Assembly: GCF_902459465.1 (NCBI RefSeq)
Contig: NC_047076.1
Span: forward strand, 1,054,001 to 1,118,000
DNA: 64,000 nucleotides
DNA from: Asterias rubens
Taxonomy: Eukaryota
Direction: 5' to 3'
Part shown: piece after piece, positions 1 to 64,000 of the stretch
Layout of the letters: the number at the start of each line of letters is the position of its first letter
Numbering within the stretch: position 1 is the stretch's first letter
Program-made: the position numbers and the translations under genes
Notes under the pieces: model-generated
The model's database searches: none
Seen by the model: the letters and a program-made list of their open reading frames with translations, nothing else
Told to the model about the DNA's origin: nothing

Positions 1-47
1 CAGTGTATCTGCGGTCACTGCTTTCAACATCAAGCCTCAATTTCTAG

Positions 48-222
48 AGCCGGTTCGTCCCAGGATCGGCTCCACAGAGCCTTTTATAATTGGGACTCGG
101 TCTTTTGAAATCGGAACCGACAAAAGCAGGTACCCGGTTCCACAGAAGAGTGGAACCGCCGGTCCGGTTTTCAATTTGGAACCGGGTAGAACCGGGTAAC
201 CGAAGGAACCGCCCAAGCTTAG
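48..222. mobile_element. hAT-like non-autonomous element end
   Basis: Many GGAACCG/CGGTTCC motifs in both orientations, ending in CGCCCAAGCTTA, which resembles a hAT-type terminus. Confidence 0.35.
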
Positions 223-224
223 TC

Positions 225-617
225 TTAAAGACACGGGACACTATTGGTAATTGTCAAACACCAGTCTTCTCACTTCGGTGTATCTCAACATTTGTAGAAA
301 ATGACAAAACTGTGAAAATTTGAGCTCAATTGGTCGTCGAAGTTGCGAGATAATAATGAAAGAAAAAACACCCTTGTCACACGAAGTTGTGTTCGTTCAG
401 ATGCTTGATTTCGAGAACTCACAATCTAATTCTGAGGTCTCAAAATCAAATTCGTGGAAAATTACTCCTTTTTCGGAAACTACGTTAATTCAGAGGGCGC
501 CGTTTCTCACAATTCTTTATACATGTACTATCAACCGCTCCCCATTACTCGTTACCAAGTAAGATTTTATGTCAATAATTATTTTGAGTAATCACCAATA
601 GTGTCCACTGCCTTTAA
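225..617. mobile_element. TTAA-flanked MITE, family A (Kolobok/T2-like)
   Basis: Imperfect TIRs TTAAAGACACGGGACACTATTGGTAATT / CACCAATAGTGTCCACTGCCTTTAA. Related copies at 10255-10617, 39630-39935, 41077-41237 and 55614-55927, with fragments near 34160-34250 and 57655-57700. Confidence 0.8.
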
Positions 618-823
618 AGAAACAATATTCTTCAGATGTAAATTTATATGAACCATTGATTCAAATAATTATTCACTTTAAGAATTTTCAAAATTTAGTT
701 TTTTGTTTTATAATATATTAATAATAAACAGTATTTGTTTAGCGCCAAAATCTGCCTAAGAAGACGCTAAAGTCGCTCTACTGGTTAAAGGTATAAAATT
801 GTTTTATTTATGTATTCTTTCAG

Positions 824-3550
824 GTCATGAGTATGCCAGGGATAACCTTGACTTTGCCCAAAACTTGGAACCAGGAAATCAAGAAGTGATGGTGAGATGA
901 CCTTCCTCTTTAAGACAAAATTACAGAATTTGTTTTTTTCTAACAAAAAAGTTGCTGAGGAAACGTTTGAGGTTGGTCGGCTCCCTGGGTCACGTGGAAA
1001 ATAGTGAAAGAACGATTACACAGTTTTTGCTTGACAACGATTCAGAAAGAAAATGAATAAAACGCTTAAACTCGAAACGGGTAATTAGTTTGTTTTATTT
1101 CTCATCAAAGATGACATTTCAGACAGAAATATTTCAAGGGATGTTTACTACTATCATCATCATTAGACCGTGCATATTTTATGTAAATCTGTGATCTTGA
1201 CGTTCTTTTAATGATTCTGTAATGTTCCTTTAAAGTCATTGGACACTCTCAGAACTGAACAAAAATTAAAAGTTCACAGATTTACAAATAACTTGCAGGG
1301 TTTACAAAAGGTAATGGTGAAAGACTTGTCTTGAAATATTATTACATGAAATGCTTTACTTTTTGAGAAAATATTAAAACAATATCAATTCTCGATATCA
1401 AAAATTACGGATTTATTTTAAACACATGTCATGACACGTCGAAAAGTGCGGAAACGAGGGTGGGTTTTCCCGTTATTTTCTCCCGACTCCGATAACCAAT
1501 TGAGCCTAAATTTTCACAGATTTGTTATTTTATATATAAGTTGTGATACACAAAGTGTGGGCCTTGGACAATACTGTTTACCGAAAGTGTCCAATGACTT
1601 TAAGCTAACTTAATGTTTGGTTGTATATTTAAATCATTTTTAAAACCCATATATCATGGGTTTGTTTGTTACAGGCCAAGTTTTCATGGGTAAAGGAAAG
1701 AAGAAAAGAGAGGTTAATAACGGTAAGACTTAAAAAAAAGAAAATTACATAACACAAAGCTGTTTCGTTTTTTATGACGATAGGACTCGAACCCTCAAAT
1801 TAAGGGAACACGTTGCCTTGGATCGGTTGAGTTGGTCTCCGTTTGTAACCGTTTGTTATAAAATGCATATGATTAGAGAGATATTTCTAAAGTAGAATAT
1901 AATGATTTTTGGGGTTTAACAAAGAATTGACTAGAGCGGGATTTGAACCAACGACCTCCGGATTAACATGCCGGCGCTCTACCAACTGAGCTATCTAGCC
2001 CTATATTGGCGGTGTCCCCATTTTGTCAATATCTTTGTTCGGGGGTGCCAGTCAGAAGATGCATTTTATAACAAATGGTTTCAAATGCTTTTCAAAGACC
2101 AACTTGACCGATCCAAGGCAACATGTTCCTTTAAGAAGTAGACCCCACCCTAGACCCAGCAGGAACCCTAAAAACTGCTCTCAGTGTGCCCAAACCCTAA
2201 CCATATTTATATTTTGAACTTGACCCCGACTCTGACCTGACTCTTACACTGAATCTGATTTTTTTTATATTTTTTTTTACTACTTTCTGTTTGTAGTGAA
2301 GTCCAAGCTTTTGTTTGTACTGAATTGTAGTTTTCAGTTTTAGTCAATAATTGTCATTTTGTGTAGTTTGGTGTTACATGCTTTATAATTTAATGCAGTC
2401 TACTGCTTTGTCTTCTCTTTTACTGCCTGTCCTCCTTTTTTATATCTTGATGTATCTCCCTTTTTAATGTTTTCCAATCCAGATGTTTATATTTATATAG
2501 GCCTATTTAATGTTTTTAAGAGCTTTATCCTTTACGTATAAAATTTTTGTATTTTTGTATTTTTATGTGAATTGCCGAATAAATAATAATAATAATAATA
2601 CTATAATATTTTCCCATCTCCATTTTGTTATATTGGTTTGTTTTCTCTGTTGTTATCACAGACTACAGTAGACTTGAGGCTCTGTGTTGTACAATATTGT
2701 GCATTATCATGGGGAAAAAAAATGTTCTCTTGTCGGCTATCAAATTTTCAAATGTGTTTACTGGTTAAATGTACACAATGGTGTCTAGACTATAAACTTT
2801 CATAAATAGTTTGTATTATATTGTATCATATCGGACAATAAACTTTTGCAAGCAGTCATGCAACAGCAATTGATGGCTGTTAACTTTCAATACCTATCTT
2901 GACATTGTACAAATGTAACTGTGAAACTTTCCAATGTATAAAGTGTATCCTTTTTGAAGCCATGTATACCTATTTTTTAGAGTTGTTGGTTTTTGTACAC
3001 ACACAACAAAATACAAAACCTGCAATAAATTATGTCATGGTGACTTTGTCTAGCGTTTAAGACCAACAGTCAAAACTACTTTGAAGATCAGATCTGTACA
3101 TTTTTAGATATGGTGGTCCCAAGACGGGCTACTTAAATTTTGCTGTCTTTATAACTGGGTTAATTTACTAATGATATAAAGCTAATTGTGTTTATTGGTA
3201 ACTTCAAGGCCTGAGCTTAGGTAGGAATTTGGATCTGACTCTTGTATTAAGCAAAGTATGACTTTAGTATCAAACAAAATTATAATCTAATTATGATCAA
3301 ATCTCAATAATAAAAGCAAACCACTGATGACAACTTGAAATAACTTTTCTTAAATCCACAGGCGCCTTCCTCCGTGTCAGAAGAAAGGTCTTACAATCCT
3401 TTCTTAAGAGCCTCTTCATCGTCTCTCGTCCAAGCTCTGAGAAAAGACGAGGGGTCAGATCATGGGTTGGATGTAGATAAAGAAGAGAACAGAGCAAGCA
3501 TCTTGAAGGAACTACGCAACAGGAAAGACAAGTATTTTTATAAACTATAG
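824..3550 (+). CDS. PNKD: PNKD-like / hydroxyacylglutathione hydrolase family metallo-beta-lactamase, last three coding exons (5' part lies before the window)
   Basis: Exons 824-891 (GHEYARDNLDFAQNLEPGNQEVM), 1675-1722 (AKFSWVKERRKERLIT) and 3362-3550 (APSSVSEERSYNPFLRA...LKELRNRKDKYFYKL*). All GT-AG with consistent phases. GHEYA and EERSYNPFLR fit PNKD better than HAGH. Confidence 0.8.
1230..1603. mobile_element. TTAA-flanked MITE, family B
   Basis: TIRs TTAAAGTCATTGGACACT / AGTGTCCAATGACTTTAA. Copies at 28395-28770, ~36770-37219 and 42378-42750 (both inverted), with a fragment near 22960-23010. Confidence 0.85.
1800..2134. mobile_element. TTAA-flanked MITE, family C, interrupted by a tRNA-like cassette
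   Basis: Long TIRs GGAACACGTTGCCTTGGATCGG / CCGATCCAAGGCAACATGTTCC. An uninterrupted copy lies at 31764-31990. Confidence 0.8.
1903..2057 (-). mobile_element. Dispersed repeat containing an internal tRNA-like cloverleaf (1928-2000, anticodon GTT)
   Basis: A box (TAGCTCAGTTGG) and B box (GGTTCAAATCC). Acceptor stem fully paired, with one mismatch each in the anticodon and T stems. Degenerate copies with the same flanks at ~26654-26835 and ~30320-30455, and a partial at 34037-34066. Confidence 0.7.
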
Positions 3551-3639
3551 CTTTTAATTTTGTGTACTGAGATTAAAAATGCTAAGCCTGCTTGGCTGAG
3601 GGGAGCAGAGACCTCAAATGGTGTCATTCAGTAAGTCAC

Positions 3640-4060
3640 ACTTTGTGGTCTTGGGTTCGAATCCCCCTGGAGTGATTTGCCGGAACTTGGGGGGAAAGTA
3701 CCGAGTACACATCAGTGTAGGTAAAGATAACATCTATTAAATCGCTGTTCACACATATAATTCGTACTGTCTCTAGTCACTGGGCTAGCTCAATGGTCTA
3801 GCAATGCAAAGGTTGTGCGTTCGAATCCCACCTGAGTGATTAGCCTGTGGATTTTTTTTCGTCAAAGAATTCGGGAAGGTAATGAAAAGGATCAAAAGAA
3901 AATGATATACTTTATCTTGATGCAAAAAACAAATCGTTGCGGTACCGTTTGCTAAAACGTAGGATTCAAAATGCCTCCAGCTACTGGGATAGCTGTATAG
4001 TAACTTAAAGGTTGTGGGCTCGAATCCCATTGGAGTGATTTGACTGTCGATTTTTTTTTT
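3640..4060 (+). mobile_element. Three tRNA-derived SINE fragments downstream of the PNKD-like gene
   Basis: B-box-like G(T/C)TCGAATCCC followed by GAGTGAT near 3655, 3820 and 4018. The same family occurs at 14683-14790 (+), and at 27878-27995, 32905-32965 and 55455-55575 (-). Confidence 0.6.
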
Positions 4061-5295
4061 CATAGATATTGGTGTAAGGGTGAAAACAAATTACATTCTT
4101 TATCGCGATGCAAAAATAACATCTCTTACTTGTTCATTTGAAGAAATATTTATTGACGGAACTTGTGTAGAAAGGGTTGGTCATTGGATGAACTTTTTTC
4201 AATTGAGTATTCTCTGAAACAGATTTAAGGGGTAAAGTATGTTTCAATCCTTTATTGTATCAAAAAGTATTTATTTTTGTATATAGGCAAGTTCCCTCAG
4301 ATTCCCCCAAACGAAATTCATTACTGAATATATTTTATTGCCAATATTTAAGTCTAGAAAATATTCAATTAAATTCACAGAAGAATATAGTATTTAAAAT
4401 CAGAATCAAAATTAACGGAAGAAAAATGTAGAAAAAAACCTATAAACTGAATAAGAGGCTTTGTAGCAATTAGCAATCATACATATCCATGTGCAGTGTA
4501 CATATACTTACAATTAACAAACACCTTGCTAAGCTTATCAACTCACTTTGTAATTTTGTTTTAAGTTGTTACACGTTAACATTACATTAATCCTCCCCCA
4601 ACTGGGATAAGACAAAGTGTTGGTATTTTCTCTCAAAGGAATTGGGCCACAACTTTCCCTTCATCGTTATCCAATTCTAAATCTTTACAAATTCACAAGA
4701 CTATTTATTTTACACACACACATTTTTTTTTATTCCCAACTCTGCAACTGTCTGTTTTTTTCATCAAAAGAAACTTACCGTTCACAGTTATCCAATTGTC
4801 GATGTTTACAAATTCACAAGACTTGTTTTTGTACCATACTTAGTTACGTTGTGCCCGATGGACAGTTGAAGAGTGGAACTTTATATAAACTTCAAATGTC
4901 GCTACGTGCTCGAAATACACTGTTTAAAGTAAACCTGCATTGTTAACTTGCTATTGAATTCCCCTCACCCATCAATTAAACATCACAATGCAAAGTGATA
5001 TGAAAAAAATGGCTTTAATTATTAACGTATTTATCAATCAAGGTTTTGTGTAAAGCGAACTAATTATTGTATAAAGTAAATTATTGTGTTCAGCAAATGG
5101 TTGTAAAAGCAAATTATTGTATAGTCTGGGGCCTGAATGCTTCGTTTTTGAAAGGGCAAGGCACCAAGGCATTTTTCCTTAGGTAAAAAGCACCCTGTGA
5201 GGAACTTGTAAATTTCTACTGGAGCCATTCAAGGGCACCAAGGCAATGACCAGGGGGTATGGAGGCAATGTTGCCTCCGTGAAGTATCAGGGGTG

Positions 5296-5380
5296 GATTT
5301 CACAAAGAGTTAGTTTTTGACTTAGGACTAGCCTTTAGTTTTTAATATCTCCTAGGACTAGTCCTAACTCTTTGTGAAAT
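5296..5380. mobile_element. Small palindromic MITE
   Basis: Perfect 17-bp inverted ends ATTTCACAAAGAGTTAG / CTAACTCTTTGTGAAAT. Related ends at 34555-34705, 40915-41075 and 63535-63710. Confidence 0.65.
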
Positions 5381-5403
5381 GTTTTGGCCTTGAGAGAATG
5401 TTT

Positions 5404-8377
5404 TTAAATGTGCTCTCTTTTCTCTAAGGAGAGCACCAACTCCTTCTGCGGTTTAATGGTGAGGTTAAAACATGGAACTGGTTCCGGTTCACCCTCTACT
5501 AGACCAAGCCGGAACCGACTCACCAACCTCGCTAACATCAACTTCATCTCATTCCAGGCAAACTGCTGTCCGAGGCAGTTACGTGGCCCGGCAGAGAACG
5601 CCATGAACGAAAAAGGATCCATCTTATTGAAATTCTCCGAGAGGAACCGAGATGGTTTAAACTCCATGTGGTCGTCACCCCAGACGGTCGGATTGTGGTG
5701 GAGCTGGTAGAGGTTCATTGCCACTGTGGTTCCAGTAAGGAGGGTCACGCCATCTACTTCCAATGGCTCGGTCAGGGTACGGGACAACAGCACAACAACG
5801 TTGTACAGCCTGATTGTCTCCTTGATGACGAGGGTCATGTATTCCATGTGGACGAAATCTTTGCTGTGTATCAAAGAAAATAACTACATCATTCCAAATT
5901 CAGTAGGCTTTGGGAATTGTTTTCCTATGTCAATGAACTTCATCCACGGATACCAACCGCATCTCTTGCTCTTCTGACAGCAACATTCAAACGGACACCA
6001 AGCAAATTTCCAAAAGGCGATCTTTGGAGATTCAACTGTTTATTCTGTCATTCTATTATTGATTTCTCATGGGGGCACTAAAGACGAAATTATTTGGCAG
6101 GATGCTTTCCGTTACCATCTTTATAACAAGTAGGCTGTCTGATAACAAAATATGCCATTTCTTTTTGGGGTCATAACCGAAGCGTGACCCTACGTTCAGC
6201 TAGTGATGGAAACCATGTCGGACAGTCACTTTAATGGGAGCCTACGTGCGAGCCTTCATTTTAGTTTACTGTGTTTTGTATTTTTAAAATATTCATGATT
6301 TCCAGAAAACGAATGATGAAGTTTAAACTTACTTCATGATATCGCCTGCCTCTCTATCAGCAAGGATATCATCAACTTCCTGCCGGACTTTCTCCTGATG
6401 TTCCGGGTACTTGGCGAGTACGTACAGCACCCATGTCAGAGTGGTTGATGTGGTCTCGAAGCCGCCGAAGAGAAACGTGCTCGCCTCGTCTACGATTTCC
6501 TCTATGGTCAGCCTGGTACCGTCTTCATCTCTAGCCATTAAGACGGTGTCAAGGAAATCTCTGGGTTTCCCCAAGGAGTCTCCACTCTTCATCTAAGAGA
6601 TAGGAGATAAGAACGTGTTTTTTTGTAATAAAACTTTTGGTATAAACTCCAAGCAAATTTGTCATTGAGTTCTACCCATTGTTCGAAATCTTATTCATTT
6701 TCATATACTAAGTGTCTTTATCATCGTTGTGCAATGTTATTCATCACCTTCCCACCCCTTTATCCGTTCCATCACCGAATACTACGGCCCTTTTCGTAAC
6801 CACGGCTTCGGCTTTGGATTCGGCTTCAGGCTCCGTCCTCTCGTCTGAAGCCCTAAACGCCCACGCAAAGCACGCCCATCAATTTATTGTCAAAACAACC
6901 GCGGGCCCAAGCTAGCTTGAGCCGAATCTAGAACCATCAATTATCTCCCATTATTTTTACCTTTTGGTCCAGTTCCTCTTGCCTCTTGATGACCAATCCT
7001 CTAGCAAAGTTGCGAACATACTTCGTATTCTCTGCCCAGTCACTGTACATTGAGCAGTACGGGAAGGTCCATGGATGAACTTCCAGGAGATTGCCAGAAA
7101 CCATCCGGGCGTTGGAGACCCTACTGAGGACCTCGGTTGCGTGGAGCATGTCATCATACTTTCCATCTTGAAGAGGTCGATTCTGAATTGATAAAGAGGG
7201 GAATGAGAAATCTGAATTCAGGCTTTTTAAAGTCTGCCTGCAGTTAACAAGTCTGTGGTTAAGCAATCGGCAAGTTCGGGCGAGTGACTAATAGACTTGA
7301 CCAGAAACTGTGACGTAGCTCTCGAGTTGACTATTGTTGAACATGCGCCAGTGCATGCATGGTTCAATCATGGAGGAAGAACCCCCTCCATGATTCAACA
7401 TAGTCAATGTGGTAAATCTTCCTGTGCTCTATGGTTTATGGTATAGTGTAGTCGGTCAAGTTTAGTCGCCGCCCGAAGTTATTTAATGCTGTATACTGTT
7501 CCATAGAAGCTCCATAACTTCAGGGGTTACCAAAATGTGGAAATGCTTTTACCTCCTAAGATCTGGATCCCCCTTTCATACTTTGTCGGCAGTGACTCTC
7601 AGTCTTAGAGGGATTTGTATACTCTGATTCTGTTCCATTCTGACCCATTTAGGGGTCACTTTGGTACAGATTCCGGATCACACTGACCTAGAAAATGGTT
7701 AGGCACCACGGGACCTGGATTCGGGAGTTATTAGAGAGCGAGGTTGAACTTCAATTTTGTTTTAAGTTCAAGCATCATCATCAAAGTGCACCTACCTGGA
7801 CATTGGACTCGTATGAGAACGCAGTTTGCAAAATAGCATCAAAGGTACAGAGGGACAGCTCCTTGTAGACCCTCATGGGTGTCTTCGCAGCTGCTACCCG
7901 GTCCAACTTATCAAGGTACACGTCGGTACACTTGTGGAAGACCGGGATGTATGTCCGGAGAACATCCAGGTGGAAGCTAGCAGTCAACAGTCGTCGGTTC
8001 CTCTTCCAGTGTGCCCCGTTGGCGGTAACCAACCCACGCCCAACCCAATCCTCGAACACCTTGTACAAGATGGACTTATTGGAATGGGTAGAGCTCGCCA
8101 CGAGTGCTTTGATGTGTTCTGGATGGACCAGAACGGGTAGAGCGAACGGGCCGTTCCACATGACGTAGGCTCTGGGACACACCTTAACTGTATCGAGCAT
8201 CCATTGCAAGCCGGCTCCGAACGGGTCTAGCTTGGTGTGGCCCTTCAACCAGTGAGCTCCTGGGGGGCATGGGAGCTTCTTGACGGCAGCTCGCTCTCTG
8301 ATGAAATCCCGAACAGATAGGAGCACCCGCATGAAAACTATAGTCGCTATTACGATGCATAGAGTTACCCACAACAT
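5404..8377 (-). CDS. Cytochrome P450, CYP4 clan, paralog 1 (507 aa, 4 exons)
   Basis: Exons 8377-7796, 7182-6961, 6592-6333 and 5863-5404 sum to 1524 nt with GT-AG sites and phases 0/0/2. N-terminal TM, WxxxR (WKRNR), I-helix FLFGGFETT, ExxR (ETIR), PSRF and heme motif FSAGPRNCLG. Confidence 0.95.
7270..7480. mobile_element. MITE with imperfect TIRs in CYP paralog 1 intron 1
   Basis: AAGTTCGGGCGAGTGACTAATAGACTTGACC versus GGTCAAGTTTAGTCGCCGCCCGAAGTT. Confidence 0.5.
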
Positions 8378-8461
8378 GTTTAAAAACGTTACTGTCGTGT
8401 TGGGAAAATGGCAACAATTACTCCTGCTGTAAAATGATATTGACCTTTAGTGCACAGAACA

Positions 8462-8700
8462 CATTCACTCGAATGTAAAAACAAAATACACCAATTGCTA
8501 ACAAATGGTCACGGCCTAGAGTGCATAGTACCCGTCGTTCGCTCGAATCAAACTTACACACCAGTTACTAACAATGGTCACGGCAGTGAGTGCACATTAT
8601 ACGTCGTTCACTCAAATGACACCAATTGCTGAAGTTGGTCTTGGCCTAGCACTTACAGTACATGTTCACTCAAATGTGAAAATTACACCAATTGGTAAAG
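8462..8700. repeat. Degenerate tandem repeat, about 4 units of 58-74 bp
   Basis: Recurring C(A/G)CTC(G/A)AAT...ACACCA(A/G)TT...TGGTC..GGC, with unit starts at ~8466, 8540, 8610 and 8668. Confidence 0.6.
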
Positions 8701-9574
8701 TTGTATTGTCCAAGAGGGCACAGATACCAATTCACAAAACACGTCCTTCGTGCTGATATCAACAACTCATTGTGTACACGAGCTAGTTTCAAGGCAACAA
8801 GTTATTGACAAAAATATCGAAGGTCAAAAGCTCGCACGAAGTAGGCTTTTAGATTATTTAAAATGACGTATTTGAAGAGGTGAACAAGGTAAACAATCTG
8901 GTTTCAAGGGAGAGGTTTATTGACATGGGTTTCAAGTTGGAGTCTCTGCCCTTGATCTATGGTCTGTTTTCCCTGCTTTACTTCCATGCTCTAACCTCAC
9001 ACACATTAGAGCAAGCTTACTCTATACAATTATGCACACAAACTACGCTTTCAGACTGCTAATAAAACAATGCGAAGTCAAAGTATACTTTTTGTTAACC
9101 ATTTGATTCTCCTGAAGACGAGCAGAGTATACTGTTTGAAACGTCGAGACCAAACCGGCTCTTTTCAGAGCCAACACTTATTCCAAAAAAAATGTACACA
9201 TGGTTGTACTCGCAAGTTTACTATTCATATTTACATTTATAGTTACTCTTAACCATTATTAATTGTTTTAATCAGAATGTATAGATGTACAAAAGATATT
9301 AACCACGTTGTGAAAATTTCATTTCAAAAGGTGGTCGCATTTTTTAGACATCGCCGAAAATCCGGAGCGAAATCCATGCTGGTAGAATAATCCCTAAGGA
9401 ATACACAGTTTGAGAACCGTTACGTGGTAACGCTTCTCAGATTCAAATTATGAGGCAAAAAACTGTTATCTAATACATAACCCACTATGACTCTAAACTC
9501 AAATTGCTCTCAAACTGCTTTATACTATCAAACACTGTAGAAGGTTTCTCACAAAAATCGTTGTTCCAAAAGGA

Positions 9575-9990
9575 TGGTGGTACTTTTTGTAACACAAAAC
9601 ATAATGTCAACAAATTTACACTAAACTTACTCAGTTTGAAGATGATGATAGTAGAAAGCTTCCCTTAAAATATTATTTGCTGAGGTGCTGTAGTTTTTGA
9701 GGAATGAGTACTAAAACATGTCACAAAAATAATTTTCGTCTCACTCTCGGTAAGACGAAAATATTTTCCATGTAAAAACATGGTATGTGATGGTAAAATA
9801 CCATTGAATACGTTTTTACTTTTTACATGCTAAAACTGAGACTAAAATCATTTGTGTGACATTGTTTTACTAATATCTCAAAAACTACAGCACCTCAGTG
9901 ATTAATATTTTGAGGGAAGCTTTCTATTATCATTATCTTCAAACTGTTTAAAGTTTAATTTAAATCTGTGGACATTGTGTAAAAAGTACC
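9575..9990. mobile_element. MITE with long (~70 bp) inverted arms, family F
   Basis: Arms 9631-9700 and 9877-9947 are reverse complements. A related copy lies at 61805-62080. Confidence 0.7.
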
Positions 9991-10254
9991 CACTGCAGAG
10001 CCTTTATGAGTGATACCCAAACGTATAACTTCCCTTTAAATGACGTTATGAGAGGTGAGGGACGCTCCGGTCGGGTGGTGCCCACTTTGTCAACAGATGC
10101 TTTTGTATTTGATTCCTGTGTGTTTATGTATCCAGGGTTCATGGGTAACCGTTCAAGGAAAACTGATTGGGCTACCCTGGTTAAATAATACGAAATAAAT
10201 AGATACGTCAGCAAAGGACCTGCAAATCCCCAATGCCACGGCATTGGTGTTGTA

Positions 10255-10617
10255 TTAAAGGCAGTGGACACTATTGGTAATTACTCAAAATACTATTAGC
10301 ATAAAACCTTACTTGGTAACGACTAATGGTAAGAGGTTGATAGTACAAAACATTGTGAGAAACGGCTTCCTCTCAAGTAACGTAGTTTTCGAGAAAGAGG
10401 TAATTTGGTAAGTTCACAAATTTGATTTCGAGACCTCAGAATTAGATTTTGAGGTCTCGAAATCAAACATCTGAATGGGAAGCACACAACTTCGTGTGAC
10501 AAGTGTGTTTTTTCTTTCATTATTTTTTCGCAACTTCGATGACCAATTGAGCTCAAATTTTCCCAGGTTTGTTATTTTATGCATATGTTGAGATACACCA
10601 AGTGAGAAGACTAGTCT
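10255..10617. mobile_element. MITE family A copy (inverted)
   Basis: Begins TTAAAGGCAGTGGACACTATTGGTAATTACTC; the body is the reverse complement of 225-617. Confidence 0.8.
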
Positions 10618-11322
10618 AAGACTATTTGACAGTTTTTACTTGAATGGGCTCTGTGATTAAATTATCCAGGACACTTCTGTGATTCAAATGATACTTTTAT
10701 TTGAACACTTTCAGTTCTCTAAAATAATGTGTTACTTTAATACTTACATTTGTTGAACCATTGAATGGTTGTGTATTTTGTTGCATAGTAATAATTTCGA
10801 AGTCTTATTTATAGCGCACGTATCTACCAACAAGGTACTCAAGGTGCTACAGAAAGATATGTTATTGAATGCTGTGACCCACTTCTGTGCATATTATTGT
10901 TGTATTAATTGTATTAATTTAATTTAAAAAAAAACGGAACAAACTCCATACCCTGTAGAAGGGTTACATCAATAACACAAATGTTAAACTTACAATATAA
11001 CACCACTCTATAGATCTATGATTTATTTGATGGTCGCTATGGGCGTGGTGTACCCCCCTTAAAAACGTGTCTTCCCGTAGTGCTCGGAATCCCAGCAATT
11101 TTTTAGAGGGTTTTAGGGGGCGGGGTACTTCAATGCGAGAACACAATTAGTGTGTTAAAGTTAATACATGTAGTGTGAAAAACAGTGCGTTAAAGTGTGT
11201 GAACAACATTGGTGTGGGGCGCCCTCTGCTCCATATCTTGAAATTCGGAAATGAAACGAACATAAAACCCCCTCTCTGTAAACGGACATCGCTCTAGCAC
11301 CGTTGGATAACTTTATGTTATA

Positions 11323-11465
11323 ATACAGTCAACCCTCGTTATAAAGACCACGATATAAAGCTATTCTGCTTATACAGAATATTTTCTGAAGTCCTGAATC
11401 TCATTTCTGCTTCATGTTTCATTGTTTTGCTGCCCTCTTATAACAACGTTCCTGTTATAAAGAGG
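11323..11465 (+). mobile_element. pogo/Tigger-like (Tc1/mariner) element end
   Basis: TA followed by CAGTCAACCCTCGTTATAA, a pogo-type terminus, and internal TTATAA repeats. The other end was not found. Confidence 0.4.
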
Positions 11466-11960
11466 TGATTTATCCATCACAATACTCTAGAACAGCTTTC
11501 ACCAGAAAAAAAAAGAGAGAAAAAAAAAAAAGTATTTATAATACGCTTTTCCAAAACTTGATCAAAGCGCATAACAAAGAAAAGGATAAACTAAAACTTC
11601 CAGGAAGCAAAACATTAATCTACTACTCAGGAAAGAGATACGTTTTAAGTTTTTTCTTAAAAGTAACAACACAAGAAGATTTACGGAAAATTTACAGAAG
11701 ACGAACAGAGCATACTGATCGAACCAACGATACTTTTCAGTACCACCCCAACTCATTTAGAGATTATCGTTGTATTAAGGCACACTGTTTCAATCTCTGT
11801 GACGTTTGCTCTTTTTGTTGGTGTGTTTTTATGTGAGCTAAAAGGCCAAAGGAAGTTCCCATGCAGGGACAATGAAGTTGTATTGTTTTGTTTTGTATTG
11901 TATTGTATTCTATTGGAAACCTATACTATATCGTATCTCCACCATGCAAAGTTTCAAATT

Positions 11961-12152
11961 CTACCAAGTGATCGTGTTACAACGAGAGTCATTTGTAACC
12001 TGATTGCAATTTACTTATTATTGTTATTTCTGGATTCAACAGTTAGGTGTTACTCCAGAAGAGGTTTGACAACGGTGTTAAGATTCGGAACATGTTTCGG
12101 GTCACCCTCCACCAAGCCCAAGTTGAACCTCCTAAGAATCCTCGAAACAAAT
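11961..12152 (-). pseudogene. Decayed tandem duplicate of the C-terminal coding end and 3' flank of CYP paralog 2
   Basis: Copy of 12153-12340. It reads FVSRILRRFNLGLVEGDPKHVPNLNTVVKPLLE*HLTVESRNNNNK*, with TTG changed to TAA. Confidence 0.85.
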
Positions 12153-12198
12153 CCTACCAAGTGATCTTGTTATCTTGTCAACTGTAACCTAATGAAAT

Positions 12199-15100
12199 TT
12201 ACTTGTTACTATTATTCCTGAGTGCAACAGTTAGATGCAACTCCTTAAGGGGTTTGACAACAACGTTAAGATTCGGAACAGGTTCCGAGTCACCCTCTAC
12301 CAAGCCCAAGTTGAACCTCCTTAGAATCCTCGAAACAAATACTTTAATTTTGTTCAATGCAAACTGCTGCCCGATGCAGTTCCGCGGACCGGCAGAGAAC
12401 GGACTAAACGCAAACGGATCCATCTTGTTGAAATTCTCCGGCAGGAACCGAGATGGTTTAAACTCCATGTGGTCTTCACCCCAGACGGTCGGGTTATGAT
12501 GGAGCTGGTAGAGGTTGATTGCTAAGCTGGTACCAGTCTGTAACGTCACTCCGTCTACGTCATAGGGTGCGGTTAGGGTACGGGTTGGCAGGATGACAGG
12601 TGTGTACATACGGATTGCCTCCTTGATGACCAGTGACATGTACTCCATCTGAATCATATCTTTGCTGTATGTGCGAAATTCAACATTTATTTCATATTAC
12701 ATACTCTTCTAAACATTTCGTCATCGATACCATGAACTGATACACACAATGTTACATAGCTTAGCAAGATAATAAGCACATATGGAGGGGGAAGAGTTAA
12801 ACCAAAATAAAGAGAAATCAGTGTTCAACTCCTGCAAAACATTCGATGTGAAAGCAGTCATGTGACGTCAAAAATTCACTTAAATTAACATTCGCAAAGG
12901 CTTGTATTTTTTATGTAAGACAACCTAGACAGACACAGGCAAACTACAACATGGAGACGGGACAAATATTTACAATTCATAGAAAGCATTACGTTAGACA
13001 AAATGCCAACAATTGTTTCTTCAATCTGTTGAACAATTTTTAAATTGTTTCCGCACCTCGTGATCCTATCAGAATCTCTCCCGTCGAGTATCTCATCCAC
13101 CTCCTCCCTGACCTTAGCCTGGTGCTCTGGGTGTCTAGCCAGCTCGTACAGTACCCACGTCAGGGTGCTTGCCGTAGTGTCATGGCCACCGAAGAGGAAA
13201 GTGTTGACCTCATCCGAGATTTCCTGGACGGTCAGCCCGGTGCCGTCTTCATCTCGAGCCATTAAGACGGTGTCCAAGAAGTCTCGAGGTTTATTTAAGG
13301 GGTCGCCACTCTTCATCTATATAAGACGCCGAAAAAGGAATCTCCCGGTTCAGAATCAACCCAGATTTGGCGAAAAACTTGTTAGATCTTGTTATGTAAC
13401 ACTTACAAGTTAAGGTGAGATTATTGACACTGACACTAAGTTGAAAAACAAAAACAACTCCGGTCATGACTTGAGATATATTTCCATTGTAAAAAAGTCT
13501 ATCTCTGCCATAGTACACCTCTTGCTCATTGCCGTTCTTCTTTAAGGACTGGCACTGTTCCTTCTTAAATAAAGATTGCAAAAGTCGTCAATTCTTTTTA
13601 AAAGGGTGATCGTAGCTGTATTAATCATTATACAGGCCTATTTGTGTTCTTTATGTTTTTCTAAGGTTTTTGAAACCTGTCTCTATGCCCGAACTGTGAT
13701 TAAGTTTGACCTTCTGAATAAGCTTGACAACTATCAGCACTTTCTTTCTGTAGTAAACATTCAGTCATTCGTGTATTTCTTGATTTTATTGTTTATGTCT
13801 CTAATGCAATTGATGACTCCAAACTTACCCCGGGGATGTTCATTGACCTTTCAAAAGCTCTTGATACGATAGACCATTAAATATTATAGGAATCCTTCAT
13901 CAGTATTCTCACCTTCTGGTCAAGTTCTTCTTTTCTTGCACTAATCAACTGACTAGCGAAATCAGTCAAATAATGACACGCCCTCTTCCACTCCGGGTAG
14001 AGGGGGCTGAAGTACCGGAACACCAATGGGTTCAAAAACACCGGACTCCCCGTTGTCCGGGCCTGCACGATCCCGGTCAAGACGTTGGTCGCGGAGAGAG
14101 GGTCCAACTCCCCGTTGATGGGAGGTTCTTTCAACTGGAAAGGAAAGAATAATAGAGTTGTTGATTGTTCTTTTTACCACTGATTTTATCTCAGAATTAT
14201 GTGTGGACATAGACAAATTATTGATGCTAAATATTAAATTCTTGCTTGTGGTCAAGCCAGTCCCTTCCCTTCACCCCCCCCTTTTTGTCCCCCTATTCAT
14301 TGTTTACCCCCTGCTTTTTTATGTATGCTTTCTAACCCCATTCATGTATTTCCACTTCACTGTTTGTGCTTCACTTAGTTACCTGTTCATGTTTGTTGTG
14401 TTGTCATTTAGCCTTCGAGAAAGACTCTGCTAGGGTCGAAACGTCAGGCCATTAACTATTTTTTGTAAATATTAAATTGAAAGACTTTTTGGAAAATTTG
14501 TATAGAATTAGATGTTGCTTTTTAAAACAATGGAATATATAACACCGGAAAAGTTTCCGTATCCTGTCACCACTTTTTAATTCGTAATGAAATAAAGTAG
14601 TGTCTAAATTACAATAATGGCCACCGCTGTGTAACTTTATTTATAAATTTCAGCCAAAAATATAGGATTCGAACTCTATAGTTACCGGGCAATCTCGATG
14701 GTCTAGTTGGTACGACACTGCTCTAGAATTGCAAAGATTATGGTTTAAAATCCGCTTGAGTAATATGCCTTTGATGTTATTCACAGGTTTTTTTTTTCGC
14801 CAGACACACAAGGCCTTAAGGCCACTTCAAGGTGTATGTGGCTACAATCAACCATTTTTGTCCTGGGCCGTGGCCACTTACTCCTTGGGCCGATACAGGG
14901 TTATCCCCTTCTTTATTCATTTATTATTGGTGTTGAAAAAAAGGAGAAAAAAAACATTACCTGGCAGTTCGACTGATGAGAACATGATGTCCGAAGAATA
15001 ATATCAAACGTACACTGACCGATCGCATGGTCAACATTCAAGAGTTGACCCTTGGCTGCAAGATCACCCATCTTCCTAAGCAGCACCTCAATACAATCAT

Positions 15101-15545
15101 TGTAGATTGGGACATACGTCTTCAACACATCAAAGTGAAAAGACCCAGTCAACAACCGGCGATTCCTCTTCCATTTAGCCCCGTCAGAGATAGCTAGCCC
15201 CTCCCCAAGCCAGTCAGCAAAAAGGTCGTAGATTTCAGACTTGACTGACCCAGTGGTGCTGGACAGCAAGGGTTTGATGGTGTCTGGATGGACCAGCGTA
15301 GGCATCCCGATGGGCCCGAGCCACATCGTGTAGGCACGGGGGAAGCTCTTGACTGTATCACGGAGCCATTTGAAGCCCGGCCCTAGTGGTTTTTGCTTCT
15401 GGTGACCGGCCAGCCAGTGGGCCCCTGGTGGGCTGGGTAGTTTACAGATCGCACATCTTCGCTGGAGTATACCACTAAGGGCAAGGCATATCTTGGTGAG
15501 GAAGACAGTGGCAAAAGTGATGATGACAATTACCCACCACAACAT
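12199..15545 (-). CDS. Cytochrome P450, CYP4 clan, paralog 2 (510 aa, 4 exons)
   Basis: Exons 15545-14961, 14134-13913, 13316-13057 and 12664-12199 sum to 1533 nt, with the same intron positions and phases as paralog 1. Motifs WLGEGL, FLFGGHDTT, EAIR, PSRF, FSAGPRNCIG. Confidence 0.95.
13400..13890 (+). mobile_element. Degraded CR1/L2-clade LINE reverse-transcriptase fragment in CYP paralog 2 intron 2
   Basis: Reads across frameshifts as SGHD...KKSI...TGTVP...KIAKVV...KKGDR...YRPI...FSKVFE...GMFIDLSKALDTIDH. Confidence 0.75.
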
Positions 15546-16575
15546 CTTTGGTTAGGTTAGGCCAAAAGTTCACAGCTTCACAGCAAGCGCACCTCTTAAC
15601 TACACCCTGGACAGGCAGGCAGGTTTACAGGCAGGCAGGTCAGCATAAAGTAAGTACAGTTATTATACCTTTATTGTTATACACAAATACCACCCATTAT
15701 GTGTGTACAAGGACAGTCCATATGAAGAACTTTGGCCCCGGTTTGAGCAGATAATCCCTCACGCTGTGTACTGTGTGAGCCGACTGTGTAACGGCTTGAG
15801 TGCACAGCCGGGAATGGAACAATTCATTTACATTTTAGGGGATCAAACTTCTAGACTTCGTAAGAAGTAGTCTAGGTTCCTAGACCATTGGTGTTGCGTG
15901 GTCACACACAACCAACGTTCCGATTATGCACGGCAAAAACTGTACACGCTTGTAATACACGAACGCTAGCGGGCGCTCTGTTTCTCTGATTTCCGGATCT
16001 CCCCATAGACCTTATTGCAGATAGCAATTTTGAACAACTGCGCATGTGCGCGCAAAGGACTGTGGGAAAAATTTGGCACCTCGCTCAAAAAAGTAAACAA
16101 CGTTCAACGTTCGTACACGATCGATCGGTTTGCAAAATGGATGTGGCAAGAGCTGCTTGATAGAATAAATAGTTCTGGCATAGACGAATTAAGGTCATCT
16201 TTAGGGCAACAAGGGCTATGTGAATAGCGCTCTCTAGTGTTGATACATTTCACACTTCGTACACTAAAATAATTCAGATTCAGATTCAGATAGAATGGTA
16301 AAGGTAATGGTTTCCAAGTGGCGTAAAACTTATGGCGATCTGTGTGTACAAACTTCTTGTTACAGGACCCTTTTTTGAAACATCCTCCTTCAGCCCTTGT
16401 TAATTTCCCTTATATGGGGGACAGAATCGAGTCCGTCGGACAGATTTCCCCAAAGAGGCCAACCCATACACATGAGACGACCACGAGGCAAGGATGATAA
16501 AGTTCATGGGCCAACAATTTCGCGATTGTCCCGCTAAACATTTCCAGTTGAGATAACAAAATTGATTGCTATGAA

Positions 16576-18832
16576 TTATGGATTTGGTTTTGTCTTGACT
16601 TTGATTCTGTGGATGTAATAATCAAGAGTTAACATCGACTCCTCAGTTTTGATGTAGTGGATAGATATCAAACTATCTGAGCAGCAATCGGGACCCTGGA
16701 ATTAAACAAAAGAAATAAAAAAAAAGGTTTTGAGAAAATTATATGAACAACATTATTACTAAGAATTGTTAGAAAATTTAAAGTTCTGTGTAACATTGTC
16801 AGTTTAACCGAATTTTACAATCTCTTAAAATAAATAAGTCTCGTTGGCAAACCTCTGCTGAAATGCTGATGACACAACAACAACAACAACAACAACACAA
16901 CAACAATAACAGCAAAAACAAAACTGCTATAAGAACGATCAATAAGAACATTGATTGGGGTCTATTAAGATGTGTTTTCATCGGTTACCAATTTCACGTC
17001 ATATTTCGAGGATTTGAAGAACCATTCCGGCATATTATCTTTGAAGTAATCGTCAGTACGCAAAGGTAGGAATCGACTTCGCTGGTACTCATCCCTTGAA
17101 TCACCGCGTAGTACATTCACTTTGGACAGGCACCAGCCAATCATCATGTCCTCTACTGCAGTAATCTTGCCACTGATGTGACAATTCCCATCAATCTTTA
17201 GTTGATCATTAGTCAGCCTCTTGAGGGCCTCCTTGCTGATTACATACCCTGACCCACCACTCATGTACCCCACATGCCAACCCTGTTGATGAAACTCATG
17301 ACCGTAGTAAACCGGCTCACTGCTGTTTTTGTCCCGCAGAAAACCTCTCAAATTATCCACTATGACGTAAGTGTCGTCATCAGCCTTAAAGAACCAATCA
17401 GCGTCGTTGAAATGGTGCTTATAGATGTAAAGAATTGCTTCTTTTGTCTTTTTCCATAAATGTTTTCTTCCTTCGTTCACTGGAAGCCCAACTGCTGGAA
17501 AGTCAAGATCGGTTTTTGAGCTCATGTACAGTGTGACGTCACAGCGTGGACCCCAAGTCTTCTTGATTCCGATTGCTCTACTGTGTAGAGTCTCTGGTGT
17601 CGTCATGACCCAGCAAAGCACCCTGGGATTGTTTGCATTGTTGATCTCAGACATTATGCGATGATCTGTTGAAACAAAATCAAATAATTTAGCTACGCCA
17701 TAAGTAAGCATTACGTCACGAGTATGCATACGTCACAAAAAACGCAAACGCATTGCGGGGGGGGGGGGGTGGTATACATTCGTCACATGTTGTTGGTTGT
17801 TGTATCTTCTTAAGTGAAGAGGTGAACTGATGCCTTTCGATGGTTTTCTGTGTAGACCTCGTGTCTTCAAATAATGTTTGCAAGGCTTTCAATTCGTTTC
17901 AAAACCCATGTGCTAAAGGCCCACAAAAAATATTAATTACCACATAATAGAAATATTATCTGTCCACTGAAACCAAAATGGGTTGATGGGCCACATTTAC
18001 ACACACGTATAGGCCCTACTTATTGAGTAATAGATTATGTGCCCATCTCAATGGTATCATTGTTTTTGCCATCCTTTTTTTTTTGGGGGGGGGCAACCGT
18101 TTGAGTGACCAAAGAGGAGTTTCAGCCAAGTTTGTCACAAATTTAAATGACAGCACCACACAGTGTGCCTCTGACAACTGAACAGGGGTATAGTTCAAGG
18201 ACTGATATTGTCAATAAAACATGGCCTCGCCAATATCACGGGCGGTACCCTTGAAGTTGTCTACATAATTTGTACAACTGCAAGGGTTTTGACCAGTCTG
18301 TCAAACAAATAGTGAGCATCTATTTCTGAAAAATCAGGCAACACCAATGAAAAGGAGAGAAATGGTCCACACGGTGTCCAAACAGAGTGTTGTTTCTGTT
18401 TCCAAAAACATACAATATTAAACAAAACCTGTAAACATATGGAAGGTTCATGGTCTAAAAAAATAAGGGGGAACGAGGGTTTCAAGACATTTTCATGAAT
18501 TTTCACAAACATACACTCTCCTCCCTGACTGAAAAAAAGTAAACCTTACCGTTCGCTGAGATGCGTTGCTTCACGGTGGGCTTTTGCGCCGTGTGTACCG
18601 GCGGGAGACGATGGGATGCGTTGGTCTTGACTTTATGAAATCTCTCGCCATATTTGACGAAGTTCATGATGGAGTCGGATTGTAATGAATCCCGGTTCAA
18701 GTTTTTAGGTTCTCTCTCTCGTAAAACGGACTCATACTTCTGCACTGTATGTATTGCTATTATCCACGTCAAGAAACTGCCACCGAAAAAGGCGAGTAGT
18801 AACATGAATAAAGTTTCCAGGTAATTTGCCAT
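16576..18832 (-). CDS. C1GALT1: Core-1 beta-1,3-galactosyltransferase-like (GT31), paralog 1 (359 aa)
   Basis: Exons 18832-18550, 17665-16989 and 16695-16576 sum to 1080 nt. Type II TM anchor, RVLCWVMT, TWGPRCD, WFFKADDDTY, GYMSGGSGY, EDMMIGWCL and terminal GPDCCSDSLISIHY. Confidence 0.9.
16875..16911. repeat. (CAA)n microsatellite
   Basis: CAA run grading into CAATAA in the last intron of C1GALT1-like paralog 1. Confidence 0.9.
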
Positions 18833-19744
18833 TGCAAAACTAGAGCCAGTTCGAGCAAGGGACTATGGTTGACTATCGTTGACCATTGGGTGATTTTGCC
18901 TGGTACCCAGGATGTATTTCATGCATAGGTAACCATAGAACATTGACTAGTGGTTGACAAATGGTCGCTCCTCGAACTTGCCCAATGTCTACTCAATGGT
19001 ATACCGCCCGTGATTTTGGCGAGGTTATGTATTACTGACAATATCAGTCTGTTGAGGTACCATATGGTAATTGGATTATAACTATTAATTTGTGTTTCCA
19101 AAATCCTAAATAACTTTTTTATTCATGTCCAACAATAGTATGGAATACAATCAATGGTGTACAACATAAAAGGAGATGTTTATTGAATATTGGAACAGAC
19201 GGTGCATGCTTCCATTGTCTTTGATGTGAAAAATCGCTTTGTTTTTGAAGTGATTAGAAACTCACAGACCGTAGTGTGATTGAAAGCATGTCATAGTCGA
19301 TATTAACACAAAGCACTCTTGGTACAGTGATTTGGGTGAAATTGATTCTGTCTACAGAAATAAATAAATGCTGGAATAAAAACAAGTAGGCCTACTACAC
19401 GAAAGATATCCACACAAAAAACATAGTTTTAAAAAGTGGTATTGGGAGATCTAAATACAAACAGTTTCAGTTTGTGAGAACTTTCAACATCACAATTTTA
19501 TTAGAATAAAATGAACGATAACCCACAAAGAAAGTGTTTGCTTTCTAAAGAATGATTTGGTGGTCACCAAAATTCTAGTAATGCGATTTCAACGTATACT
19601 TTTAAAAGTGCTGTTGCACCTGTTACAAGACACGTACTGTGGAATTTCAGTTGTTGGAATAATTTTAGTGGTAAACAATTGTTTAAAGTCACATATCGGC
19701 CCTGGAAAGATATCTCTGCAGACGATCGCTTTGACGTGATGACG

Positions 19745-21563
19745 TCACGTTTTGTTTCTCCTTAAGCGGTAGATGTAATAATCCAGCAATTGCATCGACG
19801 CCCGATCGGTGACGTAATGGATTGATATCAGGCTTTCTGAACAGCATTCCGGACCCTGCAAATCAGAGAAGAAAAAATTATTACTCGTTTTTTTAATATA
19901 TTTTTTAATATATATTTTATTTATATATATACAATTATTATTGGCCCATGCATGCTAGACATTTGCAGTAACTAAAAATTAGTAAACTTGCGGGACAACC
20001 ATGTATCAAATCTCCTTTGTGGGAATGTTTGCTCTAAAAGACACGGTGTGGTCTCGACGTTTCGATCAGTACACTCCGCGCGTCTTCAGGAGAAACGTCG
20101 ACGAGACAACACCTGCTCTTTTCAGAGCAATACTCCCATCAGGGAGATTTATGTTGTACCCGCAAGTTTATACGATTTTTTTGTTACTTCTTATTATTCA
20201 CACAATACAAAGCTTCAAACCACTTAAAGAAAAAGATGTTTAAATTTTAAATCATACTAAACTGAAACAAATCTTACCAGTTTAGTTTTATGTTTCGAGA
20301 AACGATTAAACCACTCTGGTACATTCTTTGTGAAGAAACTCTCTACAGTCAATGGTAAGAACCTATTCTTATTCTGATCATCTCTTGAATCTCCAACGGT
20401 TACTCCAGCCATCTGCATACACAATCCCACCCTTACATCTTCACTTCTAATCGTCTTGTAGTATTCACAGCTCGGTGTAGCCAATGGTATCTCTAGTTGG
20501 TTGACCACAATTGCTCTAAGGGCTTCTCTACTCATCACATAACCAGCTCCACCGCTCAAATATCCTTGGGGGATATACGGTTTAAAATGATGGCCGTAGT
20601 AAACCGGTTTACCGCTGTCTTTATCCTGCAGAAAATCTCGCAAATTCTCCATTATGACGTAGGTGTCATCATCAGCCTTCATGAACCAATCAGCGTCGTT
20701 GAAATGATGCTTATAGATGTACATGATAGCGGCCCTAGTTTTGTTCCATAGAGCTGGTCTTCCTTCTTTAACATCGAGCCCAACTGTTGGGAACTCTGGA
20801 TCGGTCTCAGAGCTCATGTACAATATGACGTCACAGCGAGGACCCCAAGTTTCCTTGATGCCGATGGCTCTGGTCTGAAGAGTGGACGGTGACGTCAGAA
20901 CCCAGCATAGCACTCTAGTTTTGTTGGTTTTTAAGTCCGGATTATGCAATGTCTTCGATTTAATACCTGGAAATCAAAGATTTAAAGAATAAAACAGATA
21001 AGTAATAATAATGTATAGATCTTAAAGCTACAGCGAAGTCACTCTTAAAACTGACTACCCATCTTAACATGACTCTTATCAAGCCCTGGAAGAGTGATGT
21101 GTTTGGGCGGGGGGGGGGGTAATAATCTTTTGTGACGAGGCCAAAGTTTCAAAGAGCTTCTTAAGCATACAAAAGTTGCTAAGCACAACAAAATTCTGCT
21201 TACCAGAATAACTAGCCAAACTGCCATGTCACATGTACAAAATCTCTGACTGGTATCCACCTCTCATTTCTGCTCAAACGGTGAGAATATCTTTGATATT
21301 TTCTACTTTATGAAATTAGGGGTTGAAATGGGTGGTTCCTTCTTACCTTGAGTGCGAATAGCATGACTAGTGGTAGGATGCGTCACGTCTTGTAAGACAC
21401 CAGCTCTCGTTGTGAAGGAGTCATCATCACTCCTTAACATCTTAGCCCTTTCTTGCAGGAGCATCTTATATTCCTCCAAGGTGCTCATTGTCACCATCCA
21501 CGTCAGGAAGCTGCCACTGGTGAAGGAGAGTAGCAATAGAAAGAGCTTCTTCAGGTTGGCCAT
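19745..21563 (-). CDS. C1GALT1: Core-1 beta-1,3-galactosyltransferase-like (GT31), paralog 2 (338 aa)
   Basis: Exons 21563-21347, 20966-20278 and 19855-19745 sum to 1017 nt. WFMKADDDTY, GHHFKPYIPQGYLSGGAGY, EDVRVGLCM, GPECCSESLISIHY. Same exon phases as paralog 1. Confidence 0.9.
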
Positions 21564-22389
21564 CAGATGAGAACCACTCCAGATTCTTGCTAGGGGGCTT
21601 CCTTATCTGTCTCCGGATGCCGTTCTTGGGAAGTAAGTTAACTCAGGAATAGTTCTTGGGTAGACTACACTTTAAACAATCCATGTTTAATTCTGGTTTG
21701 TTAGTACTGGCCATCCCATCCATAGACGTGAGTGATACAAACCCCTGTGATGAAGAGGGTTGTAATAATTGTAGAGATGGAATCATACAGCACTGATGAT
21801 GGAATGGACGTCGTATGCGTCTGGCCGTTTCTACTTCTGACCCTGTCTTCTTTAGAGTTTTAGCCTTTACATTTCATGAAATGGTCAAAATTTGAGCGCA
21901 ATCATCAACTAAATAATTTCATACCCGTAGGCTCTATCATGAAATTGAGTTCAGTGTTGCATGTTATACCCATTGTAGTTTATTTATTGTTACATAGCGG
22001 GGGACCTAATCAATTTAATCAATAACATTATGAATAGTAAAATGGGCCCGTCGAACTAATATGTGTATTCTTTTCCAGATGGGACAGGTCCTACAAAAAA
22101 AAATACTGAAATAATTTCGTTCCCCCGAAATATTCGTTATTTCAATGCAACTAAAACATTTTTGGTATTGATACATTTTCAGTTTTGTTTAACCTGTCCC
22201 TTCAGCGGCTCCATATATTCTCGAAACAGCCACATAAATAAACACTTTTCATCAATCAATATTTTACATAAATATAAAAGCAATCAAAGCGTTACAATTG
22301 TACAGATTTTCGCGAGCCCCCCCCCCCACCACATGAACAACAAGTTTCCGCCCCTGATGCAACCTCCCCCCCCCCCCGTTTATGTTACA

Positions 22390-22407
22390 TAGCGCCCTCT
22401 AGTGGCG
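22390..22407 (-). promoter_or_regulatory. CTCF-like motif in the divergent C1GALT1-like / DDX23 promoter
   Basis: Minus strand reads CGCCACTAGAGGGCGCTA, close to the CTCF consensus GCCACCAGGGGGCGCTA, ~160 bp upstream of the DDX23 ATG. Confidence 0.55.
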
Positions 22408-22564
22408 CACCGTAACTCACACTACTCGCATCAAACCAAATCAACTTGGCTCGTTTGTGTCACGTTGGTTTTATTTTTTTGAGCGTTTTGGCAGATTTTA
22501 ATACGATTTGGAGCAACGTGTTTCTGTTCCTTACAATCGGCTGTAAGTATTTGACTTGAAAATA

Positions 22565-34510
<11,946 letters not shown>

Positions 34511-35166
34511 TCCCACACCTTGAATTTCGCAGAGACCGTGAACTTGTTGCCACTGGGGCGGATTTCACAAAGAGTTTAGATTGACCTTAACTGTGAATCA
34601 ATCTTGAATGCTTAGCAAAGTGTGATGCCACAATACAAACTACTCTGGTAATACTGACCACTCATCTTAAGATGAATCTTAGTGCTTTGTGAAATCGAGC
34701 CCTGGTCTTGGCCTTGGTGCCCCTGCAAAAGACTTTAAGATTTTCCACTTGAAGTGCCCTTTGCAAAATGAAAATGGCCTTGCCCTACTCAAAGATGAAA
34801 TTCCAGTCCTGTAACACTAACCAAAGCAGATATATTTCACGTTTCACTGTATTTAACTCATCAAACTACAACGGCACATTTTGTTTTATTCTGTTGGGTG
34901 GAGGACTATACTCGTAAACTGTTCATGCTTTACATGGAATCAGGCATACCACCACAATCAGAGTCCAACAGTTTGGGTATTGAGTCTAATTTTCATCATC
35001 TAATTTTTGATTTTGTTTGAGTGAGGAAGGATCCTAAAGGTGTGGTCTGTATCCCTTTTTCTTTTGGAAAGGGAGTTTTAGAGATTCTTTTAATTATTTC
35101 TTTCTGTTCATGAAACCAAAGTACCATCAGAAGCAGCTAGCGTTGCGACTTGAAACTATGTCTAGT

Positions 35167-35406
35167 GGTGCGTTCGATTAGCTTCCCCAGGTCGACCCTG
35201 CGGTGCTCATTCGGGTGAGAACCTGACAAGAGCTAATCAAACGATCACTCGCCCTCTCGTGGTGACATCATGTACCAAGTGACCCGTTCCACAAGCAGAG
35301 CACTTGGGGCTGACCCGGGTGAGTCCCTGGAATGAAGTCAAAGCTATTTGAACGTACCGGGGGCAGACGAACCTGGGTAGACCTGGGAAAGCTTATCGAA
35401 CGCACC
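35167..35406. mobile_element. PIF/Harbinger-like MITE present only in unit 1
   Basis: 27-bp TIRs GGTGCGTTCGATTAGCTTCCCCAGGTC / GACCTGGGAAAGCTTATCGAACGCACC; absent near 58620 in unit 2. Confidence 0.75.
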
Positions 35407-35846
35407 CAGTTTAAAAAAAAAACACCCAGGGGAAAAAAAACACGCAATCAGGTAGGTACTGAAAACCCAATCCACATACAAGGGTTTGGTCTGAAGTGGG
35501 ATTCGAACCAGGGTCCACAGAGTTGAGCAGGGAAAGAAACCACTGAGCCAATCTCAATTTTGGTTACTAGGTAAACAAAGAAGGAATCAGATTTACTTAT
35601 AAGCTGCGTTCTTTAATCATAGCATCAATTTGAGTTAGCATGGAGTACATGTAATTCATAAGCAATTAATCAAAATGGAAGAATTATTCTCGAAAAAATT
35701 AACAATGGAAGTGTTGTTAAATACGGATTCTTGTTATTAAACCAGCAACTGGCTAAACATATCTCATAATACATTGTTTATGAGTCATTTATTTGTGGAG
35801 CCATTTATTAATAAAAATAGTACCAGAGTCTAAGGCCGTCTCCGTA

Positions 35847-35949
35847 ATGGCGACTTCGGCTACAGCTACGGCTAGATCGCCCGCGTCTGCCTATTCTTCC
35901 ACAATGGCAGACGCGCTGATCTAGCCGTAGCTGTAGCCGAAGTCACCAT
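35847..35949. repeat. Palindromic MITE (~45-bp arms, 14-nt loop)
   Basis: ATGGCGACTTCGGCTACAGCTACGGCTAGATC...GGCAGACGCG...GTAGCTGTAGCCGAAGTCACCAT. A more decayed counterpart lies at ~59364-59470. Confidence 0.75.
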
Positions 35950-36302
35950 TTCGCAGTCTGCTACAGTGAAGAGAGAACCAGTAATGATTCTTTAATAGCA
36001 AAATGGCCTTACTCACAAATTACATTTTTGAAAACCAAATACAGAGATCAGTTGTTTTGCCATAAAACAGGATAAAAATGTAAAAGAGGCGGAGATAGGG
36101 CAGGTTATAATCACATCCATACATAGCTTTTAAAATATTAAAACGGAAATTCCCTCAACTCACACCTAGAAATGATCTTATATACGGAACAAAATGTTCA
36201 ATACGCACTCTAATACAAATTTCCTTACAGAGCTTGAACAAAAAGAAAATTTGTTCAAATGAAGGAAATAAACATAATGATTATGTAATTGATAGATAGT
36301 TA

Positions 36303-36516
36303 GGCCCAATTTCATGGCTCTGCTGAATGTAAGCAAAGAATCAGTACTTGCGAAAGCAGGGAATTCTGCGTTTATGTCAAGTGTATTTTGTTTACAGTTA
36401 AGCAGATAATTTTTGCTTGTGCCCTTGCATGCTCCTTGTTACTAGGCAATCTTTGCTGACACAGCTAGCACAGAATTTGCCTTAAAGTCATGAAAGTAGA
36501 GCCATGAAATTGGGCC
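36303..36516. mobile_element. Harbinger-like MITE family E (GGGCCCAATTTCAT ends)
   Basis: GGCCCAATTTCATGGCTCT / AGAGCCATGAAATTGGGCC. Relatives at ~24118-24310, 25515-25745, 33160-33540, 41500-41670, 57250-57310, 58955-59005 and 59808-60045. Confidence 0.75.
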
Positions 36517-38636
36517 CTGTTTAGTTGAAATTTTTACTTAAAGCTTCAATTTGCCGGCAATAGCCATGACATGGTATTTTGTTTAGCAGGCGGCAAATTT
36601 CTGCTTAGCAGTCGCATAAAACAAATTTGAAACAGCTTTATGTAAAAGTAATTGGTACCAGAGTTTTAAAGCTATGATAAACGCAACTAAATGCATTGGT
36701 TGCTATAACTACAAGCATTTAACTCTAGTATTTTGGAAATAACATGTTAAATTTTTACCTTGCTTTTAAAGCAATCACACAACATTGATAAACAGTATTG
36801 TCCAAAGCCCCACACTTCGTGTATCACAACTTAAATATAAAATAAACCTGTGAAAAGTTAGGCTCAATCGGTCATCGGAGTCGGGGAAAAATAACGGGAA
36901 AACCCACCCTTGTTTCCGGACGTTACGCGGTGTCATGACATGTGTTTAAAATAAATCCGTTATTATCAATATCGAGAATTGATAATTGTTTTACTGTTTT
37001 CTCTAAAAGCAAAGCATTTCATGGAATAATATTTCAAGAGAAAGCTTTTTCATACACAATATCAACCTCTACCCTGTTTTCTCAAAAAGTAAAGCATTTC
37101 ATGGAATAACCTTTCAAGGGAAGTCTTTCACCATTACCTTCTGTAAACCCTGTAAGTTATTTGTACATCTGTGAACTTTTAATTTTTGTTCTTTCCAGAA
37201 GTGTCCAATGGCTTTAAGTATTTCATGTCATAACAATGTTAAAAAATTTAAAACAGAATTCATCAATGTTGAACATTGATGAACTCTGTTTTAAATTCGT
37301 TATAATTGAGATCGAATTCCTAAAAACATGAAGATAAAACCATAAAGAAGGCCCCTGATTTCAGAGTAGGGTTTTTAAAACCAAAGATAGATGTACATGT
37401 ATGTAAGAAGGCTTCGTGCTTGCAAGTTTTAACGCTTTGTGCTCACAGTTCAGGTGTTTTTTTGAACAGCCTATTACATCCCTGATTATTCTCCATTGTC
37501 ATGAAGCCAACATCTCTCTATGGGAGACAGACTTTTCAATCTAGCATGGGTCGATGGTCGGCCGTTATATATCGGATTGCTACATCGTGTCTAGTGTGTA
37601 GTTTGGGGTACAGCCAGATACGTGTAACACAAAGCTAGATTCTATAGGGGGGGGGGGCCTACTTGTTTTTTTTTATAATAATAATAGTAGTGGCTTCTTA
37701 TCTAGCAAACATGTCCGTCACTCAACATCCAATATTTTACTGCAAGGTATGTGTGACAACATTTGAATTATGAGACCTACTCCTTTTTACATAGCATCAT
37801 GTAATGGTTTACAAGGTGCTGTGGCGCAATATGCTGCCAATCAAACCAGGAACATAAGGGCGAACCCTTTCTCTGGGTTCTTTTACGTGCGTTACACAAC
37901 ACACTGGACCGACGTCTTTCAACAACTATCTTTCATTTTAAGTAAGTATAAACATTCCTGCATACATTTTTTTAAAGATGAGTTAATACAGTTCCGAGGA
38001 AACTAAATACTAGTTATATATTAAGTACTGGTGTTCTAATTCTCCAATATGCAAACAATTTTAATTGGCTAAATAATACCAACACACTTTCAGACAATAT
38101 TTCAGAACAGTTATAACTGAGCTTCAAGATTCATATAATGAGCTTCAAACATACTATTTATCCTTTTACTTTTGCGCATATAATATAATATTGTTGTATA
38201 ATTTCAGGAAAACTCTACATTTATATCAATCTCGCAGAATTCACCCGTGGCTTTTTGCCTGATTTTGATGATTTTCAGAATGGCTTTACACCTGTTTCAG
38301 AGAGGCGCTCCAGAGTCTCGCCAAATTAAGTTCTGAATTAAGTACATGAAAAGGTTGACGCCTAAAACAGTTTGGAGTGACTGGACAAGCGCCAGGTCAA
38401 AGGAACGACTTTTGCAGTCGTTCAGAACAACTTTGGAGCGCCTTGGTTTCAGACATTGATCTTGCCATGAGCCAAATCTAATGATATGTTTTGTTACGTC
38501 CGTCTGTCTGAAACCAAAATTGATTTTGGTTAGACCTAGAGTCGCACCTAAGCTATTTGGTTCGGCGCGAGTCTGGTGCACCTGTCTGAAATGAGTGTAT
38601 TAACTACGCTTTGGAGCGAGCTTGGCGTTTACTTGA

Positions 38637-41600
38637 TTAATATTGAAAACAACCTCCATGCATCTGTGATAGGTGAGCGTAGCACAGGTCACTTGTATCG
38701 AAGATAGCCAGGCAAAGCCAACATAAGTGCTTCTTACACTCAGAACAGGTCATGTGAAAGCATCCCTCAATTTTCTCGATATAGATTCCACATGGGCACT
38801 TCTTGACATCTTTTCCTTGAATCCACTTCTGAAATGCCACGTCGCTACAGTCCTTGCCATAAGCCTGTAAAAGCAGAGGAAAAAGTGCCATATAGGTGTG
38901 AACAAATTAAACACACACTCCCAAACATATACAGGTACAGCACTCCTATACAATAGAGGACACCTTTTGTACTTTCTGTTGTTCCTGTATTGAAGCAATC
39001 CCTATTGGTTTTGTACACAAATGACTACCGGTAGTGAGGACCCATGAAAACAAAGAACGGACTAGTGAGGACCTATTGCATACACACAGTCGTGTTTGAC
39101 CATTACGTTAGAGGACACCTATTGTGCTTTCTGTTGTTCCTGTATTGAAGCAATCCCTATTGGTTTTTGTACACAAATGACTAGTGAGGACTCATGAAAA
39201 CAAAGAACCGACTAGTGAGGACCTATTGCATACACACAGTCGTGTTTGTCCATTACATTAGAGGACACCTATTGTGCTTTCTGTTGTTCCTGTATTGAAG
39301 CAATCCTTATTGGTTTTGTACACAGATGACTAGTGAGGACCCATGAAAACAAAGAACCGACTAGTGAGGACCTATTGCATACACACAGTCGTGTTTGTCC
39401 ATTACATTAGAGGACACCTATTGTGCTTTCTGTTGTTCCTGTATTGAAGCAATCCTTATTGGTTTTGTACACAGATGACTAGTGAGGACACCTGAAAACA
39501 AAGTACCGACTAGTGAGGACCTATTGTCCCTTTTGTTAAATGTCCTCAGACGATGGGCAATACAAACACACACATACATGTAGCTCTGTGTTGCAGTCGC
39601 CGTGTGGACATTCCTTTAGTTCTGTACACTTAAAGGCGCTGGACACTATTGGTAATTGTCAAAGATTAGCCTTCTCAACATATGCATAAAATTACAAACC
39701 TGTGAAAATTTGAGCTCAACACGTCGTCAAAGTTGCGAGAGAATAATGAAGAAAAAAAAAACCTTGTCACACGAAGTTGTGTGCTTTCAGATGCTTGATT
39801 TCGAGACATTAAATTCTAAACTTGGGGTCTCAAAATCAAGTTCATGGAAAAATACTTCTTTGTCGAAAAATACGTCACTACAGAGGAGCCGTTTCTCACA
39901 AAATTTTATACTATCAACCTCTCCCCATTATTCAATATTTTTTTGTGGTATTTTTTAAAACTTTGGTACAAAGGCTCTTGCTAACTAGCTTTCTTCTCCT
40001 GCCTTGGATTCATTCCTTAGTTTTACTCTATCATAATTTTGTTTTGTTTTTAGAAGTCATCTGACGCTACCGTTACCTTAAATTCCTCGCATGTATATCC
40101 CATATGAGGTTCTGAACCACACGATGAACACAAACGATTCCGACACTCCTGACATGAGAAGACCCCGACATCCTTCGTTGTCTTATAGATCATGTGACAA
40201 TCTGGTGTTGGGCAAAACTTCAGTTTTCCCTCGCTCTTCTGGGTGACATGTGACTCCAGAGCCAGATCAAACAAGCGTCGTCTCTTTGTTTCATCACTGC
40301 AGAGAACACGGAAGTCGCAGAGCAACATTGGGAGGCCACATCCATCACATGGACACTCTGAAGAGATAAAGTTCAAAACATGGTCAGTAAATACGGTTCA
40401 TCTTTCTTAAAGGAACATTATATAATTGGTTTTTGCTAACAAAAAGCACCATGTAGTTGTTTACAGGGTGCTGTGGTGCAATATGAGGAACCCCTTCTCT
40501 TTAGGATAAGGGTTTTGGGTTCTTATACAAGCATTAGTCAACACACGATACCAACAGCTTTACGTCCCATCCCTCTGTTACAACACTGTTGATGGTTGTT
40601 TCATGAGATGTGTTTTGCTTTGACTAAAACAAACAAAATGTCATGAACAAAATAATTATTGTTAAGATATTTTATTTTACCAATGGGGTAATCCTTGCTA
40701 GCGTTCTGTAACCTGACGGTAAACATCTCATGAAGGCATTGAAGATGGAACCCATGGGAGCAAGCACTCAGACGATACATCTCCTCAGTGGCTTCCACTG
40801 CTGTGTAACAAATGCCGCATTCCACTTCAGTGGTTGCATCATCTCCTCCAACTCTGAAATAAAAGGAAAACAATGTTGATGTTCTGCAAGGGTTTTCATG
40901 CCAGTTTAAAGCACTGCAGCCGGTTTCGCGAAATGCTAGGATTAATCCTATCTCTAACCCGTCCTAACTTAGGTGGGTTCAATGCGTCCTGACGTCCATA
41001 GAAGTGGAACTTAACTCGTCCTGAGTCCTAAGATTAATCCTAATGTTAGGAAGAGTTTGGTGAAATCGACGGCTGGACACGTAATTGTCAAAGACCAGTA
41101 TTTCTCGTTTGGTGTATCCCAACATATGCATAAAATATCAAATCTGTGAAAATTTGGGCCCAATTGGTTATCAAACTGCAAGAAAAAATGAAAGAAAAAA
41201 CACCCTTGTTGCACAAATTTGTATGCTTTCAGATGTCTTGATCTAGCAACTAGGATGTGTGCGCTAAATAAGAACCAATGATTATTTTCTCCTCACCTGA
41301 TGGCAGCTTGTTGTCCAGCTTCTTGGAGGCAGTTTCTCACCATCTTGTGGACGTTATCAAAGACATTCTGATTGCCCTCTATAAGAAGGTTTCCTTGGCA
41401 CATGTTCAATGTTATAGCTTTGGCTCCAGTTTCTTCAACAAGTTTCTGTCAAAAAGGAAGAAAAAAGAGAATGATAAATCCTCACATCTGGGCCCAACCA
41501 CTGCCCAAAACAATTCTGCTAAGCGGAAATGAGCAGGATACCAGTCACAAAATGTACATGAGACATGGTAGTTTGGCTGATAACCTTATTTTGGTGAGCA

Positions 41601-44600
41601 AAAAGTTTTTTACGCTTAGCTACTATTTCTGCTTTATTATAAGCAGCTCTATGAAATTGGGGTCAGGGCAAAAGCACTAAATTTTGGCGTCATCAATGTT
41701 TGTGTGTACAACATCAGGGTTAGTTTCAAGAAGATTTGCAGTTCAAAAATCAGGTTACACCTTTGCACTTTTGGGACACACAAATTTTCTTTTACACATT
41801 ATTACAACAATTATTACACTGTCAATCTGTCATTGACTTTCTGCAACATTATTTTAGCTCTGAAAACCTGACCATAACATGACTGTGTTTTATTCTGACG
41901 GATCTTCTGCAAATATTATAGCTATATTTAGTCCATAGTAAGATTTCAAAGAGGGGAAAATGAAATAAATGTTTGTGATGCAACAAAGTAACTTTTCCAT
42001 CAGCAACAACAATGGACATTATTTTTGGCTTTATACAAAATATAATTCCACTAGTCCATAGTAGAAACTATTGACCAACTACTCACCTTAAGCCAAGGTC
42101 CATAAGCTTTCACTAATGCCCTTACAGCTCTCCCTTTAGTACAACCTTCAGAGAGACCTGCAGTCAATGAAATTTCTTTCAGTTGATTCTTACAGATGAT
42201 GTTGATGTAGTTCTTCACTTGCTCCTTCAAGACTTCTCTGACCTCATCCTTTCCGTAAATCACAATGAGATGGCGACGGGTGTCCACCATTGCGTGAGCC
42301 TCCAACCCGTAAGTAAGATGTCTGGGAAATGAGGTATAGAAAAAAAAGTAAGACTGTATTTTGTTTTACCTACACAGTTAAAGCCATTGGACCCTTTTGG
42401 TAAACAGTATTGTCCAAGGCCCATACTTTGTGTATCACAACTTCTATATAAAATAACACACCTGTGAAAATTTAGGCTTAATCGATCATCGGAGTCGGGA
42501 GAAAATAACGGGAAAACCCACCCTTGTATCCGCACGTTTCGCCGTGTCATGACATGTGTTTAAAATAAATCCGTAATTCTCGATATCCGGAATTGATATT
42601 GTTTTACTGTTTTCTCAAAAAGCAAAGCATTTCATGTAATAATATTTCAAGAGAAGTCTTTCACCACTACCTTCTGTAAACCCTGTAAGTTATTTGTAAA
42701 TCTGTGAATTTTTTATTTTTTTCTGTACCGAAAGGTTCCATTGGCTTTAAGCGAGCGTTCACTAACTATAGTTTGTATAGCGCAATCTTTACAATAATAG
42801 TGCCCTGGTCATTGGGCCAACAACATTTCCTTTAATCTTTCTCATCTCCCTGAGGAGTATACAGCCCGAGCTGTCATGCGCTCAGAAGGCTTTTTCATAC
42901 ACAATATCAACCTCTACCCTAGCGGGTACCCATTTATACCCCTGGGTGAAGAGAGGCCATTTTAGGATCTTGCTCAAGGACACGCGTATCACGAACTGGA
43001 TTTGAACCCATGCCCCAACGACTTAACCACCGACTTAAATTTGACGTTTGTTTATTGAGACAGAATGCTTGGGAATCATAAATACCAATTATTAAAGTGG
43101 AGCTAATCGGACAAAAACAGAATGTGGAACAAACTCCCAACTCAGTGAAGACATGCGGGACTGTTGATAATTTCAAGACCAAATTGAAAACTCATCCTAC
43201 AATAATAATATAACAATATTGAAGTCTTATAAAGCGCACGTGTCTACCAAACAAGGTACTCAAGGCGCTGAGTATATACAAACTTTCAGAAACTTACCTC
43301 AAGCCATTCTTGTGAAGTAACTTCAGAATGTGATATTTGATCTGAAATGAAACCTCCTCCTCGCACAGATCATTTAGTGATACCGTCTCGCCCCGGATGT
43401 AAGACAGAAGTTCTCGGCGTGTCCTATGAACTTCTTGGATGTTTTCACCAGCGACGTTTATCACCCAGTCATTTGTCTTCTTGCTCTTACTCACTCTGAC
43501 ATTCAAATTTCTGACTCCTTCGCTCACCTCCTCAACGAGCTTTGTGATTCTTTGCTCAATGCACTTGTAGACGTCAGGATTACAGAAGAGCATGCAAGAT
43601 GCCGTAAGCTTCACAATATAAATCTGGCCTGCCGAGTTGCGTGGAGGGTTGTCTTGAATATTCAGAATACAACCATCTACTTCATCTTCGTTGTCACACT
43701 CAAAGTTGGCGATAGCCTTCCTGCTTTGTGTTTTCTCCGATCGCGCCGACAGTATGTTGATGTCTAGTTGATCTTCTCGTAGTGTGCCTTCGAACATTTT
43801 GTAGATGTCTTGAGTGACCTGGTCGTCTTTGATAAGAATTGCTGGGGGTTGACGAGCAATACTGCATTTGACTTTTTTGCAGTCTGTATAATCTTCAATA
43901 GCTTCTTCCAGTTCTTCATTGGTTGCATCTGTGTGAACGTTTCGGAGGTACAGAGCTCTTGTGTTATTCTTTTTAAGTTGGCACTCCAATAGCTTCCCTT
44001 TGAAGTCAAAATTTTGCAAGCTTTCTTTCATTTCTAAGGCTTGGTTTGATGTGTCAAAGTTGATAAATGCTTGGCCTTTTGACGGCCAGGTGTACCATAT
44101 GACCACGATCCTTGAGCTGACTCTAGCGATATCTCTGTTTTGAAAACTACGTCCCAGAATTGGTTCGAGCTGAAGGGTGTCCTCTACTTCTAGCAGCATC
44201 TTTGTTTCCTCCGCTGTCTTGGGGGAACTGAAGGTAATGCGACCCCACTTGGCTGTAGTTTGCTTTTGAAACTTGTACACGTCAAGAATCTCATTCTGAG
44301 TGCAACAAGAAGAGAGACAAATCATCTTCAAATCATCTTCGGACATGTCTCCTGTAACATTACTGACCTCCAGGCTTCTGTAATCATTTGGCATCAAGAT
44401 GAATTTTGTCTGACCTCCTGCTACGACGACTTGACGGACAACTCCTGATTCCCCTACTGGCACTTCAATCTGTTCTCTCTGGATAGACTCCAGCTCTTCT
44501 TTGAGGAGTCTCTCAACATACGATGTTGCAAACTCGCAAATGTTCATCTTCACGAACATCTGCAACTTTTTTGTGGCTCTGTTGACCTGGATAATGCAAG

Positions 44601-47600
44601 GAGAACCTTTCACTTCTGTGATATACTCTTCCATAGCCCGGACCTTTTCATTTCTCTTTATGGTAAGACGTCTCATCACAGCAGTTCCAAGTTGGATCGC
44701 AGGAGCCTCTTGCAAAGCCATTTCTTGAAGTGCGCCCACATCAATCTCGTCATAAAACATCGGAGCAACTTCCTGAAGCCAATCGATGTTAACTCGAGTC
44801 ACATTGAAGAGGAAGCTTCGGGATGTTTGTTTGAACTCTTCATACACTACCCATTTAGGATTGCAGTCTAGTGCAACGAGAGACGAAGATGGATGGATGA
44901 ACCCGGATTTCTGATGAGGAAGAACCGTGTAACCTGCTCTTGGATGACCGTTGTATAAACTCAACGTCTGAAAGTAAGCTGACATGATGATCTTTTGAAG
45001 TGACTCAGTCTTTGCCGCATCAATGGCTTCCATCTTGTAGTCCCTTGCATTACACTCGATGTTATGTTTAAGCTTTAACACCTGGGCTGCTTCGTTAGCA
45101 GACTCTCGAACAGCTCTCAGCGTCTTGGAATTCATGCTGTTCTCCATACACCACGCCTTCTGCTTAGCCGCTGCTTTGCTATTCCAAGATCCGTAAGCTT
45201 TAAGCATTGTTATAACATCTCCACTGTCATGACAATACTTGAGCTTCAGACGGTCTGCTTTCTCTTTGTCTTTATCGGAGCCTCCTCTATAGAACAAACT
45301 TCCAGGAGCAGAGATCAAGGCAGCGATGATGACAGCTTCAGAGGTAAGATGTTTCTCTACTCCTTCAAGAATAACCTTTGAGAGACGTGGCTCCATTGGA
45401 AATGTTGCCATCTTACGACCCAAAGAGGTCAACTTATTAGCTGCATCCACGGCACCCAGCAACCTCAGGGTAGTCATAGCCTGCTGTGTAGCTTCTCGAT
45501 CAGGCGCCTGGATGAAATCAAAGTTCGCCACGTCTTCGACACCAAGCTCTAAAAGCTGCAGTGCTGCCATCCCGAGGTGAACACGCAAAATCTCCGGTTT
45601 CATCATTTCATTCAGGTCCTTATACTCTTCTTTGGTGTACAATCGATAGCAAACACCTGGGCCTGTCCTACCTGCTCGGCCCGCCCGTTGCTGAGCTGAC
45701 GCTTGAGTTATCGCTGTCACCTTCAAAAGACTCATGCTACGCTTTGGATCATATTGACACTCTTTGACAACGCCAGTGTCAATGACATATCGGATACCTT
45801 TAATAGTCACTGAGGTCTCAGCGACATTGGTTGCAAAGATTATCTTCCTTTGTCCAGCTTTTGCGTCTGCGAATACTTTCATCTGGTCTTCTGGCTGGAG
45901 TCGTCCATGAAGGGGTAGTATCAGTGCCTCTTTATCTTGGTCATCAGGTCTTTGGCCGAGGGAAGTTGATAAGTCTCGACATGCTTGTTCAATCTCATTG
46001 GCCGATGTCAAGAAGACTAGAATGTCACCTTCCTTCTCATCTCGATGCACCTGCAGAATTTAAGAAGAAAAACAAAAATCCTTTTTTAATATAAAATAGA
46101 TTTAAAATTTGCATTGGGGATGAAGAATATTAACTTAGAGAGGTTTGTGGGAACACCATGTGAAGTTTCTTTTGAGTAGTGTTGGTTCTGTAAAGAACTG
46201 GTGGTTAAAAAATTTCAGAACATACACAACTCTTGAGAGATTTACTCATGGTGTTATCGCAAATCTCTCTTAGTTATACAGTGTATTTCTACCATGCAAA
46301 GGTTCTAGTTCTACTTATAACAAGTATGTAGGGTCCGTATGCATGATTAAATGTAACTAGCATATTTCATGAAAAAAGGGCTTATTGTTTGAAACATTTT
46401 ATCATTTTAGAAGAGAACAAAAACTTTTTGTGGGAAACAATTATCATCTGAACTTTGAAAACAATTATGGACTTATCGGGTACATTTTGTTTTGCCCTTC
46501 GTTCGAGATCAAATGTACAGAATCAAAGTCATGAAAGTGACGCTAGGAGTGAGATTAGTCTGTGCATTAGAGCTTTATCATACTGCCATCTTGGTCATCC
46601 TCCCTGTATCCTAACAGCAGTAATAGGTGCTATTGTTTATTGTACAAAAAGGAACCAGACTATTTTTCCATATGGCCTCGGTTTGGTTACATTGATTTCA
46701 ATGGAAGAAAATCAAGATGGCTGCACCATGATAAAGGTCTAGATACTAGGGAAAGCCCTGTTCACACTTCCTGTGAATGCAATACAAATGTTGTCGTCAC
46801 AGCGAATAATTCGCATGTTGACTTGTGCTCAACTCCTGCAAAACATTCGCTGCGAAAATAGCCCTGTGACATCAAAATTCTAATCGTATTTACATTGGCA
46901 GGATATATGAACCGGCTTAAGCGGGGAAACCAAACACTATGGGTTTCTCACCTTTGCAGTCTGTTTGACGGCTTTCCCAACATAGTCACCCTCTCCGATG
47001 CTGACATCATCACCAATCCATCGTTTATCCACCGGAAATGTCCGACCAGGAACCTTTATCTCTTTACACTCATCGAGGTAGTTGGAGAATAAGGTGGTGT
47101 CGATTGTGGCAGACATTATGAGAAGGTGAAGATCTTTTCTGCTTCGAAGGAGTTTCTTCAGCGTTGCCAACAATATATCCGTGTCTACAGATCTCTCATG
47201 GGCCTCGTCGACGATGACGCAAGTATAGTCGGACAGATTTGGGTCGGCGATGATCAAGTTGAGGAGTTTCCGATCCGTCATGAAAGTAACAACTGTTTTG
47301 GCACTGACAGATTTCTTGTTGCCGACAAAATATCCAACTTCTTCGCTAACCTGGCATCCGTATTCTTCAGCGACACGTTTTGAAAGAGTGAGTGCCGCAA
47401 CTCTTCTAGGTTGTGTGCAAACTACCCGCCATTGTGGTCTCTGGCTGGAGCCTTCATCTTCCTGACTCTCCAGGGCCATGTCTACGAGATACTGTGGAAT
47501 CTGTGTGCTCTTTCCAGATCCTGTCTCGCCTTGCAAGACAACAGCTTTATTCCATCGCATAGCTTCCTCAATCCTAGACCTGTAGCCATAAACCGGTAGA

Positions 47601-50600
47601 GGGGAATCCAAACGACGACATTCTCTCAGAAATTGATGACGAATCTTGTGTACCTCTGACAAGGTTTGGGTTTCTGACTCTAAACCTTCCAAAGCGGTTT
47701 CAATATTAAGGCATGCGTTGTTGAACTCATCCAGGAATCTTTGTTTCTCCTCCAAATGGTGCTCATGTGTTTCGATAGAAATTTTATATCGGTGAATTTC
47801 AGCAAAGGACAGGTTTTCTTTGAAGGCGTCTCTGCAATCTGACAAATCCGAGTTGATGACTTTACATTCTTCTGTAATTTTATAGTTAATGTCATGGACT
47901 TTCTCTGGCATTTCTCTTTCTTTTAAGTCCTTCAGTACTTTTTTTGCAATGTGTGGTTCCACTTCTTCATTGTGCCAGGAGAGGACAGGTTTTATACAAT
48001 GGCCAGAGATTGGTTTCCCATAAAGCTTACAAACTGCCTCCATCGCATCTTCCCGTCTCTTAAACTTCAGAGAGCATCTCCCGGAGGCCAACACTGCGTC
48101 AACAAATCCATGACATTCCTCTCTCACAAGATATACAACATCACTCTCTGAGATGTTTCTTGGGAGATCTGTTAAGACAACTTCATTCGGACTTCTTTCC
48201 TGTGTATTATCTTTGTCTGTGCATGGTTTATATTTTGACCTTACAAGCCCGCCAGTTGTTCCCTTATCACCGTCATTTGATTCATCAGTTTTGTCACCAC
48301 TCCTCAACTGAGACCTTACATCTCCTACAGAGCTACCTTTCCCTCTATGACCACGCCCATTTCTACCTTGACCACGCCCACCTTTCTGTTCTTGCTCCCT
48401 TTCTGTGTGACGATATCCCCTTTGACTCTCCTCTTTCAAATCTTTAGTTTGTTGGGCGTCCTCAAGCCATCTCTCAACATTTACCCGACCCTCATCAGGA
48501 CCGTGACCAAGTTGTTCAACATGAAGAGACAGGCCGGACTTCTTGTTTCGGTAAGACTCTTTTGATACTGGGAAACTGGCTTTAATTGGAGTGTCATTCC
48601 CAAGACGCCACAGGTCATTGTTCAAAACACCGAAAGCTGCTGTTGCCATCTTGAGATCTGGAAACTGAAGAACAGCAAATTGGTTGTTGTGTTTTTGGGA
48701 AGGTTTCAACCCCGAGCACTGACAGTTTAAATCAAGGGACTCCAGAAAGTCATAGAATTCCGCAAGATCGAAATTCTCTCCAATATTTGTTACCCAGAGA
48801 GATGAAGACTGTTTGACTTGAGAGGAACTGGCATGACTCACCACAGTAGAGCAGATGCTCCTCACTTCACTACATTCTGATTGATTATCAGAATCTTCTC
48901 CCATTTTCTGTCGCCAGTTTCTTGTCCTCCTTCCACGGCCTCTACCTCCAAGACCTCTCCCTCCACGGCTTCTCCCTCTACGGCTGCTCTCTCCTCGATT
49001 TCTACATCCTCGACCTCTGTAGCCTTGACCCCTCCCTTCATGACTTCCTCGAGTTGCCCCTTCAGGGTATCCAGTTGCTTCAAAGGAAGGGGGATGCAAA
49101 TCTCCACTGGGGCTCGCCATAGCTTTTCGATGACTGTAGCTTACGCACATTTCAGGGCCACCCCGAAAAATCCAGCGGTTATGCAGAAAACTTTGAGCCA
49201 TATTTGTGTCCGTGACAGATGCAAAATGGATAATAGCAAATCGCCTCCCTGATTTGGAAATAAAAAAGTCTACATCTGAGAATGATATCTTTTTGTCGGA
49301 CAAGAAACGACAAAATCCATCATTGCTCACTCCGTCATCGATGTTTTTCACATGTAATGAGATTGGCTGTGATGATGTACCACTCCTCTCACTCATTCCT
49401 GATGCAATGCTGCTCTGGTCATCATCTCTATCATAAGGAATATTTGGAGCAAGAGGCATCGACATCAATGAGGGGATGTTCTTTTCAGAAGCTTGGGGCT
49501 GTCTAGGTGCCCCGATTGGATGCTGGCTTTGGTCAGCCCTCAGTTGAACATCTTGCTCAGAATGTGTCAGGCTGGGCCGGCGGTCACCTGTTGTATAACC
49601 ACCTCTTTCGTGTCCTTGATATTTGCCTCGCCCAGAGGAATCACCACAGCCAGTCTGTGAAGATTGAGGGTCATATGCCATGTATGGATCCTGGCGCGAG
49701 GGTCCGGGATGATTATCTGGCGTGTAACCACCTCTATGGTGTCCTCGATAGTTTCCTCGATAGTTTCCTCGCCCAGAGGAATTACCCCGGCCAGTCTGTG
49801 AAGTTTGATGGTCATATGCCATGTCCAAAGGTCGGTGGCGGTCATCTGGTGTGTAACCACCTCTCGGGTAACCTCGATAGTTTCCTCGCCCAGAGGAATT
49901 ACCCTGGCCAGTCTGTGAAGATCGATGGTCAACTGCCATGTCTGAAGGTCGGTGGTGGTCATCTGGTGTGTAAGCACCTCTAGGGTGACCTCGATAGTTT
50001 CCTCGCCCAGAGGAATTACCCCGGCCAGTCTGTGAAGATTGATGGTCATATGCCATGTCCGAAGGTCGGTGGCGGTCATCTGGTGTGTAACCAGATCTAG
50101 GGTGTCCTCGATAGTTTCCTCGCCCAGAGGAATTACCCCGGCCAGTCTGTGAAGATCGATGGTCAACTGCCATGTCCGAAGGTCGGTGGCGGTCATCTGG
50201 TGTGTAACCACCTCTCGGGTGACCTCGATAGTTTCCTCGCCCAGAGGAATTACCCCGGCCAGTCTGTGAAGATCGATGGTCAACTGCCATGTCCGAAGGT
50301 CGGTGGCGGTCATCTGGTGTGTAAGCACCTCTAGGGTGACCTCGATAGTTTCCTCGCCCAGAGGAATTACCGCGGCCAGTCTGTGAAGATTGATGGTCAT
50401 ATGCCATGTCTGAAGGTCGGTGGCGGTCATCTGGTGTGTAACCAAATCTAGGGTGTCCTCGATAGTTTCCTCGCCCAGAGGAATTACCCCGGCCAGTCTG
50501 TGAAGATCGATGGTCAACTGCCATGTCTGAAGGTCGGTGGCGGTCATCTGGTGTGTATCCATCTCTAGGGTGACCTTGATAGTTTCCTCGGTCAGAAGAT

Positions 50601-51739
50601 GGATGCTGGTCACTTTCTTGATGAGAATATTGGTCATGATTACGGTGACCTTGTTGATGTCTCTGGCGTTGGTCATATGAAGGAGACTGACCATCAGGAT
50701 GAACCTTGTTCTGGTGTGGATTGTTTCCATGAACAGCTGAGGATGTTTTTCCATTTTTGTTTTGTCTGGGACGACGCGATCTTTGGTCTTGTAAAAAAGC
50801 TGACAGTTTCCTGTCAGATGCTCCGATTGAGCAATTATTGAGAATCCCCTGTGCTGCAGCAGCATCTTCTTGATTTTTAAACAGAATGCTAGCTTGGCTG
50901 TTCTGTGAATCCTTCATCGACCAGTCTATATTTTGATAATTTGTGACGTTTAAGCAGCCCAGAAAAGTTTTGAATGAGTCTTGGTCAGTGCATATATTTT
51001 TCACCTGTACTTGTAACTTCAATCTCGTTGATGTTGTTTGTCTTGCAGCATTGGAAGATGAATCTTGCATCACCTTCATCGCAGCTGAAACATTTGTCTT
51101 TCCCATGCTTCCCTCTCTGTCTTCTTTGGGTAAATCTTTACCCAGACCACCTCCCCCAACTTCCTCCTCCTCCTCCTCCTCCTCCCCCTCCTCCTCATCT
51201 GCATCGGTCTCTTCTTCACTACTTGTTTCCTCCGAGGACTCAATAGAGTCACTGAACACCATCAGATCATCTTCTCCCATATTATCACAATCAGAAGATG
51301 AAATGATTGGAAAATGTTCCCTTGAAGCCATCATTAACTGTGTTGTATCACTGCTAGAATCTGCAATTAGAAGAGAGAAAAAAACAGAGCAAAAATTAGT
51401 AAATTACTAATTGCATGGCAATTATTAGCTATTATTAATAATTCTGCTACACAAGATCTGTTGCACATTTTTAAGTTACATTTTTGTTTCATAGGATGGG
51501 GATATGGTTTTAAAAGTTTGTTGGTACATCAACAATGGATGGTGTGAGATATAGCTACCCTTTTTACACTATCTACTTTTGATCCGCAGAAAATAGCAAA
51601 TAGGTATGTGGGAGGGGGGAGGGGGTGGGGGGGGTGGGGGAAGGTGGGCGCAAGGAGGGCAAGGGTTATGCCATGTTGCATCACTATATAGCCTTGGTTA
51701 ATGATAGTCTTGGTTAATGATACTCTTACCTTTCTTCAT
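38637..51739 (-). CDS. Multi-RRM / RG-repeat / DEAH-box RNA helicase / RBR E3 ubiquitin ligase fusion (plant DEAH11/DEAH12-like), copy 1, ~2,740 aa
   Basis: Exons 51739-51730 (probable MKKD start; alternative ATG at 51334), 51360-46952, 46050-43298, 42321-42087, 41445-41297, 40853-40681, 40357-40077 and 38864-38637 sum to 8238 nt with consistent phases. GETGSGKST, TQPRRVAA, DEAH, SAT, ATNVAETS, QRAGRAGR, HA2-like and OB-like regions, RING1 (CGIC...CSHGFHLQC), IBR (CPTPDC...CQEC...CSSC...H...C) and RING2 with catalytic GCFH. Confidence 0.92.
38955..39527. repeat. Minisatellite, ~3.8 units of 149-155 bp, in the last intron of helicase-RBR copy 1
   Basis: AGAGGACAC unit starts at 38955, 39110, 39260 and 39409. 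Each unit contains GACTAGTGAGGAC twice. Confidence 0.9.
42378..42750. mobile_element. MITE family B copy (inverted)
   Basis: TTAAAGCCATTGGAC...CCATTGGCTTTAA; reverse complement of 1230-1603. Confidence 0.85.
42885..43275. mobile_element. SINE (tRNA head with central-domain-like body, - strand) followed by an L2 LINE 3' remnant
   Basis: Minus strand GGGTTCAAATCC...GTGTCCTTGAGCAAG...CACCCAGGGGTATAAATGGGTACCC, with the same body at 28825-28880. WNKL...FKTKLKTH at 43125-43200. The (AAT)n-led tail is shared with 10790-10850. Confidence 0.6.
49600..50590 (-). repeat. Coding tandem repeat, ~8 units of 117 bp (39 aa), in the helicase-RBR N-terminus
   Basis: GATAG anchor at 49759, 49876, 49993, 50110, 50227, 50344, 50461 and 50578 (exact 117-nt period). 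Unit DDRHRPSDMAVDHRSSQTGRGNSSGRGNYRGHPRGGYTP. Confidence 0.97.
51610..51665 (+). other. Putative G-quadruplex motif in the first coding intron of the helicase-RBR gene
   Basis: More than four G3+ tracts with short loops: GGGAGGGGGGAGGGGGTGGGGGGGGTGGGGGAAGGTGGG. Confidence 0.55.
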
Positions 51740-53324
51740 CGAGTCTTGGAATTTACACTTGTGCTTTTGTTATATAATTTTAAAGGTCTTAAATACTACA
51801 TCGACGCCTACATACTACATCTCTGGACCCCTGCTCTATATCCTGACGACATCATTTTAGTTCAGCAAGCCCGCTCATTTGTTTGACCCCACCCCGTATT
51901 TGCTGACAGTGGATTGGGAAAGTAAATGACAGTCACAATTGTGTGCAAACTTTACCGACCAAAAAAAAAAGTCTTCTAAATACTTGCTTTTTACAAAGAA
52001 AAAACCCCAGCCTGGCTGTCTGACGATCCCTTGCACGTTCTCTCTCCAGGCGGACAAACACGGTTGCAATGACGTTGTAAGAAGCTAGCCGAGGCTACGC
52101 CCTTCAAATCCAACGAAAATGCCCAAAGTTCCAAAATTTATGTAATAAAAACACACCATTTGGGCCATCAAACTCTCCGTCCCCAATTGATCATTAAATA
52201 ATCAAATAACGTTGGTGAGATATCTAGCTTTCGTGAAAAACCACTAAGCTATTTTTGTCCCGCAGTTCTGCAGCAGATCGTTTTGCCAAAAAGTTATTGC
52301 TCACATCCGGAAACCAGCGAACTTTTCATTTGGTCTGAGATAGCGGGGAATTCCCCGTCTGTATATTTGTGTGTGGACACTGAAGGGCGCTGTTTCTTTT
52401 CTAATTTTTCATTCAACAGAGCGCGCGAATGCAAATGGACATTGGTAAGTGAAGAAACATTTCTGTGCAAACTAACTGATCACAATCAGTTAGATTGTGT
52501 GCTGGAGGACAAAGATTTATCATCGTTTCCAGGGTACCATGTTGGAAAAGTTTCCGTATGGCGCCACCACTTTTTCATTCGATATGAAATGATATAGTAT
52601 CTAATTGACCTCAATGAGATATCCCTTTTTGTAAAAATGAGGGGAAAAGTGGTGGCGCCATACGGAAAGTTATCCACGATGGTCCTTGCATAGCAGAGCA
52701 AAATGTGTTAGTTGCTATTCAAAAATCATCATTTGCAACTCAATATATTACCATTCAGTGTGCACAAAAATTGTGCAGTCGAAATAGTTTGCTATGCATG
52801 CAAAAATGCTGGATGAAATCGTTCCCTGGTTCCCCTGACGTTATGATGTTGTTGTTCATGGGTTCCTGTTCTGTTTGTCATGTTTGTAGTTTTTAAGTTT
52901 GTTGTAAAATTCAATTGCTTACTTTTAAAATTTATGGCTTTATAAAAAATTGAAAATTCTGTATTTAACCACCTATTTTCTCTCTTAGGGTTATTAGTAA
53001 AATAAGGATAGGCCTATTTAGCCTACCTCGCCAGCTCTACAGAAGGGTTGATGTTGACAAAACAGACTCCAGAGAGTCGCAGACACTTTTGACTCTGATT
53101 TGAACGTCTTAAAAAGTGTCAAAATGGGTAGTTGCAATAACGTAACCCTCCTGATCCTGCCGATTGCCGACGGTGGAGCCGTTTTCGCAACTACGAAATT
53201 GGGAGGGTCTAAAAATGGTGGTCTTGACATTGCTGCACTCAGTATAGACTTAAGACTTAATTAAGAGTCTTGGCATGTGGAGTGCGCTGCGCTAGCACAC
53301 CTTGTTGGGCTGTTCTTGTTATTT

Positions 53325-53826
53325 ATAACACCCCTTACAAGTATTCTGCCTGCTCATTGGTTTAGAGCGTGTCACATGACATGTCTTAGTTTTGCTAGAC
53401 GACGGCCGTGTGATAGTGCGTCGGTTTGCCGTGCGCTAGTCCGAAGACTAGCACACGGCGTGCAGTACCCAGACGTCCGTTGCGTGTACGAGGATGATAA
53501 ATTAATAGTCTGTAACCATTTCGGATTGCACGACACTATGGTGCAGCACAGTAAAAGTGTTTGCAATCTGTATTCGCGTCGTCCGTGGATTGTAGCATTC
53601 AGGTCTGTAACTTAATAATAATAGTACATTACTTAGAAATGTTTGGGGTGTTATAAAACAAATATTGACTGCTTTTACTCGTGCAATGGTTAAAACTATG
53701 ACTCCCTCGGTGATCCCCGTAGCATTCTATTTTCCCTCGGCTTCGCCTCGGAAAAATAGAAAGCTCCGGGGATCACCTCGGGAGTCATAGTTTTAACCAT
53801 AGCACTCGAAGCAGTCAATATTTGTA
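53325..53826. mobile_element. Multi-hairpin non-autonomous element (Crypton-like, tentative)
   Basis: Palindrome 53658-53825 with ~80-bp arms centred on GGCTTCGCC, a small hairpin at 53428-53459, and inverted TTATAACACCCC / GGGGTGTTATAA motifs. Confidence 0.6.
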
Positions 53827-54294
53827 TACTAGCTCTCTTCTAACATGTCTAACATCCTGTCTTGTCTGTAGCCCCATTTGTGTGGCCAAGGCTAGCCAAG
53901 TGGGGCTATCTTGTCTGTATTCAAGAGCTCTAGCCATACATTAACAGCCCATCAAGGTGGGCCAGGAGTAGTGCGCAAGAGTTCCGTCCAGACGATGAAA
54001 TGTGCGCTTGACTTGACTTAATTTTACCCTTTTTTTTCAACGGCAAAATCTGGCAGTACCAGTTTCTTGAGGAATATTGAATGAAAGAGGGAAATAAATA
54101 CCAAAATCCATTGAGAAAAAAATCAAGTTAATCCATCGATGAGAATGGGGGCAGGATACATATTTGTTTCCCCATTTTATGTATGCTTCATTGACTGAAT
54201 ATTAATAATTTAATTGATATTCGATAATAATAATAATAATTGATGATTATATAAAATTACTATTCTGTTTTGGTCTCCCAAGGCATAATGGTAC

Positions 54295-54478
54295 AATAAT
54301 ATAATAATAATAAAACCATTCTTATATAGCGCATATCTCCGTGAGGTCCCTATGCGCTCAGGAAATCAACAGTTATTGAATTATTGTACAAAGTAAACAG
54401 ATAAGTTTTCAACTGGGTTTTGAATTGTTCTGATGTCTCAGCCTGTTTGTCAACCTCTGGAAGACTGTTCCATAACTG
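54295..54478 (-). mobile_element. L2-like LINE 3' end
   Basis: Minus strand reads QLWNSLPEVDKQAETSEQFKTQLKTYLF, followed by a (TTA)n tail. Confidence 0.75.
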
Positions 54479-55613
54479 AACATATTTTGTGTTTTACAGA
54501 TGAAATGTGTAGCCCCACCCCGCCAGAAAAAAGGTAAACAGCTGTTACCATGGCAGCAAGTACTATAAGGAGGCTTGATGAGACCGTTGTCAACAGAATA
54601 GCGGCCAGAGAGGTCATTCAGCGACCTGCAAATGCACTCAAAGAAATGATTGAAAATTGGTAAGAAATAAAAAAGTTAGCACAGTTTATACTACTTTACT
54701 AGAAATTAGACTCATTATTAACTCAGGCGCTGTACTCTTCTTTCTGAAATGAGATTTGGGGTTTTTTTTCCCCCTCAGAAAAACTTATATTAAGTAGCCG
54801 GAAAAGACTAAATTAAAACACCCATGTACATGATAATGGTCAGCCGTTGTACTCAATCAAAGTTTTCCAACTTTTTCTCAAGGGCCAAATATCATACTCT
54901 GTAGACATTTGACAGCCCGGTATATCAAATATTTATATAAAAAAACAATAATTGAAAGGTTTTTGAACTACTTCTTTCCTTAGCCTTGATGCTCAAGCCA
55001 CCAGTATTCAAGTGACTGTGAAATCAGGAGGAATGAAACTCATGCAGATTCAGGACAATGGAACAGGAATACGAGTGCGTCTTTAAGCCTTTTAGTTTTT
55101 GAGTCAATGAGTAACTGAGTAATTTTGGCCTTGTCTAATTGAGTCATTTTGTCATTGAGTCATTTTGTCATTGAGTCATTGAGTACTTGAGAGCTAAGGC
55201 GGACCATTCATTACACTTTTGTATGTTTAAAACTGTTATTTTCAAAATAAGGTGTACCCAATTATATATACTTAAAAAGGGCAAGAATACTGCCAAATTT
55301 GAGCCTATATATCGTCATAACCCTCAGATCTACGCCCTTCCGGAGAATTGAGGATTTTGATTATTGCAATTTCCTTCTTAATAGATGATAAATTGCATCG
55401 AGGATAAAGAATATTCATTTTGGTTTAACACCTGTGTGTGTTAGCAGTATTTCTCGAGCTTTGTGAAAAAAAATCACAGGCATATCACTTGGTTGGGATT
55501 CGAACCCACTACCTTTGCAATTCTAGAGCAGTGTCTTACCAACTAGACCACCGAGGTTGCACAGTAGCTAGAGGCAGCAGTTTAAATAACTTCCACCTTG
55601 CCTTCTATTGCCC

Positions 55614-55927
55614 TTAAAGACCCTGGACACTTTTGGTTTGAGCTCAATTGGTCGTCGAAGTTGCAAGATAATAATGGAAGAAAAAACACATTGTCACCAA
55701 TGTTGTGTGCTTTCAGATGCTCGATTTCGAGACCTCAAATTCTAAATCTAAGGTCCCAAAATCAAAGTCGCTGAAAATTACTTCTTTCTCGAAAACTACG
55801 TCACTTCAGAGGGAGCCATTTCTCACAATGTTGTATACTATCAACCTCTACCCATCACTTGTTACCAAGTTAGGTTTTATGCTAATAATTATTTTGAGTA
55901 AGTACCAATAGTGTCCATTGCCTTTAA
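55614..55927. mobile_element. MITE family A copy (internally deleted), next to a tRNA-SINE at 55455-55575
   Basis: TTAAAGACCCTGGACAC...ACCAATAGTGTCCATTGCCTTTAA. Confidence 0.8.
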
Positions 55928-56605
55928 TAGTCGCTCTTTCCACCTCACAGATCACTTACAGTAATCTCACCCTCCCAATTATGCAATAAATTCATAAAAA
56001 ATTCTACATAGATTTTCTCTAAACAACATTTTTCTGTTCTGATCTAGAAAGAAGACATGGACACATTGTGTGTGAACGTTTTACAACAAGCAAGCTGCGT
56101 CAGTTTGAAGACCTCAGTAATATTGCTACCTATGGTTTCCGTGGTGAGGTAAGCAAATCCAAACTTGTTTAAACTTTTATCACGGATGTGATTTCTCAAA
56201 TTTTAAATAAAAATCACTTCTTTTTTTTTCATTTCATTTTATTCACCAGCAAACATGAACAAAACTAAAAACTGCACAATCAAAGATCTACAAAAACAAA
56301 CAATACAATACTTTAAGAAGAATACAAAAATACATACGAGCAGATACATGTTGTAGGAACAACCTCCAGTTGGGTTTGTGGTGCACTCAAAGAATTGGAA
56401 ACAAAATGAAAGAACAAAAGAACCCTGACAGGATACTATAGACCTTATGTGCACATGACATCATTTGTGTGGAGTCCTTGTCTAGAGGTCAAAAGGAGGT
56501 TGATCATTGGTCCACCCTCTCCGTGCATAGGTGTGTGTTTTCCATTGTTGCATCATTGTTTGACCTCTAAGATGGGGGCGTGATTATGTCAATTCATAAT
56601 ATAAG

Positions 56606-56727
56606 TTATCACACAAGCGCAAGTGGAATACGGAAAAATATAGGTATCTGCGTCCCATATCCAACGAGGCTGTATGGGACGCAGACACGCTGTATTTTTC
56701 CGTATTCCACGAGCGCGCGTGTTATAA
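56606..56727. repeat. Long imperfect palindrome, third member of the hairpin-element class
   Basis: GTGGAATACGGAAAAATA...TCTGCGTCCCATA / TATGGGACGCAGA...TATTTTTCCGTATTCCAC, with centre CCAACGAGGC. Confidence 0.65.
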
Positions 56728-57733
56728 CGAATTTATCTTCAAGTTTCACGTGCAACGGCAAAGTTTAAAATTTCAGAACGTTATTTCGCGATGAACAGCA
56801 TGTAAGCGCACAAAGTTTAGAATGCAACTTTTGCACTGTCTGTTTATGGAGCGTGACGCGTTGACATTCACAATACGCACTGTGCATTAAAAACAGAGGA
56901 AGTAGTATTATAGGTTTTTATACCACTGCCAGTTCAATCATCTGATTGTTGGATTAGCGCGTACTGGAAGGTAAAGTATCATTAACCTGGTGTTGTTTTT
57001 ATTGTCCTCAAGGCTCTAGCAAGTATTAGTCACGTTGCCCATGTTATGATCACAACCAGAACTGAAGAATCTAAGTGCGCTTTAAGTATTCTCAAATAGT
57101 ACAAGTTTTATTACCTCTGTAAATTCTATCGTCTAACTTGGTTCAATTCATTTATGATCAGTGATGTTTGAAGCTTTGCATGGTGTGGATAATACAGGAA
57201 CAAGATAGGTCAGACTTTTATTCGAGTTTAGATATTTAAAAGTCTACCTGGGCCCAATTTCATAGAGCTGCTAAGCACAAAAATTTGCTTAGCATGAAAT
57301 TTTTGCCTTGATAGTGCTCTTTGGTAGTGAAGTTAGTAGCTATCCAATATAAGCTAAAGAAGTAGTCCTGGCCAATTTTCTATCTTCCGCTATTAAAACT
57401 TATATGTATACATGTCCATCTCAAAAAAGCTAAGCCTTTTGTGGGAAGGGTGGTGATAATTAAAAGAGCTATTTGTGAATTTATGAAAGTTATGAATTTA
57501 ATATTTATGTATGACTAAAAACTACCTTTGTACTTAAATTTTCTTTTTTTAACACAATTTTTAAAAATAAATAAAAAAACGACCGTGGATTTCTGACTTT
57601 TTTGGTCGGTCGGAAAAGGGCAATAAACAGTTTTTTTTATTTATGCCTTAGGCTATATGTTGGGATACACAAAGTGAAAATACAGGTCTTTGACAATTAC
57701 TAATGAAACTTCTTCTCTCGTCTATTTCCTCAG

Positions 57734-57963
57734 ATTATAATCATCGCATCAGTCGTACTGGTCGTGCCGGTAAAACAGGAACAGCTATTACTTTCCTGAC
57801 CCAAGACGACAGCGAGGTCTTCTACGATCTCAAGCAGATTCTTCAAGGAAGTCCGATCTCAACATGTCCACCGGAGCTCGCTAATCATCCAGAAGCCCAA
57901 AATAAACCCGGTACCGTCATGAACAGGAAGAAAAGGCAGGAGGAAACCATCTTTGCTAACTAA
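57734..57963 (+). pseudogene. DDX23: Orphan duplicate of DDX23 terminal exon
   Basis: 6 nt differences in 230 from 34281-34510. [11 protein letters not shown] becomes [11 protein letters not shown]. No upstream DDX23 exons in this unit. Confidence 0.9.
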
Positions 57964-60900
57964 CCCCAGACCTGGAATTTCGCAGAGGCCATGAACTTGT
58001 TGCCCCTGGGGCGGATTTCACAAAGAGTTTAGATTGACCTTAACTGCGAATCAATCTTGAATGCTTAGCAAAGTGTGATGCCACAATACTAACTACTCTG
58101 GTAATACTGACAAATGAATCTTTCAAAATGAAAATGGCCTTGCCCTACTCAAAGATGAAATTCCAGTCCTGTAACACTAACCAAAGCAGATATATTTCAC
58201 GTTTCACTGTAACTAACTCATCAAACTACAACAGCACATTTTGTTTTATTCTGTTGGGTGGAGGACTATACTCGTAAACTGTTCATGCTTTACATGGAAT
58301 CAGGCATACCACCACAATCAGAGTCCAACAGTTTGGGTGTTGAGTTACTGAATGGTGTTGGACTGAGGACTGCACTAGTAAACTGATGATGCTTTACATG
58401 GGATCAGGCAAACCACCATAATCAGAGTCCAACAGTTTGGGTGTTGAGTTATCATCTAGTGTTTGTTTTTGTTTAAGTGAGGAAGGATCCTTAAGGTGTG
58501 GTCTTTATCTCTTTTTCTCGAGGAAAGGAGTTTAAGAGATTCTTTTAACTATATCTTTCTGTTCATGAAACCAAAGGACCATCCGAAGCGACTAGCGCTG
58601 CGACTATAAAACCTGAAACTATAGGCCTTTTCACACTTCAAAAAATCTCTGTGTTGGACACGGATACGATCCAGATAATGTGCACTGACCTTTTCACACT
58701 ACAACTTATTAACACGTTGTCGATCCGGATATGGTGCATTATCCGTGTCGAAACCAACCCTGCCCAGGAGGTGGGTTGAAAAATCTCTATCCGTGTCGAA
58801 GATTCCAACACGGATCGAAAGCCGTAGTGTGAACACCTCCGGGTTAATTTTCGATCCGTATTGAGGATAAGCAAACAACAGCCGAGTACCAGTAACAAGC
58901 AATATGCAATAAATGGACATTTGATTGGTAATCCTGTTTTTATCAAGGAAGAAATTTCATGCTAAGCAAATTTTTGTGCTTAGCATCTCTTTGAAATTGG
59001 GCCCAGGTAGGGACTGAAAACCCAATCCACATGCAAGGCTCCAGTCTGAGGTAGGATTCGAACCGGGGTCCACAGGTGTGAAAGTCAGGGGAAGAAACAA
59101 CTAAGCCAATCTCAATTTTGGTTACTACAAGAAGGAATCAGATTTACTTATAAGCTGTGTTCTTTAATCATAGAATCAATTTGAGTTAGCATGGAGTACA
59201 TGTAATTCATAAGCAATTAATCAAAATGGAAGAAATATTCTCGAAAAATTTACAATGGAATTGTTGTTAAATACGGATTCTTATTATTAAACTAGCAACT
59301 GGCTAAACATATCTCATAATACATTGTTTATGAGTCATTTATTTGTGGAGCCATGTATTAATACGGCGATTTTGGCTACAGCTACCGCTAGATTGCCCGC
59401 ATCTGCCTATTCTTAAACACTGGCAGACGCGCTGATCTAGCCAAAGCTGTAGCCGGTACGGACACGGCCTAATAACGGCTCTTTTCCATGGCAAAAACGG
59501 CCTTACTCAAAAAATGACGTTTTGGGAAAAGCAAGTACAGAGATCAGTTGTTTTGCCATAAAACAGGACAAAATGTAAAGAGGCGGAGATAGGGCATGTT
59601 ATAATCACATCCATGCATAGTATGCATTTGAAATTTTAAAATGGAAATTCCCTCAACTTACCTAGAAATGATCTTATATACGAAACAAAAATGTTCACTA
59701 CGCACTCAAACAAAAGTTTCTCACAGAGCTTGAACAAAAACAAACATTTATAAAATGAAGGAAAAAAAACAACATCATGATCATGTCACTGCACGGTTTC
59801 ACATACCTGGGCCCAATTTCATGGCTCTGCTATACAGTAAGCAAAGAATCGGCTCTTACAAAAGTAGGGAATCCCGTGCTTAAGTCAAGCTAGGTAAGTT
59901 TTGCTAGTGTGTGTTCTAATTCCATGCTATAAGGCATTCTTCGCTTACACAGCTTGTGCAGAAATTCAGCGCTTGCACAGTAAGCTGAGAATGGTGATCG
60001 TAAGCGCACAATTCAACGTTAAGCAGAGCCATGATATCGGGCCCCGTTCAGTTGAAACGTAATAGCCATAACATGGTATTTTATTTAGCAGCCGCCCAAT
60101 TTCTGCCAATAGCAGTCTTTTTAAAGCTATGAAAAGTTCAACCAAATGCATTTGGTTGCTAAACCTACAAGCGTTGCTTGAGACTATAATACTCTAGTAT
60201 TTTTCGTAAATAACACTGTTAAATTATACCTTCCAGTTAAGTATTTCATGTCACAACATTGATGAATTCTGTTTAAAATTGTTTATAATTGAGATCGAAT
60301 TCCTAAAAACATGAAGATAAAACCATATTAAAGGCCCCTGATTTCAGAGTAGGGTTTTTAAAACCAAAGATAGATGTACATGTATGTAAGAAGGCTTCGT
60401 GCTTGCAAGTTTTTACGCTTTGCGCTCACAGTTCAGGTGTTTTTTGGAACAGCCTATCACATCCCTGATTATTCTTCAATGTTACTCAAAATACATTTAT
60501 TTAAAGATGAGTTAATATAACTTTGAGGAACAACAAAAATAGCTCTATTTTAAGTACCAATGTTCTTTTTCTCCAATTGATAATAATTTAATTATACAAA
60601 CATTTTAAATTTGTTAATAATACCAACATATTTTCAGGCAATACTTTAGAACAGTTATAACTGAGCTAAAAGATTTCATATAATGAGCTTAAACATACTA
60701 TTAATCCTTTTGCTTTTGTGCATACACTTATTTTAATCTTGTATAATTTCAGTTACTCTACATTTACGCCTTCTTCCAGAACTCATCCGTGGCTTTTTGC
60801 CTGATTTTGATGATTTTCAGAATGGCTTTACACCTGTTTCAGAGAGGCGCTCCAGAGTCTCGCCAAATCAAATTCTGAATTACGTACACGAAAAGTTTGA

Positions 60901-61172
60901 CGTCTAAAACAGTTGGGAGTGACTGGACAAGCGACAGGTCAAAAGAACGACTTTTGCAGTCGTTCAGAACAACTCTGGAGCACCTTGGTTTCAGACGTTG
61001 ATGTTGTCATGAGCCAAACAAATGTTATGTTATAAAAATAAAACCAAAATTTATTTGGGTTAGACTTGTAGTCACTCCTACTTTGGTTCAGCGTGACTCT
61101 GGCGCGCATGTCTGAAACTATGCTCTATTCAACTATGCTCTGGATTTTAGCTTGGTGTTTACTTGACTAAAA

Positions 61173-63974
61173 TTAAAAAAAACCACCATGCTTCTCTGAT
61201 AGGTGATCGTAGCACATTTTGCTTCTATCAAAGAATTCCAGGCAATGCCAACAGATGTGCTTCTTACATTCACGACACTTTATGTGAAAACATCCTCCAT
61301 TTTTCTCGATAGGGATTCCACAGTTTGGTACTGGACACCTCTTGACATCTTTTCTTTTAATCCATTTCTCAAATGCCAAGTCGTCAAAGTTCTTGCCGGA
61401 AGCCTGCAAGAGGAAAAAAGTGGCACGGGCATAAAAACACAAACACACACCCGAAACGCAAACACTGTTGCACACACAGCTGTGGGGACGAAATGTTTAG
61501 GCTTTGCGTGTTTTGTACTTTCAAATTTTACCGACTTAAATTAAATTTCTTTTAAAGATTTTGCTTTTTTTTTTTCTATAAATATTTTTTTAATATTTCA
61601 GCTAGTGTTTTACAATTTTCTTTCCTGAAGGTACCAAGTTGACGGAGAAAAACCTCGTGTGGACCATTGATCCATTGTGTAAATGTCCCCACAGCTAAGT
61701 ATATGCCATAGCCATACATGTAGCTGCAGCTGCTAAAGTATTTGTTGATCAAATTATCACAAATACAGTTGAGCGGACTCGACACTGCTGAATATTTTAT
61801 GAAGGATTTGGGCACTTTTTGTAGCACAAAACATAATGTCCACAGATTTACGCTAAACTTACACGGTTTGAAGATAATGATGGAAGAAAGCATACCTTAA
61901 AATATTACCTGCTGAGGTGCTGCATTTTTGGGGGAAATGAGTAAAAAAGTGTCACAAAAATACATTATACATGCTAAAATAATTTTCATCTCCTGAGACA
62001 AAAACTATTTTTTTTGACTTGTTTGATGTAAATCTGTGGACATTGTGTTTTGTGTCTTACAAAAAGTACCCGACTCTTTAATCAGAAACATATTATACAA
62101 GTGTTTGTTTCATTTCATTTTGTGTTTTTAGTTTTGGAGGAGCCAGTTCTCAATTCTTAAGCATGGCAGGTACACCTCTGTGTGAAATACAAAATATGTA
62201 CACATTCAATATTTTTTCACGGCATTGATCTGAAACAACGACTCTTGCTTGCTCGTTTTTTCTCCTGCCTTTGATACTGGTCTTGTTAATGTTTAGTTTA
62301 ACTCAACCACATTATTTTGTTTCCAGAAGTCATCTGTCGCTACCGTTACCTTAAACTCCACGCATGTATATCCCATATGAGGTTCTGAACCACACGAAGA
62401 ACACAAACGGTTCCGACACTCCGGACATAAGAAGACCCCGGCATCCTTTGTCGTCTTATAGATCATGTGACAATCAGGTGTTGGGCAAAACTTCAGTTTT
62501 CCCTCGCTCTTCTGGGTGACATGTGACTCCAGGGCCAGATCGAACAAGCGTCGTCTCTTTGTTTCATCGCTGCAGAGAACACGGAAATCGCAGAGCAACA
62601 TTGGGAGGCCACATCCTTCGCATGGACACTCTGAAGTTTAAAACATAGTCAGTAAGAAATACCATTCATCTTTCTTGTCTACCAATTACTGGACAGAGGG
62701 TAGCTTCTCATTTGTCCACAATGTGATTTGAATTGTCATTGAGCTCGGCGAGATATTAATAATAATAATAATTATCAAATAATAAACCACAAGGGAAACT
62801 GACTGGGTACATTTTTTAAACGATAATAATTATATAAATTTATACCACGCTTTATGCTACGTTTCTAAGCGCATGGTGCTGGTGTCCTTGAAGACTATAG
62901 TAAACCAGGGCAACAGCACCAAATATAAAGAACATTATATTAATACTAGGTTATAGCACTTTATCCCACCCTAGGAGTGTATCAAAGCGTTCAGTATTTT
63001 TTCCTGCAAAGTATGTGGAGCTACATTTTGAAGTATGAGACCTTTTCCTTTAAAGCACCATGTAATTGTTTACAGGGTGCTGTGGTGCAATATGAGGAAC
63101 CCCTTCTCTTTAGGATAAGGGTTCTGGGTTCTTATACAAGCATTACTCAACACACGACACCAACGGCTTTAAGTCCTGTCCCTCTGTCTGTCCCTCTGTT
63201 ACAGCACTGTTGATGGTTGTTTGAGGATATGACACTTAGCTTTGACTCAAACAAAATGTCATGAACCAAATAATTATCGTTAAGATATTGTGTTTTACCA
63301 ATGGGGTAATCCTTGCTAGCGTTCTGTAACCTGACGGTAAACATCTCATGAAGGCATTGAAGATGGAACCCATGGGAGCAAGCACTCAGACGATACACCT
63401 CCTCAGTGGCTTCCACTGCTGTGTAACAAATGCCGCATTCCACTTCAGTGGTTGCATCATCTCCTCCAACTCTGAAATAAAAGGAAAACAATGTTGATGT
63501 TCTGCAAGGGTTTTCATGTCTGTTATTAAAAGCACTGCAGCCGATTTCACGAAACGTTAGGATTAATCCTATCTCAAGTTAGAACAAGTAACCCGTCCTA
63601 ACATAGGATGGGTTCAATGCGTCCTAACGTCTTCAGATACAGAACTTAACTCATCCTAATGTCCTAAGATTAATCCTAATGTTAGGAAGAGTTTGCTGAA
63701 ATCGACGGCTGGAGAAATTTTGGCTCAATCAGTAATCGAAGTTGCAAGAAAACTCTTTGCACAAACTTGTGTACTTCTACAAGGATGTGTGCGCTAAATA
63801 AGAACCAATGATTATCTTTCCTCACCTGATGGCAGCTTGTTGTCCAGCCTCTTGGAGGCAGTTTCTCACCATCTTATGGGCGTTATCAAAGACGTTCTGA
63901 TCGCCCTCTATGAGAAGGTTACCTTGGCGCATGTTCAGTGTTATTGCTTCGGCTCCAGTTTCTTCAACAAGTTT
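61173..63974 (-). CDS. DEAH helicase-RBR E3 ligase, copy 2, last four exons (5' part beyond the window)
   Basis: Exons 63974-63826, 63471-63299 (RING1), 62630-62350 (IBR) and 61403-61173 (RING2, CPVPNC...EKNGGCFHIKC). Open frames, intact GT-AG sites and the same phases as copy 1. Confidence 0.9.
61805..62080. mobile_element. MITE family F copy, present only in unit 2
   Basis: CAAAACATAATGTCCACAGATTTA / TAAATCTGTGGACATTGTGTTTTG; related to 9575-9990. Confidence 0.7.
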
Positions 63975-64000
63975 CTGTCAAAAAGGAAAAAAAAAGAGAA

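What the first reader, a model, noticed from the sequence alone, without database searches (positions are those of the whole stretch)
38637..51739. Giant RNA-binding DEAH helicase-RBR ubiquitin ligase: candidate invertebrate RNA sensor-effector
Seen: one polypeptide of ~2,740 aa with an acidic N-terminus, four RRM-like folds interleaved with RG-rich disordered tracts, a complete DEAH helicase (all motifs intact), HA2/OB-like regions, further RRM/KH-like segments, and RING1-IBR-RING2 with the catalytic Cys-x-His. Known: the helicase-RBR fusion matches Arabidopsis DEAH11/DEAH12, and I know no vertebrate ortholog. RRM/KH-plus-E3 and NTPase-plus-E3 designs occur in the antiviral proteins DTX3L/PARP14, ZNFX1 and RNF213. 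Inference: an RNA-activated E3 ligase acting in innate antiviral defence or RNP quality control, with a ~1,200-aa N-terminal extension that looks lineage-specific. Local duplication and fast RING2 evolution support an immune role. RRM/KH calls are by eye.
Basis: partly seen in the sequence, partly recalled or inferred. Interest (0 to 1): 0.85.

Follow-up and report, generated by a model that had tools for sequence, protein, structure and literature searches.

The report
Sea-star DEAH12-like helicase-RBR ligase gene

Summary
A seven-exon, GT-AG-spliced gene on the minus strand (38637-51334) encodes 2,733 aa. In order it has:
- an acidic N-terminus
- four predicted RRM folds separated by disordered RG-rich tracts
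- a DEAH helicase with motifs I-VI intact
- HA2 and OB domains
- a folded array of RRM/KH-like modules
- RING1-IBR-RING2 with the catalytic Cys-x-His

It is not a new kind of protein. It belongs to the 'Helicase/Plant I' RBR subfamily, described by Marin in plants and animals, with repeated losses in animal lineages. Its ortholog in Acanthaster planci is already named 'DEAH12, chloroplastic-like' (57-62% identity, and it carries matches to all four RRM modules). Relatives occur in brittle stars, crinoids, amphioxus, cnidarians, placozoans, molluscs, an annelid and spiders. Members of 2,600 aa or more exist in an oyster and a sea slug.

The helicase-core tree follows the echinoderm class relationships, which suggests vertical inheritance. 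The local duplication is real: a tandem segmental copy about 23 kb away. The RING2 exon diverges faster than its neighbours, but its dN/dS is 0.59, silent and non-coding divergence there is also higher, and both copies keep every conserved zinc and catalytic residue.

The immune reading is untested and unsupported here. RNA-coupled ubiquitination of RNP proteins is the best inference. What looks specific to this lineage is an eight-copy 39-aa RG-rich repeat.

The parts
46952..51334 (-). Coding exon A (aa 1-1461): start ATG, acidic N-terminus, four RRM folds, RG-rich tracts, helicase RecA1
   Evidence: An ORF of 1,465 aa. Donor AAG|GTGAGA. Gene model.
50786..51016 (-). RRM-like module 1 (aa 107-183)
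   Evidence: AF2 gives pLDDT about 95 and beta-alpha-beta-beta-alpha-beta topology. The nearest protein-language-model clusters include RRM_1 families, at scores of 0.89-0.90, so this is a lead only. There is no Pfam hit. It matches Acanthaster P0001 residues 210-287.
49755..50590 (-). Coding tandem repeat: 117 bp x 7.1 copies at 93% identity. At protein level it is eight 39-aa RG-rich units, about aa 277-605.
   Evidence: Tandem Repeats Finder. Units listed. AF2 predicts it disordered. No counterpart in Acanthaster.
49133..49363 (-). RRM-like module 2 (aa 658-734)
   Evidence: AF2 pLDDT above 90 with RRM topology. Atlas features score 0.93 to RRM_1 clusters. Matches P0001 residues 410-489, and also that protein's module 3.
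48575..48802 (-). RRM-like module 3 (aa 845-920)
   Evidence: AF2 model. Weak Pfam RRM_1 hit, E 0.026. Matches P0001 residues 578-650.
47981..48184 (-). RRM module 4 (aa 1051-1118), next to the helicase
   Evidence: Pfam RRM_1. AF2 model. Shared with Acanthaster, Amphiura and Anneissia homologs.
47096..47554 (-). Helicase RecA1 with motifs I (GETGSGKS), Ia, Ib, II (DEAH) and III (SAT)
   Evidence: Pfam DEAD, E 2.7e-10. Motif positions.
43298..46050 (-). Coding exon B (aa 1462-2378): RecA2, HA2, OB and the connector array
   Evidence: An ORF of 918 aa. Acceptor CAG|GTG and donor AG|GTAAGT.
45661..46038 (-). Helicase RecA2 with motifs IV, V and VI
   Evidence: Pfam Helicase_C, E 1.1e-14. Motifs. 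The nearest solved structures are DHX8/Prp22, Prp43/DHX15 and DHX16.
44761..45480 (-). HA2 winged-helix and ratchet domains plus the OB fold
   Evidence: Pfam HA2_N, HA2_C and OB_NTP_bind, all above their cut-offs.
43300..44763 (-). Family-specific connector of RRM/KH-like alpha/beta modules (aa 1891-2378)
   Evidence: Pfam RBD_DEAH11 (30.4 bits against a cut-off of 28.4), RRM_1, and a weak RRM_DEAH11 hit. AF2 pLDDT 88.5. The best structural matches are Arabidopsis DEAH12 and DEAH11.
42087..42321 (-). Coding exon C (aa 2379-2457), carrying part of the KH_DEAH11 domain
   Evidence: Pfam KH_DEAH11, E 4.7e-4, on the exon fragment. Splice sites.
41297..41445 (-). Coding exon C2 (aa 2458-2506)
   Evidence: tblastn with Acanthaster P0001 residues 2157-2208. 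Splice sites and reading phase.
40681..40853 (-). Coding exon D: RING1 (C-x2-C ... C-x-H-x2-H-x2-C)
   Evidence: Pfam zf-RING_11 and zf-RING_2. Sequence.
40077..40357 (-). Coding exon E: end of RING1 plus the IBR
   Evidence: Pfam IBR, E 3.3e-11.
38637..38864 (-). Coding exon F: RING2, the family-specific CY-x-HL...HGG tail and the stop codon. The catalytic Cys2693 is at 38760-38762.
   Evidence: Pfam IBR_1 and IBR. Family alignment. Motif positions.
61176..64000 (-). 3' end (exons C2, D, E, F) of a tandem paralogue. The rest of that gene lies beyond the window.
   Evidence: tblastn. Intact exons and splice sites. Collinear blastn matches at an offset of about 22.3-23.5 kb.

Best explanation
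The locus is an intact sea-star member of the ancient 'Helicase/Plant I' subfamily of RBR ubiquitin ligases, whose named members are Arabidopsis DEAH11 and DEAH12. It is the ortholog of the Acanthaster planci gene annotated 'ATP-dependent RNA helicase DEAH12, chloroplastic-like'.

Shown here:
- the gene model
- every domain
- intact catalytic motifs in both enzymes
- family membership
- inheritance that tracks the echinoderm class relationships
- a ~23-kb tandem duplicate

Inferred mechanism, from what is established for DEAH/RHA helicases and RBR ligases:
1. The four N-terminal RRM folds and the RGG/RG tracts bring the protein to RNA or to RNP particles.
2. The DEAH core, closest to Prp22/DHX8 and Prp43/DHX15, binds single-stranded RNA and pulls along it 3'-to-5' using ATP.
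3. The rigid RRM/KH-like connector places the C-terminal RBR near that RNA.
4. The RBR takes ubiquitin from an E2 onto Cys2693 and passes it to proteins sitting on the RNA, or to itself.

On this reading the protein would mark or remodel RNP complexes. A general RNA-metabolism or RNP quality-control role seems more likely than a dedicated antiviral one.
For: **Gene and domains**
- Gene model with seven GT-AG exons and an open 2,733-aa frame.
- Pfam domains in the order DEAD, Helicase_C, HA2, OB, RBD_DEAH11, RRM, KH_DEAH11, RING, IBR, IBR.
- Helicase motifs I-VI and the RBR catalytic Cys-x-His are intact.

**Family membership**
- The best homolog is Acanthaster 'DEAH12-like', 2,438 aa, 57-62% identical.
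- In the hit lists the same architecture (helicase plus IBR and KH_DEAH11 Pfam domains) appears in brittle stars, crinoids, amphioxus, Nematostella, Trichoplax, molluscs, an annelid and spiders.
- The helicase core forms a clade with SH-aLRT 100, apart from DHX8, DHX16, Prp2 and DEAH5. Inside it echinoderms are monophyletic (96) and branch by class.
- The connector model matches Arabidopsis DEAH12 and DEAH11 at E 3.5e-27 and 9e-26, far ahead of anything else in Swiss-Prot.

**RNA-binding parts**
- The N-terminal modules fold as RRMs and match multi-RRM structures.

**Constraint**
- Purifying selection between the tandem copies: dN/dS 0.14 over 199 codons.
Against: - No biochemical or genetic data exist for any animal member. 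The only functional paper found concerns cotton DEAH12 restraining a NAC transcription factor, and in the passages that mention DEAH12 it says nothing about helicase or E3 chemistry.
- Coupling between the helicase and the ligase is inferred from the fusion alone.
- The RNP1/RNP2 aromatic residues are only partly kept in modules 2 and 3, and are degenerate in modules 1 and 4 (read directly from the sequence). Some of these RRM folds may therefore bind protein rather than RNA.
- RING2 starts with C-x-C instead of the usual C-x2-C. Crinoid members also have C-x-C, so it is probably tolerated.
- Expression was not examined.
Confidence: 0.85

Rival explanations
1. One reading: an invertebrate antiviral sensor-effector. 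Viral or aberrant RNA engages the RRMs and helicase, and this releases RBR autoinhibition. Ubiquitin is then placed on viral RNPs or on signalling partners, by analogy with ZNFX1, RNF213 and DTX3L/PARP14.
For: - The architecture joins RNA binding, an NTPase and an E3.
- A tandem duplicate exists, and its RING2 exon has a nine-fold higher dN than the neighbouring exons.
- N-terminal accessory modules differ by lineage: RRMs here, and a NYN domain (PF01936) in spiders.
- More than one family member is listed for Littorina, Amphiura and Antedon.
- The N-terminal RRM/KH-like region of PARP14 appears among the weak structural matches of the connector (rank 23).
Against: - The family predates the plant-animal split, and the helicase-core tree follows the echinoderm class relationships (PMC2904391).
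- dN/dS is below 1 everywhere it was measured.
- The RING2 stretch also shows higher dS (0.34 against 0.16) and lower non-coding identity (about 80% against 86-93%). Part of its divergence is therefore regional, for example less gene conversion.
- All conserved residues are kept in both copies.
- The neighbours are P450 and Fringe-like glycosyltransferase genes, not an immune cluster.
- There is no literature link to immunity.
- The protein is not homologous to ZNFX1 (an SF1 helicase) or RNF213 (AAA+).
Confidence: 0.1
2. The helicase and the ligase act on separate targets. On this view the protein is a regulator of specific proteins such as transcription factors, as reported for cotton DEAH12, and the RNA-binding parts serve only for localisation, for example to RG-driven condensates.
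For: - Cotton GbDEAH12 interacts with and restrains GbNAC072 (PMC13407882).
- The RNP motifs are degenerate in two of the four N-terminal RRM folds (direct reading).
- Long RGG/RG tracts are predicted to be disordered.
Against: - The helicase-connector-RBR order is conserved from plants to animals, and the helicase motifs are intact. This argues that the two activities are used together.
- In the passages mentioning DEAH12, the cotton study does not address the chemistry.
Confidence: 0.2
3. One of the two tandem copies is redundant and drifting towards loss. The faster RING2 change would then reflect relaxed constraint rather than adaptation.
For: - RING2 dN/dS is 0.59, against 0.14 for the three exons upstream of it.
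- The first zinc knuckle of the focal copy is shortened to C-x-C.
- The recent 39-aa repeat expansion suggests tolerance of change.
Against: - The focal gene has a fully open 8.2-kb frame with canonical splice sites.
- The visible exons of the paralogue are also intact.
- Both copies keep every family-conserved zinc ligand and the catalytic Cys-His.
- Against the outgroups the focal copy has fewer unique RING2 changes than the paralogue, 3 against 9.
- C-x-C also occurs in crinoid members.
Confidence: 0.1

Closest known systems
Arabidopsis DEAH11 / DEAH12 and the 'Helicase/Plant I' RBR subfamily (Marin; PMC2904391)
   Same: The order of parts is the same: DEAH helicase, HA2, OB, a connector carrying the RBD_DEAH11, RRM_DEAH11 and KH_DEAH11 domains, then C-terminal RING1-IBR-RING2. 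The connector fold matches at E 3.5e-27 with a TM-score by query of 0.52.
   Different: About 950 residues longer. The extra length is an N-terminal extension of an acidic tract, four RRM folds and RG-rich disorder that includes an eight-copy 39-aa repeat. Sequence identity in the connector is only 15-16%.
Acanthaster planci 'ATP-dependent RNA helicase DEAH12, chloroplastic-like' (P0001, 2,438 aa)
   Same: Ortholog: 74% identical in the helicase core and 57-62% over the two large exons. It has the same C-terminal exons and matching counterparts of all four N-terminal RRM modules.
   Different: It lacks the 39-aa repeat array. By eye it has one more RRM-like stretch near its N-terminus. Its RING2 knuckle is CPVPNC, as in the window's paralogue, where the focal copy has CPC.
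Spliceosomal DEAH helicases DHX8/Prp22, DHX15/Prp43 and DHX16/Prp2
   Same: These are the closest solved structures for RecA2, HA2 and OB, with E down to 2.7e-86. All helicase motifs are shared.
   Different: They form a separate clade with SH-aLRT 100. They have no RBR and no DEAH11-type connector. Their N-terminal parts differ: an S1 domain in DHX8 against RRMs here.
NTPase-plus-E3 immune proteins ZNFX1, RNF213 and DTX3L/PARP14 (an analogy from my own knowledge)
   Same: The design idea is the same: nucleic-acid or NTP-driven machinery joined to a ubiquitin ligase. The PARP14 N-terminal RRM/KH-like region is a weak structural match to the connector (rank 23, E 8e-7).
   Different: Neither enzymatic part is homologous: this is an SF2 DEAH helicase and an RBR ligase. 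Nothing here shows induction or an antiviral role.

Membership tests
Helicase/Plant I RBR subfamily (DEAH11/DEAH12-like) | DEAH/RHA helicase core with motifs I-VI, followed by HA2 and OB domains | tested here: met
   Pfam DEAD, Helicase_C, HA2_N, HA2_C and OB_NTP_bind all pass their cut-offs. The motifs are located at aa 1269-1582. PDB matches to DHX8, Prp43 and DHX16.
Helicase/Plant I RBR subfamily (DEAH11/DEAH12-like) | The helicase core groups with family members rather than with other DEAH helicases | tested here: met
   The family clade has SH-aLRT 100, apart from DHX8, DHX16, Prp2 and DEAH5. The focal gene pairs with Acanthaster at 100 (quick IQ-TREE search, no bootstrap). One row that I had labelled as outgroup (Amphiura 'DHX15-like', 582 aa) fell inside the family and is probably a fragment of a member.
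Helicase/Plant I RBR subfamily (DEAH11/DEAH12-like) | Family-specific connector (RBD_DEAH11, RRM_DEAH11, KH_DEAH11) between the OB fold and the RBR | tested here: met
   RBD_DEAH11 scores 30.4 bits against a cut-off of 28.4. RRM_DEAH11 (17.5 bits) and KH_DEAH11 (20.2 bits, on an exon fragment) fall below their cut-offs. The AF2 model has pLDDT 88.5 and best matches Arabidopsis DEAH12 and DEAH11 at E 3.5e-27 and 9e-26.
Helicase/Plant I RBR subfamily (DEAH11/DEAH12-like) | C-terminal RING1-IBR-RING2 with the catalytic cysteine in RING2 | tested here: met
   Pfam RING and IBR hits on exons D, E and F. GC(2693)FH aligns with the invariant G-C column of 45 family members. All zinc ligands are kept except that the first knuckle is C-x-C.
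Helicase/Plant I RBR subfamily (DEAH11/DEAH12-like) | ATPase/helicase activity and E2-dependent ubiquitin transfer | not testable with these tools
   This needs purified protein.
RRM (RNA recognition motif) domains, N-terminal modules 1-4 | beta-alpha-beta-beta-alpha-beta fold | tested here: met
   AF2 gives four modules with pLDDT above 90 and this topology. The top Foldseek PDB matches are all multi-RRM proteins, with E down to 3.7e-9. These are predicted structures built from a shallow 7-row alignment.
RRM (RNA recognition motif) domains, N-terminal modules 1-4 | Sequence match to Pfam RRM_1 at its cut-off of 20.7 bits | tested here: inconclusive
   Whole exon A scores 30.8 bits. Taken alone, module 4 scores 18.9 and module 3 scores 14.9, and modules 1 and 2 give no hit. 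Language-model neighbours of modules 1 and 2 include or are led by RRM_1 clusters, at scores of 0.89-0.93.
RRM (RNA recognition motif) domains, N-terminal modules 1-4 | RNP1/RNP2 aromatic residues that contact RNA | tested here: inconclusive
   Read directly from the sequence. Module 3 has LWVTNI and QFAVLQF, and module 2 has RRFAIIHF. Modules 1 and 4 lack the aromatic residues. RNA binding itself was not tested.
NTPase-E3 innate immune effectors (ZNFX1 / RNF213 type) | Homology of the NTPase and E3 modules | tested here: not met
   Pfam and PDB place the NTPase among SF2 DEAH helicases and the E3 among RBRs. That ZNFX1 carries an SF1 helicase and RNF213 AAA+ and RZ-finger modules is my own knowledge.
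NTPase-E3 innate immune effectors (ZNFX1 / RNF213 type) | Signature of an arms race (dN/dS above 1) | tested here: not met
   Between the tandem copies, dN/dS is 0.14 for exons C2-E and 0.59 for the RING2 exon. Only 272 codons and a single pair were compared, so this is a weak test.
NTPase-E3 innate immune effectors (ZNFX1 / RNF213 type) | Induction by infection, or an antiviral phenotype | not testable with these tools
   No expression data are available here. No paper in the library links DEAH12-like genes to immunity.

The most novel reading that the evidence does not exclude
The animal helicase-RBR proteins are RNA-gated ubiquitin ligases. When the DEAH core and the flanking RRM/KH modules engage particular RNAs (viral, transposon-derived or stalled), RBR autoinhibition is released and the bound RNP is ubiquitinated. 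In sea stars, the four-RRM and RGG extension and the tandem duplicate with a diverged RING2 surface would then tune target or E2 choice for defence. This would be an invertebrate counterpart of ZNFX1 or RNF213 that vertebrates have lost.
Probability: 0.1. Interest if true: 0.75.

Novelty: new member of a known kind. Interest (0 to 1): 0.3.

Why it matters
The helicase-RBR subfamily is one of only three RBR subfamilies shared by plants and animals. I found no biochemical study of any member, and no functional study at all for an animal one. A clean, full-length gene model with mapped domains, the catalytic residues named and a paralogue for comparison gives a concrete starting point for asking whether an RNA helicase can direct a ubiquitin ligase to RNP targets. 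As a discovery it is modest: the family, its architecture and its patchy animal distribution are already published, and its Pfam domains already exist.

Tried and rejected
- **Missing exon.** I first joined exon C directly to the RING1 exon. The reading phase did not fit. The Acanthaster protein then revealed the missing 149-nt exon C2.
- **Defective RING2.** I suspected that the C-x-C knuckle marked a defective RING2. I dropped this because crinoid members have C-K-C and every other ligand is kept.
- **RING2 as evidence of selection.** I considered the RING2 divergence as evidence of positive selection. I dropped this because dN/dS is 0.59, and dS and the non-coding divergence are also higher in that stretch.
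- **Pfam on RRM modules 1 and 2.** Scanned alone, they gave nothing, so structure prediction was needed.
- **The window's own annotated protein.** I could not retrieve it.
- **Earlier notes.** A search of the scan's notes near this place found nothing.
- **Failed call.** One literature query failed on a term that was too short.

Full report
**What is there**

The window is eukaryotic DNA of about 36-48% G+C. On the minus strand, two very long open frames lie one after the other: 51334-46937 (1,465 aa) and 46050-43294 (918 aa). Four short frames follow that encode RING1, IBR and RING2 sequences.

Reading the junctions gave canonical splice sites. The reading phase between the exon after the second long frame and the RING1 exon did not fit. 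The Acanthaster homolog then revealed one more 149-nt exon.

The final model has seven coding exons, all introns GT-AG, an 8,202-nt CDS and 2,733 aa with a single terminal stop. The upper bound, 51739, is about 400 nt beyond the first ATG. In-frame stops lie upstream of that ATG and I saw no coding signal there.

**Domains**

Pfam finds the following, in order along the protein:
- DEAD (RecA1) and one clear RRM_1 in the first exon
- Helicase_C, HA2_N, HA2_C, OB_NTP_bind, RBD_DEAH11, RRM_1 and a weak RRM_DEAH11 in the second exon
- part of KH_DEAH11 in the third exon
- RING-H2-type fingers, IBR and IBR/IBR_1 in the last three exons

Helicase motifs I (GETGSGKS), Ia, Ib, II (DEAH), III (SAT), IV, V and VI (QRAGRAGR) are all present. 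RING2 carries GC(2693)FH at the invariant catalytic position of a 45-member family alignment.

The first RING2 zinc knuckle is C-P-C rather than the usual C-P-x-C. The window's paralogue and Acanthaster have C-PVPN-C, and crinoid members have C-K-C, so this position varies naturally.

**The by-eye RRM calls**

Pfam supports only the fourth N-terminal module, and weakly the third. AlphaFold2 on aa 90-1130, with a shallow alignment, gave four modules with pLDDT above 90, each beta-alpha-beta-beta-alpha-beta. They lie at aa 107-183, 658-734, 845-920 and 1051-1118, and everything between them is below 50.

The best PDB matches are all multi-RRM proteins: Prp24, raver1, HuD/HuR, PABP, Sxl, nucleolin and SFPQ/NONO. 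Language-model neighbours of modules 1 and 2 include, and for module 2 are led by, RRM_1 clusters.

The RNA-contacting aromatic residues are only partly kept in modules 2 and 3, and are absent in modules 1 and 4 (direct reading).

The tracts between the modules are rich in G and R. One tract is a recent coding tandem repeat, 117 bp x 7.1 copies at 93% identity, which gives eight 39-aa units.

**The connector**

The 488 residues after the OB fold were modelled with a 42-row alignment and gave pLDDT 88.5. They form a compact series of alpha/beta modules.

Against Swiss-Prot models the best matches are Arabidopsis DEAH12 (E 3.5e-27, TM-score by query 0.52) and DEAH11 (E 9e-26). The next entries, at about 2e-8, are multi-KH and multi-RRM proteins such as Bicaudal C, vigilin, IGF2BP, PABP and nucleolin. 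The PARP14 N-terminal region is at rank 23. No solved structure covers this region.

**Relatives**

- The best homolog is Acanthaster planci 'ATP-dependent RNA helicase DEAH12, chloroplastic-like', 2,438 aa and 57-62% identical.
- The hit lists show the same helicase-plus-RBR Pfam content in Amphiura, Antedon, Anneissia, Branchiostoma, Nematostella, Trichoplax, many molluscs, an annelid and spiders, where a NYN domain is added.
- No vertebrate or insect appears among the named hits.
- More than 100 clusters (at 50% identity) align across nearly the whole second exon.
- Members of 2,627 aa (Ostrea) and 2,662 aa (Elysia) exist.

A tree of the helicase core separates the family from DHX8, DHX16, Prp2 and DEAH5 with SH-aLRT 100. 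Echinoderms are monophyletic (96) and branch by class, and the focal gene pairs with Acanthaster (100; 74% identity). This was a quick search without bootstraps.

**Literature**

Marin's work names this the 'Helicase' or 'Plant I' RBR subfamily. It is one of three RBR subfamilies shared by unikonts and bikonts, and it has been lost several times in animal lineages (PMC2904391; PMC3087547).

DEAH12 has been used as a nuclear marker in clams (PMC8765752). Cotton DEAH12 restrains a NAC transcription factor (PMC13407882). No paper in the library links the family to immunity.

**The N-terminal extension**

Acanthaster carries counterparts of all four RRM modules. Module 4 is also found in brittle-star and crinoid proteins. 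The 39-aa repeat array has no counterpart in Acanthaster. The extension is therefore at least asteroid-wide, and only the repeat array looks recent.

**The duplication**

A second copy of exons C2, D, E and F lies at 61176-64000 on the same strand, with intact splice sites. Collinear DNA matches run from 34204-41471 to 57657-64000 at an offset of 22.3-23.5 kb. They include non-coding DNA and are 78-98% identical.

Between the two copies:

| Exons | Codons | dS | dN | dN/dS |
|---|---|---|---|---|
| C2 + D + E | 199 | 0.158 | 0.022 | 0.14 |
| F (RING2) | 73 | 0.335 | 0.199 | 0.59 |

DNA identity, non-coding included, falls from 93% near exon C2 to about 80% around exon F. Part of the RING2 divergence is therefore regional.

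Both copies keep every family-conserved residue. Against the outgroups the focal copy has fewer unique changes than the paralogue, 3 against 9. Part of that count is affected by a local misalignment of the paralogue's first knuckle.

**Surroundings**

The rest of the window holds two tandem cytochrome P450 genes, two Fringe-like glycosyltransferase frames and dispersed repeats. This is not an immune gene cluster.

**Verdict**

The thing observed is a new member of a known, named family.

The most likely function is RNA-coupled ubiquitination of RNP proteins. This is inferred from what is established for DEAH/RHA helicases and RBR ligases, and it has not been shown for this family. The antiviral reading is not excluded, but no evidence gathered here supports it.

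Noticed in passing
window 34204-41471 and 57657-64000: A tandem segmental duplication with an offset of about 22.3-23.5 kb. It copies the helicase-RBR gene together with about 4.4 kb of downstream non-coding DNA. Identity varies from 78% to 98% along it, which may reflect patchy gene conversion.
   Followed up: partly
window 38949-39526: A 149-bp tandem repeat, 3.8 copies at 94% identity, inside the intron between the IBR and RING2 exons. The corresponding stretch gave no blastn match to the paralogue.
   Followed up: no
window 5404-8377 and 12199-15545 (minus strand): Two neighbouring cytochrome P450 genes in tandem, seen as exon-sized ORFs with strong Pfam p450 hits.
   Followed up: no
window 16965-17729 and 20257-20949 (minus strand): Two ORFs with Fringe-like and galactosyltransferase Pfam hits, apparently another tandem pair.
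   Followed up: no
window 55637-55927, 319-617, 10253-10557, 39709-39928: A dispersed repeat of about 300 bp at 83-85% identity, in both orientations. One copy lies inside the intron between the IBR and RING2 exons. It is probably a transposable-element fragment.
   Followed up: no
proteins P0053, P0057, P0059, P0067, P0078 (spider homologs): Spider members of the family carry a NYN domain (PF01936), where echinoderm members carry RRMs. The accessory RNA-handling module differs by lineage.
   Followed up: no
   Followed up: no

What the first reader, a model, noticed from the sequence alone, without database searches (positions are those of the whole stretch)
38637..61403. The catalytic RING2 exon has diverged far faster than the rest of the duplicated ligase
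Hand count, copy 1 versus copy 2. RING2 exon: 26 of 73 aligned residues differ (~64% identity), 42 nt differences of which 35 fall in replacement codons, plus a 3-codon indel. IBR exon: 5 aa and 16 nt of 281, mostly synonymous. RING1 exon: 1 nt. All Zn ligands and the catalytic GCFH are kept. Synonymous divergence is roughly similar in RING2 and IBR, so the excess is amino-acid change. Inference: positive selection or module swapping on the catalytic domain, either changing substrate or chain specificity or escaping a pathogen antagonist.
Basis: seen in the sequence. Interest (0 to 1): 0.8.

Follow-up and report, generated by a model that had tools for sequence, protein, structure and literature searches.

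The report
Old divergence island at duplicated RING2
Two neighbouring copies of a starfish helicase-ubiquitin-ligase gene are kept alike over most of their length by gene conversion, but a 1.5-kb block holding the catalytic RING2 exon has stayed apart since before two Asterias species split; its protein changes look weakly constrained, and adaptive change is not shown.

Summary
Copy 1 versus copy 2 shows 42 nt and 26 aa differences in RING2, 16 nt and 5 aa in IBR, and 1 nt in RING1. There is a 3-codon indel, and every Zn ligand and the catalytic Cys-x-His are kept.

The window is Asterias rubens. The genes are two annotated tandem 'DEAH12-like' helicase-RBR ligases.

The contrast between exons is mostly regional. 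Intron 6, exon 7 and about 140 nt of 3'UTR form an island. Non-coding DNA inside it is 76% identical between copies, against 92% elsewhere (p = 6e-14).

A. amurensis has both RING2 types, so the split predates that speciation. The gene body (window about 44200-50600) shows concerted evolution. RING1 was converted recently in A. rubens only.

RING2 omega is 0.56-0.64 pairwise and 0.71 by ML, not different from 1. IBR omega is 0.2. The site model gives no significant positive selection (p = 0.21). Only the copy-1 tips (9 replacement, 0 silent changes) are borderline (p = 0.047).

Replacements sit at positions that vary across the family. Both copies are transcribed and spliced, and both fold confidently.

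Positive selection is possible but not shown. A module swap is not excluded. The scan has two other first-reader notes on this same stretch.

The parts
38637..38864 (-). Copy 1 RING2 (Rcat) exon, last coding exon including the stop; CPC first zinc knuckle
   Evidence: Exact threading of XP_033639547.1 (P0128) on the window. Acceptor cag|GCT at 38865/38864. A 609-nt RNA contig covers 38297-38863 with 1 mismatch in runs X1 and X2.
61173..61403 (-). Copy 2 RING2 exon including the stop; CPVPNC knuckle, the form shared with other sea stars
   Evidence: The spliced translation matches the C-terminus of XP_033639552.1 (P0122) shown; the whole protein was threaded on the A. rubens record L004. RNA runs X2 and X1 hold 0.95 and 0.79 of its 31-mers. 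Acanthaster and contig L005 also have CPVPNC.
38500..40076 (-). Divergence island in copy 1: intron 6, exon 7 and about 140 nt of proximal 3'UTR. The counterpart in copy 2 is about 61038-62349.
   Evidence: Non-coding identity inside is 76.1% (213/280) against 91.9% outside (2289/2490), p = 6e-14. Only the first 58-109 nt of intron 6 align between paralogues. The same island is present in A. amurensis.
40077..40357 (-). Copy 1 IBR exon (copy 2: 62350-62630)
   Evidence: 16 nt and 5 aa differences, omega 0.11. ML omega 0.205, well below 1.
40681..40853 (-). Copy 1 RING1 exon (copy 2: 63299-63471); recently converted in A. rubens
   Evidence: The two copies differ by 1 nt in A. rubens and by 12 changes (Sd 9, Nd 3) in A. 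amurensis. There are 8 sites where only A. amurensis copy 2 differs.
44200..50600 (-). Zone of concerted evolution in the gene body (most of exons 1 and 2, and intron 1)
   Evidence: In the four-way genomic alignment, sites that group paralogues within a species outnumber sites that group orthologues. Codons 300-2000 show the same. Paralogue dS is 0.063-0.099 and orthologue dS is 0.067-0.115.
38640..51334 (-). Copy 1 coding range, start codon to last codon. Seven coding exons: 46952-51334, 43298-46050, 42087-42321, 41297-41445, 40681-40853, 40077-40357, 38640-38864.
   Evidence: Exact threading of P0128. Pfam finds RRM, DEAD, Helicase_C, HA2, OB_NTP_bind, RBD_DEAH11, KH_DEAH11, zf-RING_11 and IBR.
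34204..41471 (.). Part of the tandem duplicate that is visible twice in the window (partner 57657-64000, offset about 22.5 kb)
   Evidence: Self-BLAST and global alignment. Copy 2 continues beyond the window (locus L004).

Best explanation
Two tandem, full-length, expressed helicase-RBR ubiquitin-ligase genes of Asterias rubens exchange sequence by interlocus gene conversion.

Conversion has kept most of the gene body alike. It continued after the split from A. amurensis in exons 1-2. It acted before that split in exons 3-6 and the downstream flank, and very recently on RING1 in A. rubens.

A block of about 1.5 kb (intron 6, the RING2 exon and the start of the 3'UTR) has not been converted. 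It therefore keeps the oldest divergence of the pair. The two intron 6 copies share almost no alignable sequence and hold different repeat insertions. This probably blocks conversion tracts from the 5' side. That step is inferred.

Inside the block, about one third of RING2 codons are strictly conserved: the Zn ligands, the IEK motif, G-C-x-H, CW and CY-HL-HGG. The rest change at close to the neutral rate in both copies.

The products share one RNA-binding helicase body but carry different catalytic Rcat surfaces. Copy 1 has a shortened first zinc knuckle. Whether that difference is used functionally is not shown.
For: Old island:
- Non-coding identity is 76% inside the island and 92% outside.
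- Orthologue identity inside the block is normal at 92-99%, so this is not a mutation hot spot.
- Exon 7 dS is 0.335-0.38 between paralogues and 0-0.05 between orthologues.
- 36 of 225 exon 7 sites are fixed between paralogues and shared across species.

Gene conversion:
- Concerted-type sites dominate codons 300-2000 and window 50600-44200.
- RING1 differs by 1 nt between copies in A. rubens and by 12 changes in A. amurensis.

Both copies functional:
- Spliced IBR-to-RING2 contigs of both types occur in both species.
- Copy 2 exon words are held at 0.95 and 0.79 in RNA runs X2 and X1.
- All ligands and the catalytic Cys-His are invariant.
- The AF2 models have mean pLDDT 86.8 and 87.0, with RING2 blocks at 84-97.
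- The copy 1 model matches solved RBR ligases at probability 1.0.

Weak constraint rather than demonstrated adaptation:
- ML omega is 0.71, and omega = 1 is not rejected (p = 0.30).
- M1a fits 36% of sites at omega 0 and 64% at omega 1. M2a is not better (p = 0.21).
- The one-ratio log-likelihoods agree with iqtree2.
- Changed sites have mean family conservation 0.30, against 0.66 at unchanged sites.
- Stem lengths are similar for the two lineages: 0.335 against 0.21 + 0.10.
Against: - An island of paralogue-specific sites flanked by homogenised DNA is the signature Teshima and Innan proposed for selection that protects a new function from conversion (PMC2588116). A purely neutral escape is therefore not the only reading.
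- The copy 1 RING2 has 9 replacement and 0 silent differences between the two Asterias species. The test of omega free against omega = 1 gives p = 0.047.
- The RING2/IBR rate ratio inside Asterias (omega 0.71 against 0.205) exceeds the long-term dN ratio to Acanthaster of about 1.5.
- Exon 7 dS is not significantly above the pooled dS of exons 3-6. That is my arithmetic on the counts: about 11/39 against 32/177. The age difference therefore rests mainly on the non-coding flanks.
Confidence: 0.6

Rival explanations
1. Adaptive divergence. RING2 of one or both copies acquired a different acceptor, chain or partner specificity, or is escaping an antagonist. Selection both drives the replacements and removes conversion tracts that would erase them, which creates the island.
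For: - The island is internal to the duplicate and has homogenised DNA on both sides. This matches the Teshima-Innan signature (PMC2588116).
- Copy 1 tips show 9 replacement to 0 silent changes, p = 0.047 against omega = 1.
- Orthologue RING2 counts of 15 to 2 against 9 to 25 in RING1+IBR give p = 5e-5.
- M2a places 24.5% of sites at omega 3, clustered after the catalytic Cys and in the C-terminal helix.
- Both copies are expressed.
Against: - Pairwise omega is 0.56-0.64.
- The M2a against M1a test gives p = 0.21.
- The exon is not more diverged than its non-coding flanks.
- Changes sit at family-variable columns.
- Only five ingroup sequences are available, and the borderline branch test is uncorrected for the several tests run.
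Confidence: 0.25
2. Module swap. The duplication is younger (paralogue dS about 0.15-0.2, as in exons 3-6). The RING2 block of one copy was overwritten by a more distant third paralogue before the Asterias species split.
For: - The block has sharp limits on both sides and a different tree. In exon 7, copy 1 lies outside copy 2 plus contig L005: dS 0.35-0.43 against 0.22-0.25. In exon 6, L005 lies outside all four Asterias sequences.
- Extra, oddly built copies of this module do exist in a related genome. L005 lacks intron 6 and has a replaced N-terminal part.
Against: - No donor was found. The word-based search seeded from the Acanthaster RBR found only the two Asterias clusters. The exhaustive HMMER search showed nothing between the 63% hit and hits at 45% or less, apart from L005 and an IBR fragment.
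- Polarity against Acanthaster is roughly symmetric, as expected for an old split within one pair.
- Whole Asterias genomes could not be searched with these tools, so absence of a donor is weak evidence.
Confidence: 0.1
3. Decay. One RING2, most plausibly copy 1 with its C-P-C knuckle, is catalytically dead and drifting, and the gene survives for its helicase part.
For: - A C-x-C spacing for one zinc site is unusual, and omega is near 1.
- One RNA contig in run X3 carries a change at 38657 that would create a stop six codons early.
Against: - All nine Cys/His ligand and catalytic codons are intact in both species. Divergence at the other positions reaches 26 of about 46 replaced.
- M1a needs 36% of sites at omega 0.
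- The exon is spliced and expressed in two species.
- The model confidence equals that of copy 2.
Confidence: 0.05

Closest known systems
Helicase subfamily of RBR ubiquitin ligases (Arabidopsis DEAH11/DEAH12 type; Marin 2010, PMC2904391)
   Same: Same architecture: DEAH helicase core with HA2 and OB domains, RBD_DEAH11, KH_DEAH11, then RING1-IBR-RING2 at the C-terminus. NCBI names both genes 'DEAH12, chloroplastic-like'.
   Different: The sea-star proteins have a long N-terminal low-complexity part with 39-residue tandem repeats. They are present as a tandem pair. No function has been tested in any animal as far as the searched papers show.
Solved RBR ligases ARIH2, HHARI/ARIH1, HOIL-1, RNF216, HOIP and Parkin
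   Same: The copy 1 RBR model aligns over about 200 columns at probability 1.0 and 20-31% identity. It has the same ligand pattern, with the catalytic Cys followed by His at +2.
   Different: There is no Ariadne, LDD or other domain after RING2; the protein ends 10-12 residues after the last ligand. The first RING2 knuckle is C-x4-C in copy 2 and C-x-C in copy 1, where the family has C-P-x-C.
Island of divergence between duplicates under gene conversion (Teshima and Innan test; Osada and Innan 2008, PMC2588116)
   Same: A cluster of paralogue-specific sites shared by two species, surrounded by concerted or homogenised sequence, in a duplication that predates the speciation.
   Different: Here the island also covers an unalignable, repeat-filled intron. 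That intron could block conversion without any selection. Omega inside the island is not above 1.

Membership tests
RBR (RING-between-RING) E3 ligase | RING1 with a C3HC4 ligand set | tested here: met
   zf-RING_11 scores 29.6 and 28.0 bits against a cut-off of 27. C12, C15, C31, H33 and C39 are among the invariant columns in 41 homologues.
RBR (RING-between-RING) E3 ligase | IBR domain between the two RINGs | tested here: met
   PF01485 scores 47.8 bits in copy 1 and 61.9 bits in copy 2, against a cut-off of 24.3.
RBR (RING-between-RING) E3 ligase | RING2/Rcat with eight Zn ligands and a catalytic Cys followed by His at +2 | tested here: met
   C174, C176, C186, C191, C194, C199, C202, C212 and H215 are invariant in copy 1. 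G-C-F-H is present in both copies. IBR_1 is below its cut-off on its own: 23.4 and 25.9 bits against 27.
RBR (RING-between-RING) E3 ligase | Fold matches solved RBR modules | tested here: met
   Foldseek top hits are ARIH2, HHARI, HOIL-1, RNF216, HOIP and Parkin, with E from 7e-12 to 1e-8 and probability 1.0. Model pLDDT is 86.8.
RBR (RING-between-RING) E3 ligase | E2-to-Cys thioester transfer activity | not testable with these tools
   Needs biochemistry.
Helicase RBR subfamily (DEAH11/12-like) | DEAH helicase core plus the DEAH11-type RBD and KH domains on the same chain as the RBR | tested here: met
   DEAD, Helicase_C, HA2_N, HA2_C, OB_NTP_bind and KH_DEAH11 are above their cut-offs in both copies. 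RBD_DEAH11 scores 29.5 bits in copy 2 and 28.3 in copy 1, against a cut-off of 28.4.
Duplicates under interlocus gene conversion with an island of divergence | Sites that group paralogues within a species (concerted type) in part of the gene | tested here: met
   In exons 1-2, 42 concerted-type sites against 60 orthologue-type and 16 of the third type. Concerted sites dominate codons 300-2000 and window 50600-44200.
Duplicates under interlocus gene conversion with an island of divergence | A cluster of paralogue-specific sites shared across species, with low-divergence DNA on both sides, that is not a mutation hot spot | tested here: met
   Exon 7 has 36 such sites in 225 nt. Flanks are 76% identical inside and 92% outside. 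Orthologue identity in the block is 92-99%.
Duplicates under interlocus gene conversion with an island of divergence | The island is maintained by selection for a new function | tested here: inconclusive
   Omega is 0.71. M2a against M1a gives p = 0.21. Copy 1 tips give p = 0.047. The unalignable intron 6 offers a neutral barrier.
Positively selected domain (omega above 1) | dN/dS significantly above 1 for the exon, for a class of sites or for a branch | tested here: not met
   Pairwise omega is 0.56-0.64. The exon-wide ML value of 0.71 is not different from 1. The site test is not significant. One branch test is borderline and uncorrected.

The most novel reading that the evidence does not exclude
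The two tandem helicase-RBR ligases are an RNA-sensing effector pair. Their shared sensor body is kept identical by gene conversion. Their catalytic Rcat domains are held apart by selection, and copy 1 (C-P-C knuckle, 9 replacement and 0 silent changes between congeners) is under continuing adaptive change, for example against a pathogen antagonist or towards a new acceptor.
Probability: 0.2. Interest if true: 0.6.

Novelty: new member of a known kind. Interest (0 to 1): 0.35.

Why it matters
The case shows how exon-by-exon comparison of young tandem duplicates can mislead. A fast-looking catalytic exon here is largely an old block inside a gene that conversion keeps young elsewhere.

It also gives a clean natural pair for testing what the RING2 surface of a helicase-RBR ligase specifies. 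The two proteins share a nearly identical helicase, RING1 and IBR but have Rcat domains 64% identical. This RBR subfamily has no tested function in animals that I could find.

If selection does maintain the island, it would be an animal example of neofunctionalisation confined to the catalytic module of an E3.

Tried and rejected
- Searching the protein collection with the copy 1 RING2 exon alone found only its own ORF, because of the length window.
- Full threading of the Acanthaster protein failed, and the locus holds runs of N. I did not fill them and used only the three RBR exons, cut at their splice sites.
- I could not identify the species of contig L005 (GCA_014845345.1); a paper search found nothing.
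- Acanthaster is saturated at silent sites, which makes the split between the copy 1 and copy 2 stems unstable. In that run the copy 1 omega hit the upper bound. I therefore relied on the five-taxon unrooted analysis.
- My first impression was that nearly all changes lie on the copy 1 lineage, using L005 as outgroup. I dropped this because L005 groups with copy 2, and polarity by Acanthaster is roughly symmetric.
- High 'paralogue-specific' densities in introns 2-3 of the four-way alignment came from non-homologous repeat insertions. HSP-based identities there are 89-94%.
- The structure tools return no coordinates, so variable sites could not be mapped in 3-D and Cys-Cys distances in the C-P-C knuckle could not be measured.
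- 'One copy unexpressed' was rejected.
Full report
**What is there**

The window carries a large gene on the minus strand with seven coding exons: 46952-51334, 43298-46050, 42087-42321, 41297-41445, 40681-40853, 40077-40357 and 38640-38864. They thread exactly onto Asterias rubens XP_033639547.1 (P0128, 2733 aa).

Pfam finds RRM, DEAD, Helicase_C, HA2, OB_NTP_bind, RBD_DEAH11 and KH_DEAH11, followed by RING1, IBR and RING2. This is the known 'Helicase' subfamily of RBR ligases (PMC2904391).

A second copy lies about 22.5 kb away. The stretch 34204-41471 is repeated at 57657-64000. Only the RBR exons of that copy fall inside the window. The rest was fetched as locus L004 and threads onto XP_033639552.1 (P0122, 2645 aa).

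A. amurensis has orthologues of both copies in the same order (P0123 and P0125; loci L002 and L003).

**The observation**

RING2 has 42 nt and 26 aa differences, IBR has 16 nt and 5 aa, and RING1 has 1 nt. The 3-codon indel is CPVPNC in copy 2 against CPC in copy 1.

All Zn ligands, the catalytic Cys and the following His are kept. Nei-Gojobori omega is 0.59 for RING2 and 0.11 for IBR.

**The contrast is regional, not exon-specific**

A sliding comparison shows that low identity is not limited to the exon. Non-coding DNA next to RING2 (proximal 3'UTR and both alignable ends of intron 6) is 76.1% identical between copies. Non-coding DNA elsewhere in the duplicate is 91.9% identical (Fisher p = 6e-14). 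The exon itself is 80.3% identical, so it is no more diverged than its flanks.

Only the first 58-109 nt of intron 6 align between paralogues, whereas introns 2-5 are 89-94% identical in their alignable parts.

The same island is seen in A. amurensis. Orthologue identity inside it is 92-99%, so a local mutation hot spot is excluded.

The island is internal to the duplicate. Downstream of about 38500 the two copies are again about 90-94% identical wherever they align, apart from short lower-identity patches next to indels and repeat insertions.

**Gene conversion elsewhere in the gene**

In the codon alignment of the four genes, paralogue dS in exons 1-6 (0.085 and 0.108) equals orthologue dS (0.066 and 0.108). 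In exon 7, paralogue dS is 0.335-0.38 and orthologue dS is 0-0.05.

Informative sites that group paralogues within a species dominate codons 300-2000 and window 50600-44200. The two ends of the gene support orthology.

RING1 differs by 1 nt between copies in A. rubens but by 12 changes in A. amurensis. Eight sites there have only A. amurensis copy 2 differing, which indicates a recent conversion in A. rubens.

Three layers therefore exist:
- a body still under concerted evolution;
- a 3' part and downstream flank last homogenised before the species split, with paralogue divergence about 0.06-0.12 in non-coding DNA;
- the RING2 island, with divergence about 0.29.

Exon 7 dS is higher than in the region of codons 2200-2710 (p = 0.03). 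It is not significantly above exons 3-6 pooled, by my arithmetic on the counts. The age claim therefore rests chiefly on the flanks.

**Expression**

RNA-derived contigs of two A. rubens runs cover copy 1 from 38297 to 38863 with one mismatch, and the contigs run on beyond the exon's 5' end. The copy 2 exon is held at 0.95 and 0.79 of its words in the same runs.

In a second species, one contig joins the IBR exon to a copy-1-type RING2. Another joins it to a sequence too diverged to align with copy 1, followed by the shared 3'UTR.

The nine differences of the copy-1-type contig inside the exon are exactly the nine differences between the A. rubens and A. amurensis genomes. Both copies are thus transcribed and spliced in both species.

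**Selection tests**

I wrote a GY94-F3x4 likelihood. Its one-ratio log-likelihoods match iqtree2: -636.62 against -636.66 for exon 7, and -620.40 against -620.41 for exon 6. The taxa were five: both copies of both Asterias species, plus contig L005 from another sea-star assembly with one extra T of a T-run left out as an insertion column.

Results:
- Exon 7 omega is 0.71 and is not different from 1 (p = 0.30).
- Exon 6 omega is 0.205 and is far below 1.
- A three-ratio model fits better than one ratio (p = 0.043). The copy 1 tips are unbounded (9 replacement, 0 silent), the paralogue branch is 0.69 and the copy 2 clade is 0.47.
- Copy 1 tips against omega = 1 give p = 0.047, uncorrected.
- M1a fits 36% of codons at omega 0 and 64% at omega 1. 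M2a adds 24.5% at omega 3 but is not significantly better (p = 0.21).

Between orthologues, RING2 has 15 replacement and 2 silent changes, against 9 and 25 in RING1+IBR (p = 5e-5). The relaxed or accelerated regime is therefore continuing in both copies.

**Which residues change**

In an alignment of 41 RBR modules of this subfamily, the sites that differ between the copies have mean family conservation 0.30. Unchanged sites have 0.66. Only two moderately conserved columns differ (Ile/Leu in K-H-I-C-W, and Phe/Cys in H-G-G-F), and copy 2 has the family residue at both.

Acanthaster polarises a few changes to each lineage:
- copy 1: Q167, L198 and loss of VPN;
- copy 2: R168, N183, K190, R208 and E218.

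Stem lengths with Acanthaster as outgroup are similar: 0.335 against 0.31.

AlphaFold models of both RBR modules are equally confident (pLDDT 86.8 and 87.0, RING2 blocks 84-97). The copy 1 model matches ARIH2, HHARI, HOIL-1, RNF216, HOIP and Parkin.

**Reading**

The RING2 exon sits in an old island that gene conversion has not touched, inside a tandem pair that conversion otherwise homogenises. Within the island the zinc scaffold and catalytic dyad are under strict constraint. The remaining two thirds of positions change at about the neutral rate in both copies.

This pattern is what Teshima and Innan proposed as a signature of selection protecting a new function from conversion (PMC2588116). 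The same paper warns that locally diverged regions of low functional importance give false positives.

Here the repeat-filled, unalignable intron 6 offers a neutral barrier. None of the omega tests, apart from one borderline branch, shows adaptation.

My odds are:
- escape from conversion plus weak constraint: 0.6;
- selection-driven divergence: 0.25;
- swap from a third paralogue: 0.1;
- decay of one RING2: 0.05.

**Limits**

- Only five ingroup sequences and 75 codons were available.
- The Asterias genomes could not be searched for further copies.
- The species of L005 is unknown.
- No model coordinates were available for 3-D mapping.
- The N run at 29403-29539 lies outside the finding and was left untouched.

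Noticed in passing
window 61173-61181 (copy 2 C-terminus) versus L003: The A. rubens copy 2 tail reads GGT GGT TTT TTT TAA. A. amurensis copy 2 has GGT GGT TGT TTT GAA TTT TAA. A Cys-to-Phe change and a Glu-to-stop change shorten the A. rubens protein by two residues. Tail length differs in every sequence compared.
   Followed up: partly
window 38657 (copy 1 RING2 codon 70), run X3: One RNA contig of the second species carries C>A on the plus strand. This would turn GGA into TGA and end the copy-1-type protein six residues early. It is absent from run X5 and from the A. amurensis genome. It may be a polymorphism or an assembly error.
   Followed up: partly
L005:309-1190 (GCA_014845345.1, JACSEG010010527.1): This contig is from another assembly, presumably a sea star. 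Its IBR and RING2 are contiguous (no intron 6) although intron 5 is present. Its RING2 is copy-2-like with one extra T in a T-run that shifts the frame. An acidic low-complexity ORF replaces the first half of RING1. It may be a partly processed or rearranged extra copy. The species was not identified.
   Followed up: partly
window 34250-34510 and 57703-57963 (+ strand): The last exon of a DEAD-box helicase gene on the plus strand lies inside the duplicated segment. I judged the gene DDX23/PRP28-like by eye and ran no family search. Its other exons lie at about 25350-33880. A stray copy of the terminal exon therefore sits between the two ligase genes.
   Followed up: partly
window 38944-39526 and 39552-39939 (intron 6 of copy 1): There is a tandem repeat of about 150 nt (four units). 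Next to it is an interspersed repeat with very high depth in all four RNA-derived runs (10^5-10^6 summed word depth). Related copies lie at 224-617, 10253-10626, 41081-41242 and 55637-55927. Neither has an alignable counterpart in intron 6 of copy 2.
   Followed up: partly
window 49579-50639 (exon 1): A 117-nt (39-residue) tandem repeat of 8-9 units encodes the motif 'SQTGRGNSSGRGNYRGHPRGGYTPDDRHRPSDMA.DH'. Exon 1 differs in length between copies and species: 4383, 4113, 4359 and 4110 nt.
   Followed up: no
window 40681-40853 / 63299-63471: The RING1 exon differs by 1 nt between copies in A. rubens but by 12 changes in A. amurensis. This indicates a recent lineage-specific conversion tract, probably from copy 1 into copy 2.
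   Followed up: yes
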